Assembly: GCF_001194135.2 (NCBI RefSeq)
Contig: NC_068993.1
Span: 59,432,935 to 59,496,934 of the forward strand
Direction of reading: 5' to 3'
DNA length: 64,000 bases
Source of the DNA: Octopus bimaculoides
Lineage: Eukaryota
In this document: positions 1 to 64,000 of the stretch, piece after piece
Layout of the letters: the number at the start of each line of letters is the position of its first letter
Position numbering within the stretch: the stretch's first letter is position 1
Program-made: the position numbers and the translations under genes
Notes under the pieces: generated by a model
What the model saw: the letters and a program-made list of their open reading frames with translations, nothing else
Database searches by the model: none
What the model was told of the DNA's origin: nothing

Positions 1-300
1 GTACATGGCTCGCACAGCTCTCACTAACCATTCTTCTATCCCAAGTTTCCTCATTGACCACCAGATAAGGGATCGGGGGACCCTGTCAAAGGCTTTCTCC
101 ATGTCAACGAAAGCCAGGTACAGAGGTTTATCCTTAGCTAGGTATTTCTCCTGCAACTGTCTCACTAGAAATAAGGCATCAGTAGTGCTTTTACCTGGCA
201 CGAACCCAAACTGCATCTCATCTAAATTGATTCGCTCCCTAATTAGTTGGGCTATGACCCTCTCTGTAACTTTCATAACCTGATCTAACAGCTTGATGCC
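1..300 (-). mobile_element. RTE-clade LINE ORF2 fragment (reverse transcriptase N-terminal part)
   Basis: Minus-strand translation contains ...LQEKYLAKDKPLYLAFVDMEKAFDRVPRSLIWSMRKLGIEEWLVRAV..., a typical RTE-type RT motif. The plus ORF 5..283 is its antisense shadow. Confidence 0.85.
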
Positions 301-849
301 TCTGTAATTATTTGTATGAAGATAAAATAAAATAAAATAATTGTCCAGCAACTAAAGATTTTAACTGACGACTAAAATACATTTTAAATAATTTAAAGTC
401 ATTCAAAGGTAATTAAAAGATATATATATATTTGAAATGGTCTTTTACTTCCCTCAACAGGTACAAGTTCATAATAAAGCCGTCTTCCACAGGTAAAATC
501 CAAATACATCCTGAAAAAAGTTGTCTCTTCTTGCAAAAACTTTCGAAAGTTCATTTAAGCACACCGCTCAAAAACAACACACACAAGTATCTATGGCCAT
601 TTCAGGAGTTCACTACTGTAGTTCAATTACACTAAGGTGCAATCCAGCAATGACCCCTTCATCAGGATAACATTGCATTCACATCGGGTTTATGAAAAGA
701 ATGTAACTACATTCTCTAAATATATATTTGTACTTATATACACATATGTGTGTATTTGCACATGCATTGACACATATACTCATGTGCACACACACAAACA
801 CACATATATGTATCATAAATTTACACATACTCATGCATTTATTTTGTAG

Positions 850-939
850 TACCAAATGTAAATCCAGAAAGGGGATCAGGTCCTGCGATTAATTCTAGTA
901 ACGAACAAGATGGAGAAGACAATCAACCATTAATTAGTA
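850..939 (+). CDS. Predicted 90-nt phase-1 coding exon of an unidentified gene (xPNVNPERGSGPAINSSNEQDGEDNQPLIS)
   Basis: attttgtAG acceptor, GTAAGT donor at 940, open frame, length a multiple of 3, paralogous to the 90-nt exon at 2001-2090. Confidence 0.7.
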
Positions 940-1119
940 GTAAGTATGGACCCATTTTAAGGCTTTCTCTGTGTTCAAAATGAGTGTACTGAAAGAATCC
1001 TTACCATATCTGACGATGTCTTCCAGGTTGACTGGATATAGGGATAACAAAGTCCATAAAGGAAACCAGTCGACAATATATTTTATATCATAAATATATA
1101 CATACATCTACGAGGTGTA

Positions 1120-1765
1120 GATGTGGAAGTGTTCAAAAACCACCTGGCTGTTCGTACACATGCGTCATACAGTCTACCTTATTCTCTGAGCGAGAGGCCT
1201 TTGTCACCAGCAGAGGTAGCAGCTACACTTTCAGATCATCCACCCCAGCTACTGACTTTTTCACGTAGGTTACAGAAGCTGTCAACTACTTTTAGTTTTT
1301 CTCCTTGGAATGTGATAGAAGTTGTTCTCTGCACATTTCCAGTGTTTATTGCTCCTGAGCATCTGCCACATACAAAAACTATCTTCCTAGTTAGCCTTCC
1401 TTTGATATTGCTGCACCTCTTATGTGTCCATAGCTTGCACAAGGTACATCTTATAGAGTTTCTACCTACGCCTTTTCTACAGATTGAGAAGGGATTTATG
1501 GTTTGTCTGCCTTCCTACTTATTAAGACTTTGGTTTTAGCTAGGTTGACTCTAAGGCCCTTCGATTCTAATCCTTGCTTCCACACCTGAAACTTTTCCTC
1601 TAGTTCTGATAGTGACTCAGCAATAAGAGCAAGGTCATCAGCATAGAGGAACCCCCAGGGGCATTCTGTCTTGAATTCCTGTTATTGCCTGGAGGACTAT
1701 AATAAATAGGAGGGGTATGAGGACTGAATCTTGGTGGACCCCTATGGCCTCTTAGGCCATAGGCC
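1120..1765 (-). mobile_element. Degraded RTE LINE ORF2 fragment (RT C-terminal half)
   Basis: Minus strand reads GVHQDSVLIPLLFIIVLQAI, then a frameshifted YADD region, then CRCSGAINT...GEKLKVVDSFC...SSWGG and RLYDACVRTA. The last motif matches the RTE copy at 48.5 kb. Confidence 0.85.
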
Positions 1766-1926
1766 AACATGTCTTATGGTATGATGATATGGCTTAAAGA
1801 TATACTTTATGGTGAGAAACCCCAGGTAACCCTATAAACAGGCCTTCACCAGTTTTAAATATAGGCTGCTCTACATCTTAGAGTCTGCTTCTTCTCCCTT
1901 TTTATGTTTTTCTTTAAAAAAAATTT

Positions 1927-1969
<43 letters not shown>

Positions 1970-2000
1970 ATATATAATTTCATATATAATAATTTGATAG

Positions 2001-2090
2001 TGACAAGTGGAATTGAAGAATTAGGAACAAATTCTGATGTTAATTCTGGAGATGAAGCAGAAACAATCCTCAATCGACCATTAGATGCCT
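2001..2090 (+). CDS. Predicted 90-nt phase-1 coding exon (xTSGIEELGTNSDVNSGDEAETILNRPLDA)
   Basis: tttgatAG acceptor (weak pyrimidine tract), GTAAGT donor at 2091, open frame, aligns with exon 850-939 (E, G, NS, E and N-x-PL conserved). Confidence 0.65.
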
Positions 2091-2217
2091 GTAAGTATGA
2101 GTCAATTTCAATATCTCTCTCTATCTTCAAAGTGAATGTGCTGAAAGGGTGCTTTTAGTATTTCACAGATGTTGTAGACTGACAGGTCGTATGGGTAGCT
2201 GTGCTCAAATACTTTTA

Positions 2218-2251
<34 letters not shown>

Positions 2252-2514
2252 NNNNNNNNNNNNNNNNNNNNNNNNNNNNNNNNNNNNNNNNNNNNNNNNN
2301 NNNNNNNNNNNNNNNNNNNNNNNNNNNNNNNNNNNNNNNNNNNNNNNNNNNNNNNNNNNNNNNNNNNNNNNNNNNNNNNNNNNNNNNNNNNNNNNNNNNN
2401 NNNNNNNNNNNNNNNNNNNNNNNNNNNNNNNNNNNNNNNNNNNNNNNNNNNNNNNNNNNNNNNNNNNNNNNNNNNNNNNNNNNNNNNNNNNNNNNNNNNN
2501 NNNNNNNNNNNNNN

Positions 2515-2726
2515 CCGCCTGACTGGCCTTCGTGAGGGTGACACGTAAAAGCACCTACTATACTCTCTGAGTGGTTGGCGTTAGGAAGGGCATCCAGTTG
2601 TAGAAACTCTGCCCAATTTAGATTGGAGCCTGGTGTTGCCATCCGGTTTCACCAGTCCTCAGTCAAATCGTCCAACCCATGCTAGCATGGAAAGCGGACG
2701 TTTAACGATGATGATGATGATGATGA

Positions 2727-2727
<1 letters not shown>
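2515..2727 (+). mobile_element. SINE/LINE 3' tail family (…gagtggttggcgttaggaagggcatccag…aaacgatgatgat), 5' end in N gap
   Basis: Same sequence at 10232-10385 (+), 11585-11786 (+), 37000-37275 (-), 38870-39015 (+), 46585-47000 (-), 49562-49895 (-), 54716-55140 (-). Ends in a (GAT)n tail. Confidence 0.8.
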
Positions 2728-2766
<39 letters not shown>

Positions 2767-2951
2767 CAATAAGAAAATGAAGGGGAATAGGTGGTTTTCA
2801 TCAACTTGCAGACATTGTATTGTGTCAGTTTACCTGTTTATTTATTAACTAAGAGGACAATAACAATATACAAACACATGTGGCATATTATGTCATATCA
2901 GTAATTAAAAAAAGACATCTAGTGACCTAAAATGGGACAATGACTTACAGC

Positions 2952-3331
2952 TGTTTCAGTCTAGGGGTGACATGCCTCAATTCTGTCCGTATAACTCCAG
3001 TAGGCTGAAGTAATTGATAGATGAAATGGATGAAATAGAGGTACATGGATGATTCTCTTGGCCTCTTCAGAGATTTTATAAAGTTCATGAAGTTAATTTA
3101 AAATATCCAAATATAAACATATAAAAACCATAATATATATGTGAGTTTTTACGATTTTTTATATGTTTATATTTGGATATTTTAAATTAACTTCATGAAC
3201 TTTATAAAATCTCTGAAGAGGCCAAGAGAATCATCCATGTACCTCTATTTCTTCCATTTCATCTATCAATAACTTCAGCCTACTGGAGTTATACGGACAG
3301 AATTGAGGCATGTCACCTCTAGACTGAAACA
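2952..3331. repeat. Near-perfect long inverted repeat / foldback (MITE-like), arms about 175 bp, loop about 30 nt
   Basis: tgtttcagtctaggggtgacatgcctcaattctg…aaacatataaaa is mirrored by atatgttt…cagaattgaggcatgtcacctctagactgaaaca with few mismatches. Confidence 0.9.
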
Positions 3332-3566
3332 TGCTAATAGTGTCTCCCCTCTCTAAGAATGGGACATGGTTCTGAGTGTATATTATCAGATACTATTTAT
3401 TTAGTAAATTATTGTATGCATACATAGACTCCTAGACATCTGTACACATATTTATATATACATTTACACAGACACACACAGACACACACACACACACACT
3501 TCAATATACTGTCGCACATTATATTTTCATTTCCTTACAATATTTTGTTTTGTTTTGGTTTTACAG

Positions 3567-3593
3567 ATGCTGCTGGAAACACTCCTATAAATG
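3567..3593 (+). CDS. Predicted 27-nt phase-1 microexon (xAAGNTPIN)
   Basis: Strong tttggttttacAG acceptor and GTATGA donor; paralogue at 6422-6448. Confidence 0.7.
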
Positions 3594-3727
3594 GTATGAT
3601 TTTCTTTTTACTATTATAACGCTTTCCAATGTTCTCTTTGTTGTTGGTTGTCTGTGAGTCAGCCTATATCAAGTAGGTTCATGGTCAAAGACACTGAAAC
3701 TTTTGCATATTGTATTTTCAGAAATTC

Positions 3728-4110
3728 AGGAGTGGCTCTGTGGTAAGTAGCTTGCTTATGAACCACATGGTTCCGGGTTCAGTCCCACTGCGTGGCACTT
3801 TGGGCAAGTGTCTTCTACTATAGCCTTGGGCCGACCAAAACCTTGTGAGTGGATTTGGTAGACGGAAACTGAAAGAAGCCCATTGTATATATGAATATAT
3901 ATATGTGTGTTTGTGTTTGTCCCCCAACATCGCTTGACAACCGATACTGGTGTGTTTACGTCCCCGTAACTTAGTGGTTTGGCAAAAGAGATCGATAGAA
4001 TAAGTACTAGGCTTACAAAGAATAAGTCCTGGGGCCGATTTGCTCGACTAAAGGCAGTGCTCCAGCATGGCCGCAGTCAAATGACTGAAACAAGTAAATG
4101 AGTAAAGAGA
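3728..4110 (+). mobile_element. tRNA-head SINE (ggagtggctgtgtggtaag family)
   Basis: A-box/B-box-like head (tggtaagtag…ggttcagtccc), internal TA/TG microsatellite, tail aaacaagtaaaagag. Other copies at 4215-4581, 11058-11468, 42437-42730, 63085-63336. Confidence 0.85.
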
Positions 4111-4214
4111 ATTATTTTGGGATCTAATGCTTTGTCTCATTTTCTTTTAGGGATATTTGGTTACTATTTCTAGCAAGTTGAATGACTGTATAAAGACTTC
4201 TTTAGTGACACATA

Positions 4215-4581
4215 CTCTTTTACTTGTTTCAGTCATTTGACTGTGGCCATGCTGAAGCACCGCCTTTAGTCGAGAAAATCGACCCCAGGACTTATTCTTT
4301 GTAAGCCTAGTACTTATTCTATCGGTCTCATTTGCCGAACCGCTAAGTTGACTCATTTTTGACAAACACAGACACACAAACAGATACACACACATACATA
4401 TATATAAATACATATATACGACGGACTTCTTTCAGTTTCCGTCTACCAAATCCACTCACAAGGCTTTGGTCGTCCCAAGGCTATAGTAGAAGACACTTGG
4501 CCAAGGTGCCACGCAGTGGGACTGAACCCGGAACCATTTGGTTGGTAAGCAAGCTACTTACCACATGGCCACTCCTACGCC
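4215..4581 (-). mobile_element. tRNA-head SINE, inverted relative to the copy at 3728-4110
   Basis: Reverse complement of the neighbouring copy, about 100 nt away. Confidence 0.85.
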
Positions 4582-5269
4582 TACATATCCAGAATTTATG
4601 TTATATTCCAGCTTTTGTGATGGCAATGGTTTAAGGATTAAATTCTAGCTTTTATTAAATTTACCTGAACTTCAATATGGAAACTAAATTTTTAAATTTA
4701 TATAGATATATTTAATCATCTTAGACATTGATTACCCTGGACTACAATGTCCAATGTGATGTCTTCTTTCTTTTAGGATGGTAATTGAACAAATGAACTG
4801 TTTTACTTCATACTTATCTAGGAGGGAACAAGGCAGGCATTTTGTAGTTGACCGACCTGCTAAAAATAGCAGTGAAATATGTTGGATATTACATTCAGTT
4901 GTCTTAGGACAAATCAGATATGTAGGTAGATGTTTTCAAAGACAAGATCTTTAATCATAGGTCTACTCAACCAGGTTTTATGTGGAATTAAACATTAACC
5001 ATATTTATCTACTTCAAATCTCAGGGATATTTGTCTTCTCACTTTAAATATCATTTGAAATATATTTTCATTACTCTGAAATTCTGAAATTACTATCTTT
5101 TTTTGCATTTCTGCCTTATTTTCTTTTTTATTTATAAGTGTTCCACCTTCCCCTTGTAAGTTACAAAATTTACTCCTAAATAATATATTACACATAGATT
5201 GTCATTATGTCTTCTTTTCATCTTTATATGTCGGCCACAGCCTATCAACACAGACCACATTATTTGGGT

Positions 5270-5425
5270 CTGGATCACATTCTTCAGATGTGAACTGCAC
5301 TCTTCCAATGTGGTGGGTCACAATCTCTCAGATGTAGATTGCAGTCTTTAGATGTGGATCACAAGCCTCAAGTGTAGATCATAGTTGCTGCATGTAGATC
5401 AGTCTTTAAATGTGAATCACAGTCT
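5270..5425. repeat. Degenerate ~21-nt minisatellite (gatgtggatcacagtctttag)
   Basis: Tandem degenerate copies; a longer paralogous array lies at 7410-7780. Confidence 0.75.
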
Positions 5426-6098
5426 TTATATTCCCTTTTCCTTCTGTTCTTTGTAATTTGTTATTTTTCTTTTATTTCCACTATTCATACAATTTTTTTT
5501 TTAGCTTAACTTGCTTGTATACATAACACTGTTAGAAAATTTTTATTTTTCTTCTGTCTTTGCTCATTAAGTGTTATTTCCTTTTTGCTTCTATCTAAAA
5601 ATCAAATGAAATGGACTACTTTTCCCTTCGAACTTTGCTTTTGTGACCTGGACATCAATGGTTTGAAACTGACCTTTTTTTCCATTACATTTCAGACAGA
5701 TTCAGCACTGAGTTGCTGAAGCAGAAATATCATTATAGCAAATATTCTCTTCAAAACCAATGACTGACTTGTCAGTTGCTTGACTTTAACCACTTTAGCA
5801 TGTCCTTTTGTGACTGACAAAATGTACATCTCTGATCATGAGCAGAAATAGTGGTGGGAGCATCATAGCCATGTGTTGGGAGGGATTCTTTGGGGTTTGA
5901 ATAAAAATAACAAAAGTAAAGTTTGACAGAAATATTAGCCATATTTCATAATTTTTAGGGGTAGACAAATAAGAAATAACAGTTGCTACCCAAGGGCAAA
6001 AATTGTCTTACACATTGTAATGCATTCTTGTTTCCATGTGTGCAGGTGTTGTTATCAATTGCAAATCTAATTAATTTTTTTGCTTTTATTTTTTTTAG

Positions 6099-6113
6099 AT
6101 GAAAACAATTTGT
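6099..6113 (+). CDS. Predicted 15-nt phase-1 microexon (xENNL)
   Basis: Long T tract plus tAG acceptor, GTAAGT donor at 6114; preserves frame with neighbouring exons. Confidence 0.6.
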
Positions 6114-6421
6114 GTAAGTTTCAATTTATTCCATTAAGTGTTTATGCATGTTATGTGGTGTGACTGCGTACATTGCGATTGTGTATGTATTTGTGTTGTC
6201 AGTATTATATATTTGTTGTACTTGTGCATTGTGACAATATGTATTTGTGTGGTTTGCATATATATCGCTAGCCTCTGCACATTCTTTTTTTTCTCTCCTT
6301 GTTTCTTTCTGTGTTCCTTTCTGTGGAAGAGCGTAGGCTCGAAACGTTAAAGACTTTTTCAATTCCCGAGCATTATACATATGTATATTTTCGTTTTCTA
6401 ATGATTTTTTTGTTTTTTCAG

Positions 6422-6448
6422 ATGATGAGGGCAACACTCCTTTATCTG
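6422..6448 (+). CDS. Predicted 27-nt phase-1 microexon (xDEGNTPLS)
   Basis: ttgttttttcAG acceptor, GTATGA donor; exon and downstream intron are paralogous to 3567 onward. Confidence 0.7.
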
Positions 6449-7409
6449 GTATGAATTTATTTTATTATTATCGTCCCTTTTTAATGTTCTCTTTGTTGTT
6501 GTTTTGTTGCAGGTCTGCTCTAATCAAATAGATTTATGGTTAAAAGCATGTCATTCATATTATATTATCAGACTATTTATTTAGGAAACATGTCTGTCAT
6601 TACTTCTTTTTTAGATGGTGGTGTATTATTATAGAGAGATTTAATTACTATTTCTAGCAAGTTGGGTGACTGTGTAAAGCATCTTTAGTGACACTTCAGC
6701 TTTTATTGTGAATAGTAATGATTTAAGGATTAAATTTTGGCTTTCTTTCATTAAATTTTCCTGAACTTCAGTATGAAAACTAGGTTTTAAAATTTATATA
6801 GACACATTTAATCATCTTAGACAATGGATACCTTGGACTACAATGTTCAATGTGTCTTCTCTCTTTTTAAGATGGTAGGGCAGGATTAAGCTGGTCTACA
6901 ATTTATGTGACAACCCGACAAGTTTTCAAATATATTAGTTTTCACTTAGTCTGAAGGAATGAACTGTGTTTTACTTCGTATTTACCTAGGAGGGAACAAA
7001 GCAGGCATTTTGTGGTTGACTGACCTGCTAAAAGTAGCAGCAGAATTTGCTGCACATTACATTCAGTTGTCTTAGAAAAAGGACAGAATGGATAATGTAG
7101 AACAGAAGTTTACAAAGAGAAAGTACTTGATCACAGGTCTACTCAGCCAATTAAACATATTTATTTGAAATGTCTGATATTTATATTCCTCTTGTATACC
7201 ATTTGTAAAACATATTTTCATTACTCTTCTGAATATTCTGGAATTACTATTTTACTTTGTATTTCTATTTTATTTTATTCAGATAATCTATTTAATTTCT
7301 TTCTTTATTTTCAGTTCCATTATTTTCTCCAGATTCACTCCGTAAGTGACAAAATTTATTCCTATATAATAAATTACATATAGATGTTCACTATGTATTA
7401 TAATCAGTT

Positions 7410-7780
7410 TTAGATGTGACTCACAATCTTTCAACACACATCGCATTATTAGGGTCTGAATCACATTTTTCATATGGAGATCGCATTCTTCCAATCTGAA
7501 TTGCAGTCTTTAGATGTGAATCACAAGCTTCACATGTAGATCATAGTTGCTGCATGTGGATCAGTCCTTAGATGTGGATCACAGTCTTTACGTGTGGATT
7601 TTAGTCTTCACATGCAAATCACATTATTGAGATGGGGATTACATCATTCAGGCATGTGTGACATTATCCAACTCCATATATCACAGTTTTTACATATGGA
7701 TTGCAGTTGTTAGATGCAAATCATTGTATTTTGATCTGGATTCATTTCTTCAGATACATATCACAGTCTTTAGATGTAGA
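7410..7780. repeat. Degenerate ~21-nt minisatellite array
   Basis: Repeated gatgtg(g/a)atcacagtcttta units. Confidence 0.75.
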
Positions 7781-7800
7781 TGACATGTGGAGCACACTTA

Positions 7801-8470
7801 TTAGACACAGATTACATTAGTGAGATGTGTATCAAGTATGGATTGGAAGGTCGCCTCATCGCTAAAATCAAGCCGATCATCAAATCCGTCATCTTCCAAC
7901 TTTTCTTGCATTGCAATGCAAAAGTCACAGCAAGCTGGTTTATCAGTGTCCTGCAACTGTTGGACTAACTGTAGCTTGTAAGGTGTCATCCGCAGTCGTC
8001 TTTTTAAGATACGCCAAACTGTTGTTGTAGGAAGCTGAAGTTCCCTACTGGCTCTTCTGATCGATTTACGGGGGCTCTGCTCGAAGACAGTTTGAATTCG
8101 CTCAACTGTATCATCTGAAGTTGAGGGGCATCCCGTTCTCTTAGCTGGGTACAAACACCCATCCTTCATGAATTTACCATTCCATCTCAATATGGACTTC
8201 CTATCTGGTGCCTCTTTTCGGAATTTTGTGCAAAATGCACGTTGAACAAGTGTCCATGATTCAGTTTTTGCAAATTCAAGGACGCAAAACTCCTCTTCTG
8301 GTTGAGTGAACGCCATTACTGGATCTGAAAAAAATATGAAAAAATCATTAGCATTACAAAAAAACTTAATGAATTTAGCTTTAAAATGGTATCACTTCCA
8401 TCTTACTACCAATCATAGTCCAGCAGATATGTGGACTTGAAATGTGCCCAAGACTTCTGGAACACTGTAT
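7801..8470 (-). mobile_element. Tc1/mariner-superfamily transposon remnant (N-terminal HTH to first catalytic Asp, FSDEATF), 3' truncated
   Basis: ORF 7801..8316 has HTH motifs (…RKSIRRASRELQLPTTTVWRILKRRLRMTPYKLQLVQQL…FSDEATF). A TA-CAGTGTTCC-type terminus lies at about 8468 on the minus strand. Confidence 0.85.
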
Positions 8471-8817
8471 TATAAAAAGAATGATATTTTATATAATGTG
8501 GTCCTAGATACAACTTTAATGAAAGCAAAATAGTTGGAACAGTTTTGATGATATCCCTCCTAGTTTAGGGGTGACTTGGTTAAGCAAGATGATCCAAGGT
8601 CACAAAGTTTCTCAAATAATGATCATTCAGTTGAAAAATATGTATTGTCAGCAATTTAGAAGCTTCACCCAAATTATTCTACAGCAATATTAAATATGTT
8701 TTAAACCGCTATATATAATTATTCATGGATAGAATGAATTCTGTCTACTGCCCGTTATTGTAAATGAGTATTTATATTTTATTTCTCATTTCTTCTTTTT
8801 TTTTTCCTTTTTTACAG

Positions 8818-8830
8818 AAAACCTACACCA
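8818..8830 (+). CDS. Predicted 13-nt microexon (phase 1 to 2; xNLH)
   Basis: Very strong pyrimidine tract plus tacAG acceptor, GTAAGT donor at 8831. Confidence 0.5.
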
Positions 8831-9354
8831 GTAAGTTGTTAATTTTATCATATCTCTCTCTCTCTCTCCCCCTCTCTCTCTCTCTCCCTCTCTCTCTGGA
8901 ATAGTCTTCTTAACTATCTTGTATAAATTATTAATCCTCACTATGCTGGTGAAATTTTTACTAGTAATGTAACGTACTAACCATATGCAAATCAGTTCTC
9001 AGAATCTTTTTCTATTGGTCAGTGAAAATAAAATGTAAATGCTACATCATGTGAAATCTTGAGGATTTTAGAAAGTATTCCCACTATCAAAAATGAGTCA
9101 ACTTGGTTCCTAGGTGTACAACTAAATATTCTCAGTTCCCACTCTGTAACGTTTTATTATGTCATGTGATGTTACTATGATCTTTTTTGTTTCATACCAC
9201 CACAGAGTCAGGGCATTTGTGACAGGTGAAAGGAAGGAAATAGATATATAATAGTAATACTCATTATCTGGGTGATGATTTGCTGGACAAGTGACCATGC
9301 TTGAGAAGACCCGACAAGCCAAGTGAAACCACAGTCATGGTTGATGCCAGTACC

Positions 9355-9590
9355 GTGTTTGTTGGCACTCCGTCACTTACGACGTCGAGGGTTCCAGTTG
9401 ATCTGATCAATGGAACAGCCTGCTTGTGAAATTAACATGCAAGTGGCTGAGCACTCCACAGACACGTGTACCCTTAACGTAGTTCTCGGGGATATTCAGC
9501 GTGACACAGTGTGACAAGGCTGACCCTTTGAAATACAGGTACAACAGAAACAGGAAGAAAGAGTGAGAGAAAGTTGTGGTGAAAGAGTAG
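9355..9590 (-). mobile_element. SINE (family with head ggcgcaatggcccagtggttagggcag), 5' truncated
   Basis: Reverse complement of the 3' part of the copy at 25688-26036; a third copy is at 50104-50357. Confidence 0.8.
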
Positions 9591-9937
9591 AGCAGGTGTA
9601 TATACACATACATGTATGTATGTAAATACTACACATTTATACACATACACTGAAAATCAAACATATCCACACATAAGCATCCACATACTTCCACGTGAAG
9701 GTTCATAGCTTAGTAGATAGTGTATTTGGCTCATGATTTTAAGGGAGTGGTACCAAAATATTTCCTCAAAAATTAATTTCATCTTTAAATCCAAACTTTG
9801 TCTTATATCTTGTTTCAGCCACTGGGTTGTGGTCATGCTAGAGCACTGCTTTGAAGAGGTCTTTTTTCTGTTTTGTTTTGTTTTGTTTTTATTGTTATGA
9901 ATTTATATCAATTTTCTTTTTTCATTTTCTTTTACAG

Positions 9938-9956
9938 AATCGAAAACAACCATTAA
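9938..9956 (+). CDS. Predicted terminal coding exon segment (xIENNH-stop), AATAAA at 10031-10036
   Basis: Strong ttttcttttacAG acceptor at 9937. TAA at 9954-9956 is in frame after the 13-nt exon, and a polyA signal follows. Confidence 0.45.
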
Positions 9957-11057
9957 ACCAATGCAAAGTCCATTTTTTTCAATTTAGCTCAAATGTAAAC
10001 ATGAAGTGCCTGCTCTACATGATGATCTTCAATAAACACTGAAAAACAAAGTCGGCTGTGATAATCTTTCTACTAGTGACTTGTTGGGACTCATTATTTC
10101 GTTATGAAACTATAACAAAGACAGTTCTGTGTTCTATTGTGTTAGCAGTGCTATTACATCATTTGTTAAGGTTATCTATACAGATATTCGATAGAAATTA
10201 TAACCAGCACTGATTTTGTTACAACATCTCTACACTCTCGGAGTGGTTGGCATTAGGAAGGGCATCCAGCTGTAGAAACTCTGCCAAATCAGATTGGAGC
10301 CTGGTGTAGCCATCTGGTTCACCAGTCCTCAGTCAAATCGTCCAACCCATGCTAGCATGGAAAGCAGACGTTAAACGATGATGATTTTGTTGCAATATTT
10401 CTTGTTTACATCTCATGTCCCAGATACAAAACATTGTAACAAAAATAAGTGTTGGCTATAATTTCTATGGAATGTCTGTAGAGATAACCTTCAAAGAAAA
10501 ATCCTTCTATTGTTTTAAACTTTTTTATGAATGTAATGACACCTTGTTAAAACATATTCTATTTATTTTAGACACATTGTTGCTGATACATTGTCCCACC
10601 CATTATACATTATACATACACTGTGTGGACCAAACTCCTAAACTAGCCTCTGTCCTTTCAGAACTTTCCAAAATCTCTCTCTCTCTCTCTCTCAATCTTT
10701 AGAATGTAGTATGTACCATTCTCAAGAAAAGCAATCTCCCCATCACTACCACTCATCTACCCTTTTTAACATCTCAAAAGTGATGGGAATATTATTGCTA
10801 TCAGATCTTACCAAACCATTCCAACCAATGACAGCATGGAAGATGCATGTCTTAAATGATGATGATGATGATTCATATGTTTTCCTCTAAGCAAGCACCA
10901 GCCCACAGCCTCAAGGCATTGGACTGAAGGAAATTGAAACTGCAGTTGTAACATTAATATTATTTCTCTAACTCTACACAAGAACCTGCAGCCTCCAGGC
11001 ATGCAATCCGAAAGATCTTTTTCTTTCCAGAAGCTGGAAATATTCATATATACAAAT

Positions 11058-11229
11058 AGGCGTAGGAGTGGCTGTGTGGTAAGTAGCTAGCTTACCAACC
11101 ACATGGTCCCGGGTTCAGTCCCACTACGTGGCATCTTGGGCAAGTGTCTTCTACTACAGCCTCGGGCCGACCAAAGCCTTGTGAGTGGATTTGGTAGACG
11201 GAAACTGAAAGAAGCCCGTCGTATATATG

Positions 11230-11260
<31 letters not shown>

Positions 11261-11468
11261 ATGTTTGTATGTGTGTGTTTTTCCCCCCAACATCGCTTGA
11301 CAACCAATGCTGGTGTGTTTATGTCCCCGTAACTTAGCGGTTTGGCAAAAGAGACCGATAGAATAAGTACTAGGCTTCTAAAGAATAAGTCCTGAGGTCG
11401 ATTTGCTCGACTAAAAGGCGGTGCTCCAGCATGGCCACAGTCAAAAGACTGAAACAAGTAAAAGAGTA
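11058..11468 (+). mobile_element. tRNA-head SINE, full length
   Basis: Matches 3728-4110 over its whole length. Confidence 0.85.
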
Positions 11469-11984
11469 ATACATGTAAGTTTTTTTTAAAAATCTTTTAT
11501 AAACACTCAGTAATGTGAAATGTTAAGGTTATAAACTACAACATTTCTATTTGTTACATATTGGTTTAACCACTAATTCGATGACTGGCACCCGTGCCAG
11601 TGGAGCGCTAACAGCACTATCCGAGCGGGATCACTGCCGGAGTGGTTGGTGTTAGGAAGAGCATCCAGCTGTAGAAACTCTGCCAGATCAGATTGGAGTC
11701 TGGTGCAGCCATCTGGTTCGCCAGTACCCACTCGAATTGTCCAACCCATGCTAGCTGGAAAGTGGACGTTAAATGATGATGATTGCCAGTCATCCGATCA
11801 TGATCATTATGAATGTACACAGATGCACATATCGATAAATAGCATTAAATAAATACGGTACAAATATTTTGTAACTGAAAGGCCATTGTTTTGACATCAA
11901 TAAATTGGAGTGCCATTATAATTGTATAATGTACTTTTCTGGAAACTGTTGTTTTTTTTTGTTTTTTTCTATCATTTTACCATG

Positions 11985-12240
11985 CATCAGGCATTGAGCA
12001 TTATTTACATTTGACAGATATTTGTCCTCATCTTGTTTGTTGTTTACACAATGTTTCAGCTGATATACCCTCCAGCCTTCTTCAGGTGTCTTGGGGAAAT
12101 TTCGAACCTGGGTTCTCATTCCTAAGGTATTTTTCGATGTTATTATTATTATTATTCAGGTCACTGCCTGGAATTGAACTCGGAATCTTGGGCTTAGTAG
12201 CCCGCATTCTTAACCACTACGCCATATGCCTGTGGGCAAT
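11985..12240 (-). mobile_element. tRNA-head SINE with (AAT)n linker
   Basis: Minus strand starts ggcatatggcgtagtggttaagaatgcgggctactaagcccaagattccgagttcaattccagg (A and B boxes), followed by (AAT)n and a body. Confidence 0.65.
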
Positions 12241-13917
12241 TATGGAGTGAATTTTAGGGCTTATAAATCTAATATTCTCCTATCCTTCTTTAATACCAGT
12301 TCCCATATGTTACTCATATCTGCACTCAGTCTGCTTAGGAGGTTGTTGTGTCCTAGCATATGCACTGCTTCCCTCACTCTTCACGCTAAAAGATGAAACA
12401 TAAAACTGGCTTCAGTGAGATTTGAACTCGGGATGTAAAGAGCTGAAATACTATAAAGCGTTTGATCTGATGCACTAACAAGTGTACCGAGCCCCAGCCC
12501 TTTAGTAATAAGGGATCATAAAATAGGGTGAGATTCCGTCACAACCAGAAAGATGCATGCTAAGCATGAGAGGTTTTGTGTGAACTGTGCTGTTGTTAAC
12601 ACACACACACACACGATGATGGGGTGTATTTACATACAACAAATGCTTTAAGACTGCAATAAAATAGGACAAACGATCAGCATATAATCAAACATTCAGC
12701 TGGTTGGAGAGGTGATGATCTTGAAAAGCACTGTGTCCAAGCCTCTTGATGTCCTACATTCATTGGAATGAACTTCTACTCTGTCCAGCATTCAGCTGTA
12801 TTGGTTTCCTGAAAATACTTCTGATTTTAAACCCCTAAATTTTCACATGCTATGATGAAATGTAGAGCAACAGTCTGTCAATTGATTAAATGTCTTTTTG
12901 TTTTTTATGACCATGTCACCAAATGCAGGCAATCACAAAGTACAAAACATTTTCTCTTTAGTTTTCTAATATCCTTTCCCCAACGAAAAGGTTGATTGAC
13001 AAAGTTATTATGAATGAAACTGCTTCAAAATGGTCCTTCAGAAGGTATAGTAAGGTTTCACAAAGTAAATCTTACAGAATTAAGGTTCCACATGGGAAAA
13101 TATACAGCTTTTGGTGGAGATAACACAAATACAAATTATGGAGAATGTTTGTGCAGAAGTGTGAAATAATGTTGATTCAAAATTGAAACCAAACAATATT
13201 TAACATAAAATTGTGTCAATAAATTATATAAATGGTGAAAATCAGATGAGAAAATATGCAACTTTCAACATACATTCATCAAGGTAGTGACGTTTGTACA
13301 TAATTTAAAGTTGAATCACAAGACTTGGTTAGAGGCTCCAAATAAAAAATAGAAGAAGAATTTCAGAGTAAACCAATTTTATTTACATTTCAAATTCTTA
13401 TGAATATTCAGAAAGAATGATGCAGTTGGAACTCTGGAAATTCNNNNNNNNNNNNNNNNNNNNNNNNNNNNNNNNNNNNNNNNNNNNNNNNNNNNNNNNN
13501 NNNNNNNNNNNNNNNNNNNNNNNNNNNNNNNNNNNNNNNNNNNNNNNNNNNNNNNNNNNNNNNNNNNNNNNNNNNNNNNNNNNNNNNNNNNNNNNNNNNN
13601 NNNNNNNNNTGAAATTATAGATATTAATAATAGAATTAGTCTCTTGATAGAATAAATATAATAAATATAAAACAAAACATCTGAATGTATACACTATACA
13701 TGCCAAAATACCATTTATCTCCTTAAAGTGAGGTGAAATACTCTAGTTTATGGTTTGTATATATTTAGCATCACACACTGATATGAATACAAACATATAG
13801 AAAACTTTTTAGTGAGCACGATTACTACAAATATCAGTGATGTGGGTTTTTTTTTGTTGCATTTAAGAATATATATTTGATTACTACAATCAAAAGGTTG
13901 AGAGAATGACATAGTTT

Positions 13918-15030
13918 CTATACTGTACAAATACATTTGTGCTTAATTAAACGGTTACTGTGGGAGAAGGAGATACCACAGCTGTCACAATGATATGGTT
14001 TATCCCCAGTATGAATACGTTTATGGACAGTTAAAGCAGTACTTTGGGAGAAGGATTTACCACAGATATCACACTGATATGGTTTTTCTCCAGTATGAAT
14101 ACGCTTGTGTCTCTGTAACTCAGGATTTCGATAAAATGCTTTACCACAGATATCACAATGAAATCGTTTTTCTCCAGTATGAATGCGTTTATGAGCAGTC
14201 AAGCCACTATTTCGTGGGAATGATTTACCACAGATATCACATCTATATGGTTTCTCTCCTGTATGAACATGTTTGTGAATAGTTAACTCATCATTTCGAG
14301 AGAATGATTTGTCACAGACATCACAGCAATAGGGCGTTTCCCCAGTATGAATACGTTTGTGTCTAGTTAATTGATAATTTAGATTGAATGATCTACCACA
14401 GAAATCACACTGATATGTTTTTTCTCCAGTATGAATGCGTTTGTGAGCAGTCAAGTCACTATTCCGAGGGAATGATTTACCACAGAAATCACACCAATAT
14501 GGTTTCTCTCCTGAATGAACATGCTTGTGAGCAGTTAACTGATCATTTCGTGGGAATGTTTTATCACAGATATTACAGTGATAGGGCTTTTCTCCCGTAT
14601 GAACACGTTTGTGTTTAGTTAGCTGATTACTTTGATTGAATGATCTACCACAGAAATCACAATGATATGGTTTTTCTCCAGTATGAATGCGTTTGTGATC
14701 AGCTAAGTTAGAACGTTTAGAGAAGGATTTAGTACACATATCACACCGATATGGTTTCTCTCCTGTGTGAATACGCCAGTGTTCTGTAAAAATATCTTTA
14801 CGAATGAAAGCTTGACCACAGATTTCACATCGATATGGTTTCTCTCCTGTATGGTGACGTTTATGAATAAGTAGCTCATCAGTTCGAGAGAAGGGTCTAC
14901 CACAGATATCACAGTGATATGGTTTCTCTCCCGTATGAATACGCCTATGAGTTGTCAGAAGACTTTTTGTAGTCAATGATTTTTCACAAATATCACACTG
15001 ATACAAAGTATTTCCTGAGTTTTTCGCCAT
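13918..15030 (-). CDS. C2H2 zinc-finger protein ZNF-1 (370 aa, 13 fingers, last is C2HC)
   Basis: Uninterrupted ORF of 28-aa CxxC…HxxxH repeats with TGEKPY linkers; no effector domain. Confidence 0.95.
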
Positions 15031-15283
15031 TTCTTCGGAACAAAAAGAAAACCAAAATCAATCTTTTAACTCATTTCACCATCATTTTCCTTCTTTCTCC
15101 ACAATATATGGATATTTCACCTGCTTTTCTTTTTATAATTTATATGTAACAAATATTCTTTAAAATATATTTCCATCACCTCTGACCTTTACAAATATCT
15201 GAAGATGTTGAAAAATCCTTTATAGATATATCCATTTAGAATGCAGAATTATCTTGTTTTTTTTTTTCCAGACAGTGACTTAC

Positions 15284-15456
15284 ACAAATATTTCCTAATA
15301 ATCTTGCCTAGAATCAAAGAAATTCCCCATAATTTTCCTGACTATATAAATATTATTACATTTATTCTGTATAACATCCTTTGTCTTCAAAACATTATAA
15401 ATATTGATGATGCTTCTGATGTAAAATAATTTAATGATACCAATTTCATCAAGGAC
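15284..15456 (-). other. Predicted non-coding exon 2 of ZNF-1
   Basis: Conserved acceptor tcatttcAG|gtcc and donor atttgt|GTAAGT; the 251-nt intron ends at ccgaAG two nt before the ATG. Homologous elements occur in the other units. Confidence 0.6.
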
Positions 15457-15947
15457 CTGAAATGATAGAGAAACAGAATAAGATATAAAGAATAATTAAA
15501 CTGTAGAGAATCACCAAAAATTCACATTTCTATGGTGATAAATTGTAGAATACAACTCAACTTATCCAGATTATCACATTATTTCAAACATAACAGAGCA
15601 GAGACATGCATATAATAGAGATACATATTATATCATGCCACAGAAAAGAAATGTCTCCTTGTCTTGACATTGTTTGATCGTTGGAAGCAAGTATCACCAT
15701 CAAGCAAAAAACATCATTTGTTTCTAGTTTTCCATAAATACATCTCTGACCAACAAACATCATTACTTTACTGGGAAACATGAGGATTGGTGACAGAAAG
15801 GGTCAGGTAAAAAATCCGTCCAATGTATAATGTCTATACAAGCATGGAAAGGAGAACATTAAAATGAAGAAATGAAGACATATTCGATATATAGAAAAGG
15901 AGTAGGTAGGAATTGTATCCAGTGTATTGCAGGGATGGGGGAAGGGG

Positions 15948-15995
<48 letters not shown>

Positions 15996-16289
15996 TTAAA
16001 GAAAGAAATGAAATACTGAAAACGGCAGAGTTTCGAAATAGCAATCAGTTTTATTAGCAATCAAAACAACAATCAGCACGATTAGCAATCGAGAAGGAAA
16101 AGGACACTCAGTTAGGTGTTGAAATATTAGAAAAAAGGAAAAAATTCTGAAACCTGTGGATAAAACTTTTTTCTGTATCGTAATTCAAAGAATTGGGAGA
16201 CTTTTCAATTAGTATTCTTGTGTTTTCCCGAAGAGATATTCCGAAAATCTGTTTTTTAAATATTGTAAATAGTTTAAGCATGATAAATA

Positions 16290-16480
16290 CTCACTTCTAC
16301 CTGTCTTTTCTGTATCGTTGACACAGAGAAGATCATCCGAGGAAATCGTTACGGTGGATTGTTTGAGGAAAAGAGGAAAACCAAGAAAGACTTTTTTTTA
16401 TAATAAATATAAATGGAACAATGATAAACTTAGAAATTTATTGCTAACCACAGTTTCGTAGCCATTCCGATAAAAGTACG
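16290..16480 (-). promoter_or_regulatory. Predicted promoter / non-coding exon 1 module of ZNF-1 (donor GTGAGT at 16294)
   Basis: CpG-enriched block with a conserved agaa|GTGAGTAT donor; homologous blocks at 21545-21740 and 25343-25500. Confidence 0.55.
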
Positions 16481-16729
16481 ATTTGACCAGAATTTTTAGG
16501 TGATAAAAAGTAAAAAATACATAAAACTTAAATGCAGTATAGCTAAGATGTTAATAGAACATCGTTATTCTCTTCAATCCTGGCTTTACCTGGGCTAAAC
16601 AACTAGAGGACTAGAAATAACGACTGATTTCCCTCAAATTACACCGTTCAGTCTTGAACCAGAACACTACACTCCAATTTTAGAATATGTATTGACGAAG
16701 CTTGCGCGAAATGGAAGACTATATTCCAT

Positions 16730-17390
16730 AATGTATAGGGTTGGGACAAATGTTCGTAACATTTTTTCAATTGATGATTTCGTTTCTCCCGTGTCAGAAG
16801 CATATTTCACATATATTTTCTTAAAGGCAACATTTCAACACGTCTTTCTTTACGATTAATTTGTGGCTAGTTTGCTTTTACTGCTTTTACATTAAAAGTG
16901 AAAATGATGGAAAATGCGTTACATTTCCGTCATTTGATACTCTATTATATCTCCATAGGTAAAAAAAGATATATGCAGTTTATAAAGTTAGTGCTTTGTC
17001 AGACAGCAAATTAACAAATATGTCGGCAGACAGGAACCACTCATGGTGCAGGTATGGTCATATATCCTGTCACAACTTTCTGTCCAAAGCCATCCTTCTA
17101 GGCACAGTTGAGGAAGGGTGAAAGAGAGGCAGACAGAGAAAATTTCTAGTTTGACAACATTAAGGACTGGACAGATCACAACACCGTGATCCTGCTACAC
17201 ATGACAGAGAACAGTGTTAAGCCGCAACAGGTGACTGTAATAGTGTCCAGCGTGGCACACCAGTTAAGAGAACTTAGTGATGCCATAGCTGAGAGGACTA
17301 TTTGTAAGTGGTTAGCTAGGTTTAGGAGTGAAAAGTTTGATCTGATAAACAATGAACATTCTGGCAAGATTACAGTCCAAATGACCAGGA
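16730..17390 (+). mobile_element. Mariner-like transposon 5' remnant
   Basis: MENALHFRHLILYY near 16906 and AERTICKWLARFRSEKFDLINNEHSGK (17186..17395) match the mariner N-terminal HTH. A paralogous remnant is at 22500-22790. Confidence 0.7.
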
Positions 17391-18353
17391 TGTAACACTC
17401 ATCAAAAATAATTCAGGACACGAGACATATTCCACATATCCCATATGAGTTTGATACAGCAATAAAACATACTTGGATGTGTGAATCGCTATAAAGTTTG
17501 TGGGGCCTCATAATTTAATAGAAAAATTTTTAGTGGACCCCACTTCTCAGCTGAGAAGTGGGGTCCATTAAGGTTTCACATGGGAAAATGTACAGCTTTT
17601 GGTGGAGAAAACACAAATACAAATTATGGAGAATGTTTGTGCAGAAGTGTGAAATAATGTTGATTCAAAATTGAAACCAAACAATATTTAACATAAAATT
17701 GTGTCAATAAATTATATAAATGGTGAAAATCAGATGAGAAAATATGCAACTTTCAACATACATTCATCAAGGTAGTGACGTTTGTACATAATTTAAAGTT
17801 GAATCACAAGACTTGGTTAGAGGCTCCAAATAAAAAATAGAAGAAGAATTTCAGAGTAAACCAATTTTATTTACATTTCAAATTCTTATGAATATTCAGA
17901 AAGAATGATGCAGTTGGAACTCTGGAANNNNNNNNNNNNNNNNNNNNNNNNNNNNNNNNNNNNNNNNNNNNNNNNNNNNNNNNNNNNNNNNNNNNNNNNN
18001 NNNNNNNNNNNNNNNNNNNNNNNNNNNNNNNNNNNNNNNNNNNNNNNNNNNNNNAGATATTAATAATAGAATTAGTCTCTTGATAGAATAAATACAATAA
18101 ATATAAAACAAAACATCTGAATGTATACACTATACATGCCAAAATACCATTTATCTCCTTAAAGTGAGGTGAAATACTCTAGTTTATGGTTTGTATATAT
18201 TTAGCATCACACACTGATATGAATACAAACATATAGAAAACTTTTTAGTGAGCACGATTACTACAAATATCAGTGATGTGGGGTTTTTTTTGTTGCATTT
18301 AAGAATATATATTTGATTACTACAATCAAAAGGTTGAGAGAATGACATAGTTT

Positions 18354-19214
18354 CTATACTGTACAAATACATTTGTGCTTAATTAAACGGTTACTGTGGG
18401 AGAAGAATTTACCACAGCTTTCACAATGATATGGTTTTTCTTTAGTATGAATACGTTTATGGACAGTTACAGCAGTACTTTGGGAGAAGGATTTACCACA
18501 GATATTACACTGATATGGTTTTTCGCCAGTATGAATACGTTTGTGTCCCTTTAACACATTACTTTGATTAAATGCTTTACCACAGATATCACAATGAAAT
18601 CGTTTTTCTCCAGTATGAATGCGTTTATGAGCAGTCAAGCCACTATTTCGTGGGAATGATTTACCACAGAAATCACACCAATATGGTTTCTCTCCTGTAT
18701 GAACATGTTTGTGAATAGTTAACTCATCATTTCGAGAGAATGATTTGTCACAGATATCACAGTGAAAAGGTTTTTCTCCTGTATGAATACGTTTGTGTTT
18801 AATTAACTGGTTATTTTGATTGAATGATCTACCACAAAAATCACAATGATATGGTTTTTCTCCAGTATGAATGCGTTTGTGATCAGTTAAGTTAGTACTT
18901 TTAGAGAATGATTTACTGCACATATCACACTGATATGGTTTCTCTCCTGTGTGAATACGTCTGTGTGTAGTTAAAATATCTCTACGAGTGAAAGATTGAC
19001 CACAGATATCACATTCATATGGTTTCTCTCCTGTATGGACACGTTTGTGAATAGTTAGCTCATCAGTTCGAGAGAATGGTCTACCACAGATATCACAGTG
19101 ATATGGTTTCTGTCCCGTATGAATACGTATATGAGTTGTAAGATGACCTTTTGTAGTGAATGATTTTTCACAAATATCACACTGACATAAAGACTTTGCT
19201 AAGTTTTTTGCCAT
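18354..19214 (-). CDS. C2H2 zinc-finger protein ZNF-2 (286 aa, 10 fingers)
   Basis: Intact ORF with TGEKPY-linked fingers; C-terminus nearly identical to ZNF-1. Confidence 0.95.
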   Translation of the reverse strand: MAKNLAKSLCQCDICEKSFTTKGHLTTHIRIHTGQKPYHCDICGRPFSRTDELTIHKRVHTGEKPYECDICGQSFTRRDILTTHRRIHTGEKPYQCDMCSKSFSKSTNLTDHKRIHTGEKPYHCDFCGRSFNQNNQLIKHKRIHTGEKPFHCDICDKSFSRNDELTIHKHVHTGEKPYWCDFCGKSFPRNSGLTAHKRIHTGEKRFHCDICGKAFNQSNVLKGHKRIHTGEKPYQCNICGKSFSQSTAVTVHKRIHTKEKPYHCESCGKFFSHSNRLIKHKCICTV

Positions 19215-19799
19215 TTCTTAAGAACAAAAGAAAACCAAAATCAATCTTTTAAATCATTTCACCATCATTTTCCTTCTTTCTCCACAAAATATGGATATTT
19301 CACTTGCTTCTCTTTTTATAATTTATTTGTAACAAATATTCCTTAAATATATTTCCAATACCTGTGATTTTTAGAAACATCTGAAGATGTTCCAAAGTCT
19401 TTAATAAATTTATCTATTTAGAATGCAAAATTAGTTTGTACTTATTCCAGACAGTGACTTACACAAATGTTTTGTAATAATCTTGACTAGAATCAAAGAA
19501 ATTGCCCATAATTCTCCTGATTATATAAATATTATTATATTATTCTGTATAACATCCTTTGCCTTCAAAAACCAGTTTCATCAAGGACCTGAAATGATAG
19601 AGAAACAGTATAAGATATAAAGAATAATTAAACTGTAGAGAATCACCAAAAATTTACATTTCTATGGTGATAAATTTTAGAATACAACTCAACTGAGATG
19701 CTTTAAGTATCTAGGAGAATGGGATATGGGCTAATTGACTGCATAAGAGTATTTCATACCCAGTATCAGGCACAGCAGCATCACTGCCCTCAATTTTAA

Positions 19800-20170
19800 G
19801 AGAAAGATGATGCAAACATTGTATACGTTATATAGATTAGAAAGAAAGAGAGAGAGAGAGAGAGAGTTGTAGCAAAAGAGTTTACATAGAAGCAATGTAG
19901 AAGTATCTAGTGAGAAAAAAAGACGACTGTACTTAGCATTTGTTGAGCTAGAGAGGCGCTTTGATTGGAGTTTTGATCTGGTGGTCACTAAGTTTGGAAT
20001 AAATGAATGATGCTTTGTGAGAGCTGCTCAAACCATGTACAGAGGGGCTGTCAGCAAAGTGAGAGTTAATAAAGAGTATAGCTATGAATTCAGTGAGAAT
20101 GTGGGATTGCAACAAGACTCAGTCTCCTCAAATCCATTTTGTCCATTATAGTCCTTCAAGCCATTACACA
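19800..20170 (+). mobile_element. Old degraded RTE LINE RT remnant in ZNF-2 intron 1
   Basis: Translates to RLYLAFVELERRFDW…VRAAQTMYRGAVSKVRVNKEYSYEF; homologous remnants at 44390-44600 and 51520-51750. Confidence 0.7.
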
Positions 20171-20343
20171 CTTCAATACCGCCTGCTCGTGTGATCCCAT
20201 TAAAATTGTTCACAGACTTCTTATTGCAGAATTCATAGTAGAATTAGAAGAGAAATTCCATGCAATGATGTAAAGCTTTGAATCGAAAAACCTCCAGCTG
20301 AATTTAGCGAAGATCAAAGTCTTAGTAAATATAAAGAATATAA

Positions 20344-20610
20344 TATCTTGAGAGAAAAGCTGAACATTAGAAGCATCAGTTGTGGCGTGCAAGAGAGACG
20401 ATTGCGCTGGTATGGACATGTGGTGAGAATGGAGGAGGATAGCTGCGTGAAAAAGTGCCACACCCTAACAGTTGAGGGAACCCGTGGAAGAGGTAGGCCC
20501 AGGAAGACCTGGGCTGAGGTGGTGAGGCAAGACCTTCGTACATTGGGCCTCACCGAGGCGATGACTACTGACCGAGACCTTTGGAAATGTGCTGTGCGTG
20601 AGAAGACCCG
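20344..20610 (+). mobile_element. Young 5'-truncated RTE LINE 3' end (runs into N gap)
   Basis: LREKLNIRSISCGVQERRLRWYGHVVRMEEDSCVKKC…GRGRPRKTW is the RTE ORF2 C-terminus; nearly identical to 48670-48793. Confidence 0.9.
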
Positions 20611-21215
20611 NNNNNNNNNNNNNNNNNNNNNNNNNNNNNNNNNNNNNNNNNNNNNNNNNNNNNNNNNNNNNNNNNNNNNNNNNNNNNNNNNNNNNNNNNN
20701 NNNNNNNNNNNNNNNNNNNNNNNNNNNNNNNNNNNNNNNNNNNNNNNNNNNNNNNNNNNNNNNNNNNNNNNNNNNNNNNNNNNNNNNNNNNNNNNNNNNN
20801 NNNNNNNNNNNNNNNNNNNNNNNNNNNNNNNNNNNNNNNNNNNNNNNNNNNNNNNNNNNNNNNNNNNNNNNNNNNNNNNNNNNNNNNNNNNNNNNNNNNN
20901 NNNNNNNNNNNNNNNNNNNNNNNNNNNNNNNNNNNNNNNNNNNNNNNNNNNNNNNNNNNNNNNNNNNNNNNNNNNNNNNNNNNNNNNNNNNNNNNNNNNN
21001 NNNNNNNNNNNNNNNNNNNNNNNNNNNNNNNNNNNNNNNNNNNNNNNNNNNNNNNNNNNNNNNNNNNNNNNNNNNNNNNNNNNNNNNNNNNNNNNNNNNN
21101 NNNNNNNNNNNNNNNNNNNNNNNNNNNNNNNNNNNNNNNNNNNNNNNNNNNNNNNNNNNNNNNNNNNNNNNNNNNNNNNNNNNNNNNNNNNNNNNNNNNN
21201 NNNNNNNNNNNNNNN

Positions 21216-21261
<46 letters not shown>

Positions 21262-22499
21262 AAGAAATGAAATACTGAAAACGGCAGAGTTTCGAAATAG
21301 CAATCAGTTTAATTAACAATCAAAATAACAATCAGTACGATTTAGCAATCAAGATAGAAAAGAACACACAATTAGGGGTTAAAATATTAGAAGAGAGAAG
21401 ACAAAAAACTTTTTTCTGTATCGTAATTCAAAGAATTGGGAGACTTTTCAATTAGTCTTCTTATGTTTTGCTCTTTTCATTCCCGAAGAGGTTTTACGAA
21501 AATCTGTTTTGCAAATATTGTAAATAGTTTAAGCATGATAAATACTCACTTCTACTTTTCTTTTATGTATCGTTGACACAGTCGACTAATAGCATGAGAA
21601 GAAGATCATCCGAGGAAATCGTTACGGTGGATTGTTTAACGAAGGTGGAGAAATTAAGAAAGACATTGTTTATAATAAATAGAAAGGAAATATGGATTAA
21701 CTCAGAGATTTATTACTAACCTCAGTTTCGTAGCCATTCCGATAAAAGTACGATTTAACTAGTGTTTTTAGGTAATAAAAAGTAAAGAATAATTAAAACT
21801 TAAATGCAATATGACTTCAATCATGGCTTTATCTGGGCTAAACAACTATAGCAGCAATGTTCTTGCCCAGCACTCTAAAGATAGCGACTGAATTCCCTCA
21901 AATTACACCGTTTGGTCTTGAACCAGAGGATCTAGTCTTTCTCATTCACAAAATGAGCGCATACTTAATTTAGCTGAGATTGCTTTCAAATTTGGTGTAT
22001 CGATGCATCTCTGAATTTTGATTACGATCAACCGAATACTTTATCTCGTAAGTTAAAGAATCTGATGTTATTTGGAATTAAATTTGGGAAATTTGGGTAA
22101 TTTTAGCCAATCAACAGACAGCGTGGCATTAGCAGCTTGTTACCATGACAACAGCACGCTGTGTTGTCTGTATTGCTGTTGTCTATGCTGATTTTTCACA
22201 CTTGGTTCTTCACACCACGAGTTTCTTTTCATCCACGGGGTTTTGTTTTAATTTTTCTGTGTCTCAGTATATTACATATTTTTCTGTGTTAGTATTTTTA
22301 CCTATTTTTCATTTCGGATATCTTTGGGACTCATTGACTCAGCTGGATTTATGATTTCACGAGGTTAATTCTGTTCATAAAAATTTAAATTAGAAGTATC
22401 TTTTGAACCGTTAGCTTCACATTTCAACAGCTTAACTGAAATTTAGCCCACATAACAGGAACTGAGAGGGATATCGTGGAACAAAGAAACTGTGGGTTT

Positions 22500-22790
22500 T
22501 TTTTTTTTTTTTTCTTCACAGAGTTTACTTCTGTTTTTACATTAAAAATGAAAATGATGGAAAATGCAGTACATTTCCATCATTTGATGCTCTATTATAT
22601 CTGCAATGGTAAAAAAAAGATATATGTAGTTTATGGAGTTAGTGCTCTGTCAGGCAGCAAGTTAAATATGTTGGCAGACAGGAACCACTCATGGTGTAGG
22701 TATGGTCATATATCCTGCCATAACTTCTGTCCAAAGCCATACCGTGACCATGCTACACATGACAGAGCAACGTATTCAACAGCAACGGGT
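22500..22790 (+). mobile_element. Mariner-like 5' remnant (paralogue of the 16.9 kb copy)
   Basis: MKMMENAVHFHHLMLYY in ORF 22476..22823; DNA similarity to 16870-17100. Confidence 0.6.
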
Positions 22791-23649
22791 GACTGTAAAA
22801 GTTTGTGCAAAGGTTTGAAATAACGTTGATTCAAAATTGAAACAGATAATATTTAATATAAAACACTGTCAAAACTTTGAAGAAAATGGTAAAAATCAAA
22901 TTAGAAAATGTGCAACCTTCATCATACATAGATCAAGTTAGTGAATTCTATGCGTAATTTAGAGCTAAAATTAGTAAAAGACTTGATTGGATGTTCCAAA
23001 TATAAAAGAAGAGAAAAATGATTTAAGAGTAAACAAGTTTTATTTAGATTTCAAATCCTTACAAATATCCACAAAGATTGGTGCAGCCAGAACTCTGAAA
23101 TTTGAGATTTTCACTTGAAATGACAAAATGCATGAGATAATGTGGTCCACCACATTGTAGCACTGACAATGGCCATAAAAACATTGTTGGGGTTAATTCA
23201 AAGATTACTCCACACATTTTGTATTTAAGTAAAGTTTAATATTACAATGATACTTGCAAATTAAAATTTAGTTCTGCAAAAAAGTCATTAAGGAATCATA
23301 TTATAAATAAAATTATAGATATTACCAACAACAGAGTTAGTCCCTTGAGGGAATAAATACAAGAATACACCTGAATGCACATACTATACATATCAAAATA
23401 GATATACAATCCATTTATCTTGTTATAATGATGAAATACTGTAGCTTATGGCTTGTATATACTTATTTAGCATCACACATTGATATGAATATAAACATAT
23501 ATAATACTTTTTAGATGATTACTACAAATATCAGTGACCTGGTTTGTCTCCTTTCAAAATACAAACGTGACTGGTTGAGAGAATGACATAGTTTTATACA
23601 TTTGTGCTTAGTCAACTGATTACTGTGAGAGAATGATTTACCACAGTTG

Positions 23650-24438
23650 TCACAGTGATATTTCTCTGGTATGAACACGTTTATGTACAGTTACAGCAGT
23701 ACTTTTGGAAAAGGATTTACCACAGATATCACAATGATAGGGTTTTTCTCCAGTATGAATACGTTTATGTCCCTTTAAGATGTAACTTTGATTAAATGCT
23801 TTACCACAAATATCACAATGAAATGGTCTTTCTCCAGTGTGAGTGCGCTTGTGGGTAGTTAACTGATAATTTCGAGGGTATGATTTACCACAGGTATCAC
23901 ACTGATATGGGTTCTCACCTGTATGAATGTGTTTGTGGGCAATTAATTCAGCATTTCGAGAGAATGATTTGTCACAGATATCACAGTGATAGGGCTTTTC
24001 TCCTGTATGAATGCGTTTGTGCTTAATTAACTGGTTATTTTGATTGAATGATTTACCACAGAAATCACATTGGTATGGTTTTTCTCCAGTATGAATGCGT
24101 TTGTGATCAGTTAAGTTAGTACTTTTAGCGAATGACTTACTGCACATATCACACTGATATGGTTTCTCTCCTGTGTGAATACGTCTGTGTGTAGTTAAAA
24201 TATCTTTACGAGTGAATGATTGACCACAAATATCACATTCATATGGTTTCTCTCCTGTATGGACACGTTTGTGAATAGTTAGCTCACCAGTTCGAGAGAA
24301 TGCTTTACCACAGATATCACAGTGATATGGTTTCTCTCCTGTATGAATACGTACATGAGTAGTAAGATGACCTTTCGTAGTCAATGACTTTTCACAAATA
24401 TCACACTGATACAAAGTCTTTCCTGAGTTTTTTGCCAT
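23650..24438 (-). CDS. C2H2 zinc-finger protein ZNF-3 (262 aa from the MAK start, 9 fingers; 10th lost to frameshift)
   Basis: The paralogous start MAKNSGK is at 24438; the upstream in-frame codon at 24459 is probably not used. An out-of-frame vestigial finger [19 protein letters not shown] follows the stop. Confidence 0.92.
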
Positions 24439-25045
24439 TTTGTAAAGACAAAAAAACAACCTTTGTCTTCAAAAAATTATAGATATTGATGATGCTTCTG
24501 ATGCAAAATAATTTTTTGATACCAGTCTCATCAAGGACCTGAAATAATAGAGAAACAGTATAAGATATAAAGAATAATTAAACTGTAGAGAATCACCAAA
24601 AATTCACATTTCTATGGTGATAAATTGTAGAATACAACTGAACTTATCAAGAGTATCACATTATTTCAAACATAACAGAGCAGAGATATACATATAATAG
24701 AGATACATATCATATCATGCCACAGAAAAGAAATGTCTCCTTGTCTTAATAGTTGGAAGCAAGGGTCACTATCAAGGAAACAACATCATTTGTTTCTAGT
24801 CCTCCATAAACACATGGCTGGTTAAGGGAAATATATAAGTGAGGGTTGGTGACAGGAAAGGGGCTGTGAAAAAATCTGTCCAAAAGAATAATGTCTATAT
24901 AATCATGGAAAGGTGAGCAATGATACAGTGAGCAGGGCAGCGAGGACAAGATTGAGGAGTGAGATATAAGCATAGAGCACAGTTTCGAAATAGCAATCAG
25001 CACTTCATCGGGAAAGAAAAGAAGATGCAATTGGGGATGAAAATA

Positions 25046-25166
25046 GGTACTACTTAAATACAGAGGTCCAGACGCATCTCTAACCCTAACCCCCCTACGA
25101 ATGTGCACTGTAAAAACATATCGTTACATAGATGCATCGGGACCTCTGTATTTAAGAAGTAGTGCC
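25046..25166. mobile_element. Short MITE (about 120 bp) with about 30-bp terminal inverted repeats
   Basis: ggtactacttaaatacagaggtccagacgcatct … agatgcatcgggacctctgtatttaagaagtagtgcc. Confidence 0.75.
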
Positions 25167-25687
25167 CGAAAATATTAGAGAAAAAAAAAATTAAATTTTT
25201 GGATAAATCTTTTCTATATCGTAATTCAAAGAATTGAGAGACTTTTCAATTAGTATTCTTGTGTTGTGCTCTTTGCCTTCTCGAAAAGGTATTCCGAAAA
25301 CCTGTTTGCAAAATATTTTATATTGTTTAAGCACGAGAAATACTCACTTCTACCTTTTTCTTTTTAATGTATCGTTGACCCTGTCGACTAATTGTATGAC
25401 ATCTTACGTGGAAATCGTTGCGGTTGATTGCTTGACGGGAGGAGATAAATCAGAGACTTATTGCTAACCACAGTTTCGTAGCCATTCCGATTAAAGTACG
25501 ATTTCACCAGCGCTGTTAATCTTTCTAGAAATAGCAGCTGAATTTCCCTCAAATTACACCGTTCAGTCTTGAACCAGAGGACTATATTCCAATTTCAGTA
25601 TAAGTACCGCCGAAGTTAATGTGCTAAATAGAAGATTATATTCGATAAAAGTTCGTAACATTTTTCAATTGATGGTGTTTAAACAGT

Positions 25688-26036
25688 GCAGGCGCAATGG
25701 CCCAGTGGTTAGGGCAGCAGACTCGCGGTTTCGATTCCCAGACAGGGCGTTGTGAGTGTTTATTGAGCGAAAAACACTGAAAGTTCCACGAGGCTCCGGC
25801 GGGGGGAGGTGGCGAACCCTGCTGTACTCTTCCACCACAACTTTCTCTCACTCTTTCTTCCTGTTTCTGTTGTGCCTGTAATTCAAAGGGTCAGCCTTGT
25901 CACACTGTGTCACGCTGAATATCCCCGAGAACTACGTTAAGGGTACACGTGTCTGCGGAGTGCTCAGCCACTTGCACGTTGATTTCACGAGCAGGCTGTT
26001 CCGTTGATTGAATCAACTGGAACCCTCAACGTCGTA
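25688..26036 (+). mobile_element. tRNA-head SINE, near full length
   Basis: ggcgcaatggcccagtggttagggcagcagactcgcgg…ttcgattccc head; body matches 9355-9590 and 50104-50357. Confidence 0.85.
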
Positions 26037-26109
26037 ATTCTATAATATCAGGTTGCCAAATTCCCGTTTTTACATCTATTTTAATCTTAACTTTTTATCA
26101 ATAATTTTA

Positions 26110-26340
26110 ACTGAGGAGCTGCCCAGACTCCATGTTTGTTTTGGTTTCGTTTCTGTTTGGATATCCTTCCTAACACTTTACAGAGCGAGTCCCAATGTTT
26201 GTAGATCCTTTCTCACCACATCTTCTTGGATCTACTCCTTCCATGTTTCTTCTACAATTAGAGATCGGTACCTCTTAATGCATTACATGACCATACCAGT
26301 GCAGTCTTCTCTTGCATACATCTAATGCCTTGTATACCCA
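26110..26340 (-). mobile_element. Degraded RTE LINE 3' remnant
   Basis: Minus strand resembles the 'GIRCMQERRLRWYGHV…GRSRPRKTW' region of the other RTE copies. Confidence 0.55.
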
Positions 26341-26416
26341 GTTTTTTTTCCCAAATCACTTATATTTTGTCATACATGCACGTTGACAATACCAAAAATC
26401 AAATATCAAAAAAACA

Positions 26417-26485
26417 CAGAGAATCCGAGCATTGATCCTGGTACTTCTTACATGCTGAGTGCTCTACCATCTGAGCTAATTCCCA
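26417..26485 (-). pseudogene. tRNA-Ala(AGC)-derived pseudogene
   Basis: GGGAATTAGCTCAGATGGTAGAGCACT----CAGCATGTAAGAAGTACCAGGATCAATGCTCGGATTCTC aligns with the metazoan tRNA-Ala(AGC) consensus. It has a ~4-nt anticodon-stem deletion and T-arm mismatches. Confidence 0.75.
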
Positions 26486-27017
26486 CAAAACACTCATTTT
26501 TTTTTTTTTTTCTAATTGGCATTTCATCATCATATAATGGAATGCCAATTAAGATGATGGAACTGGCATTCCATCATCATCTGAAAAGAGATAAATTTTG
26601 TTCAAACTTGGGAAATAATAAATGAAAATTGTACAGGAAGAAAAGAGCTACAAATAAACAAGAAAACATTATGATAAAAATATTTTTCATGTTAATTGAA
26701 AGAATACAGGAAAGAAATGAACAAATTTATCCAACAACTTAATAGTATGATGAAATACTGTATTTTATTTGTTTCTTTTTATTATTATTTAGGGTCACAA
26801 TTGTTTATCAATGCAAAGAGTTAAGAGATTTTTTTAGTCTCCCACCTCTCAGAACGAAGTTCTTTCTCTCATGTAAACTTACAGACGTGAATAGCCAAAT
26901 TATCAGATGGAGAGAAAGATTTACCACAGATATTACAGTAATATGATTTTTCCCCATGTGAAAACATTTGTGCTTAGCTAATAGCTTAATGTAGGAGAAT
27001 GATTTTCCACAGATATA

Positions 27018-28313
27018 TCATGGATATGGCTTTTCTCCTGTATGAATACGTTTGTGAACAGTTACAGTAGCACTTTGGGAAAAAGATTTACCACAGATAT
27101 CACAATGATATGGCTTTTCTCTAGTATGAACACGTTTGTGAACAGTTACAGCAGTATGTTGAGAGAATGCTTTACCACAGATATCACAATGATATGGTTT
27201 TTCTCCTGTATGAATGCGTAGATGGCTTACCAAGGAATTACGTATAGTAAACGATTTACCACAGATATCACAATGATATGGTTTTTCTCCAGTATGAATA
27301 CGTTTGTGATCAGTCAATGAATGATTTGTGGACAATGCTTTACCACAGATATCACAATGATATAGTTTTTCTCCAGTATGAATACGTTTGTGATCAGTCA
27401 AGGTCTTACTTTGAGAGAATGATTTACCACAGACATCACAATGATATGGTTTTTCACCAGTATGAATATTTTTATGTCTTCTTAAATCGTTACTACGAAT
27501 AAACGCTTTATTACAGATATCACAATGATATGGTTTTTCTCCGGTGTGAATACGTTTGTGACCAGTTAAGGAAATATTGTGTAAGAATGCTTTACCACAG
27601 ATATCACAATTAAATCGTTTTTCTTGAGTATGAATGCGTTTGTGTCCAGCTAAGTTAGTACTTCGAGAAAATGATTTACCACAGATATCACAATGAAATG
27701 GTTTTTCTCCAGTGTGAGTACGTTTATGTCCAGTCAAGGCACTATTTTGAAGGAATGATCTACCACAGATATCACATTGATAAGGTTTTTCTCCTGTATG
27801 AACATATTTGTGAGCAGTTAACTCATCATTTCGAGAGAATGATTTGTCACAGATATTACAGTGATATGGCTTTTCTCCTGTATGAATACGCTTGTGTTTA
27901 ATTAGCTGATTGCTTTGATTGAATGATTTACTACAGAAATCGCACTTAAATGGTTTTTCTCCAGTATGAATGCGTTTGTGATCGGTCAGGTTAGTACTAT
28001 TGGGAAATGACTTACTACACATATCACACTGGTAAGGTTTCTCTCCTGTGTGAATACGTTTGTGTATAGTTAAAACATCATTACGAGTGAAGGATCTGCC
28101 ACAGATATCACACTGATATGGTTTCTCTCCTGTATGAACACGAACATGAATTGTTAAGTCACTATTTCGATAGAAAGATTTACCACAGATACTACAGTGA
28201 TATGGTTTCTCCCCTGTATGAAGACGTATATGAATAGTTAGATAATATTTTGAAGCAAACGACTTTTTACAGATATCACATTCATATGAAGATTTTGCTA
28301 ATTTTTTCGCCAT
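27018..28313 (-). CDS. C2H2 zinc-finger protein ZNF-4 (431 aa, 15 fingers; two vestigial fingers after the stop)
   Basis: Intact ORF; TGA sits at the first-Cys position of finger 16. Confidence 0.95.
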   Translation of the reverse strand: MAKKLAKSSYECDICKKSFASKYYLTIHIRLHTGEKPYHCSICGKSFYRNSDLTIHVRVHTGEKPYQCDICGRSFTRNDVLTIHKRIHTGEKPYQCDMCSKSFPNSTNLTDHKRIHTGEKPFKCDFCSKSFNQSNQLIKHKRIHTGEKPYHCNICDKSFSRNDELTAHKYVHTGEKPYQCDICGRSFLQNSALTGHKRTHTGEKPFHCDICGKSFSRSTNLAGHKRIHTQEKRFNCDICGKAFLHNISLTGHKRIHTGEKPYHCDICNKAFIRSNDLRRHKNIHTGEKPYHCDVCGKSFSQSKTLTDHKRIHTGEKLYHCDICGKALSTNHSLTDHKRIHTGEKPYHCDICGKSFTIRNSLVSHLRIHTGEKPYHCDICGKAFSQHTAVTVHKRVHTREKPYHCDICGKSFSQSATVTVHKRIHTGEKPYP

Positions 28314-30579
28314 CTCTTGTTTAACTCATTAAACAATAACTTTTCTTCTCACACGATGATATGTATGTCTCTTGCTCTACTTACAATGCAAAACGATATT
28401 GTATTCATTGCAGACAGTGAATTATACAAGTGTTGCTAATAATCTCACACAGAAGAAACCTTTCACCATAATTCACAAGATTTAGATAAACAGTCATATT
28501 TGTTCTGCATAACATTGTCCTTCAGTCATGAAAGAATGGTAAATATTGATGACACTTCAGATATAAAAAAAATTCTTTTATGCAAGCTTCAGTAAGGACC
28601 CTGAAATAGCAAAGAAAAACAGTATAAGATACAGAGGATAATTAAACTGTATAAATTTATTTCGTTTCTTTAATGACAAATTACATGTATTTGCTCAACT
28701 CATGGCAGTCCAACTGTTCTTTGTCGGTTGCACTAAAGCTATCATCAGTAGCACACCATTCTTCATTTCCTCTTCCCATGGTATCAAAATATCCTCCTCT
28801 ATCCGAGAACCCCTCTCTTTTCAAGGTGAGTTTGTCTTTGCAAAAGTACTCCACTGTCCATTGTCTGCTGTCAAACCAGCCCTTCTCTTCAATCTCTTTG
28901 AAGGCAACCTGTTGCACCTACCAGCCTCCTTCCTCTGCTCCATATTCACAACACTGCCAACCAATCATGTCCCTTTCCATGTCAATACTGTCCAGTATCT
29001 CATGGAATGCAATCACTTGTAGCTTCATCAATGCTCCTTGTACTTACAGCTCAATTTCACTGAGACCCCTGCATTTAACCTCCCTACCATCCACTCCACT
29101 GAGGTTACTTTTCCCACTCCAGCTCTCAACCATTTTTATGGTTACCAGGTTTGTTGTTGCAACCCATATTGACCAGGGCTTGCACCCATCAGCAACAAAA
29201 GGTGTGCCTCTAATAGGGTGTTGGGGGAGTTACAAGCACAGCAGTTCCCTTTTTCTATTTCCCTGTCTGCAATAGCGTGCCATTTGGCAGGTGCTGGTCA
29301 TGTCCATAAGACATCACTTCAAGTTTCAGTTCCTAACAGTCTGACCACGTGCAGACCCTGACACCTAAAGCATTGTCTCTTAAAAGTCCATCTCACTATT
29401 TGCCACCTGCCTCTTCATCCTACCGGTGTCTGCTGTCACCACTGCTGCAATACCACATGCATTGTTCTGTGTCAACACTTACACTTTATCTTCTTAGTCA
29501 CCCTGGCAGCTGCAGCAACCTCACTGAGATACGATCAGGGAATTCAGTCACAGAAGCCAGCTTCACAGGTAAACCCAGATAGCCCACTTAATCTCCTGAT
29601 TATTGAGTATATTGATTTATACCAGTACAAATATGAAGAAAATTGACTTATAGTTTGTCAGAATATCTGAAAAAAGAACAGAAAAAAAAATTTCACAGAA
29701 GACCAATGGAGTCCAGTTGGACCCCAATCACCATATTTTATGCTATAACATCCATATGACTGGAAATTTTTAACTCAAAATTTGTATGTGTATACATAAA
29801 CTATTGACAATAAAAATCAGATTTAATTATAATTTTCTTCTTGGGTAACTTCCTTCTTTTGAAAGTATGAAACCGGTTCAGGAAAATACACACTTCAAAA
29901 TAATGAAAAGAGTAACTGTGACAGAACAGTTACGGTTAATATTCGAAAATAGAAAAAAAAACAGGAGAAAAATGACAAAAATGAGGTGGTACAGGTTGAC
30001 ATTCAAAAATCTAGCAACCTCCGGACCTGAGGAGTGCCGGATTTTGTATGGTTATATATCGTATGTTTCACAAATGGTTCGCACAGACATGCAGCTAAGT
30101 CTTTTTAGCATTTCCATTTTCTCTGCGATCGACAACGCACGATGTTTACATTTTACGCCACCTCTTTTCTCTGCTGAATCCAATAATGGGACTATACAGC
30201 AACAAATAAATGATAAAACGAGAAGGAATGGGCGTCAAAACATAAACGGCGCCCCCAGAAAACAATTGTGTACCAACAAGGTAGATTTGAAAATGCGATC
30301 CAAAATTCATGTCGGAAATCTGAAGGAATTGGATTTTCGAATGTCAACTATACAAACGTTCAGAAAATGGGCACTTAAAGAAAAAGGAAATTAAAAGAAT
30401 TGAAATCTGAGATAGCAACAGAAGAGATCGCAAATGAATAAAACAAAATCGGATTCAGAGTGAAAAATGACATCAATAAACCGAAATTGAAGACTTCACT
30501 TAATTTTAAAATTTCAAAATCTGTGGCAGCAACAGAAGAGATCTGCGAGCCGAAAGCAGCAAAAATAAGAATGCCCTAA

Positions 30580-30900
30580 CCTGGGAAGAAGACATGTAGC
30601 TTCGCGCACACTACACCAGCCACTGGCCAGAAATTGGCATCCCTTTGAAATTCCCTCCACGCGTCCGATCAACGTTCAAAGTCTTCTTCAGGAGAGAGGA
30701 GAGAGAGAGAGAGACGACTCAAAGACAGCAGTTCTTCGACTGAGATGATTTCCCTTCTCTTCCGGTCATGACGTCACTTTTTTTTCGTCCGCTCCAGCCT
30801 GAGATCTCTCTCTCTCTCTCTTTCTCTGCTCTTTAACAGAATTTCTATTCAGATCAGGAAGAGCCGGAAAATATACCTCTTACCATTCTCACGGTACGGT
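30580..30900. promoter_or_regulatory. CpG-rich promoter-like block with ETS (cttccggt, 30759-30766) and full CRE (TGACGTCA, 30769-30776)
   Basis: High CpG density in an AT-rich background, adjacent ETS and CRE motifs, GA/CT tracts on both sides, and a candidate minus-strand donor cag|GTTAGG at 30580. Confidence 0.5.
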
Positions 30901-30960
30901 AACGATGCTACAAGCCTGCATCCTGTCTGGAAACATTCCAATTAAGTTATAATAATAAAT

Positions 30961-31095
30961 ATGTAAACATTTAAATGGGTGGAGATGGAGTATATGTAAT
31001 CTGGGTATACCCCGCCTCCGTAAAAAAAATTAATAAATAAGGGGGGGAAAGGTTCAGATTACATATAGTCCATCTCTACCTTTAAATGAATACAT
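30961..31095. repeat. Short inverted-repeat element (about 40-bp arms)
   Basis: atttaaatgggtggagatggagtatatgtaatctg … cagattacatatagtccatctctacctttaaat. Confidence 0.7.
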
Positions 31096-31145
31096 TTCTA
31101 TTTAATAAGCAACTTTCATGAAATTTCATATTGGTTTTTTTTCGA

Positions 31146-31436
31146 TACTATTCAAGAAGATCGGTCCTGGTGCGCGCATTCGCGTACTTGCGCAGCCGCG
31201 CTAGCTAGTCGTGACTAATCGATCCTACAGCGACTATCTAGCGCGAATGCGCAAAACATGCATGAGGATTTTTTTCTAAACAAAGTAAATAATTATTTTA
31301 AAACAAAGTAAATAATACTTTGTGTAAAAAAATTATTTACTTTGTTTAGAAAAGAATCCTCATTGGATCGACTAGTTACGACTAGCTAGGGCGGATGCGC
31401 GGGTACGCGCACTGGGAGCACTCATCTTGAATAGTA
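31146..31436. repeat. Nested foldback element (outer CpG-rich arms, inner AT-rich arms)
   Basis: tactattcaag…gctagctagtcgtgactaatcgatcc pairs with ggatcgactagttacgactagctag…cttgaatagta. Inner atgaggattttttctaaacaaagtaaataatt pairs with aattatttactttgtttagaaaagaatcctcat. Confidence 0.8.
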
Positions 31437-31834
31437 CCGGTTTTTCTAGTGATAATCAAGTATTTATAAACCTGTTTTTGAATTGAATTTACTCTCGCAT
31501 TGTTTAGTCTGTTTTATTAATGCGAGTTTATGCACCTAAAAGCGAATAATCATCGTGATTAAAAACTGTTTAGCAATGCAGAATTTTATAAGATGCCGAA
31601 AATAAAAGGGGAAAAAAACGAAATTCCATTTTATTACCGATAGCTATCCCAAAAGTTACCCACTCCCCATTTTTTTTTTTTTCTTTTCTAGAATTACTGT
31701 GTTTGAGACAAAGGAAATTACGATTCTGATAGAAATTTTGGCGGACTATCGTAGAATGTAGGGAAAAAATGCCCCTTTTTCTTTACCACGAAGAAATAAG
31801 AGTTATTCCGAAACCCTAACCCTAACCACTATAA

Positions 31835-31950
31835 ATACACATTTCTATTATCTTTATATTCTCTTTGATAAATTCGACTGACATGAGAAAATTCTTTGCC
31901 GGAAACGGTTATGGTAGTTGCCAGACGGAAGTAACAATATCTAGACAAAT
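31835..31950 (-). promoter_or_regulatory. Predicted promoter / exon 1 module of ZNF-4
   Basis: ccggaaa and cggaagt ETS-like cores; degenerate donor GTGTAT at 31840; homologous to 36042-36150. Confidence 0.5.
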
Positions 31951-33029
31951 ATTATTATAATAAATATAGAAGGAAGTATTATAAGACAACAGCGTAGTAG
32001 AAGAGGTTAGGAAGGTAGAGGAGGAGGATGAAATATTATGAATAAATAAATTAAGAGTAGTTAAAAGAGATGTATTCGTTTTCGCTGCCAGCATCAATTC
32101 AGCACGAATTGATTTTATATTCAGTGTAATGGTACACTTTTAATGGCTAATGAATGACGTGGAAATAATTTTCGCTATAAATCAATGAATAAAGAGTTAA
32201 AAGCAATTAAGAAAAAGACAAGATAGGATGAAATGTTTCTGAGAAATTTTTAAAAAGAAATCTCAAAAATCGCTTAACAAAGAATTACTTAAAGTTTAAT
32301 TAACTTCAAAAAAATCCTCAAAGAAAATATTTCTAGATCAATTTACAAAATCTCAAAAAATACTAAGTTTCAGTTGGCCTTAAATCATGCACCAGAGGAG
32401 GATGTGGGTTTGTACTTGCAAGAGAAGAGTGTTATACTCTAAAGAAAATTATGCAAAATCCACTAGTAGATTCACATGGATGAGCTCATTCAATCAATTC
32501 TCATTTGAATTAAATATGTCATCCAGAACACAAATGGCTTTTGTGGTTGGATTTCCCCTCTTTGAAGAATGGAAACTATTTCTGTGAAGTTCTTTCAGTA
32601 ATAGTGTCTTTTCAGTACACACCACAAATGTCTTGAATGGCTCAGGCAGCTTTGGAGTCTTAATTGAATGCAAATAAAAGTAGAAATTAAAAACACTTTT
32701 TTTTTTTCTAATTGGCATTTCATCATCATATAATGGAATGCCAATTAGGATGATGGAACTGGCATTCCATCATCATCTGAAAAGAGATAAATTTTGTTCA
32801 AACTTGGGAAATAATAAATGAAAATTGTACAGGAAGAAAAGAGCTACATATAAACAAGAAAACATTATGATAAAAATATTTTTCATGTTAATTGAAAGAA
32901 TACAGGAAAGAAATGAACAAATTTATCCAGCAACTTAATAGTATGATGAAATACTGTACTTTGTTTCTTTTTATTATTTTTAGTCTCTCACCTATCACAG
33001 TCACAAATATCAGAATGAAGTTCTTTCTC

Positions 33030-34472
33030 TCATGTAAGCTTACAGATGTGAACAGCTAAATCACCAGGTTGAGAGAAGGATTTAGCACAGATATTGCAGT
33101 AATATAGTTTTTCCCCCATATGAATACATTTGTGCTTAGTTAATAGCTTACTGTAGGAGAATGATTTTCCACAGATCTCACAATGATATGGTTTTTCTCC
33201 AGTATGAATACGCTTGTGAACAGTTACAGCAGTACTTTGGGAGAAGGATTTACCACAGATATCACAAAATGGATTTTCTTCAGTATGAATGCGCTTGTGC
33301 TCAGCTAAGGAATTACTTCGCGAGAATGATTTACCACACACATCACAATGAAATGGTTTGTCTCCGGTATGAATGCGTTTGTGATCAGTCAAGGAATTAC
33401 TTCGAGAAAATGATTTACCACAGATATCACAATTATATGGCTTCTCTCCTGTATGAATACGTTTATGTACAGTTACAGCAGTACTTTGAGAGAATGATTT
33501 ACCACAGATGTCACAATGATATGGTTTTTCTCCAGTATGAATACGTTTATGACCACTCAAGGAATTATTTCTAGAGAATGATTTACCACAGATATCACAC
33601 TGATATGGTGTTTCTCCAGTATGAATACGTTTGTGATAAGTTAAAGCATTACTCTGTGTGAACGATTTACCACAGATATCACAATGATATGGTTTTTCTC
33701 CAGAATGAATGTTTTTATGTCCCTTTAAATCTTTACTTCGAATGAATGATTTACCACAGATATCACAGCGATATGGTCTTTCTCTGGTATGAATAAGTTT
33801 GTGTATTGTCACAGCAGTACTCTGTGAGAATGCTTTCCCACAAACATCACAATGAAATCGTTTTTCTCCAGTATGAATACGCTTGTGTCCAGTCAAGGCA
33901 CTATTTTGAAGGAATGATTTACCACAGATATCACATTGATATGGTTTTTCTCCTGTATGAACGTGTTTGTGAGCAGTTAACTCATCGTTTCGAGAGAATG
34001 ATTTGTCACAGACATCACAGTGATAAGGTTTTTCTCCTGTATGAATACGTTTGTGTTTAATTAGCTGATTGCTTTGATTGAATGATTTACCACAGAAATC
34101 ACAATGATATGGCTTTTCTCCAGTATGAATGCGTTTATGATCAGTTAAGTTAGTACTTCTGGAGAATGATTTACTGCACATATCACATTGATATGGTTTC
34201 TCTCCTGTGTGAATACGTTTGTGTGTAGTTAAAATATCTTTACGGGTGAATGATTGACCACAGATATCACATTGATATGGTTTCTCTCCTGTATGAACAC
34301 GTTTATGAATAGTTAACTCACCACTTCGATAGAAAGTTTTGCTACAGACACCACAGTGATATGGTCTCTCTCCTGTATGAATACGTATGTGAGAAGTTAG
34401 ATTACCTTTTGAAGCTAAAGACTTTTTACATATACTGCACTCATACGAAGCTTTGTCTAAGGTTTTTGCCAT
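33030..34472 (-). CDS. C2H2 zinc-finger protein ZNF-5 (480 aa, 17 fingers; longest member)
   Basis: Intact ORF including the two terminal fingers that are lost in ZNF-4 and ZNF-9. Confidence 0.95.
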   Translation of the reverse strand: MAKTLDKASYECSICKKSLASKGNLTSHIRIHTGERPYHCGVCSKTFYRSGELTIHKRVHTGEKPYQCDICGQSFTRKDILTTHKRIHTGEKPYQCDMCSKSFSRSTNLTDHKRIHTGEKPYHCDFCGKSFNQSNQLIKHKRIHTGEKPYHCDVCDKSFSRNDELTAHKHVHTGEKPYQCDICGKSFLQNSALTGHKRIHTGEKRFHCDVCGKAFSQSTAVTIHKLIHTRERPYRCDICGKSFIRSKDLKGHKNIHSGEKPYHCDICGKSFTQSNALTYHKRIHTGETPYQCDICGKSFSRNNSLSGHKRIHTGEKPYHCDICGKSFSQSTAVTVHKRIHTGEKPYNCDICGKSFSRSNSLTDHKRIHTGDKPFHCDVCGKSFSRSNSLAEHKRIHTEENPFCDICGKSFSQSTAVTVHKRIHTGEKPYHCEICGKSFSYSKLLTKHKCIHMGEKLYYCNICAKSFSQPGDLAVHICKLT

Positions 34473-36041
34473 CTCTTCAGGAAAAAAATATCAATCTTTT
34501 AACTTATATAATAACTTTTCTTTTCTCACCACAAGATATGAATATTTATTTTGTTTTCCTTCCTATGATTTATTTCTAACAAAAATTCTTTGTGCTATAT
34601 ATCTGCTAACTGTGATCTATACTGCAAAGTCCTTTATAAATTAATCTATTTACAATGCAAATTATTATGTACTCATTCCAGACAGAAGTAGGTGTCTTGT
34701 AGTAAATGAGAGACTTGGCGATGTCGGTCAGCAAGGGACAGGTAGGGGAGAGAATGTTGCAAATAATCTCACCCAGAAGAAACCTTTCAGCATAATTCAC
34801 AAGACTTATATAAACATGGTTATATTTGTTCTGCATAACATCGTCCTTGAGTCTTGAAAAGATAGTAAATATTGATGATGTTTCTGATATGAAAACACTT
34901 TTTTTTTTATATGCCAGCTTCAGTAAGGATCCTGAAATAATAAGAAAAGCAGTATAAGATAAAAAGGATAATTTATTTCGTTTCTGTAATGATAAATTGC
35001 AGAAGTGAACCTTGACCAGAACTATATAACAAGTGCTTCAGAATATGGAATATTATGATATGACGAAATATNNNNNNNNNNNNNNNNNNNNNNNNNNNNN
35101 NNNNNNNNNNNNNNNNNNNNNNNNNNNNNNNNNNNNNNNNNNNNNNNNNNNNNNNNNNNNNNNNNNNNNNNNNNNNNNNNNNNNNNNNNNNNNNNNNNNN
35201 NNNNNNNNGGGGGGGGAATTAGCAAAAGCGGTTCATCCGATCTTTGGTTTTAGGTACTAAAAATGCAACAAAGTAACTTCGAGAAGCTTATGAATAAAAT
35301 AATGATCAGATTGCAAAACTTCTATAAACACGTTACAAATTGGTTGTATTGTAAACAGTCTTAATTAGCAATATATATAATAAATAGATCAATAAATAAT
35401 CCGACCTCAAAAACAACAGCAATAATAATATAAACAACACTTGTGTTTATAGTCCCGAGAAGATGACAAGCAAAACCGACTACGACGGAGTTCGAACTCA
35501 GAACATAAAGAGCAAAAAAGAAAACACCGCTAAGCGTCAATTCCTGTCGAGAAACATTTTTAGAAATTTATTAAAAATGCATTTGTAAACATTTAACCGA
35601 AAAACATTAAATTAATATACTTCTAGTTAATTACAGTTAATTAGTAACTTCCAAGCATTTTTACATTCGTTTCGCTTAATCAGAAAACCAATCCTATTTT
35701 TACATTTTCTCTCATATGGCTTAGTTTCAGTTTTACCCCTATGAATTTATAGGACTAAAACCTGAAGATCGTCGCGAATTGCAACTATTTAGCATTGCAG
35801 GATTGTACAAAATGTTGAAAATAGAAGTAAAGAAAAATTCCATTTTATTAATGACGACTATTCCGAAAGTCCTCGCCTCCCCATTTTTTTTTCTTTTCTA
35901 GAATTACTTTTCATACAAAGGAAATCACGATTCTGAGAGAAATTTTAGCGTACTGTCGTAGTATACCAAAATTCTTTACCGTTTTCCTTCTCCATGAGGA
36001 AATAACAATTATTCCGAAACTATTTTATATCCACTACCGAT

Positions 36042-36150
36042 ACTCACTTCTTTTATCTTTGTATTTTCTTTGAGAAATTCTTTTAACATGAGAGAAAGTT
36101 CTTCGCCGGAAATTCTTATGGTAGATGCTGGGCGGAAGTATAAAAATCTT
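36042..36150 (-). promoter_or_regulatory. Predicted promoter / non-coding exon 1 of ZNF-5
   Basis: Minus strand: acttccgccc…atttccggcg…aaaagaa|GTGAGT (donor at 36047). Confidence 0.6.
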
Positions 36151-38089
36151 GGAAAACATTATCATAAATCTAAAAGGAAATATGTATACACTTAGAGATT
36201 CGTAATTACACGTAGTTTCGTAGTTATTATGTTAACAATTAGTATTATTTAGCCAGGTCTACTCAGTTATGGCTTTTCTGGGAAGAAACAACTACGTAGG
36301 AGCAATGGAACCTCTACGTACTTGTACGATCTGCTAGAAATAGCAGTCAAATTTCCCCCAGATTATACCGTTCAGTCTTGAGATTTGTATTCCTGGATTT
36401 ACAATAAGAGAAGAAATGGGTATAGGGTTATTCTAGTGAAATTCAACAAGGACCTAAAGATCAATTCTTTTAACTCAGGCAATGAAGAAAAAACGCCAAC
36501 CAAAATTTGCGAAAATCCACATCTTGGTGTCTATTTTAAAAGAAATTTTAAGTTTAGGCAGCGATTATTTAATAGCAACAGTTGGTGATCATTCTATCTT
36601 CTCTAATCTTACAGTAAGGTTTGAAATCTTAGCAGAACACATGAATTCACTTAGTGAAATGCTTGTTTTCTTGTGCAATAGTGGGACTAAAAATAGGATA
36701 GTGAAAAATTAGGTGTTTTTTTTCCAATTTTTCAACAAGAATAACTTCTTATCACTAAGTTGAAACTATATAGATCTATATATATATATCCTGAAAATAC
36801 ACCCGATAGTGAGTTTAGAAATGTAAAATACCAATTTTCATCTCCAGAAAATGGCTGAAAACAGAAATTCCCATTTTGGGGGTGGTTTAGAGCCACAGAT
36901 ATCAATGTGCAAACCTGAAAATCCTTCCACATTAATCTCTTGTCTATACAATAACAAAGTGATTAGCAAATGGAGCTTCATACTTTATCATCATCATCAT
37001 TTTCTAACATCTGCCTTCCATGCTAGCATGGGTGGGATGGTTTCACAAGAGCTGGCCAAGTAGAAGCCTGCACCAGACTTCTGTGACTGTTTTGGCAGGA
37101 TTTTTACAGCTGGATGCCTTTCCTAACACCAACCACTCAGCAGAGTGGACTTAGTGGGCTTTTTATGTGGTACAAGCACAGGCGAGGTCAGTTTTGGCAA
37201 GGTTTTTACAGCTGGATGCCTTTTCAAATGCCAACCACTTTACAGTGTGGACTGGGTGCTTTTAAGTGGCACCTGCTCTGACAGGGTCACCAAGTAACTT
37301 GCAAGACAAAAAAATAATAACTTTCAAGAGGGGAGGGGCATTCTAGGAGGTGATTTTTGTGTCGCATGATGAAAGGTTATAGTGAGACAGAGAGACAGAA
37401 ACAAGTGTCTTGCTGTAGAGGAAGTACAAGGTTACCCGGCCGGATAGAGAGAAAGGTGGGTGGGGGGTATGAAGAATGAAGACAGAACCAGGTGTGATTA
37501 TACCTTTATAGATTCTAATCGATGCTACAACGTTATTGACTAAGCCCTTCTCCAAAAATATTTCAGAACTCTGTTCAAATTAGAAATATTTACAAGAACA
37601 CCATTAATTCTCCAGCACCTGTGGTTCCAACGCTATTCTAGATCACTGATTTTCCCATACCAGTGATAGTCCCTATGGTCAAGACACTTCTAATGAAACA
37701 TTAAATTTATATAACTAATGAAATACAGGTGTCTGTACAACAGTGTAAATTAGCGTAGACAATCAGGTGTCTCGAACCATCAGAGTCCGAAAAGCCAGTA
37801 TTTATCAGCCCTAGGTTAGCCGAGGGAAATTAAGGCCACAATTTATTGGAAGTTGTGTAAGCACGTTGACCGTTTCATTATTCCTTCATTGTTGTTTAGC
37901 CCAAGAACACATCCTGGCCATACTGCATTAAAATATTATTTATTTATTACTTTTTATCTGTTATACAGCGCTTGCCAAAATCAGCTGAATGATTACGAAA
38001 CTTTGGTTAACAATAAATCTCTAAATTTGTCCATCTTTATGTTTATAAATATCTTTCTTAATTTTTGTTTCTTCCGTTAAGCAATCCTC

Positions 38090-38167
38090 TGCAACTATTT
38101 CCGGCGAAGTTTTTCCTCTCATGTTAATCGACTTTATCAATGATATATAAAAGAAAAAGAAGTAAGT
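38090..38167 (+). promoter_or_regulatory. Predicted promoter / non-coding exon 1 of ZNF-6 (head-to-head with ZNF-5, about 2 kb apart)
   Basis: atttccggcgaag…aaaagaa|GTAAGT (donor at 38162). Confidence 0.6.
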
Positions 38168-39586
38168 ATTTATAGTGTTTAAATTTCCATTTTCTTTTAT
38201 ATTTTTCTTCCACTTGTACATCTCGTGCCTCTAGAACTACAGTGGGTACAATGGACAAAATTCCTACTCACCCTTTCTATACATACCAAGCACGACCATT
38301 CCCTTAATGTGAGCAATCTTTCCTATTTGCTAATACTTTAACCTTTGATAAATTCACTTCGACGTCTCTCGATTCAGGGCTTTGTTTCCATGCTGCCAAT
38401 TTCTTTTCCAATTCTAGTATAGATTCAGATATAAAAAGTCTGTGATTTGTCCATACCAAACTCTGCCAGATATTTTAAGCATGTCAATATGTATTATTAT
38501 TTTGTAACGATTAAAACCTTTATTACTTGAAAGATTTCCTCGTAGTCATCTCCATTCTTTCAGAAACTAGCCCTACATAGTTTCTAAACCTTAGCTTAAA
38601 TCGTTAGTAATTTTGTGAGTACACATTTTTTAATCCAATCTTCCGTCCGGAACATCAACAATTTGTCCATTTCGTGGACACTCCTTGTTGCCCCTTTAAT
38701 TACTGGTCGGTCATAGCTACTAGTGACCATAAATGACGGACAATCTGTATATGTTTATGTACGATATCAAATATATATATTTATTTATGAACTATAATAT
38801 AAATACACGTAGACAACTAAAAGGTTTTTTTTTTCAGGAAGAGCTTACAGCTATACGTTTTTCGTGCCAGTGACATGTAAAAGACACCCAGTACATTATG
38901 TAAAGTAGTTGGTGTTAGGAAGGGCACTTAGCTGTAGAAACCAAGCCAAAAGAGACAACCGGAGCCTAGTGTAGCTCTCTGGTTTACTAACTCTGGTCAA
39001 ACCTAATCCATGCCAACTCAATATGTATTCTCTACTCTGATATGTATACATGTAAAAATGTAGTGATGTGCAGAACTTCAGTTGTTTAGATAAATGTTTA
39101 CTTCTACAATTTAAAGAAATGAAATAAAATTTCTGCTGTAGAATCTCTACTATGTCAGTCTTCTCCATCTCATACAGTTTCTCTTATCTTTTCAGGGTGC
39201 TAGCTCTTGCTGACATTAAAAGTTATTCACATCCTCGGTACTTATCTTTTTGAGACAATGGAAAATGTTATACAGAACGAATGTAACCAGGTTTATGTAA
39301 ACCTGGTGAATTAAGGTGAAATGTATCCCCTGGATGAGATTATTAGCAACATTTGTGTATGTCGCTGTCTAGAATGAGTAGGAGATAATTTTATGTTTTA
39401 AGTGGACTTAAATATATTTATAAAGGACTTTGCTGCATTGATCACAGTTGATGGACACAGCAGAGGGAATATTTGTGAGAAATAAATTATAAAAACAGAA
39501 AATAAGAAACATTCATATATTGTAGAGAGAAGAAAAATGATGATGAAATGAGTTAAAAGATGGATTTTTTTTTTAATCCTTAAGAG

Positions 39587-40327
39587 ATGGCAAAAAATTT
39601 AGGAAAGTCTTTATATGTATGTGATATCTGTAACAAGTCATTCACTAAACAATATCATCTTACTACTCATATACGTATTCATACAGGAGAGAGACCTTAT
39701 CACTGTGATATCTGTGGGAAATCATTCAGTCAAAGTGGTGAGTTAACTATTCACAAACGTCTTCATACAGGAGAGAAGCCATATCATTGTGATATCTGTG
39801 GTCAGTCGTTCATTCGTAAAGATATTTTAACTACACACAGACGTATTCATACAGGAGAGAAACCTTATCACTGTGATATGTGCAGTAAGTCATTTGCTAA
39901 AAGTACTAACTTAACTGATCACAAACGCATTCATACTGGAGAAAAACCATATCATTGTGATTTCTGTGGTAGATCATTCAATCAAAATAATCAGCTAATT
40001 AAGCACAAACGTATTCATACTGGAGAAAAGCCCTATCACTGTGACATCTGTAACAAATCATTCTCTCGAAATGATGAGTTAACTGCACACAAACACATGC
40101 ATACGGGAGAGAAACCATATCAGTGTGATAGCTGTGGTAAATCATTCCCCCGAAATGGTCAGTTAACTGCACACAAACGCATTCATACTGGAGAAAAACG
40201 ATTTCCTTGTGATATCTGTGGTAAAGCTTTCAATCAAAGTAATGTTTTAAAGGGACACAAACGAACTCATTCTGGGAAAAAAGCATTGATAACACTTGAT
40301 ATAAGTGGTAAGTCCTTTTCTCAATAA
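39587..40327 (+). CDS. C2H2 zinc-finger protein ZNF-6 (246 aa, 8 fingers plus a decayed 9th)
   Basis: Intact fingers 1-8; the 9th lacks both Cys and ends at a stop. Confidence 0.93.
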   Translation: MAKNLGKSLYVCDICNKSFTKQYHLTTHIRIHTGERPYHCDICGKSFSQSGELTIHKRLHTGEKPYHCDICGQSFIRKDILTTHRRIHTGEKPYHCDMCSKSFAKSTNLTDHKRIHTGEKPYHCDFCGRSFNQNNQLIKHKRIHTGEKPYHCDICNKSFSRNDELTAHKHMHTGEKPYQCDSCGKSFPRNGQLTAHKRIHTGEKRFPCDICGKAFNQSNVLKGHKRTHSGKKALITLDISGKSFSQ

Positions 40328-40719
40328 TAGGTCAACTAAGCACAAAAGTAGTGGCATCAAGAAAACTATATCACTAATAGTTGTTTAAACCATTCTCTTA
40401 GTAGACTTAACTCTTCACATCTGTATTGCATGAAAGAAACCAACTCAGTGATGTTTGTGGTATTTCTCTCATATACATGTATGTTCATACCAAAGCATGA
40501 CAACCAAACAATTCTTCCTAGTATAAGAATAAGCCTGAAAGTCTTGTGGGGCTGGTTGATGACATTAACCCCAGTGTTCAACTGGTACTTATTTTATCAA
40601 CCTTGAAAGGATGAGAAGCAAAGTCACTCTTGGTGAAGTTTGAACTCAGAACATGGACAAAGTGACAACTAAGTAATAATGAATTAATGAACCAAAATAT
40701 TTCATATTATAATCATATA

Positions 40720-41482
40720 TAGGGTGCGGTGAATATATTGTTGGCTAAATTACACAAAACGAACATAACACTGACATCTCATTTTAACATACCAAAATTA
40801 TACAAAAATATCTTGATATACTAAAGAGTAAATTTATTCAATAAAGTCGCCTTTAGCTTCAGCCATGACCTCCAGATGACTTTGGAATCTCCTGCAACTC
40901 TTCTGGATAGTCTCCTTGTTTAAGTTGGCGAATGCTGCCATAATCCTTGCCTTCAGTTCATCTTTGGTGTTACAAGGAGTTTTGTTGGTCTCTCACTCAA
41001 CTGTGCATCATAAATAATCAAGAGGGTTGCAGTCTTAGAGCCTTGACTGGGTTTTCTTCTTGTGTAGCGTAGTGTGGAGTCCTGTTGCCAGACATAAGGT
41101 TTTTCAGCACCTACCCTCTTGACCCAGAGCAGCACTACCTCCTCCAAGCACTTGATGTAAGCCTCCATGTTGAGTCTGAGGCCATGTGGGAAGACGAATG
41201 GAGGCATAATGTCATCATCACTAGTGATCACTCCAAGTACCATCATGTTGACTGGATGTGATTTTATCATTCTCAGTACATGTCTTCAGATTGACACCCA
41301 AACACTCTGAACTGTTATTATTGGAGCTTCTGAAATTTCTAGCAGAATGAATTGCATCATGGCACTATTTTTCTCACAGGCTGTGCCCAACTGACCCTAC
41401 TATACTGTATAATTGACAACAGCAAACAATGTGTGAAATTAAAAATATAAAATGGTGATAATTTACCCATTCCACCCTGTAC
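40720..41482 (-). mobile_element. Internally deleted Tc1/mariner (maT/DD37D-like) transposon
   Basis: ORF 40953..41270: MVLGVITSD…MPPFVFPHGLRLN…YIKCLEEVV…PYVWQQDS (DDD catalytic region). TA-(c/t)agggtg termini at both ends. Confidence 0.8.
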
Positions 41483-42436
41483 ATCTTGATGGTAAATTCA
41501 TATTTTATGTGTGTTATGTATATTCTTGTTTTTTATATATAATATTTATTTCATTAAGGAACTAGTTCTGTTAGTAACATTTATAGTTTTTTTGCCTGGC
41601 ATGGACTTTGTGACTTTATGGTGAAACTTAATTTTCATTCTTGTCACTGTGGTCTTTACATAAAAGCAAAAATTGGTGGAGCAATTTTTTTTTATTATCG
41701 TTGTCCATGTTTTTATGTTGATTGTTAATGCTGGAATGTATTGGAGCACATTTTCTCAAACATTTTGTCATTTCAACTGTAAATCTCAAATTCCAGGGTT
41801 CGGACTGCACCAATCTTTGTGAATATTCATAACAATTTGAAATCTAAATAAAGTTGGTTTTCTCTTATATTCTTCTTCTCTTATTTTATATTTGGAACAT
41901 CTAATCAAGTCTCTGCTATAAATTCTGCACATAACTTGCTAACTGGATCAATGTATGATGAAAGCTGCACATTTTCTAAACTGATTTTCACCGATTCTTT
42001 ACTTTAAAGCTATTTAATTTATTGACACTATTTGATAGAAGATATGATCTGATGTGAATGAGATGTAAATAATAGGATGATATTGTAGATGAAATGGTGA
42101 TGTTGGTGGCTTTGTAGTGGAAATGTGATATAGGTTGATGAGAGCCAAGTTAGAGGCTGTCTAAGGACAAGATAGTTCCCATTTTCAGATAATGTTAAAA
42201 TGTGATAATCATCATTTCACATACATTTCAAACACATATTGTTATATAGAAACTTATATGCTATTCATATCAAGAACAAACAACTTAACACAGTATCTGT
42301 GTATATAAGATAGCCCTGCAATTTTTAGAAACAGAATAACTGAATTACTGGAAATCTTATTTCTTTTGGTGAATGCTGTTAGCATCGTGTGAAAAATAAT
42401 TTGGATAGACAACATTTCTCATTCATCATCATCTTT

Positions 42437-42730
42437 ACCAGTCCCACTGTGTGTCAACTTGGGCAAGTGTCTTCTACTATAGCCTTGGGCCGACCAAAGC
42501 CTTGTGAGTGGATTTGTTAGATGGAAACTGAAAGAAGCTCGTCCCATATTTATATATGTATGTGTGTGTTTGTCCACCCCCATCACTTGACAACCGATGC
42601 TGGTATGTATGTTTATGTCCCTGTAACCTAGCAGTTTGGCAAAAGAGATAGAATAAGTGCTAGGCTTACAAAGAATAAGTCCTGGATTTGATTTGCTTGA
42701 TTGAAGGCAGTGCTCCAACATGGCCGCATT
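42437..42730 (+). mobile_element. 5'-truncated tRNA-head SINE
   Basis: Matches the body of 3728-4110. Confidence 0.75.
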
Positions 42731-43719
42731 CAAAATGTGTTTCTTTAGTAAGCTAAAGTAATCAACAATCATTCATTATCGGATAATTTGAGATTTTTAA
42801 GTATATTATTAATTATTGAGAAAGAAATTTGTTAGCTCCAAAACCTTTCAGGTAGTTTCATCAGGGTAAACTGTTTCTATCCAATTTAGCTAATTATTTC
42901 TCAGTATTAATGAACAGCATTTTAAATTTCACACGTGTATTAAAGCTTTATTGTTTGGAAAATGGTGAATTAAAGTTATTTGGGATACTTCATTCTTAAA
43001 TTTGTTCTGGCAGAAATTTGTCAGTCCATGTTGTACTTTGGGGTCTAAGCAAACATTACAAGTCAAGGTAGGGGTACTTTGTGCAGGGCGTTTGGGTATC
43101 CAGAATTCTGGAGTTACCATTAGTAAACATTGTGGCTTTCCATAGTATATATGCATGTTATACAAAATGTTGGTAATTATACTTCATAAATTTGAAGTTA
43201 TAAATTCTCTTATCCAAATCAGTTTCTCATCTTAAAATTTGGGGTGGGTTGGTGATGGAGGGTGAAATTTCATTGTTTTTGCTTTTAAAAATTGCCGACT
43301 CAGAATCATGATTTTCAAATTTTAATTTTAAGTCAACACAAACATATTAGGTTATGTTTAAAAATGCGATGTTTTTTTTTTTTTATTATTTTCACATAAG
43401 TTTATATTCTTGAATATGTTTAACAAATCTTCATCTGCTGTAAGCGTTAGAGATTATCATTTTAGCGAAATCAGAAAGGGAGAAATGCGAACAACGCAAG
43501 TATAATTTGAAATTGGGGGCCAGGCTAGCCCTAGCGGTAATTTGAAATCGACTTTAGATGACCGGGTGGTAACTTGAAATGCAGAGCAAGTTGAAGTCTT
43601 TACACCGGGCTATCAATCGGAATGATTACGAAACTGTGGTTAACAATAAATATCTGAGTGTATCCAGATTCTCCTTTTCTATTTTATGTTAATTGCATTC
43701 TTTCCCTGGTTTCGCTGTT

Positions 43720-43809
43720 TCCCACCAAATGTCTGCTACAACAATTTCCAAAGATGTCATATTGTTAAGTCAAGTGAATTAACATTATGTAAAGAAAACA
43801 TCAGTGAGT
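43720..43809 (+). promoter_or_regulatory. Predicted promoter / exon 1 module of ZNF-7
   Basis: Degenerate ttccc/atttcc motifs and aca|GTGAGTATTTATAG-type donor at 43804; near-identical copy at 51105-51197. Confidence 0.5.
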
Positions 43810-45507
43810 ATTTATAGTATTCAAAACTACATAAAATATTTTCAAGCGGAGTTTCGGAATACCACATCGAGAAGAAAAGGGGGCAAAGAATTGGAAGGCG
43901 ATTCTTTTTGGCATTCCTGTATTTCAGACTGCGGAAATTACGATTCTGGAAGAAGTTTCATTTTAATTTCAGTTTATAGATATATATATATACGTTTTCT
44001 TTTTTATTTACCCCTTCCCTCAATTTTCTTCCCCATGCAGTACTGTTAGCTATTCTGAAACTCCAGCATTCTCAATATTTCATTTCATTTTTGAAATTTT
44101 AACTCTGTAGATTTCTTTTCCATCCATAGCTACACCTCGTACACCGCACAGAAATCGCACCCACTCATTTTCTATATTCTCTGGTAATTATATCGATGGG
44201 AATAGGGTTTTCTATTTACTCATACATTAATTTTTGTTAACTTCATTCTAATGTCTGTCGATTGTTTCCATGCTTGAAAGGGAATAGAGTATCAGAATAA
44301 GCGGGTACCCCTTAGCAGCTGGCCTTAAAGTTTTTTGTTAGGGCTTAGAGAACTATAATGAACAGAAACTGAAGAGAGAGTCCTGGTGCACTCCCATCTG
44401 AATTCATAGCTATACTCTTTTGTTAAATCTTATTTTGCTGACTTTATCCCTATACATCGTTTGTGTAGCTCTCACAAGGCATTATTCATCTATTCCAAAT
44501 GTCTTCGATGTTCACCAGACCACAACTATGAACCCTAGGTATAGGGACTAATTCATGGCTAGATACTTCTCAGTTTTGTCACTACAAGACAGTATTAGTA
44601 CTTCGTTGATACAATTCCAAAGTGCATTGCGTTTATGTTTAGTTTCTTGCTAGAATTCTTTCTGTAATCTTCATTGCGTAATCCAACAGTTTATTAAATG
44701 AAAGATTCCCCCGTGGTCATCTTTTTCTTTCAATGTCAGGAAATGTTTCTAGTCCTATTTTGAATTGGTAGTAGTTTTATGGGTAAACATTTTTTTTTTT
44801 ATCTGATCATCCATTTAGAACCCAAACTATTTCACCATTTCCTGGATAGTCCATATTACTTTTTGCTATTATTATTGCCTCTATGTCGGCCATAGCATTC
44901 AGTGGGACAACTGTAAATTATGTGATCCTATTTACAATTTTTAAACAACGATGAACATCATGACGATATGTATATCTCTGCTCTGTTATGTCTGATATAA
45001 TGTTGTGATACTTTGGATAGATTCAGTTATATTCTGCACCTTATCACCATAGAAATATAAATTTTTTGTTGTTCACGCTGTACTGTTTAACTATTCTTTA
45101 CATCTTATTCTGTTTCTCTATCATTTCAGGTCCTTGATGAAACTGGTATCAAAATATTATTTTACATCAGAAGCATCATCAATATTTATCAGCTTTTAAA
45201 GATAAAGGAAGATTCTATATAAGAAATATGATACTTGTATAAATCTGAGGAAGTATGGCAAATTTTTTCAGTCTCTGTCTGGAAGGTCACTGTCTGGAAT
45301 GAGAAAAAAATTCTGCATTCTAAATAAATATATTTATAAATTACTTTACATCATCTTCAGATATTGGTAAAGACTGCAGTTGATGGGAATATAATTGAAG
45401 GAATACTTGTTAAAAATAATTTATAAAAAGAAAAGCAAGTGTGGAGAAATAAGAAAAATGATAATAAAATGAGTTAGAAGATTGATTTACATTTTTATCC
45501 TTCAGAA

Positions 45508-46449
45508 ATGGCCAAAAAATTAGGAAAGTCTTCATATGAATGTGATATCTGTAAAAAGTTATTCACTACAAAAGGTCATCTTACTACTCATATACGTATA
45601 CATACAGGAGAGAAACCATATCACTGTGATATCTGTGGTAGATCATTCTCTCGAACTGATGAATTAACCACTCACAAACGTGTTCATACAGGAGAGAAAC
45701 CATATAAATGTGATATCTGTGGTCAATCATTTACACGTAGAGATATTTTAACCACACACAGACGTATTCACACAGGAGAGAAACCATATCAGTGTGATAT
45801 GTGTAGTAAATCATTCTCCAAACGTAATAATTTAGCTGATCATAAACGCATTCATACTGGAGAAAAACCATATCAGTGTGATTTTTGTGGTAGATCATTC
45901 AATCAAAATAATCAGCTAATTAAACACAAACGTATTCATACAGGAGAAAAGCCCTATCACTGTGATGTCTGTGACAAATCATTCTCTCGAAATGATAAGC
46001 TAACTGCTCACAAACACATTCATACAGGAGAGAAACCATATCAGTGTGATACCTGTGGTAAATCATTCCCTCGAAATAGTGCCTTAACTGATCATAAACG
46101 CATTCATACTGGAGAAAAACGATTCCATTGTGGTGTTTGTGGTAAAGCATTTGTTCAAAGTAATGTTTTAAAGGGACATATTCGCATTCATACAGGAGAA
46201 AAACCGTATCCTTGTGATATCTGTGGTAAAGCATTTGCTCAGAGTACTGATGTAACTGTTCACAAACGTATTCACACTAAAGAAAAGCCATATCATTGTG
46301 ATATTTGTGGTAAAGCATTCTCTCGCAGAAATTATCTAGCTAAGCACAAAAGTATTCATACAGCTTCAAGACTGCATCACTGTAATATCTGTGATAAATC
46401 ATTCCCTCAGCATGATGATTTAACTAATCACACATGTATTCCTACATGA
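45508..46449 (+). CDS. C2H2 zinc-finger protein ZNF-7 (313 aa, 11 fingers)
   Basis: Intact ORF; tandem paralogue of ZNF-8. Confidence 0.95.
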
Positions 46450-48358
46450 GAAACAAAAACACATCATTGATTTTTCCAGTAATCATTCTCACTAAAACGT
46501 TTCATATATTCATATGAAAGCAGACACTCCTATCATACTTGTATGCATGTTATGTACATTCTTTGGGAATATTATGTACGATTTGACTGAAGACCAGCGA
46601 ACCAGATGGCTGCACCAGGCTCCAATCTGATCTGGCAGAGTTTCTACAGTTGGATGCCCTTCCTAATGCCAACCACTCCGAGAGTGTAGTGGGTGCTTTT
46701 ACAGTCAGGCGGTACTGGCAACGGCCATGCTCAAAATGGTCTTTTTTACATGCCACCTGCACAGGAGTCAGTCCAGCGGCACTGGCAACAACCTCGCTCG
46801 AATGCTTTTTTACGTAGCCAGTAAGGCGACGCTGGTAACAATCACACTCAAATAGCGCTATTTACATGCCACTGGCACGGAAGCCAGACAGCTGCTCTAG
46901 CAATGATCACGTTCGGACGGTGCTGTTAGCGCTCCACTGGCACAGGTGCCAATCATCGAATTTGGTTCAATTACGATTTCGATTTCACTTGNNNNNNNNN
47001 NGCTCCACTGGCACAGGTGCCAATCATCGAATTTGGTTCAATTACTATTTCGATTTCACTTGCCCCAACGGGTCTTCACAAGCAGAGTTTAGTGTCCAAT
47101 GAAGGAGAGGTTGACATGGGTGTATTATTTATTTATTTATATGTTGTAATTGTGTATTATTACTTGATTAGAGAATATAATAAAAGTGAAAGAATTTTAT
47201 CCTATTTATTTCAATTGTTCACCTGTTAATATTTGTTTGTTGTAATTGCATATTATTACTTGGTTTGAGAATATTATAAAATTAAAAGGATTTTGTCTAT
47301 TCATTTATTTTGACCGTCAACCTGCAACAGTGATTAAATTGCCTTCGTACATTGAACACAAGGAATATCCAATACCAAACAATCTTAATCTCCATATTTA
47401 AACTGCATTAAACTTTGCCAAGCTTACCTTTACCTATTCCGAGTTACTTGAAAGGTAATGTTCCCTTCCCTCTCTTCTAATTGTTGATACCTTTGTTTAC
47501 CTACCAATGTGTTGTTTCACTTTAAGGATGCTTATTTACGCATACATCATGATATTTCGAATGCAACATCTTTTCACTGAACTATTAAAGATTCAAAACA
47601 GTATTCATGAACTCAAGCCAAACACTTCATGTCTTCCATTTTTCATTACCTGAAGTCACTTTCAGACTGGTCTTACACTGTAAGCACATAGCAAATACAT
47701 TCTTTTAACTCTTCTTTTTCAAGTATGTATTATATTGCCATTTTTGAACTTACCAGAAAAATAGCTCCCTTTGCTGTTGAATAAAATAAACTTGCAGAGA
47801 GGAAGTTTCAATGTCTTCCTTCCATCTCCTAACACCATTTACGTGGCTGTTTCTGACAAGAAATTTCGCTTTCATGTAAAACAACCATATTTTATAGCCA
47901 TTATCCGTAATTTACTTCCAAAACACTTCAGTAGTTCTACTTTGCAGCGCTTGCAAACATATGTTCTGTGATCATTAAAGTGCAGTGACCTCCACAATAA
48001 CCTGTCTTTAATTTGGTTTTCTGTTCTTAGGTTAATCGGACACATAGATTGCTGTGCTACTCATAACCCTTCTTGGTAGTTCAGTTATTTGGTGAAAAAA
48101 ATACCAGTAAAGCAACTTAAACCATCCAAAGGATGGGTGGGTTTGCTAGTAGTGTTACAAATAAAGCTCTTTTGACAAATTAATACTCAACAAAAGGGGG
48201 TTTCATAATTCAAGTCAGCAATACCTTTTGTTTGGTAATTATGAGGGAGAGAATGGCAAAAGATAATTTCATAGAAATAAATATGGTGGTGATGATGAAA
48301 TATTTTGTGGAACTTGATGGCAGTGTTGTATGTATGTATGTATATATATATATATGTG

Positions 48359-48389
<31 letters not shown>

Positions 48390-48439
48390 TATTAAGTGAA
48401 AGTAGTTTTGATTGAGGATTGTTTATTTTGGGAGTCTTT

Positions 48440-48793
48440 CATGATTTATGAATGGCCAAAGTTTAGAGAGCTCTTACCCCTGCTGGCGACAAAGGGACTC
48501 TCACTCAGAGTAAAAGGCAGACTGTATGACGCATGCGTACGAACAGCCATGCTACATGGCAGTGAAACATGGGCTGTAACTGCTGAGGACATACGTAAGC
48601 TCGCAAGGAATGAAGCCAGTATGCTCCGTTGGATGTGTAATGTCAATGTGAATACCCGTCAGAGTGTAAGTATCTTGAGAGAAAAGCTGAACATTAGAAG
48701 CATCAGTTGTGGCGTGCAAGAGAGACGATTGCGCTGGTATGGACATGTGGTGAGAATGGATGAGGATAGCTGCGTGAAAAAGTGCCACACCCT
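48440..48793 (+). mobile_element. RTE LINE ORF2 C-terminal fragment (runs into N gap)
   Basis: WPKFRELLPLLATKGLSLRVKGRLYDACVRTAMLHGSETWA…RRLRWYGHVVRM. Confidence 0.9.
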
Positions 48794-50103
48794 NNNNNNN
48801 NNNNNNNNNNNNNNNNNNNNNNNNNNNNNNNNNNNNNNNNNNNNNNNNNNNNNNNNNNNNNNNNNNNNNNNNNNNNNNNNNNNNNNNNNNNNNNNNNNNN
48901 NNNNNNNNNNNNNNNNNNNNNNNNNNNNNNNNNNNNNNNNNNNNNNNNNNNNNNNNNNNNNNNNNNNNNNNNNNNNNNNNNNNNNNNNNNNNNNNNNNNN
49001 NNNNNNNNNNNNNNNNNNNNNNNNNNNNNNNNNNNNNNNNNNNNNNNNNNNNNNNNNNNNNNNNNNNNNNNNNNNNNNNNNNNNNNNNNNNNNNNNNNNN
49101 NNNNNNNNNNNNNNNNNNNNNNNNNNNNNNNNNNNNNNNNNNNNNNNNNNNNNNNNNNNNNNNNNNNNNNNNNNNNNNNNNNNNNNNNNNNNNNNNNNNN
49201 NNNNNNNNNNNNNNNNNNNNNNNNNNNNNNNNNNNNNNNNNNNNNNNNNNNNNNNNNNNNNNNNNNNNNNNNNNNNNNNNNNNNNNNNNNNNNNNNNNNN
49301 NNNNNNNNNNNNNNNNNNNNNNNNNNNNNNNNNNNNNNNNNNNNNNNNNNNNNNNNNNNNNNNNNNNNNNNNNNNNNNNNNNNNNNNNNNNNNNNNNNNN
49401 NNNNNNNNNNNNNNNNNNNNNNNNNNNNNNNNNNNNNNNNNNNNNNNNNNNNNNNNNNNNNNNNNNNNNNNNNNNNNNNNNNNNNNNNNNNNNNNNNNNN
49501 NNNNNNNNNNNNNNNNNNNNNNNNNNNNNNNNNNNNNNNNNNNNNNNNNNNNNNNNNNNNNGAGGACTGGTGAAACCGGATGGCAACACCAGGCTCCAGT
49601 CTAATTTGGCAGAGTTTCTACAGCTGGATGTCCTTCCTAACGCCAACCACTCAGAGAGTGTAGTGGGTGCTTTTACGTGTCACCCGCACGAAAACGGCCA
49701 CGCTCGAAATGGTGTCTTTTATGTGCCACCCGCACAAGCCAGTCCAGGGGCACTGGCAATGATCTCGCTCGAAAATCCTACGGGAGCCAGTCAGGCGGTA
49801 CTGGCAACGGCCACGCTCAAAATGGTGCATCTCATGTGCCACCCACACAAGAACCAGTCCAGGGACACTGGCAACGATCTTACTTGGCTTGCCGGGTCAA
49901 GCCAATTAGTGATAAGACATTAATAAATCTTATCCAGTTCTGAATTAACTGTATTGAATAGGGATCGAAGGTCCTGGTGACTAATAAAAATTGTAGACTC
50001 ATCAGCAAAATGTAGAAAATTTAATAAATTTGTAGACTTGTACATATCATTTATATAGATAAGGAACAGTAATGGGCCCATAGAGGTCTAGCTTTATAGT
50101 TAG

Positions 50104-50357
50104 TTGGCACTCTGTTGCGTACGTCATCGAGGGTTCCAGTTGATCCGATCAACGGAACACCCTGCTCATAAAATTAACGTGCAAATGGTTGAGCACTCCA
50201 CAGACATGTGTACCCTTCAGATAGTTCTCAGGGATTTCCAGTGTGACAAGGCTGACCATTTTGAAATACAGGTACAACAGAAATAGGAAGTAAGAGTGAG
50301 AGAATCTGGGAATCGAAACCACGATCCTATGACTGCGAGTCCACTGCCCTAACCACT
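50104..50357 (-). mobile_element. tRNA-head SINE (family of 25688-26036)
   Basis: Reverse complement of the 25.7 kb copy with an internal deletion. Confidence 0.75.
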
Positions 50358-50379
50358 AGGCCATTACGCCTCCACAGAT

Positions 50380-50695
50380 TTATAGTGGATAATAGTAATT
50401 TTGATGTTTCAACAGTAACCTATTAGGCACTCCATGTATTCCTATATGCCTAAGTTTGGCCAACAATATATCTGAATGTGCTGAATTGAACACTTTACTG
50501 ATATCTAAGTAAAGTGCAAGGAAATATTTAGTTATGTTTAGTGAGCTGTAGGTATGATCTAGAAATCCAAGGATTGCATCAGCAGTACTTAAGTTTTCTT
50601 TAAAGCCAAATTGGTGATTTGATAGTATTTTGTTAAGTCTTAAAAATGACTGTAGTCTCTTGTACATTAACTTTTCAAAAATCTTCGAGAGAGGA
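50380..50695 (-). mobile_element. LINE reverse-transcriptase fragment (CR1/L2-like, not RTE)
   Basis: LSPLSKIFEKLMYKRL…LSNHQFGFKENLSTADAI…LALYLDISKVFNSAHSDILLAKLRHIGIHG matches the N-terminal RT subdomains of CR1/L2/Jockey-group LINEs. Confidence 0.8.
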
Positions 50696-53164
50696 CTCAG
50701 AATCATGATTTTCAAATTTTAATTTTAAGTCAACACAAACATATTAGGTTATGTTTAAAAACGCGATGTTGTTTTTTTTTCACGTTAGTTTATATTCTTG
50801 AATATGTTTAACAAATCTTCATCTGCTGTAAGCGTTAGAGTTTATCATTTTAACGAAATCAGAAAGGGAGAAATGCGAACAACGCAAGTATAATTTGAAA
50901 TCGGGGGCCCGGTTAGCCCTAGCGGTAATTTGAAATCGATTTTAGATGACCGGGTGGTAACTTGAAAGGCAGAGCACGTTGAAGTCTTTACACCGGGCTA
51001 TCAATCGGAATGTTTACGAAACTGTGGTTAACAATAAATATCTGAGTGTCTCCAGATTCTCCTTTTCTATTTTATGTTAATTGCATTCTTTTCCTGGTTT
51101 CGCTGTTTCCCACCAAATGTCTGCTACAACAATTTCTAAAGATGTCATATTGTTAAGTCAAGTGAATTAACATTATGTAAAGAAAACATAAGTAAGTATT
51201 TATAGGATTCAAAATTACATATTTACCCCTTCCCTCAATTTTCTTCCCCATGAACTACTGTTATCTATTCTGAAATTCCAGCATTCTCAATATTTCATTT
51301 CTCCTTTGAAATTTTAACTTTCTGTATATTAATTACTTTTCCACCCATAGCTACATCTCGTACACCGCATAGAAATCCCACCCACTCATTTTCTACCAGG
51401 GTCTTCTCTTCTTTCATATTTACTAATAAATTAATCTTTGCTAAATTCATTTTGATGTCTGTCGATTTGTTTTCATGCTTGAAATTTATTTTCTACTAAT
51501 ACAGATTTAGCTATGGTGCATCCCATCTCCTTGCTGAATTCATAGCTATACTCTTTTGTTAAATCTTATTTTGTTGACTTTTATCCCTATACATCGTTTG
51601 TGTAGCTTTCACAAGGCATTATTCATCTATTCCAGATTTCACCAGACCACAACTACGAACCCTACCATAGTTACTTGGTCAACAAATGCTAGGTATTGGG
51701 GCTTATTCCTGGCTAGATACTTCTCGGTTTTGTCACTACAAAACAATAATAGTACTTCGTTGATACAACTCCAAAGTGCATTGTGTTTATGTTTAGTTTC
51801 TTGCTAGAATTCTTTCTATTATCTTTATTGCGTAATCCAACAGTTCGTCTGTAGTTTCCTCTCTCACGTTGTATCGTCTTTGTCTTTGAAATACTTGACA
51901 ATAATTCTTCTGTACCAGATACCACATGTGAAATGCTCTTACGCGGTTTCTTTATATTTTCCATACTTGAGATTCGTGAATAATATGACAAAATAATATT
52001 GCTTTATATAAATATGATTTACTTCTTGGAAAAAGGTTTTTCATTCAATGTCAGCTTCCGGTATTAACGTAGCAATTACCTAAACAATATTTCGTTGCAG
52101 GCGAAATTTTCCTTTTTCATTCTAATTATTGTTTTCATTTCAAGCTTTCATTCGCTATTTGCAAACAACTACGATAAATTACCGAAAGACATATTTACTA
52201 AGCAAGTGAGACATTTTATAAATTTTGAAGAAAATTTACTTTCTGAAGTTCCTTTTACTATTGAATGTTTCCAGTTCACAAATTTAAATATTTGGTATGA
52301 AATAGTTTTTAACGAACTTTTATTTACAGGATTTTCTTCATTTCATGTTTATTTCATTCAGTGTTTGCAATGTTCTTTCTCTCTCTCTCTCTAATATAAA
52401 CACACACTGTCTCTGTAATATATACACAAATACTCCAGGCTTAATTTTGTTATTACACAAATAGGATATTAGAATTTTGCAATTCAACATAAGATGACCA
52501 AAAAAAAAACAAAAAAAAATATATGGGCGTCTTTTCGCTTGAAGGTGACATTTCTTTTGTGGCATGATATGATATGTATCTCTATTATATGTATATCTCT
52601 GCTCTGTTATGTCTGAAATAATGTTGTGATACTTTGGATAGATTCAGTTATATTCTGCAATTTATCACCATAGAAATATAAATTTTTGTTGTTCACACTG
52701 TACTGTTTAACTATTCTTTATATCTTATTCTGTTTATCTATCATTTCAGGTCCTTGATGAAACTGGTATCAAAATAATATTTTACATCAGAAGCATCATC
52801 AATATTTATCAGCTTTTAAAGATAAAGGAAGATTCTATATAAGAAATATGATACTTGTATAAATCTGAGGAAATATGGCAACATTTTTCAGTCTTGGTGA
52901 GATTGTTAGCAACGTTTTTGAAAGTCACTGTCTGGAATGAGAACAAAATTCTGCATTCTAAATAAATATATAATTATAAATTACTTTACATCATCTTCAG
53001 ATATTGGTAAAGACTGCAGTTGATGGGAATATAACTGAAGGAATACTTTTTAAAAATAATTTATAAAAAGAAAAGCAAGTGAAGTATTCATATATTGTGG
53101 AGAAATAAGAAAAACGTATAATGAGATGAGTTAACAGATTGATTCACATTTTTGTCCTTCAGAA

Positions 53165-54106
53165 ATGGCCAAAAAAGTAGGAAAGTCTTCACATGAATGT
53201 GATATCTGTGGAAAGTTATTCACTACAAAGGATCATCTTACTACTCATACACGAATACATACAGGAGTGAAACCATATCAATGCGACATCTGTGGTAGAT
53301 CATTCTCACGAACTACTGAATTAACCACTCACAAACGTGTTCATACAGGAGAGAAACCATATAAATGTGATATCTGTGGTCAGTCATTTACACGTAGAGA
53401 TGTTTTAACCAGACACAGACGTATTCACACAGGAGAGAAACCATATCAGTGTGATATGTGTAGTAAATCATTCCCCAATAGTACTAACCTGACTGCTCAC
53501 AAACGCATTCATACTGGAGAAAAACCATATCATTGTGATTTCTGTGGTAGATCATTCACCCAAAATAACCAGCTAACTAAACACAAACGTATTCATACAG
53601 GAGAAAAGCCCTATCAATGTGATATGTGTGACAAATCATTCTCTCGAAATGATAATCTAACTGCTCACAGACACATTCATACAGGAGAGAAGCCATATTG
53701 GTGTGATATCTGTGGTAAATCATTCCCTCGAAATAGTGCCTTAATTGATCATAAATGCATTCATACCGGAGAAAAACGATTCCATTGTGACGTGTGTGGT
53801 AAAGCATTTGTTCAAAGTAATCTTTTAAAGGGACATATACGCATTCATACTGGGGAAAAACCGTATCATTGTGATGTCTGTGGTAAATCGTTTGCAAAAA
53901 GTACTGCCGTAACTCTACACAAACATATTCACACTAAAGAAAAGCCATATCATTGTGATATTTGTGGTAAAGCATTCTCTCGCAGAAATTATCTAGCTAA
54001 GCACAAAAGTATTCATACAGCTTCAAGACTGCATCACTGTAATATCTGTGATAAATCATTCCCTCAGCATGATGATTTAACTAATCACACATGTATTCCT
54101 ACATGA
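53165..54106 (+). CDS. C2H2 zinc-finger protein ZNF-8 (313 aa, 11 fingers)
   Basis: Intact ORF; last two fingers are identical to ZNF-7. Confidence 0.95.
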
Positions 54107-55239
54107 GAAACAAAAACACATCATTGATTTTTCCAGTAATCATTCTCACCAAAATGTGGAGCAGAGAAGAGTATTAATGGACGAAGAGTGGGTAACAAGG
54201 GAAATGGTGCTGGACTGTAAGAAAAGAAAGTGGTAACATGGAAGCACTGCAGTTTGGGAGATAATTGGGTGTACCTTCATTGTGATATTAATCTTTACAT
54301 AAAAACAAAATGTGTGGAATTATCTTTGAATTATCATCATCAATATTCTTGTGTCCATCATCAATGTTTCTCTAACATTTTGTCATGTCATTAGTTTGAA
54401 ATTTGAAATTCTAGAGTTCTGGCTGCACCAATCATTGTGAATATTCTCAATTTGAAATCGAAATAAAACTGGTTTACTCTTAAAGTGTTCTTATTTTTTA
54501 TTATATTAATGAAAGTTTTTACTGATTTCAACATCATTTTACATGCATTTTAAATACATATTATGGTATAGAAACCTATACGTGTGATTACTTTTATATC
54601 AAGAACAATTGACATTACAACACAAAAATTACTTGTAAGATATGGCAATATTTAGAAGAAGAATAACAGAATTGCTGGAAATTTTATTTGTTTTTTTTTA
54701 GGAATGCTGTTAACATTATCATCCTTTAACGTTCGTTTTCTATGCTAGCATGGTTTGGACGGTTCGATTGGGGTCTGGGAAGCCAGGAGGCTGCACCAGG
54801 CTCCAGTCTGATCGGGCAGTGTTTCTACAGCTGGATGCCCTTCCGAACGCCAACCACTCCGAGAGTGTAGTGGGTGCTTTTACATGCCACCGGCACGAGG
54901 GCCAGTCAGGTGGTACTGGCAACGGCCACGCTCAAATGGTGTTTTTTACATTCCCCCTGCACAGGAGCCAGTCCAGCGGCACTAGCAACGACCTCGCTTG
55001 AATGTTTTTTCGTACCACCAGCACAAATGCCAGTAACGCAGTGCTGGTAACGATCACGCTCAAATGGTGCTTTTCACGTGCCACCAGTGCGTGCCAGCTG
55101 CTCTGGCAATGATCACGCTCGGATGACGCTGTTAGTGGGGCCCAGCATGATGGCATTTTATAGCGAGGAATGCATTAATGAATATAGTCCTCCCTTTCAA
55201 GATTGAATGGGATAACTTGAGGAAAACTTAACTGCTATT

Positions 55240-55830
55240 TTTAGGAGACCATACAAGTAGAGGTCCTATTGCTGCTACATAAATATTTAGCCTCCTGCAT
55301 AGCCATAGCTACCCTAATAAGCAGACATTCGATCAAAAACCATTTTGTCCTTTCCTCTGGTATTGTATATACAACCTTAAAATATGGGGTAAAGAAAAAG
55401 ACTCCTCTAGCAAGCAATGAGGAATAACTCTTTGTACCCGGAGTCACATTTTGACAGGATGCCCCAGGACACGATGTGAAGGCCGATACAAGGGGAGACA
55501 CAACAAGGTTCTTGCAGATATTACAAAGTGGACTGCTTTGCAAAGGATGAAGACAAATAAACACCAGCCAACACAACCAAAGGGCATCATATTCTCAAAG
55601 GAAAGTGATAAAACAACCAATGTGAAAATAATGGGAGGAAATACGTTTTATATTTTGTGTTCAGCCTCAGAATGGGTGATGTAAGTTAAACTGAGGGGCT
55701 GAGTTGTCTTTTCAGAGGAAATAGTGGTAATATCACTCTGATAACTGAAGAAAGCCATTGAAGAGATAGGTATGGCAGCTGAAACTAGGTTAAGATGGCT
55801 ATGGTTGATAATAGACCACAAATGGAACAC
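55240..55830 (+). mobile_element. Degraded RLE-type non-LTR retrotransposon 3' fragment (HERO-like)
   Basis: Frames give NLKIWGKEK…, SHILTGCPRTRCEGRYKGRHNKVLADI (CCHC knuckle plus RHxxV motif) and KAIEEIGMAAETRLRWLWL, as recalled for HERO/NeSL-type ORFs. Confidence 0.55.
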
Positions 55831-56304
55831 TCCTATAGATGAAGACTAGCTTAATCGTCTCTGCCCATTCAGGTGAAGCGTACGGGCGAAATGCTTGTGA
55901 CCTGCTGACCGATACGGAAAGGTTTACAGCATTGAAATCGATTTAGAAAAGTTTGCAAAACCTCTGAGTAGCTCCTGCAGTTCTTGCGAGGGAGGTAAAC
56001 CCTCTCAGATGTTTATTTTACCTGCAGTAATACATAAATAAATAGGTGTCAAGAATGTACAGTATAATCTGAGAGAAATGTGGCTGCTGTTTCTAGCAGA
56101 TTGCGCAGGTACGCAGAGGTTCCATTGATAATATGAAGTTGTTTAGTCGCAGAAAAGCCATGGCTGTTCAGACTTGGCTACACGGTGCTGGTCAATCCAT
56201 AGTTGTTAACGGAATAACTACGAAACTACGTGTAATTATGAATCTCTAAGTGTCTACATATTTTCTTTTATACATTTATGATAATAACAGTTTATCCAGA
56301 TTTT

Positions 56305-56413
56305 CTTACTTCCGCCCAGCATCTACCAAAATCATTTCCGGCGGAGAACATTGTCTTATGTTTGTTAAAAGAATTTACCAAAGAAAATACAAAGATAAAA
56401 AGGAAAAGTGAGT
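56305..56413 (+). promoter_or_regulatory. Predicted promoter / non-coding exon 1 of ZNF-9
   Basis: acttccgccc…atttccggcgg…ggaaaa|GTGAGT (donor at 56408); inverted homologue of 36042-36150. Confidence 0.6.
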
Positions 56414-57508
56414 TTTTATAGTGTTTTAAATCTACATAAAAACATTTTCAAGGCGGGGTTTCGGAATAACTGTTGTTTCCCAATGAGGTAAGGACAGGGT
56501 GAAGAATTTTAATATTCTACGATTTTCCGCCAAAATTTGTATCAGAATCGTAATTTCCTTTGCATCAAATAATAATTTTAGAAGAAAAAAATGAGCAGTA
56601 GCTGTCACTAACAAAATAGTTTTTCTTTCAGGGGTTTTTATCGGCATTTTAAAAAATTATTTTCGACATTTTATGGAATCCCGCATTATTAAACAGTTGT
56701 AAATCGCTACAGTCTTTTGGTTTTTAGGTCTGTAAATTCGTGGGACTAAAATCGAAGCTGGACAATATGAGCGAAAATACAAAAATAGTCTTGGGATTTC
56801 CCGACAAAGCGAAACATATATGAAATACTTGACAAACAGAAATACATTAATTTAATGTTCTTTCGATCAAATGTTTACAAATATATTTTTGGTAATCTTC
56901 CAGTTTCGAGGGGTAAAAGAAATATTCAAGGGAAATAACTGAACGACTTAACAGTATTATCCGTATTGCTTTTTCTCTAAAACAGCATGCGACGGAATTT
57001 TTTTTTTATGAAAGTTTAAAATGTTTTTTTCTTTTTCCAAAACGGAAAATAAGATGTTGTGCAGCCGGTCTTCCACGAGGCATTTTCGACTTCTCATAAG
57101 AAACTATGATATTCAATCACCTGTGTGATTTATATATAAGCAGTTAACGTCATCAAATCACGTGATTTATTTATAAACAAAGTAATACGGATAATACTGG
57201 TAAGACGTCGGTTATTTCCCTTGTAATTTATTTACTTTTTTAACCCTCGAAACTGGAAGATTATCCCGAGTTCGAATTCCGCTGAGGTCAATTTTCCCTG
57301 TCATCCTCTCGGGTCGATTAAGTGCTAATAGCACAGTACTTGATTCGATGCAATTAACTTGGGGCCCTCCTCGAAATTTGCTGATTCTGCACCGAAACTT
57401 AAATGAATTAATATTATTATTGCTGTTCTTTTTGAGGTCGGTTTATTGGCGGAAGTTAAGGACATAGACTGCACCCACCTTTCGGTAATTTTTTTTTNNN
57501 NNNNNNNA

Positions 57509-57706
57509 TGTTTAGCGGTATTTCATCTACTGTTACGTTCTGAGTTCAAACTCCGCCGAGGTCGACTTTGCCTTTCATCCTTTCGGGGGTCGATAAATTA
57601 AGTACCAGTTACGCACTGGGGTCGATGTAATCGACTTAATCCCTTTGTCTGTCCTTGTTTGTCCCCTCTATGTTTAAGCCCCCTGTGGGCAATAAAGAAA
57701 TAAGAA
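57509..57706 (+). mobile_element. CORE-like SINE
   Basis: gagttcaaactccgccgaggtcgactttgcctttcatcctttcggggtcgataaattaagtaccag… Partial copies at 57265-57400, 35420-35540 (-), 12395-12485 (-), 40590-40660 (-). Confidence 0.7.
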
Positions 57707-57767
57707 ACGAAATAAATTTCCACAATTAAATTATCCTCTATATCTTGTACTGTTTTTCTTATTTCAG

Positions 57768-57947
57768 GATCCTTACCGAAACTGGCATAAAAAAAAAGTG
57801 TTTTTATATCTGAAGCATTGTTAATATTCCCCATCTTTTCAAGACTCAAGGATGATGTTATGCAGAACAAATATAACCATGTTTATATAAAGTCTTGTGA
57901 ATTATGGAGAAAGGTTTCTTCTGGGTGAGATTATTTGCAACATTTGT
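57768..57947 (+). other. Predicted non-coding exon 2 of ZNF-9
   Basis: atttcAG|gatcc acceptor, catttgt|GTAATT donor, and an acceptor ctgaAG two nt before the ATG at 58158. Confidence 0.55.
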
Positions 57948-58157
57948 GTAATTCACTGTCTGGAATGAGTACAAAATACTTTTGCATTGTGTAAAGATAA
58001 ATCTATAAAGGATTTTGCAGAGTCGATGGACCTACAGCAGAAGGAATATTTGTTAGCAATAAATTGCAGAAAGGAAAGCAAAAGGCATATTCATATGATG
58101 TGGTGAAAGAAGGAAAATTGTTGTTTGTTTAAAATATTAATTCTTTATCCTGAAGAG

Positions 58158-59453
58158 ATGGCAAAAGATTTAGCAAAATCTTCATATGAGTGTGATATCT
58201 GTAACAAGTCATTCACTAAACAATGTCAACTAACTACTCATATACGTATTCATACAGGAGAAAAACTACATTACTGTGATTTCTGTGGTAAAGCATACAT
58301 TCGAAATGATGAGTTAACTATTCACAAACGTATTCATACAGGAGAGAGGCCATATTACTGTGATGTCTGTGGTAAGACTTTTTATCGAAGTGGTGAGTTA
58401 ACTATTCATGTACGTGTTCATACAGGAGAGAAACCATATCAGTGTGATATCTGTGGCAAATCCTTCACTCGTACAGATATTTTAACTACACACAAACGTA
58501 TTCACACAGGAGAGAAACCATATCAGTGTGATATGTGCAGTAAATCATTCCCCAATAGTACTAACCTGACTGATCACAAACGCATTCATACTGGAGAAAA
58601 GCCATATCACTGTGATTTCTGTGGTAAATCATTCAATCAAAGCAATCAGCTAATTAAACACAAACGTATTCATACAGGAGAAAAGCCTTTTCACTGTGAT
58701 GTATGTGATAAATCATTCTCTCGAAACGATGAGTTAACTGCTCACAAATATGTTCATACAGGAGAAAAACCTTATCAATGTGATATCTGTGGTAAATCAT
58801 TCCTTCAAAATAGTGCCTTGACTGGACACAAGCGTATTCATACTGGAGAAAAACGATATATTTGTGATGTTTGTGGTAAAGCATTTCCTCGAAGTAATAA
58901 CTTAACTGCACACAAACGTATTCATACCAAAGAAAAACCATTTCATTGTGGTGTGTGTGGTAAATCATTTTCACACAGTAATTCCTTAACTGATCACACA
59001 CGTATTCATACTGGAGAGAGACCTTATCACTGTGATGTCTGTGGTAAAACATTCCCTCGAAGTAATTCTTTGAGTGATCACAAGCGCATTCATACTGGAG
59101 AAAAACCATATCATTGTGAAATTTGTGGTAAAACATTTATTCGGAGTAATGAGTTAAAGGTCCATAAACGTATTCACACAGGAGAAACACCATATCATTG
59201 TGATGTCTGTGGTAAATCATTCTCTCAAAATAATTCCTTGACTAATCACAAACGCATTCATACTGGGGAAAAACCATATGATTGTGATATCTGTGGTAAA
59301 TCATTCTCTAGAAATAATTCCTTGGCTGACCACAAACGCGTTCATACTGGAGAAAAACCATATCAATGTAATGTCTGTGGTAAATCATTCTCTCAGCATG
59401 CTGCTGTAGCCGTACATAAACGTGTTCATGCCAGAGAAAAGCCACAGCATTGA
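58158..59453 (+). CDS. C2H2 zinc-finger protein ZNF-9 (431 aa from the MAK start, 15 fingers; two vestigial fingers after the stop)
   Basis: Paralogous start MAKDLAK at 58158; TGA sits at the first Cys of finger 16. Confidence 0.95.
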   Translation: MAKDLAKSSYECDICNKSFTKQCQLTTHIRIHTGEKLHYCDFCGKAYIRNDELTIHKRIHTGERPYYCDVCGKTFYRSGELTIHVRVHTGEKPYQCDICGKSFTRTDILTTHKRIHTGEKPYQCDMCSKSFPNSTNLTDHKRIHTGEKPYHCDFCGKSFNQSNQLIKHKRIHTGEKPFHCDVCDKSFSRNDELTAHKYVHTGEKPYQCDICGKSFLQNSALTGHKRIHTGEKRYICDVCGKAFPRSNNLTAHKRIHTKEKPFHCGVCGKSFSHSNSLTDHTRIHTGERPYHCDVCGKTFPRSNSLSDHKRIHTGEKPYHCEICGKTFIRSNELKVHKRIHTGETPYHCDVCGKSFSQNNSLTNHKRIHTGEKPYDCDICGKSFSRNNSLADHKRVHTGEKPYQCNVCGKSFSQHAAVAVHKRVHAREKPQH

Positions 59454-60149
59454 TATATCTGTAGTAAATTATTCTCTTACTATTTAATCTGTTAACTAAA
59501 CACAAAGGTATTCATATGGGGCGGAAAATTATATTACTGTAATATCTGGTAAATTTTTGTGTCAGCCTGATTTAGTTATTCACATCTGTAAGCTTACATG
59601 AGAGAAAGAACTTCATTCTGATATTTGTGACTGTGATAGGTGAGAGACTAAAAATAATAAAAAGAAACAAAGTACAGTATTTCATCATACTATTAAGTTG
59701 CTGGATAAATTTGTTCATTTCTTTCCTGTATTCTTTCAATTAACATGAAAAATATTTTTATCATAATGTTTTCTTGTTTATATGTAGCTCTTTTCTTCCT
59801 GTACAATTTTCATTTATTATTTCCCAAGTTTGAACAAAATTTATCTCTTTTCAGATGATGATGGAATGCCAGTTCCATCATCTTAATTGGCATTCCATTA
59901 TATGATGTTGGTGACATCTTTAATTTCATGTATGGCATGATTCCTTCATGATTTCATACTGAAACTTAATTATTAATTTCAAAGTGTTGTGGACTTTGAA
60001 ATTAATAATTATGTCAAAATTGGTGGAGTAATATTTGAATTATCATCAATGATGTTTTTATGTTCATTTCCCAATGCATGCCTACATAGAAAATGGGTGG
60101 AGGGGGAATAGGCAAGCATGATGCATGAGAGGTGCAGAGGGATCGCTTC

Positions 60150-60800
60150 CAGGACTCGGTTTTTCTGAGGTGGGAGATTCTTATTGAGAACCTCATATCA
60201 CCAGAGACCCCAGTCCTTTGTCATCTCATCTGTCAGGCACAGGGCTTAAGGTTAACCTCTACCACTTCATCTCATCTGCTCCTAGATCTTCCTTTTCCAC
60301 TAGTTCCAGCTACATTAAGTCATGGGTACTTTATACAGCTGTCTTCATCCATACGCATCACCTGTCCATATCAGTGCAGGCTTCTTTCTTGAACACAACA
60401 TCTGATTCCTGTTATACCCAACTTTTCAATGTGTACCTTTCCACAAATTCTTTCATGCACACTCACATTGCACATCCACTTGTGCATACTTGCTTTGTTT
60501 CTTTCCAGCCTTCTCAAATTCTCTGCATTTCAGGCCCATGTCTCACTACCCCACATCATTGCAGTTCTAACACAAGCATCATAAAACCAGCCATTCACCA
60601 TTAGGAAAAGATCTCTCTTGTTAACAGTGGTAATAGCTCTGAACTTTCTCCAACTAATACTTACTCTAGCAGCTATACTTCCAGAACAACCACCTCTCTT
60701 ACTAGTTACATCTCCAAAGTAACAAAAGCTATCGACTACTTCTAATGAGCCATAAAGACTCAGTTTCAGATGTACTCACATGTACTGCTCCAGTGCATCT
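60150..60800 (-). mobile_element. Degraded RTE LINE ORF2 3' fragment
   Basis: Minus strand retains the WCG…RLRWYG…GRGRSRRRW-type C-terminal RTE motifs. Confidence 0.65.
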
Positions 60801-61544
60801 ACATTTTGAGATTGTGTTAGCTTACATATATGAAATTACAGAACAGTGGACAATAGCATAGTCATCTCTTTGGAACTCTCATTTATCATTATTTGTTTGC
60901 TCCATTGGAACTGCCAGTGTCAGCGTAGTAGACCCTCATCTCTCTGTAGCTGATAAAATAAAGTACCAGTTAAGTGCTACAGTCAGCACTTGTGTCTAAA
61001 ACTCTTCTCCCAAATTGCTGCCTTTATGTCTAAGCTAGAAACAATTATTCAGTAGTCCCAGGTCAGTCCAACTGAGCAGACAAAGATTCAAGATATTTTG
61101 GTGTGACCAATTCAGTTATTTTTTCTGGGGAACTTGTTCAATTTTTTCCAATCACTTGAAGTTTTTCAAATTTTTATGAAATTATTTTTTAAAAAAATCA
61201 ATGTAGTCTTCGTATGCTGGTGATAAAAATAGTATCCATTTTTTTTTCTAGAATTTAATAAAGAAGTCACAAACATACACAGTTTTGTAATATAAGCCAA
61301 GGTATTTTAGGTGGAACTTATCTGATGCCATGGAAATTAGCAAAGACAAGAAAGATGAAGACTTTACGAGGTCTCTAGACCTGCTAAAAGTAACGGTCAC
61401 ATTTTCCTTAAACTACATCGAATGGGGATGGGGGCATATTTTTTTTTCGTTCATAATGAGAGTACGAATTCATTATACGCTTGAATGCCCAGTGACCCTA
61501 AATATGTGTTTATTATATGTAATAAATATAAAAGGGTAAAGAGT

Positions 61545-61810
61545 AAGGTAAAGACCCATTTCGGTCATGAATGACCATGGGGTTGCTTCTAGAAAGTTTC
61601 CCTTCGAGGCACAATTCCGGGCAAGGTTGTTTATGGACAACCAGCAGTCGTCCAGCCTCCGCTCTCCACGCTTATCCAAGAGAATGGATACAACTTGGCA
61701 CCAGTGACATTGCAACTCATTTCTACAGCTGAGTAAACTGAAACAACATGAAATAAAGTATCTTGCTCAAGAACACAACACACAGCCTGGTCCAGGAATC
61801 GAACTCATGA
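61545..61810 (-). mobile_element. tRNA-head SINE of a further family
   Basis: Minus strand: gagttcgattcctgg…ttcttgagcaagatacttta… (B box plus conserved SINE central motif). Confidence 0.55.
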
Positions 61811-62489
61811 TTGTGGTATATTTTTATAAATATATTGTATGTATTAATAACAAGTACGTACACAGCATTATGCCATTGTATAGTGAGGAATACATTAATG
61901 GACATAGTCCTCCAAGCCAAGATTAACAGTATAACTTGAGGGAAATATGACAGTTATTTCTAGCAGATTGTGCAAGTACGTAGAGGTTCCATTGCACCTA
62001 CGTCGTCATTTAGTCCAAGAAAAACCATAACTGACCAGCACTACCTATTCAGTGCTGGTCAATCGACAGTTGTTAACAATAACTATGAAACTACGTGTAA
62101 TAAATCTCTAAGTGGGAGATGGTAAAACGTGTGCAAACATCCATCAGACGAAAGTGAAACAGCTGGTGGGGGAGGGGCCTTGACTGTTTCTTCAAGAAAA
62201 AAATATATTTAAAAACAGAAATTCCTAGATTCATAATTTCTGTATTTTTTAGAATTCGGAAAAAAGTTTAAATTAGGAATTAATGGGGGGTAAAATTTCG
62301 GAAAAGTGATTTTGGGGTAAAATCTCATTCTCCTACATTGAAAGCATAGAAAACCGGAAAAAATCTTGGGTATAAATAAATAAATAAAAAAACATCGGAA
62401 ATGGATGGTGTGCACGCGTTTTACGTTCGCTTCTAAGTGTATCCATATTTTGTTTTTCTATTTATGATAATAAATATTTATTCGGATTC

Positions 62490-62594
62490 TGTTACTTCCG
62501 CCAAGCATCTACCATAATCATTTCCGGCGAAGAACTTTGTCGCATATTAATCGAATTTATCAAAGAAATTATAAAGGTAAAAAGAAAAGTAAGT
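62490..62594 (+). promoter_or_regulatory. Tenth promoter / exon 1 module; its ZNF CDS is not in the window
   Basis: acttccgcc (62494), atttccggcg (62520), aaagaaaa|GTAAGT (62589); flanks homologous to 56200-56700. Confidence 0.55.
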
Positions 62595-63084
62595 ATTTAT
62601 AATGTTTAAATCGATATTAAATATTTCCAGGACGGATCTTCGGAATAACTGTGGTTTCTTCACGGGAAATGAAAAAGGAGCGAAGAATTGGGAAGGTTTT
62701 TCTTTTTCCTTCATCATTCAATATTTTATGATAGTCCGATGAAATTTCTATCAGAATCGTAATTTCCTTTGTATCAAACACAGGAATACTACGAAAAAGT
62801 GGGGTGGTTTTCGAAATAGCAGTCACTAATAAAATGGAATTTCTCGAAGATTTTTTTGTTATTTTTTGGTATTTTTACCTTTTGTAGAATCTCAAAGTAG
62901 ATGTAAATCTCTTTAAAAAAGAAAAAAGAAAAATATTCCGTATCTTTGCTTTTTTGAAATGTCTCACTCTCTCTGTCCTTCTCAATTACGATTTCGGAAT
63001 ATCTGCCATGATTCTCATGAATTAATTTTCTTCCCAATTTCCTGTCTATTCTGAAATATTTACACAAGTCTGGTACTTATTATG

Positions 63085-63336
63085 TCGGTACTTTTTGCCA
63101 AACCATTATGTTATGGTGACGTAAACAAACCGACTTCAGTTGTCAAGCGATGGTGGAGGACACACACGCACACGACCGGCTTCTTTCAGTTTCCGTTTAT
63201 CGAATCCTTTCATAAAGCATTTATCGGCTCTGGATCATAGTAGAACACAGCTGTCCAAGGTGCCATGCAGCTGGACTGAACCCAGAAGCATGTGATTGGG
63301 AAGCAAACTTCTTACCACACAGCCACACCTGCGCCT
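63085..63336 (-). mobile_element. tRNA-head SINE (family of 3728-4110), diverged
   Basis: Reverse complement of head and body: ggcgcaggtgtggctgtgtggtaagaagtttgcttccc…. Confidence 0.7.
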
Positions 63337-64000
63337 ATATATGATTTTTTTTTTTTTTTCATCATGCTTCTGTATTTCTCATTTTGAAAGACTTGTAATA
63401 TACGTTCGATTTCTTTCTTTCTTGTTTTCAAAAAATACATGTTTTTAAAAATTCTTCACCATCCTTCATCCTGAAACTGCCATTCCATTCTTGAAAAACA
63501 ATTCTTTAAAATTCCATTTTTTAACATTTTGTTCTAATGTTGTGGGTAAATATCACAAAGAAACTATGCCTACCACATGTTTATTGATTATTTTTCATCC
63601 CCAAATGACATTTTTTTCACACTTTTGCCGTCTAAAAAAATTTTGCTTGTATGACATGGTAAACAGGAAAAAAAAAAAACAAAAAAAACAGGAGAAACAA
63701 GAATTTGTTAAGACAACTTAATGCATCAGTTCGATTTTTAACATCAACTGATGAACTTTTTATGACTATTTTCCAATTAAGCATCCTCCAGAAAAGGAAG
63801 AATGTAAGTTTGAGTGACAGGGAACACGTTTTCTCAGAGAGTGCTATTTGCAAGATATTTTATCCAAGACTTGCACAAGTGGATGTGTGAAGAATATGTT
63901 TGGAATTTTGGAAGTAGTATCTATAAAATGTTAATTTCAGTTGTATAAAAAGTAGAAAAGAATATTTGTATCTGAAGAAAACTATAATTTTGTTGCTATT

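Follow-up and report, generated by a model that had tools for sequence, protein, structure and literature searches.

Predicted 3' coding exons of a spliced Octopus bimaculoides gene, with tandem exon duplication and an acidic predicted tail

Gene structure at the locus

The window, a 64,000-nt stretch of the Octopus bimaculoides genome, was placed on chromosome CM046613.1 such that window position x corresponds to 59,432,934 + x. Its first 10 kb carry the following predicted features on the + strand, together with one assembly gap.

850-939, + strand: exon 1, 90 nt, phase 1-1, encoding PNVNPERGSGPAINSSNEQDGEDNQPLIS; paralogue of exon 2, with the same aligned borders
2001-2090, + strand: exon 2, 90 nt, phase 1-1, encoding (M)TSGIEELGTNSDVNSGDEAETILNRPLDA; weak acceptor, donor GTAAGTATG
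2252-2514, no strand: assembly gap, inside proposed intron 2
3567-3593, + strand: exon 3, 27 nt, phase 1-1, encoding YAAGNTPIN; paralogue of exon 5
6099-6113, + strand: exon 4, 15 nt, phase 1-1, encoding DENNL; counterpart of exon 6, with its acceptor shifted by 2 nt
6422-6448, + strand: exon 5, 27 nt, phase 1-1, encoding YDEGNTPLS
8818-8830, + strand: exon 6, 13 nt, phase 1 to phase 2, encoding ENLH(Q); donor GTAAGT
9938-9956, + strand: terminal coding exon (exon 7), 19 nt including the TAA, encoding (Q)IENNH
10031-10036, + strand: AATAAA, 75 nt past the TAA and followed by a TGTG-containing stretch

All seven of the AG/GT-bounded segments that an initial annotation of this DNA had proposed were recovered with the same coordinates and lengths; AG precedes each of them and GT follows the first six. 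When joined, they yielded exactly the peptide proposed, 92 residues plus a stop in a single open frame, the frame of 92 codons being ended by a TAA at 9954-9956 (chromosome position 59,442,890 at its last base). The AATAAA said to follow the stop was present, and is weak evidence alone, about one per 850 nt being expected at the local base composition.

The lengths of exons 1-5 are divisible by three, so all five are phase 1-1 and, as had been claimed, the frame survives the skipping of any one of them. Among the microexons (27 nt or less), those of 27, 15 and 27 nt are symmetric; the 13-nt exon 6 is asymmetric and determines the frame in which the last exon is read. Skipping of microexons is thus possible on paper, given these frame-preserving lengths. 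The structure had also been described as hidden from the ORF track, which is true only in that it is invisible to a bacterial-style list of open reading frames. The segments very probably represent the 3' end of a spliced, + strand protein-coding gene.

The assembly gap starts 161 nt past exon 2 and ends 1052 nt before exon 3, and no codon spans it. A (TA)n microsatellite borders it on the left and a 5'-truncated, SINE-like repeat on the right; longer copies of this repeat lie at ~54.9 kb and ~46.7 kb. The gap could conceal an exon, and because the exon 2-exon 3 junction crosses it, the link between these two exons depends on a correct scaffold.

Splice sites and candidate additional exons

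Splice sites were scored by simple weight matrices. The description of most sites as strong held for the acceptors of exons 3-7, which scored 6.4 to 12.3 on a strand where 13 of 3509 AG sites reach 8 or more, but not for exon 1, whose acceptor is mediocre (0.8), or exon 2, whose acceptor is poor (-8.7). The acceptor of exon 6 (12.3) is the strongest in the window, and that at 9938 is the only credible one in the 33-codon open stretch preceding the stop. The donors, GTAAGT in four cases and GTATGA in two, are good on the intron side and lack the exon-side AG; exons 1 and 2 share the identical donor GTAAGTATG. The + strand had 16 small candidate exons (open, 100 nt or less, acceptor at least 6, donor at least 0.5), 9 of which fall within its first 9 kb; the entire - strand had 6. 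Between 4 and 10 kb, T exceeds A on the + strand. In a check of the microexon acceptors for a UGC-type enhancer, TGC occurred in the last 20 intron bases at exon 4 only.

Two further segments were scored as tentative exons.

461-492, + strand: tentative upstream exon, 32 nt, phase 2 to phase 1; acceptor 9.4, donor CAG/GTAAAA (exon/intron) 2.7
7315-7341, + strand: tentative cassette exon, 27 nt, VPLFSPDSL; acceptor 6.5, donor 0.5, all frames open

The upstream segment would place ..YKFIIKPSST-V before PNVN, and the sole frame joining it to the exon at 850 is open. Inclusion of the cassette leaves the frame intact. The corresponding segment of the other duplicated unit (~5148-5164) measures 17 nt, and in composition the cassette does not resemble the tail; it is probably non-coding.

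Coding-like composition

The predicted peptide has a net charge of about -16, is rich in N, E, D, S, G and P, and is devoid of K, F, W and C. Expressed as net acid, +16 compares with -4.4 +/- 4.0 in random open-segment controls, a value reached by 0 of 5000, and K and F together number 0 in the peptide vs 12.4 in such controls. AG..GTAAGT open segment-frames of 60-150 nt were scanned on both strands (128 kb), and among the 120 found, the two 90-nt exons were the only ones with a net acidic charge of 4 or more. G occupies 35% of first and 5% of third codon positions (8% of third positions in the window's zinc-finger genes), a codon-position bias resembling that of the neighbouring bona fide zinc-finger genes, and synonymous codon choice fits those genes better than that of 95% of controls. 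The pattern of splice sites and composition is beyond chance.

Public gene call and gene start

A public gene call on GCA_001194135.2 (CM046613.1), on the same strand, has a CDS that ends at window position 9956 with the identical TAA. The call is known here by its CDS end and product length alone, the product being 169 aa. It would accordingly place 229 nt upstream of the segments (169 x 3 + 3 - 281), which is 1 mod 3 and matches the phase of exon 1, and which corresponds to ~77 residues ahead of the tail. The window holds 849 nt upstream of exon 1, the remainder lying outside; no ATG exon supplying the missing 229 nt was found in 1-849, which puts the gene start outside the window. The chromosome-assembly paper contains no description of the gene-calling method for O. 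bimaculoides. Exact look-up of seven window ORFs returned 0 in the collection, and the unspliced ORFs at 5-283 and 1904-2158 had no match on record.

Tandem duplication and conserved intron blocks

The exon 1 unit aligns with the exon 2 unit at a score of 95 (vs ~27 for shuffles) and without indels in the exon; readable sequence yielded no third copy of this 90-nt exon unit. Further downstream, 3550-5428 aligns with 6405-7590 at 70-82% identity, the exon 3+4 unit being a duplicate of the exon 5+6 unit. Identity between the duplicated exons (74% for exons 3 and 5, about 60% for exons 1 and 2) is no higher than that of the flanking introns, so any purifying selection acting on the protein must be weak or confined to the motif. 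That motif, N-x-P-[LI], was reported earlier in four exons and indeed lies near the ends of exons 1, 2, 3 and 5, in 4 copies vs 0.17 expected.

Each duplicated pair also shares an intron block downstream of the donor.

974-995, + strand: intron block, 35 nt past the exon 1 donor; partner at 2126-2147
2126-2147, + strand: intron block after the exon 2 donor; partner of 974-995
3628-3646, + strand: intron block AATGTTCTCTTTGTTGTTG, 35 nt past the exon 3 donor; identical in both duplicated units
6483-6501, + strand: second copy of the latter block; partner of 3628-3646

The two copies of AATGTTCTCTTTGTTGTTG are identical at 19/19 positions, vs 74-82% identity in the surrounding duplicated sequence. 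A 22-nt degenerate consensus of the exon 1 and exon 2 blocks, run as its reverse complement, found these two sites only, with 0.02 expected, and no sequence complementary to the block (a docking site) was found elsewhere within the window.

Homology and literature searches

The joined peptide had no match in a homology search of a database without octopus proteins. A control search with a zinc-finger ORF from the window returned vertebrate and arthropod proteins as best matches, at 56% identity or less; as this control shows the database to be without octopus proteins, the negative result carries no weight. Judged by eye, the zinc-finger paralogues within the window look much closer than these database matches. 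Pfam gave nothing significant, the best match being Anophelin (E = 0.093, 13 bits vs a cut-off of 27), and a sequence search of PDB gave noise only (a viral capsid chain, E = 0.6). An ankyrin repeat was considered for GNTPL, which is like G-x-TPLH, and was rejected when no Pfam ankyrin family appeared even at E <= 10. Nothing on this locus was found in the literature on octopus microexons.

Interpretation

The segments are likely to be the final coding exons of a genuine spliced + strand gene with an acidic product, its tail having grown by tandem exon duplication. One 90-nt exon was duplicated to give exons 1 and 2, and a unit of a 27-nt exon plus a 13/15-nt exon to give exons 3+4 and 5+6. 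A 2-nt move of the acceptor in the upstream copy of this unit brings its contribution to 42 nt and so preserves the frame. The resulting C-terminal region is acidic and presumably intrinsically disordered, and N-x-P-[LI] near each exon end is all that has persisted as the copies diverged. We propose that the tail acts as an array of four copies of a single short linear binding motif set in an acidic spacer, and that the symmetric exons would let splicing alter the number of motif copies.

The finding is an ordinary octopus gene end. It has no bearing on any long-standing open question, and its value is mostly quality control of sequence reading: a true spliced gene end, its 13-27 nt exons included, can be recovered by reading raw eukaryotic sequence, but functional labels drawn from single short-motif matches are unreliable. 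It also offers a tidy small example of a disordered tail growing via tandem exon duplication, with a frame-restoring 2-nt acceptor shift, and, should the motif array turn out to undergo alternative splicing, a convenient system in which to study microexon birth in cephalopods. A bolder version would make the protein cephalopod-restricted, with a recently duplicated, splice-tunable N-x-P-[LI] array in which every symmetric exon or microexon supplies one copy and the intron elements 35 nt past each donor set the number of copies included. We hold this quite unlikely; if true, it would represent a young, still-growing case of microexon-coded interaction valency.

Alternative explanations

Exons of phase 1-1 occur more typically in secreted or extracellular modules than in cytoplasmic tails, and the locus might accordingly encode a small (~169 aa), lineage-specific, secreted or extracellular acidic protein, with a signal-peptide exon followed by phase 1-1 repeat exons and with the tail as most of the mature protein. 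The 169-aa product of the public call, the uniform phase 1-1 of the internal exons (a class typical of secreted modular proteins), the acidic context of the tyrosines and the best Pfam match, Anophelin being a family of small acidic secreted peptides, are consistent with this. That match is non-significant and far under threshold, however, the tail lacks cysteines and carries a single N-x-[ST] sequon, the public call may be truncated, and the N-terminal 77 residues, where a signal peptide would sit, fall outside the window. We regard a secreted protein as unlikely.

The exons may alternatively be real but mutually exclusive, with exon 1 or exon 2 used in any one mRNA, and likewise unit 3+4 or unit 5+6. 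The paralogous exons are equal in length and phase (90/90 and 27/27), a conserved intron block adjoins each of them, and joining exon 4 to exon 7 gives an immediate TAA while skipping exons 3+4 gives a clean product. Against this, the search with the exon 1/2 block gave no complementary docking sequence in the window, lengths divisible by three mean that joint inclusion is tolerated, and the change from 13 to 15 nt in the upstream unit is only sensible if both units are read in one mRNA. Such exclusive use is very unlikely.

The initial annotation had gone on to interpret the product as the cytoplasmic tail of a receptor, in which DNQPLI would be a sorting signal and NNLY a tyrosine signal, with microexon skipping tuning these signals. 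Its spliced gene end, microexons, exon symmetry and repeated motif all stood; the receptor-tail function found no support, and we consider it highly improbable. The acidic dileucine signal [DE]xxxL[LI] is said to operate in the tails of transmembrane proteins. DNQPLI does fit this pattern, but, unlike such signals, it is a lone match at chance level (16% of shuffled versions of the peptide contain at least one, P = 0.16) and is not kept in paralogous exon 2, which reads ILNRPLDA. NNLY is not NPxY, and both tyrosines (contexts NNLY, YAAG and YDEG) lie outside a YxxΦ context, neither pattern having any match in the 92-residue peptide; the element that is conserved, N-x-P-[LI], is no known sorting signal. 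The acidity and disorder of the tail would fit a cytosolic domain, the symmetric exons do allow frame-preserving skips, and the exon at 461-492, if real, would add the basic and hydrophobic YKFIIKPSST upstream. Nevertheless, phase 1-1 exons are of the class more usual in extracellular or secreted modules, and the entire product of the public call is just 169 aa, and the ~77 residues upstream would hardly accommodate a receptor if the call is complete. With just 849 nt of the upstream sequence inside the window, a transmembrane or extracellular part is not in view.

Chance or decaying pseudo-exons, or a non-coding transcript, picked up by the initial annotation and by an ab initio gene finder alike on account of strong splice-like sites in T-rich sequence, would explain duplicates whose exons are no more conserved than their introns, for acceptor scores inflated by the T-rich + strand, for a public call that may be ab initio and for the lack of a matched homologue in a database without octopus proteins, but such a non-functional origin is highly implausible given a composition and codon-position bias far from those of random open segments, a frame that has survived both duplications, with a 2-nt acceptor shift restoring it in one of them, donors and N-x-P-[LI] kept while the remainder diverged, and a 19-nt terminal coding exon that would be unusual for a purely ab initio predictor.

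Comparison with known systems

Tandem duplication leading to a probable acidic tail, the reading preferred here, has partial counterparts elsewhere. In titin PEVK, a disordered region is encoded with one exon per repeat, the small exons are symmetric and exon number sets repeat number. The octopus exons are likewise small and symmetric, each with one copy of a low-complexity repeat; unlike PEVK, they have four motif copies only and an acidic, N-rich composition instead of P/E/V/K, and the two have no sequence relation.

Microexons of 3-27 nt are reportedly part of a bilaterian neuronal programme. As in that programme, four of the octopus exons measure 13-27 nt and three of these are symmetric, with very strong polypyrimidine acceptors, conserved flanking intron and a presumably disordered product. 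They differ from it in that their acceptors have no consistent preceding UGC element and in that, unlike deeply conserved neuronal microexons, they are young paralogues.

Tandem exon duplication has reportedly been described in animal genes, and the octopus locus is similar in having adjacent exons equal in length and phase, similar in sequence and accompanied by duplicated flanking intron. It differs in that two different duplicated units lie back to back at the extreme 3' end, and one of these units consists of two microexons.

Structure and reading frame of the gene end

The initial annotation had read seven short segments as the hidden end of a spliced gene, and all were recovered at the positions and lengths proposed, with AG before each and GT after every internal one. 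Together with associated features they are as follows.

Exons, microexon-like segments and conserved intron blocks (window positions)
461–492, + strand: microexon-like segment, strong splice sites, frame-compatible with the chain
850–939, + strand: exon 1 (90 nt)
974–995, + strand: intron block (22 nt), 35 nt past the donor of exon 1
2001–2090, + strand: exon 2 (90 nt)
2126–2147, + strand: intron block (22 nt), 35 nt past the donor of exon 2; one degenerate consensus fits this and the preceding block
3567–3593, + strand: exon 3 (27 nt)
3628–3646, + strand: intron block (19 nt, AATGTTCTCTTTGTTGTTG), 35 nt past the donor of exon 3
6099–6113, + strand: exon 4 (15 nt)
6422–6448, + strand: exon 5 (27 nt)
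6483–6501, + strand: intron block (19 nt), 35 nt past the donor of exon 5, identical to that at 3628–3646
7315–7341, + strand: microexon-like segment, strong splice sites, frame-compatible with the chain; 17-nt counterpart in the other duplicated unit
8818–8830, + strand: exon 6 (13 nt)
9938–9956, + strand: exon 7 (19 nt, terminal)

The joined segments encode the proposed 92-residue peptide, terminated by TAA at 9954–9956 and followed by AATAAA at 10031. The lengths of exons 1–5 (90, 90, 27, 15 and 27 nt) are divisible by three, which makes each of them a symmetric phase 1-1 exon, and in-silico removal of any one leaves the frame intact. Exon 6 puts the last exon in phase 2; skipping it in silico gives an alternative ending of 16 residues, and splicing exon 4 straight to exon 7 gives an immediate TAA. 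The segment at 461–492 may be a real upstream exon, and that at 7315–7341 is probably non-coding. Exons 1–7 very probably form an ordinary eukaryotic gene end, which a bacterial-style ORF list cannot display.

Splice sites were scored with simple weight matrices. The strong sites originally claimed were borne out for the acceptors of exons 3–7 (6.4–12.3) and not for those of exon 1 (0.8) and exon 2 (-8.7). Acceptor scores of at least 8 were reached by 13 of 3509 AG sites on the + strand and by 3 of 3468 on the - strand. The donors were GTAAGT (four) and GTATGA (two), with the exon-side consensus absent.

Coding signal

On four lines of evidence the exon chain is more than chance. Of 16 open candidate exons (9–100 nt; acceptor score at least 6, donor score at least 0.5) on the + strand, 9 fall within the first 9 kb, and the whole - strand (64 kb) has 6. 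Because of the duplication, these candidates are not all independent. Among the 120 open segment-frames of 60–150 nt bounded by AG and GTAAGT on both strands, a net acidic charge of at least 4 was found only at the two 90-nt exons. The peptide contains 18 D+E, 2 K+R, no K and no F; against controls made by concatenating random open segments matched in length to the exons, its net acid of +16 compares with -4.4 ± 4.0 (reached in 0 of 5000) and its K+F count of 0 with 12.4 ± 3.7. G occupies 35% of first and 5% of third codon positions, the same third-position depletion as in the zinc-finger genes of the window (8%), and synonymous codon choice was closer to the usage of those genes than in 95% of controls. 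Between 4 and 10 kb T exceeds A on the + strand, which is compatible with a transcribed sense strand and also raises acceptor scores.

Public gene call at the same stop codon

The gene index holds a + strand gene with a 169-aa product, whose coding range ends at window position 9956, the stop codon of the chain, and reaches upstream past 3918. The frame ending in this TAA is open for 33 codons only, and within that stretch the sole AG with a polypyrimidine tract is that at 9938; the public call therefore almost certainly shares the 19-nt terminal exon and its frame. For a predictor working purely ab initio, a terminal coding exon of 19 nt would be an odd choice. The product requires 510 nt (169 codons and stop), of which the seven segments supply 281; the remaining 229 nt equal 1 mod 3, matching the phase required by exon 1. 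No ATG-started exon giving 229 nt was found inside 1–849, which places the gene start upstream, beyond the window. A public gene model probably covers this gene end already.

Duplication of exons and adjacent introns

Exons 1 and 2 are paralogous together with their downstream introns (alignment score 95, against about 27 for shuffles), with no indels in 90 nt and identical donors (GTAAGTATG). Further downstream, 3550–5428 matches 6405–7590 at 70–82% identity, interrupted by repeat insertions, and exon 3 thereby pairs with exon 5 (20 of 27 bases alike) and exon 4 with exon 6. The acceptors of exons 4 and 6 are offset by 2 nt (TAG|AT vs ACAG|), so that the upstream unit adds 27 + 15 = 42 nt and preserves the frame, and the 13-nt exon of the downstream unit determines the frame of the last exon; this pattern is as expected for two units translated from a single mRNA. 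In a four-way alignment there is a weak hint that the 3' part of the 90-nt exon may have given rise to the 27-nt exons.

The duplicate exons are conserved no better than the adjacent introns. The intron blocks (UCUCU or UGUU-rich) match or exceed the preceding exons in conservation, the 19-nt block exceeding them in that its two copies are identical, and are candidates for elements that control splicing. Exons 1, 2, 3 and 5 have all retained the N-x-P-[LI] motif noted at the outset (NQPL, NRPL, NTPI and NTPL; 4 copies vs 0.17 expected in shuffles).

Assembly gap in proposed intron 2

A run of N (2252–2514) lies inside the proposed intron 2, between the end of exon 2 (2090) and the start of exon 3 (3567); hence no codon crosses it and the question of frame is moot. 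On the left it borders a (TA)n microsatellite, and on the right a SINE-like repeat that begins mid-element and is followed by a second (TA)n (2729–2764). Shorter copies of this repeat occur at 10230–10385 and 11640–11783, and copies near 54.9 kb and 46.7 kb extend at least 250 nt further 5'. This arrangement is most simply read as a SINE insertion into a TA microsatellite, which the assembler could not cross. The joining of exons 1–2 to exons 3–7 rests on the scaffold. No third copy of the 90-nt exon was found in readable sequence, so the gap could hide an exon such as this one.

Possible function of the peptide

The best Pfam match was Anophelin (E = 0.093; 13.2 bits vs a cut-off of 27), far below threshold, and a PDB sequence search returned noise only; no family is assigned to the peptide. 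An ankyrin repeat reading of GNTPL was likewise without Pfam support. The joined peptide had no match in a 5.8-billion-cluster protein database, which is without octopus proteins, so this result has no bearing on other cephalopods; an octopus zinc-finger control query retrieved no cephalopod protein, making empty searches for any gene of the window uninformative.

We infer a C-terminal region that is acidic, presumably disordered, and would display a single short linear motif four times; the number of copies would follow the number of exons, and splicing could in principle alter it. A young, splice-tunable motif array would be a modestly novel possibility. Phase 1-1 exons occur more typically in modules that are secreted or extracellular, and that the product is a small secreted acidic protein is conceivable, if rather unlikely. 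The cytoplasmic tail of a membrane receptor, as first proposed, is improbable: DNQPLI, the sole [DE]xxxL[LI] match and the supposed acidic dileucine signal, is at shuffle level (such matches in 16% of shuffles) and not preserved in paralogous exon 2, the tyrosine signals NPxY and YxxΦ are both absent, the 169-aa product leaves about 77 residues upstream of the tail, and the exon phase is that more typical of such secreted or extracellular modules, leaving the receptor label unsupported.

Repeats and genomic setting

An exact match to one of its zinc-finger ORFs assigns the window to chromosome CM046613.1 of the Octopus bimaculoides assembly GCA_001194135.2, a chromosome assembly for which PMC9068888 is the description. 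Window 3918–25030, when reverse-complemented, is identical to locus L001; window position x therefore corresponds to position 59,432,934 + x of CM046613.1, in + orientation, and the stop codon of the chain ends at 59,442,890. The window is AT-rich (GC 31–40%), with abundant repeats and eight assembly gaps.

On the - strand, a LINE reverse-transcriptase fragment (1–300; RVT_1, E = 2.6e-10) and a frameshifted stretch from further along a reverse transcriptase (about 1100–1800, intron 1) are not collinear in order and thus represent separate insertions flanking exon 1. An intact 171-aa ORF is inserted in the intron between exons 5 and 6 (7801–8316, - strand) and covers no more of a transposase than its helix-turn-helix N-terminal part (HTH_32, DUF4817; Pfam scores below threshold). 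One repeat family forms an inverted pair (3728–4576, arms 78% alike; also at 11057–11469, 42439–42734 and 63066–63342) that lies inside the first duplicated unit and is absent from the second, so its insertion postdates the duplication. Some 240 nt before exon 3, a 381-nt near-perfect palindrome (2952–3331, 94%), a foldback or MITE-like element, would fold into a long hairpin within the pre-mRNA; cephalopods edit double-stranded RNA heavily from A to I.

From 13.9 kb on, C2H2 zinc-finger genes, each a single ORF, are clustered on the two strands of the window, part of the known expansion of this family in coleoid cephalopods (PMC12513265). At least ten lie in tandem (13918–59453, 246–480 aa) and share the N-terminus MAK..(K)S.Y.CDIC.KSF. 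A public 509-aa call (18354–24438, - strand; L001 593–6677) covers two separate zinc-finger ORFs (23650–24459 and 18354–19214) and so appears to fuse two tandem genes, a caution on gene-call quality at the locus. Long antisense ORFs inside the C2H2 genes (e.g. 33161–33574, + strand) are by-products of the repeat.

What the first reader, a model, noticed from the sequence alone, without database searches (positions are those of the whole stretch)
13918..59453. Bidirectional array of nine effector-less poly-zinc-finger genes with a fixed central core and variable ends
Seen: five minus-strand then four plus-strand genes diverge from about 36-38 kb and encode 8-17 fingers after a 9-aa leader, with no KRAB, ZAD, BTB or SCAN domain. 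A positional core of recognition helices recurs in all nine, with substitutions: R[KR]D[IV]LT, [KNR]S[TN]NL, Q[NS]NQL, RND[EQKN]L, [RQ]NS[AGD]L. Finger 1 and the fingers after the core vary widely. Known: octopus genomes contain very large tandem C2H2 clusters. Inference: a shared target anchor with variable flanking specificity, possibly tracking the young TEs that fill the locus.
Basis: partly seen in the sequence, partly recalled or inferred. Interest (0 to 1): 0.7.

Follow-up and report, generated by a model that had tools for sequence, protein, structure and literature searches.

The report
Tandem cluster of nine zinc-finger genes
This is an ordinary, locally duplicated family of nine DNA-binding zinc-finger genes, probably from an octopus, whose middle fingers are kept more constant than the rest; it is a clean example of a known kind of gene cluster, not a new kind of system.

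Summary
Nine intact ORFs lie at 13918-59453, five on the minus strand and then four on the plus strand. Each has a 9-aa leader and 8-17 Krüppel-type C2H2 fingers, and Pfam finds nothing else in them. All N gaps are intergenic.

Fingers F3-F6 are positional orthologues in all nine genes. Synonymous divergence is the same in the core and the flanking fingers (dS about 0.37). Recognition-helix dN in the core is about half that of the flanks (0.156 vs 0.300, p about 0.01). The F5 contact residues (QNQK) occur in all nine genes. The "fixed core" is only relative, because contact residues are still the fastest-evolving class even there.

The "variable ends" follow three subfamilies. They arose by register-shifted unequal crossover (Z1, Z9), patchy gene conversion, C-terminal finger amplification, and nonsense or frameshift truncation (Z3, Z4, Z6, Z9). 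Most gene pairs show purifying selection (omega 0.26-0.37).

TE tracking has no support inside the window, and most repeats here are old fragments. The strand switch coincides with an assembly gap, so the divergent layout is not verified. No close orthologue was found in the databases.

Verdict: a new member of a known kind (a cephalopod lineage-specific C2H2 expansion). Interest is modest.

The parts
13918..15030 (-). Z1. 370 aa, 13 fingers, subfamily A1. Recombinant gene: an older F1-F7 joined to a Z2-like F5/6-F10, which gives the internal three-finger repeat.
   Evidence: The 3' half and flank differ from Z2 by 1-3%, while the 5' half differs by 10-16%.
18354..19214 (-). Z2. 286 aa, 10 fingers, subfamily A1. 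Reference architecture: leader, F1-F8, QSTAVTV finger, terminal [14 protein letters not shown]. The core F3-F6 is about 18699-19013.
23650..24438 (-). Z3. 262 aa from MAK, 9 fingers, subfamily A1. A frameshift has cut off the terminal finger. About 330 bp are deleted just upstream of the ATG.
23577..23649 (-). Relic, out-of-frame terminal finger of Z3 (..[20 protein letters not shown]..).
27018..28313 (-). Z4. 431 aa, 15 fingers, subfamily B. Ends at a TGA that replaces the first Cys of the penultimate finger.
26848..27017 (-). Two relic fingers of Z4 lying after the premature stop. They are homologous to the last two fingers of Z5.
33030..34472 (-). Z5. 480 aa, 16 fingers plus a degenerate C2-H-x-C terminal finger. 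The full-length subfamily B architecture.
39587..40327 (+). Z6. 246 aa, 8 intact fingers, A-type. F9 is degenerate (both Cys lost) and the rest of the C-terminus is deleted. Possibly decaying.
45508..46449 (+). Z7. 313 aa, 10 fingers plus a degenerate terminal finger, subfamily A2.
53165..54106 (+). Z8. 313 aa, subfamily A2, sister of Z7 (dS 0.15-0.16). Its F4 (NSTNL) is B-type, which indicates a gene-conversion patch.
58158..59453 (+). Z9. 431 aa, 15 fingers, subfamily B. A Z6-like leader, F1 and F2 are fused to a B-type F2 onward, which adds one finger. It has the same TGA truncation as Z4.
59454..59546 (+). Decayed relic fingers of Z9 lying after the premature stop.
34473..39586 (.). Spacer between the divergently oriented Z5 and Z6. 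It holds repeat fragments and gap 35072-35208. There is no shared promoter-like homology beyond each gene's own upstream block of about 0.4 kb.
44966..45507 (+). Example of the conserved 5' flank that is duplicated with every gene. Homology runs about 0.35-0.6 kb upstream of each ATG. It ends in a pyrimidine tract plus AG 2-3 nt before the invariant ATG in 8 of 9 copies. It is either a promoter/5'UTR or a 5'UTR intron acceptor.
22798..23649 (-). Ungapped 3' flank of Z3. It is homologous to the gapped 3' flanks of Z1 (13079-13917) and Z2 (17567-18353), and so is part of the duplication unit.

Best explanation
WHAT IT IS. A birth-and-death cluster of nine paralogous Krüppel-type C2H2 poly-zinc-finger genes, most likely from an octopod genome. 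Each gene is a single coding exon: a 9-aa MAK leader, then 8-17 fingers mostly joined by TGEKP-type linkers, then a stop. All nine descend from one ancestral gene of about 10-11 fingers.

HOW IT AROSE (shown). The family grew by local duplication of units of at least 2.5-3.5 kb, each comprising a 5' flank, the gene and a 3' flank. It was then remodelled in four ways:
- Register-shifted unequal crossover between finger repeats: Z1 gained 3 fingers and Z9 gained 1.
- Patchy gene conversion.
- Amplification of C-terminal fingers in one subfamily (Z4, Z5, Z9).
- Nonsense, frameshift or deletion truncation of the C-terminus (Z3, Z4, Z6, Z9).

SELECTION (shown). The proteins have been under purifying selection. 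Fingers F3-F6 are the most constrained, and the F5 contact residues are kept in every copy.

HOW IT WORKS (inferred). The proteins are sequence-specific DNA binders. F3-F6 read a common anchor of about 12 bp. The diverging F1, F2, F7 and later fingers shift or extend specificity from paralogue to paralogue. Without a recognisable effector domain they would act by occupancy or architecture, or through partners bound by the fingers themselves.
For: - Nine intact ORFs with only C2H2 Pfam families. No other zinc-finger loci in the window.
- 76 of 96 linkers are TGEKP-like.
- F1-F7 are positional orthologues, and F3-F6 form single clusters across all nine genes.
- Homologous 5' and 3' flanks travel with the genes.
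- Z9.2 groups with Z6.2 while Z9.3 groups with Z5.2.
- Z1.9 and Z1.10 are 2% from Z2.6 and Z2.7, and the 3' flank is 99% identical, while F1-F5 differ by 10-16%.
- Z8 F4 is closest to the B-type F4.
- Z4 and Z9 share the same TGT-to-TGA change. Relic fingers lie downstream of the stops.
- Pairwise omega is 0.26-0.37 with Fisher p of 2e-4 or less for five of six pairs.
- Core against flank: equal dS. Helix dN is 0.156 vs 0.300 (p=0.012) and framework dN is 0.057 vs 0.140.
- Non-overlapping-pair contrasts give p 0.008-0.05.
- QNQK is present in all nine genes.
- The closest named relative of a LINE fragment in the window is an Octopus bimaculoides protein, at 92% identity.
Against: - No expression, binding or 5'-end data exist for these genes.
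- An upstream coding exon cannot be strictly excluded, because a pyrimidine tract plus AG sits 2-3 nt before the ATG.
- The core-against-flank contrast is less than two-fold and rests on 35 against 21 helix codons. Recombination among copies violates the single-tree assumption.
- Contact residues in the core still evolve with omega about 0.8 (wide CI), so the 'anchor' may be F4-F6 or only F5.
- No close orthologue was found in public proteomes, so conservation across species is untested.
- Z6 and Z3 may be decaying copies. Z1-Z2 omega is 0.66 (p=0.08).
Confidence: 0.6

Rival explanations
1. TE-tracking arms race. The shared anchor recognises a conserved part of a transposon family, and the variable fingers follow its diverging subfamilies. 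This would be an effector-less invertebrate analogue of KRAB-ZFP/TE co-evolution.
For: Published genome-wide prediction finds that octopus ZNF motifs are enriched in TE consensus sequences (PMC10547256). The question is described as open for cephalopods (PMC12513265). Contact residues of the flanking fingers evolve fast (omega about 2, CI 0.8-7.6). The single exact match to the crude core prediction, CGGAACAG, lies in a SINE-like repeat with three copies in the window.
Against: There is no enrichment of the predicted core in the window: 4 hits against 1.67 expected, with 6 of 100 shuffles reaching 4, and 1 hit against 0.68 expected for the 8-mer. The prediction method is very inaccurate: only 5% of predicted human KZNF motifs match the ChIP-exo motifs. 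Repeats in the locus are mostly old fragments at 75-89% identity. No silencing domain is present. The omega above 1 is not significant.
Confidence: 0.2
2. The central fingers are conserved for a role other than base-specific DNA reading, for example protein-protein contacts, RNA binding or array folding. On this reading there is no common DNA anchor.
For: The framework residues of the core fingers, and not only the helices, are more conserved than those of flanking fingers (dN 0.057 vs 0.140). A run of 62-69 identical nucleotides spans the F4 linker and the start of F5 between distant paralogues. No effector domain exists, so some fingers may have to recruit partners.
Against: The core fingers have canonical DNA-reading signatures (R at -1 with D at 2 in F3 and F6, N at 3 in F4) and canonical TGEKP linkers. 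The strongest constraint is on the contact positions of F5.
Confidence: 0.12
3. There is no special core. The pattern is history plus noise in a young, recombining family. The centre of the array is simply least affected by the unequal crossovers and truncations that remodel the ends.
For: Structural changes do concentrate at the ends: an N-terminal finger insertion in Z9 and C-terminal amplification or truncation elsewhere. Mosaic gene conversion is evident. The statistical support is moderate (p 0.008-0.05).
Against: Substitution rates were compared only among positionally orthologous fingers with equal dS (0.37 vs 0.37), so neither relatedness nor homogenisation explains the lower dN. The F5 contact codons show saturated synonymous differences with an unchanged amino-acid signature.
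Confidence: 0.08

Closest known systems
Lineage-specific tandem C2H2 zinc-finger expansions of coleoid cephalopods (Albertin et al. 2015; Holzinger et al. 2025, PMC12513265; chromosome clusters in Amphioctopus and O. sinensis, PMC9795677)
   Same: Multi-finger Krüppel-type genes sit in local clusters, embedded in repeat-rich DNA. The paralogue divergence (dS 0.15-0.6) fits the reported octopus-specific bursts. A TE fragment in the window is 92% identical to an O. bimaculoides sequence.
   Different: No protein with these recognition helices was found in the O. bimaculoides, O. vulgaris or O. sinensis proteomes held in the database. Neither the species nor the expansion cluster could be assigned. 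Expression in nervous tissue, the hallmark reported for these expansions, was not testable.
Vertebrate KRAB zinc-finger gene clusters (for example human chr19)
   Same: Tandem birth-and-death evolution. The finger array lies in one exon. Paralogues differ by finger gain or loss and by fast change at positions -1, 2, 3 and 6, while the framework is under purifying selection. (The comparison rests on my own knowledge of the KZFP literature.)
   Different: There is no KRAB or any other effector domain, only a 9-aa leader. TE targeting is not shown.
CTCF-type 'core plus flanking fingers' binding mode
   Same: Functional analogy only. A central block of fingers would read a constant core motif, and the outer fingers would add variable contacts. 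(From my own knowledge of CTCF ZF3-7.)
   Different: In CTCF one protein uses this mode at different sites. Here the variation would be between paralogues. There is no sequence relationship and no binding data.
Effector-less poly-ZNF proteins of other animals (for example the OZF/ZNF146-like and 'gastrula zinc finger' proteins that dominated the database hits)
   Same: Proteins made almost entirely of fingers. Identity is 45-59% over the arrays, driven by the shared framework.
   Different: The resemblance lies in the generic framework and linkers only. The recognition helices are unrelated.

Membership tests
Krüppel-type C2H2 poly-zinc-finger proteins | Tandem C-x2-C-x12-H-x3-H fingers with a 28-aa period | tested here: met
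   109 fingers parsed. Pfam zf-C2H2 and zf-H2C2_2 E-values range from 1e-46 to 1e-139. TRF finds an 84-bp period.
Krüppel-type C2H2 poly-zinc-finger proteins | Conserved TGEKP-type inter-finger linkers | tested here: met
   76 of 96 linkers match T[GKRQ]E[KRN]P.
KRAB-ZFP, SCAN-ZFP, BTB-ZF and ZAD-ZNF | An N-terminal KRAB, SCAN, BTB or ZAD domain in the same protein | tested here: not met
   No such Pfam hit in any of the nine ORFs. Only 9 residues precede finger 1. None was found in the 20 largest intergenic ORFs. A short upstream coding exon is not strictly excluded.
Cephalopod lineage-specific C2H2 expansion | Paralogues clustered in tandem in a coleoid genome | tested here: inconclusive
   Clustering is met, with nine paralogues in 46 kb. 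The coleoid origin is only inferred, from a LINE fragment 92% identical to an O. bimaculoides entry and from base composition.
Cephalopod lineage-specific C2H2 expansion | Expression centred on nervous and embryonic tissue (PMC12513265) | not testable with these tools
   No transcript data are available. The exact proteins are absent from the protein collection.
TE-targeting ZNF (KZFP-like function) | The binding motif is enriched in a transposon family | tested here: inconclusive
   A crude recognition-code motif is not enriched in the window. No species TE library or measured motif was available.
Functional protein-coding genes (as opposed to pseudogenes) | Intact ORF and dN/dS significantly below 1 | tested here: met
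   All nine ORFs are open. Omega is 0.26-0.37 with p of 2e-4 or less in five of six pairs. Exceptions: Z1-Z2 omega is 0.66 (p=0.08), and the C-termini of Z3, Z4, Z6 and Z9 are truncated.

The most novel reading that the evidence does not exclude
The nine paralogues form an effector-less invertebrate counterpart of the KRAB-ZFP system. A four-finger anchor (F3-F6) held by purifying selection would recognise a conserved segment of one repeat family. One candidate is the SINE-like element that carries the only CGGAACAG in the window. Register-shift recombination and fast contact-residue change in the outer fingers would generate variants that follow the subfamilies of that repeat.
Probability: 0.12. 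Interest if true: 0.6.

Novelty: new member of a known kind. Interest (0 to 1): 0.3.

Why it matters
Large C2H2 expansions are one of the signature features of octopus genomes, and what they bind is an open question (PMC12513265). This locus is compact and nearly gap-free within the genes, and the whole history of nine paralogues can be read from it: duplication, register-shifted crossover, conversion, finger amplification and truncation. Four central fingers are demonstrably more constrained than their neighbours. That makes it a convenient test set. Nine natural variants share F3-F6 and differ elsewhere, so binding assays could ask whether such families share an anchor motif and whether that motif lies in repeats. 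In itself the locus adds no new principle.

Tried and rejected
1. Full-length homologue search with Z2 and a profile search of F1-F7 against 1.84 billion representatives. Both were swamped by generic or giant poly-ZNF proteins and gave no information on orthologues.
2. Exact look-up of all nine proteins: none is in the collection.
3. A query with framework and linkers masked to X, so that only the recognition helices seed the search. There were 106 candidates. The best octopus hits (O. vulgaris XP_036371110, O. sinensis ZNF436-like) have unrelated helices, so no close orthologue is on record.
4. Search for effector domains or TE proteins in the 20 largest intergenic ORFs. It found only two RVT_1 fragments and one HTH/DUF4817 fragment.
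5. Recognition-code motif for F3-F7 (RNCGGAACAGNNG and CGGAACAG) scanned in the window: not enriched.
6. Idea that each gene is a mobile cassette: no terminal inverted repeats around the ungapped Z3 unit. Rejected.
7. Idea that core conservation is caused by gene-conversion homogenisation: rejected, because dS in the core equals dS in the flanks.
8. Rfam and tRNA scans: nothing found.
9. Albertin 2015 could not be read, because PMC4795812 is not held.
10. Continuity across gap 35072-35208 could not be shown. No paralogous flank bridges it.

Full report
WHAT IS THERE

The window has low GC (about 0.25-0.40). Between 13.9 and 59.5 kb it holds nine open reading frames that consist almost entirely of C2H2 zinc fingers:

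- Z1 13918-15030 (-), 370 aa, 13 fingers
- Z2 18354-19214 (-), 286 aa, 10 fingers
- Z3 23650-24438 (-), 262 aa counted from MAK, 9 fingers
- Z4 27018-28313 (-), 431 aa, 15 fingers
- Z5 33030-34472 (-), 480 aa, 16 fingers plus a degenerate terminal one
- Z6 39587-40327 (+), 246 aa, 8 fingers
- Z7 45508-46449 (+), 313 aa, 10 plus 1 degenerate
- Z8 53165-54106 (+), 313 aa, 10 plus 1 degenerate
- Z9 58158-59453 (+), 431 aa, 15 fingers

tblastn with all nine proteins finds these nine loci and nothing else in the 64 kb. TRF reports the expected 84-bp period in each. Every protein begins M-A-K, and nine residues precede the first finger. Pfam reports only C2H2-type families, with no KRAB, SCAN, BTB or ZAD. 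76 of 96 inter-finger linkers are TGEKP-like.

ASSEMBLY GAPS

All eight N runs are intergenic, so no reading frame depends on a gap. Order and orientation do depend on scaffolding. Only Z3-Z4-Z5 and Z6-Z7 share ungapped sequence. The change from minus-strand to plus-strand genes falls exactly across gap 35072-35208, and no paralogous flank bridges that gap. The 'bidirectional' layout should be treated as unverified.

The picture is better for the gaps 3' of Z1 (13444-13609) and Z2 (17928-18054). The ungapped 3' flank of Z3 aligns collinearly to both sides of each gap, with about 215 bp opposite the Ns. Those joins are therefore sound. Several gaps sit next to (TA)n runs or inside near-identical LINE fragments, which explains why they failed to assemble.

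FAMILY STRUCTURE

Pairwise nucleotide distances between all 109 finger units show that F1-F7 are positional orthologues. Clustering at 17% divergence gives one class per position for F3, F4, F5 and F6 across all nine genes. The only exception is the diverged F3 of Z1. F7 splits into an A-type (RNSxL) and a B-type (QNSAL).

The genes fall into three C-terminal types:

- A1 (Z1, Z2, Z3, and Z6 in part): ends ..[28 protein letters not shown].
- A2 (Z7, Z8): ends ..RRNYLAK plus a degenerate QHDDL..HTCIPT* finger.
- B (Z4, Z5, Z9): seven to nine extra fingers built from repeated RSNSL-like and QSTAVTV-like units, ending YSKLLTK plus a degenerate QPGDL..HICKLT*.

The 'variable ends' are thus mostly differences between subfamilies, not free variation.

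About 0.35-0.6 kb of 5' flank and 0.3-0.9 kb of 3' flank are homologous between copies. For Z7/Z8, homology runs for more than 2 kb upstream. The duplication unit is therefore a gene with its flanks. No terminal inverted repeats surround the ungapped Z3 unit, which argues against a mobile cassette.

HOW THE COPIES WERE REMODELLED

- Z9 carries one extra finger. Its F1-F2 group with Z6 F1-F2 and its F3 groups with Z5 F2. It is therefore a register-shifted recombinant between an A-type and a B-type gene.
- Z1 carries F5-F7 twice. Its second copy, its last fingers and its 3' flank differ from Z2 by only 1-3%, and the flank is 99.2% identical. Its F1-F5 differ from Z2 by 10-16%. This is again an unequal crossover, here shifted by three fingers.
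- Z8 is the sister of Z7, but its F4 is B-type: 3% from Z9 against 16% from Z7. Z5 and Z9 have two identical fingers while other fingers differ by 10-25%. Both observations indicate patchy gene conversion.
- Z3 lost its terminal finger to a frameshift. The finger is still readable out of frame at 23577-23649.
- Z4 and Z9 share the same TGT-to-TGA change at the first Cys of the penultimate finger, with relic fingers downstream.
- Z6 has a degenerate F9 and a deleted C-terminus.

SELECTION

Nei-Gojobori estimates on the collinear block give pairwise dS from 0.15 (Z1-Z2, Z7-Z8) to about 0.6. Omega is 0.26-0.37, with Fisher p of 2e-4 or less, in five of six comparisons. Z1-Z2 is the exception at 0.66 (p=0.08). 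The copies have therefore evolved as protein-coding genes for most of their history. This speaks indirectly against the 'not expressed' refutation, but it does not replace transcript data.

| Class | F3-F7 (core) | F1, F2, F8 (flanks) |
|---|---|---|
| dS (helix codons) | 0.37 | 0.37 |
| helix dN (positions -1 to 6) | 0.156 [0.10-0.22] | 0.300 [0.20-0.42] |
| framework dN | 0.057 | 0.140 |

The helix difference has a codon-permutation p of 0.012. Because dS is equal, neither relatedness nor homogenisation explains the lower dN.

In three alternative sets, each made of four non-overlapping gene pairs, helix residues differ at 20-24% of core sites against 35-36% of flank sites (Fisher p 0.008, 0.053 and 0.011).

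Per finger, whole-finger omega is lowest in F4 (0.15) and F5 (0.13). The F5 contact signature QNQK occurs in every gene, although synonymous differences in those codons are saturated.

The limits are clear. The effect is under two-fold. The contact positions (-1, 2, 3, 6) are the fastest class even in the core (omega about 0.8, CI 0.33-2.3). The apparent omega above 1 at flank contacts (about 2, CI 0.8-7.6) is not significant.

EFFECTOR-LESS?

Nothing but fingers is encoded in the ORFs. The 20 largest intergenic ORFs hold only two reverse-transcriptase fragments and one transposase-type HTH.

In eight of nine copies, a pyrimidine-rich tract followed by AG lies 2-3 nt before the invariant ATG. 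This may be the acceptor of a 5'UTR intron. A short upstream coding exon cannot be excluded from sequence alone. The invariance of M-A-K across copies with dS about 0.4 favours this ATG as the start; that is an inference.

TE TRACKING

Intergenic DNA is made of repeat fragments. Of 67 intra-window repeat pairs of 100 bp or more lying outside the gene units, most are 75-89% identical. Only nine reach 92% or more, and two of those nine belong to the duplication units themselves. 'Young TEs fill the locus' is therefore not accurate.

A hand-made recognition-code motif for F7-F3 (RNCGGAACAGNNG) gives 4 hits at up to one mismatch against 1.67 expected, and 6 of 100 shuffles reach 4. The 8-mer CGGAACAG gives 1 hit against 0.68 expected. 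Neither is enriched. The single exact hit lies in a SINE-like element that has three copies in the window. This is an anecdote, not evidence.

The literature supplies the general hypothesis. Predicted octopus ZNF motifs are enriched in TE consensus sequences, but the prediction accuracy is low (PMC10547256). The cephalopod question is explicitly open (PMC12513265).

ORIGIN AND RELATIVES

The exact proteins are not in the 15-billion-sequence collection. Ordinary and profile searches were swamped by generic poly-ZNFs. A helix-only masked query found no protein with these helices, even though O. bimaculoides, O. vulgaris and O. sinensis entries are in the database. A LINE fragment in the window has an O. 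bimaculoides entry as its best named match, at 92% identity. An octopod source is plausible, but the species and any orthologues remain unknown.

VERDICT

This is a typical lineage-specific tandem C2H2 cluster, of the kind already described for octopus genomes (PMC12513265; PMC9795677). It evolves in the way KRAB-ZNF clusters do, but without an effector domain. The 'shared anchor' reading is modestly supported for F3-F6. TE tracking and the bidirectional layout are unsupported or unverified. The most likely mechanism is sequence-specific DNA binding, with a common F3-F6 sub-site and paralogue-specific flanking contacts. The DNA-binding part is an inference from canonical finger and linker features, not a demonstration.

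Noticed in passing
13079-13439 vs 17567-17927: The distal 3' flanks of Z1 and Z2 are 99.2% identical, while the 5' halves of the genes differ by 10-16%. Both flanks break into an N gap at the same relative position. This means either very recent conversion or crossover, or an assembly problem in a repeated segment.
   Followed up: partly
35072-35208: The only minus-to-plus strand switch in the gene array coincides with an assembly gap. Z5 and Z9, which are paralogues, both have a gap about 600-650 bp upstream of their ATG (35072 and 57498).
   Followed up: partly
20335-20466 vs 48661-48793: Two LINE C-terminal fragments (..RLRWYGHVVRM..) are 97% identical, and each abuts a large gap (20611-21215 and 48794-49561). 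These are the youngest repeat copies in the window. The best named protein hit is an O. bimaculoides entry at 92% identity.
   Followed up: partly
25818-26037 (-), 9377-9596 (+), 50099-50304 (+): A SINE-like element is present in three copies at 83-94% identity. It carries the only exact CGGAACAG in the window, which is the crude predicted site for F4-F6.
   Followed up: partly
7804-8391 (-): An open frame of 196 aa, of which 171 aa follow an ATG. It has weak HTH_32, HTH_Tnp and DUF4817 matches. It is probably the N-terminal part of a mariner/Tc-like transposase.
   Followed up: partly
1-351 (-) and 50383-50718 (-): Fragments of reverse transcriptase (Pfam RVT_1, E-values 2e-12 and 3e-9). These are non-LTR retrotransposon remnants.
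   Followed up: no
24439-24913: Z3 lacks about 330 bp that all the other copies have just upstream of the ATG. It also lacks the AG that precedes the ATG in the other eight. Its 5' end may be impaired.
   Followed up: partly
2949-3335: A 387-bp segment matches its own reverse complement at 94%. It is a long palindrome or a foldback element.
   Followed up: no
nt 328-400 of the coding block (F4 linker to the start of F5), e.g. Z1/Z6/Z8: Runs of 62-69 identical nucleotides occur between otherwise 16-19% divergent paralogues (approximate P of 2e-3 or less). This is either a conversion hotspot or nucleotide-level constraint.
   Followed up: no
28655-29272 (+) and 29849-30391 (+): Two long open frames (206 and 181 aa) lie in a GC-richer, strongly C-skewed stretch upstream of Z4. 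Neither has a Pfam match, and their nature is unknown.
   Followed up: partly
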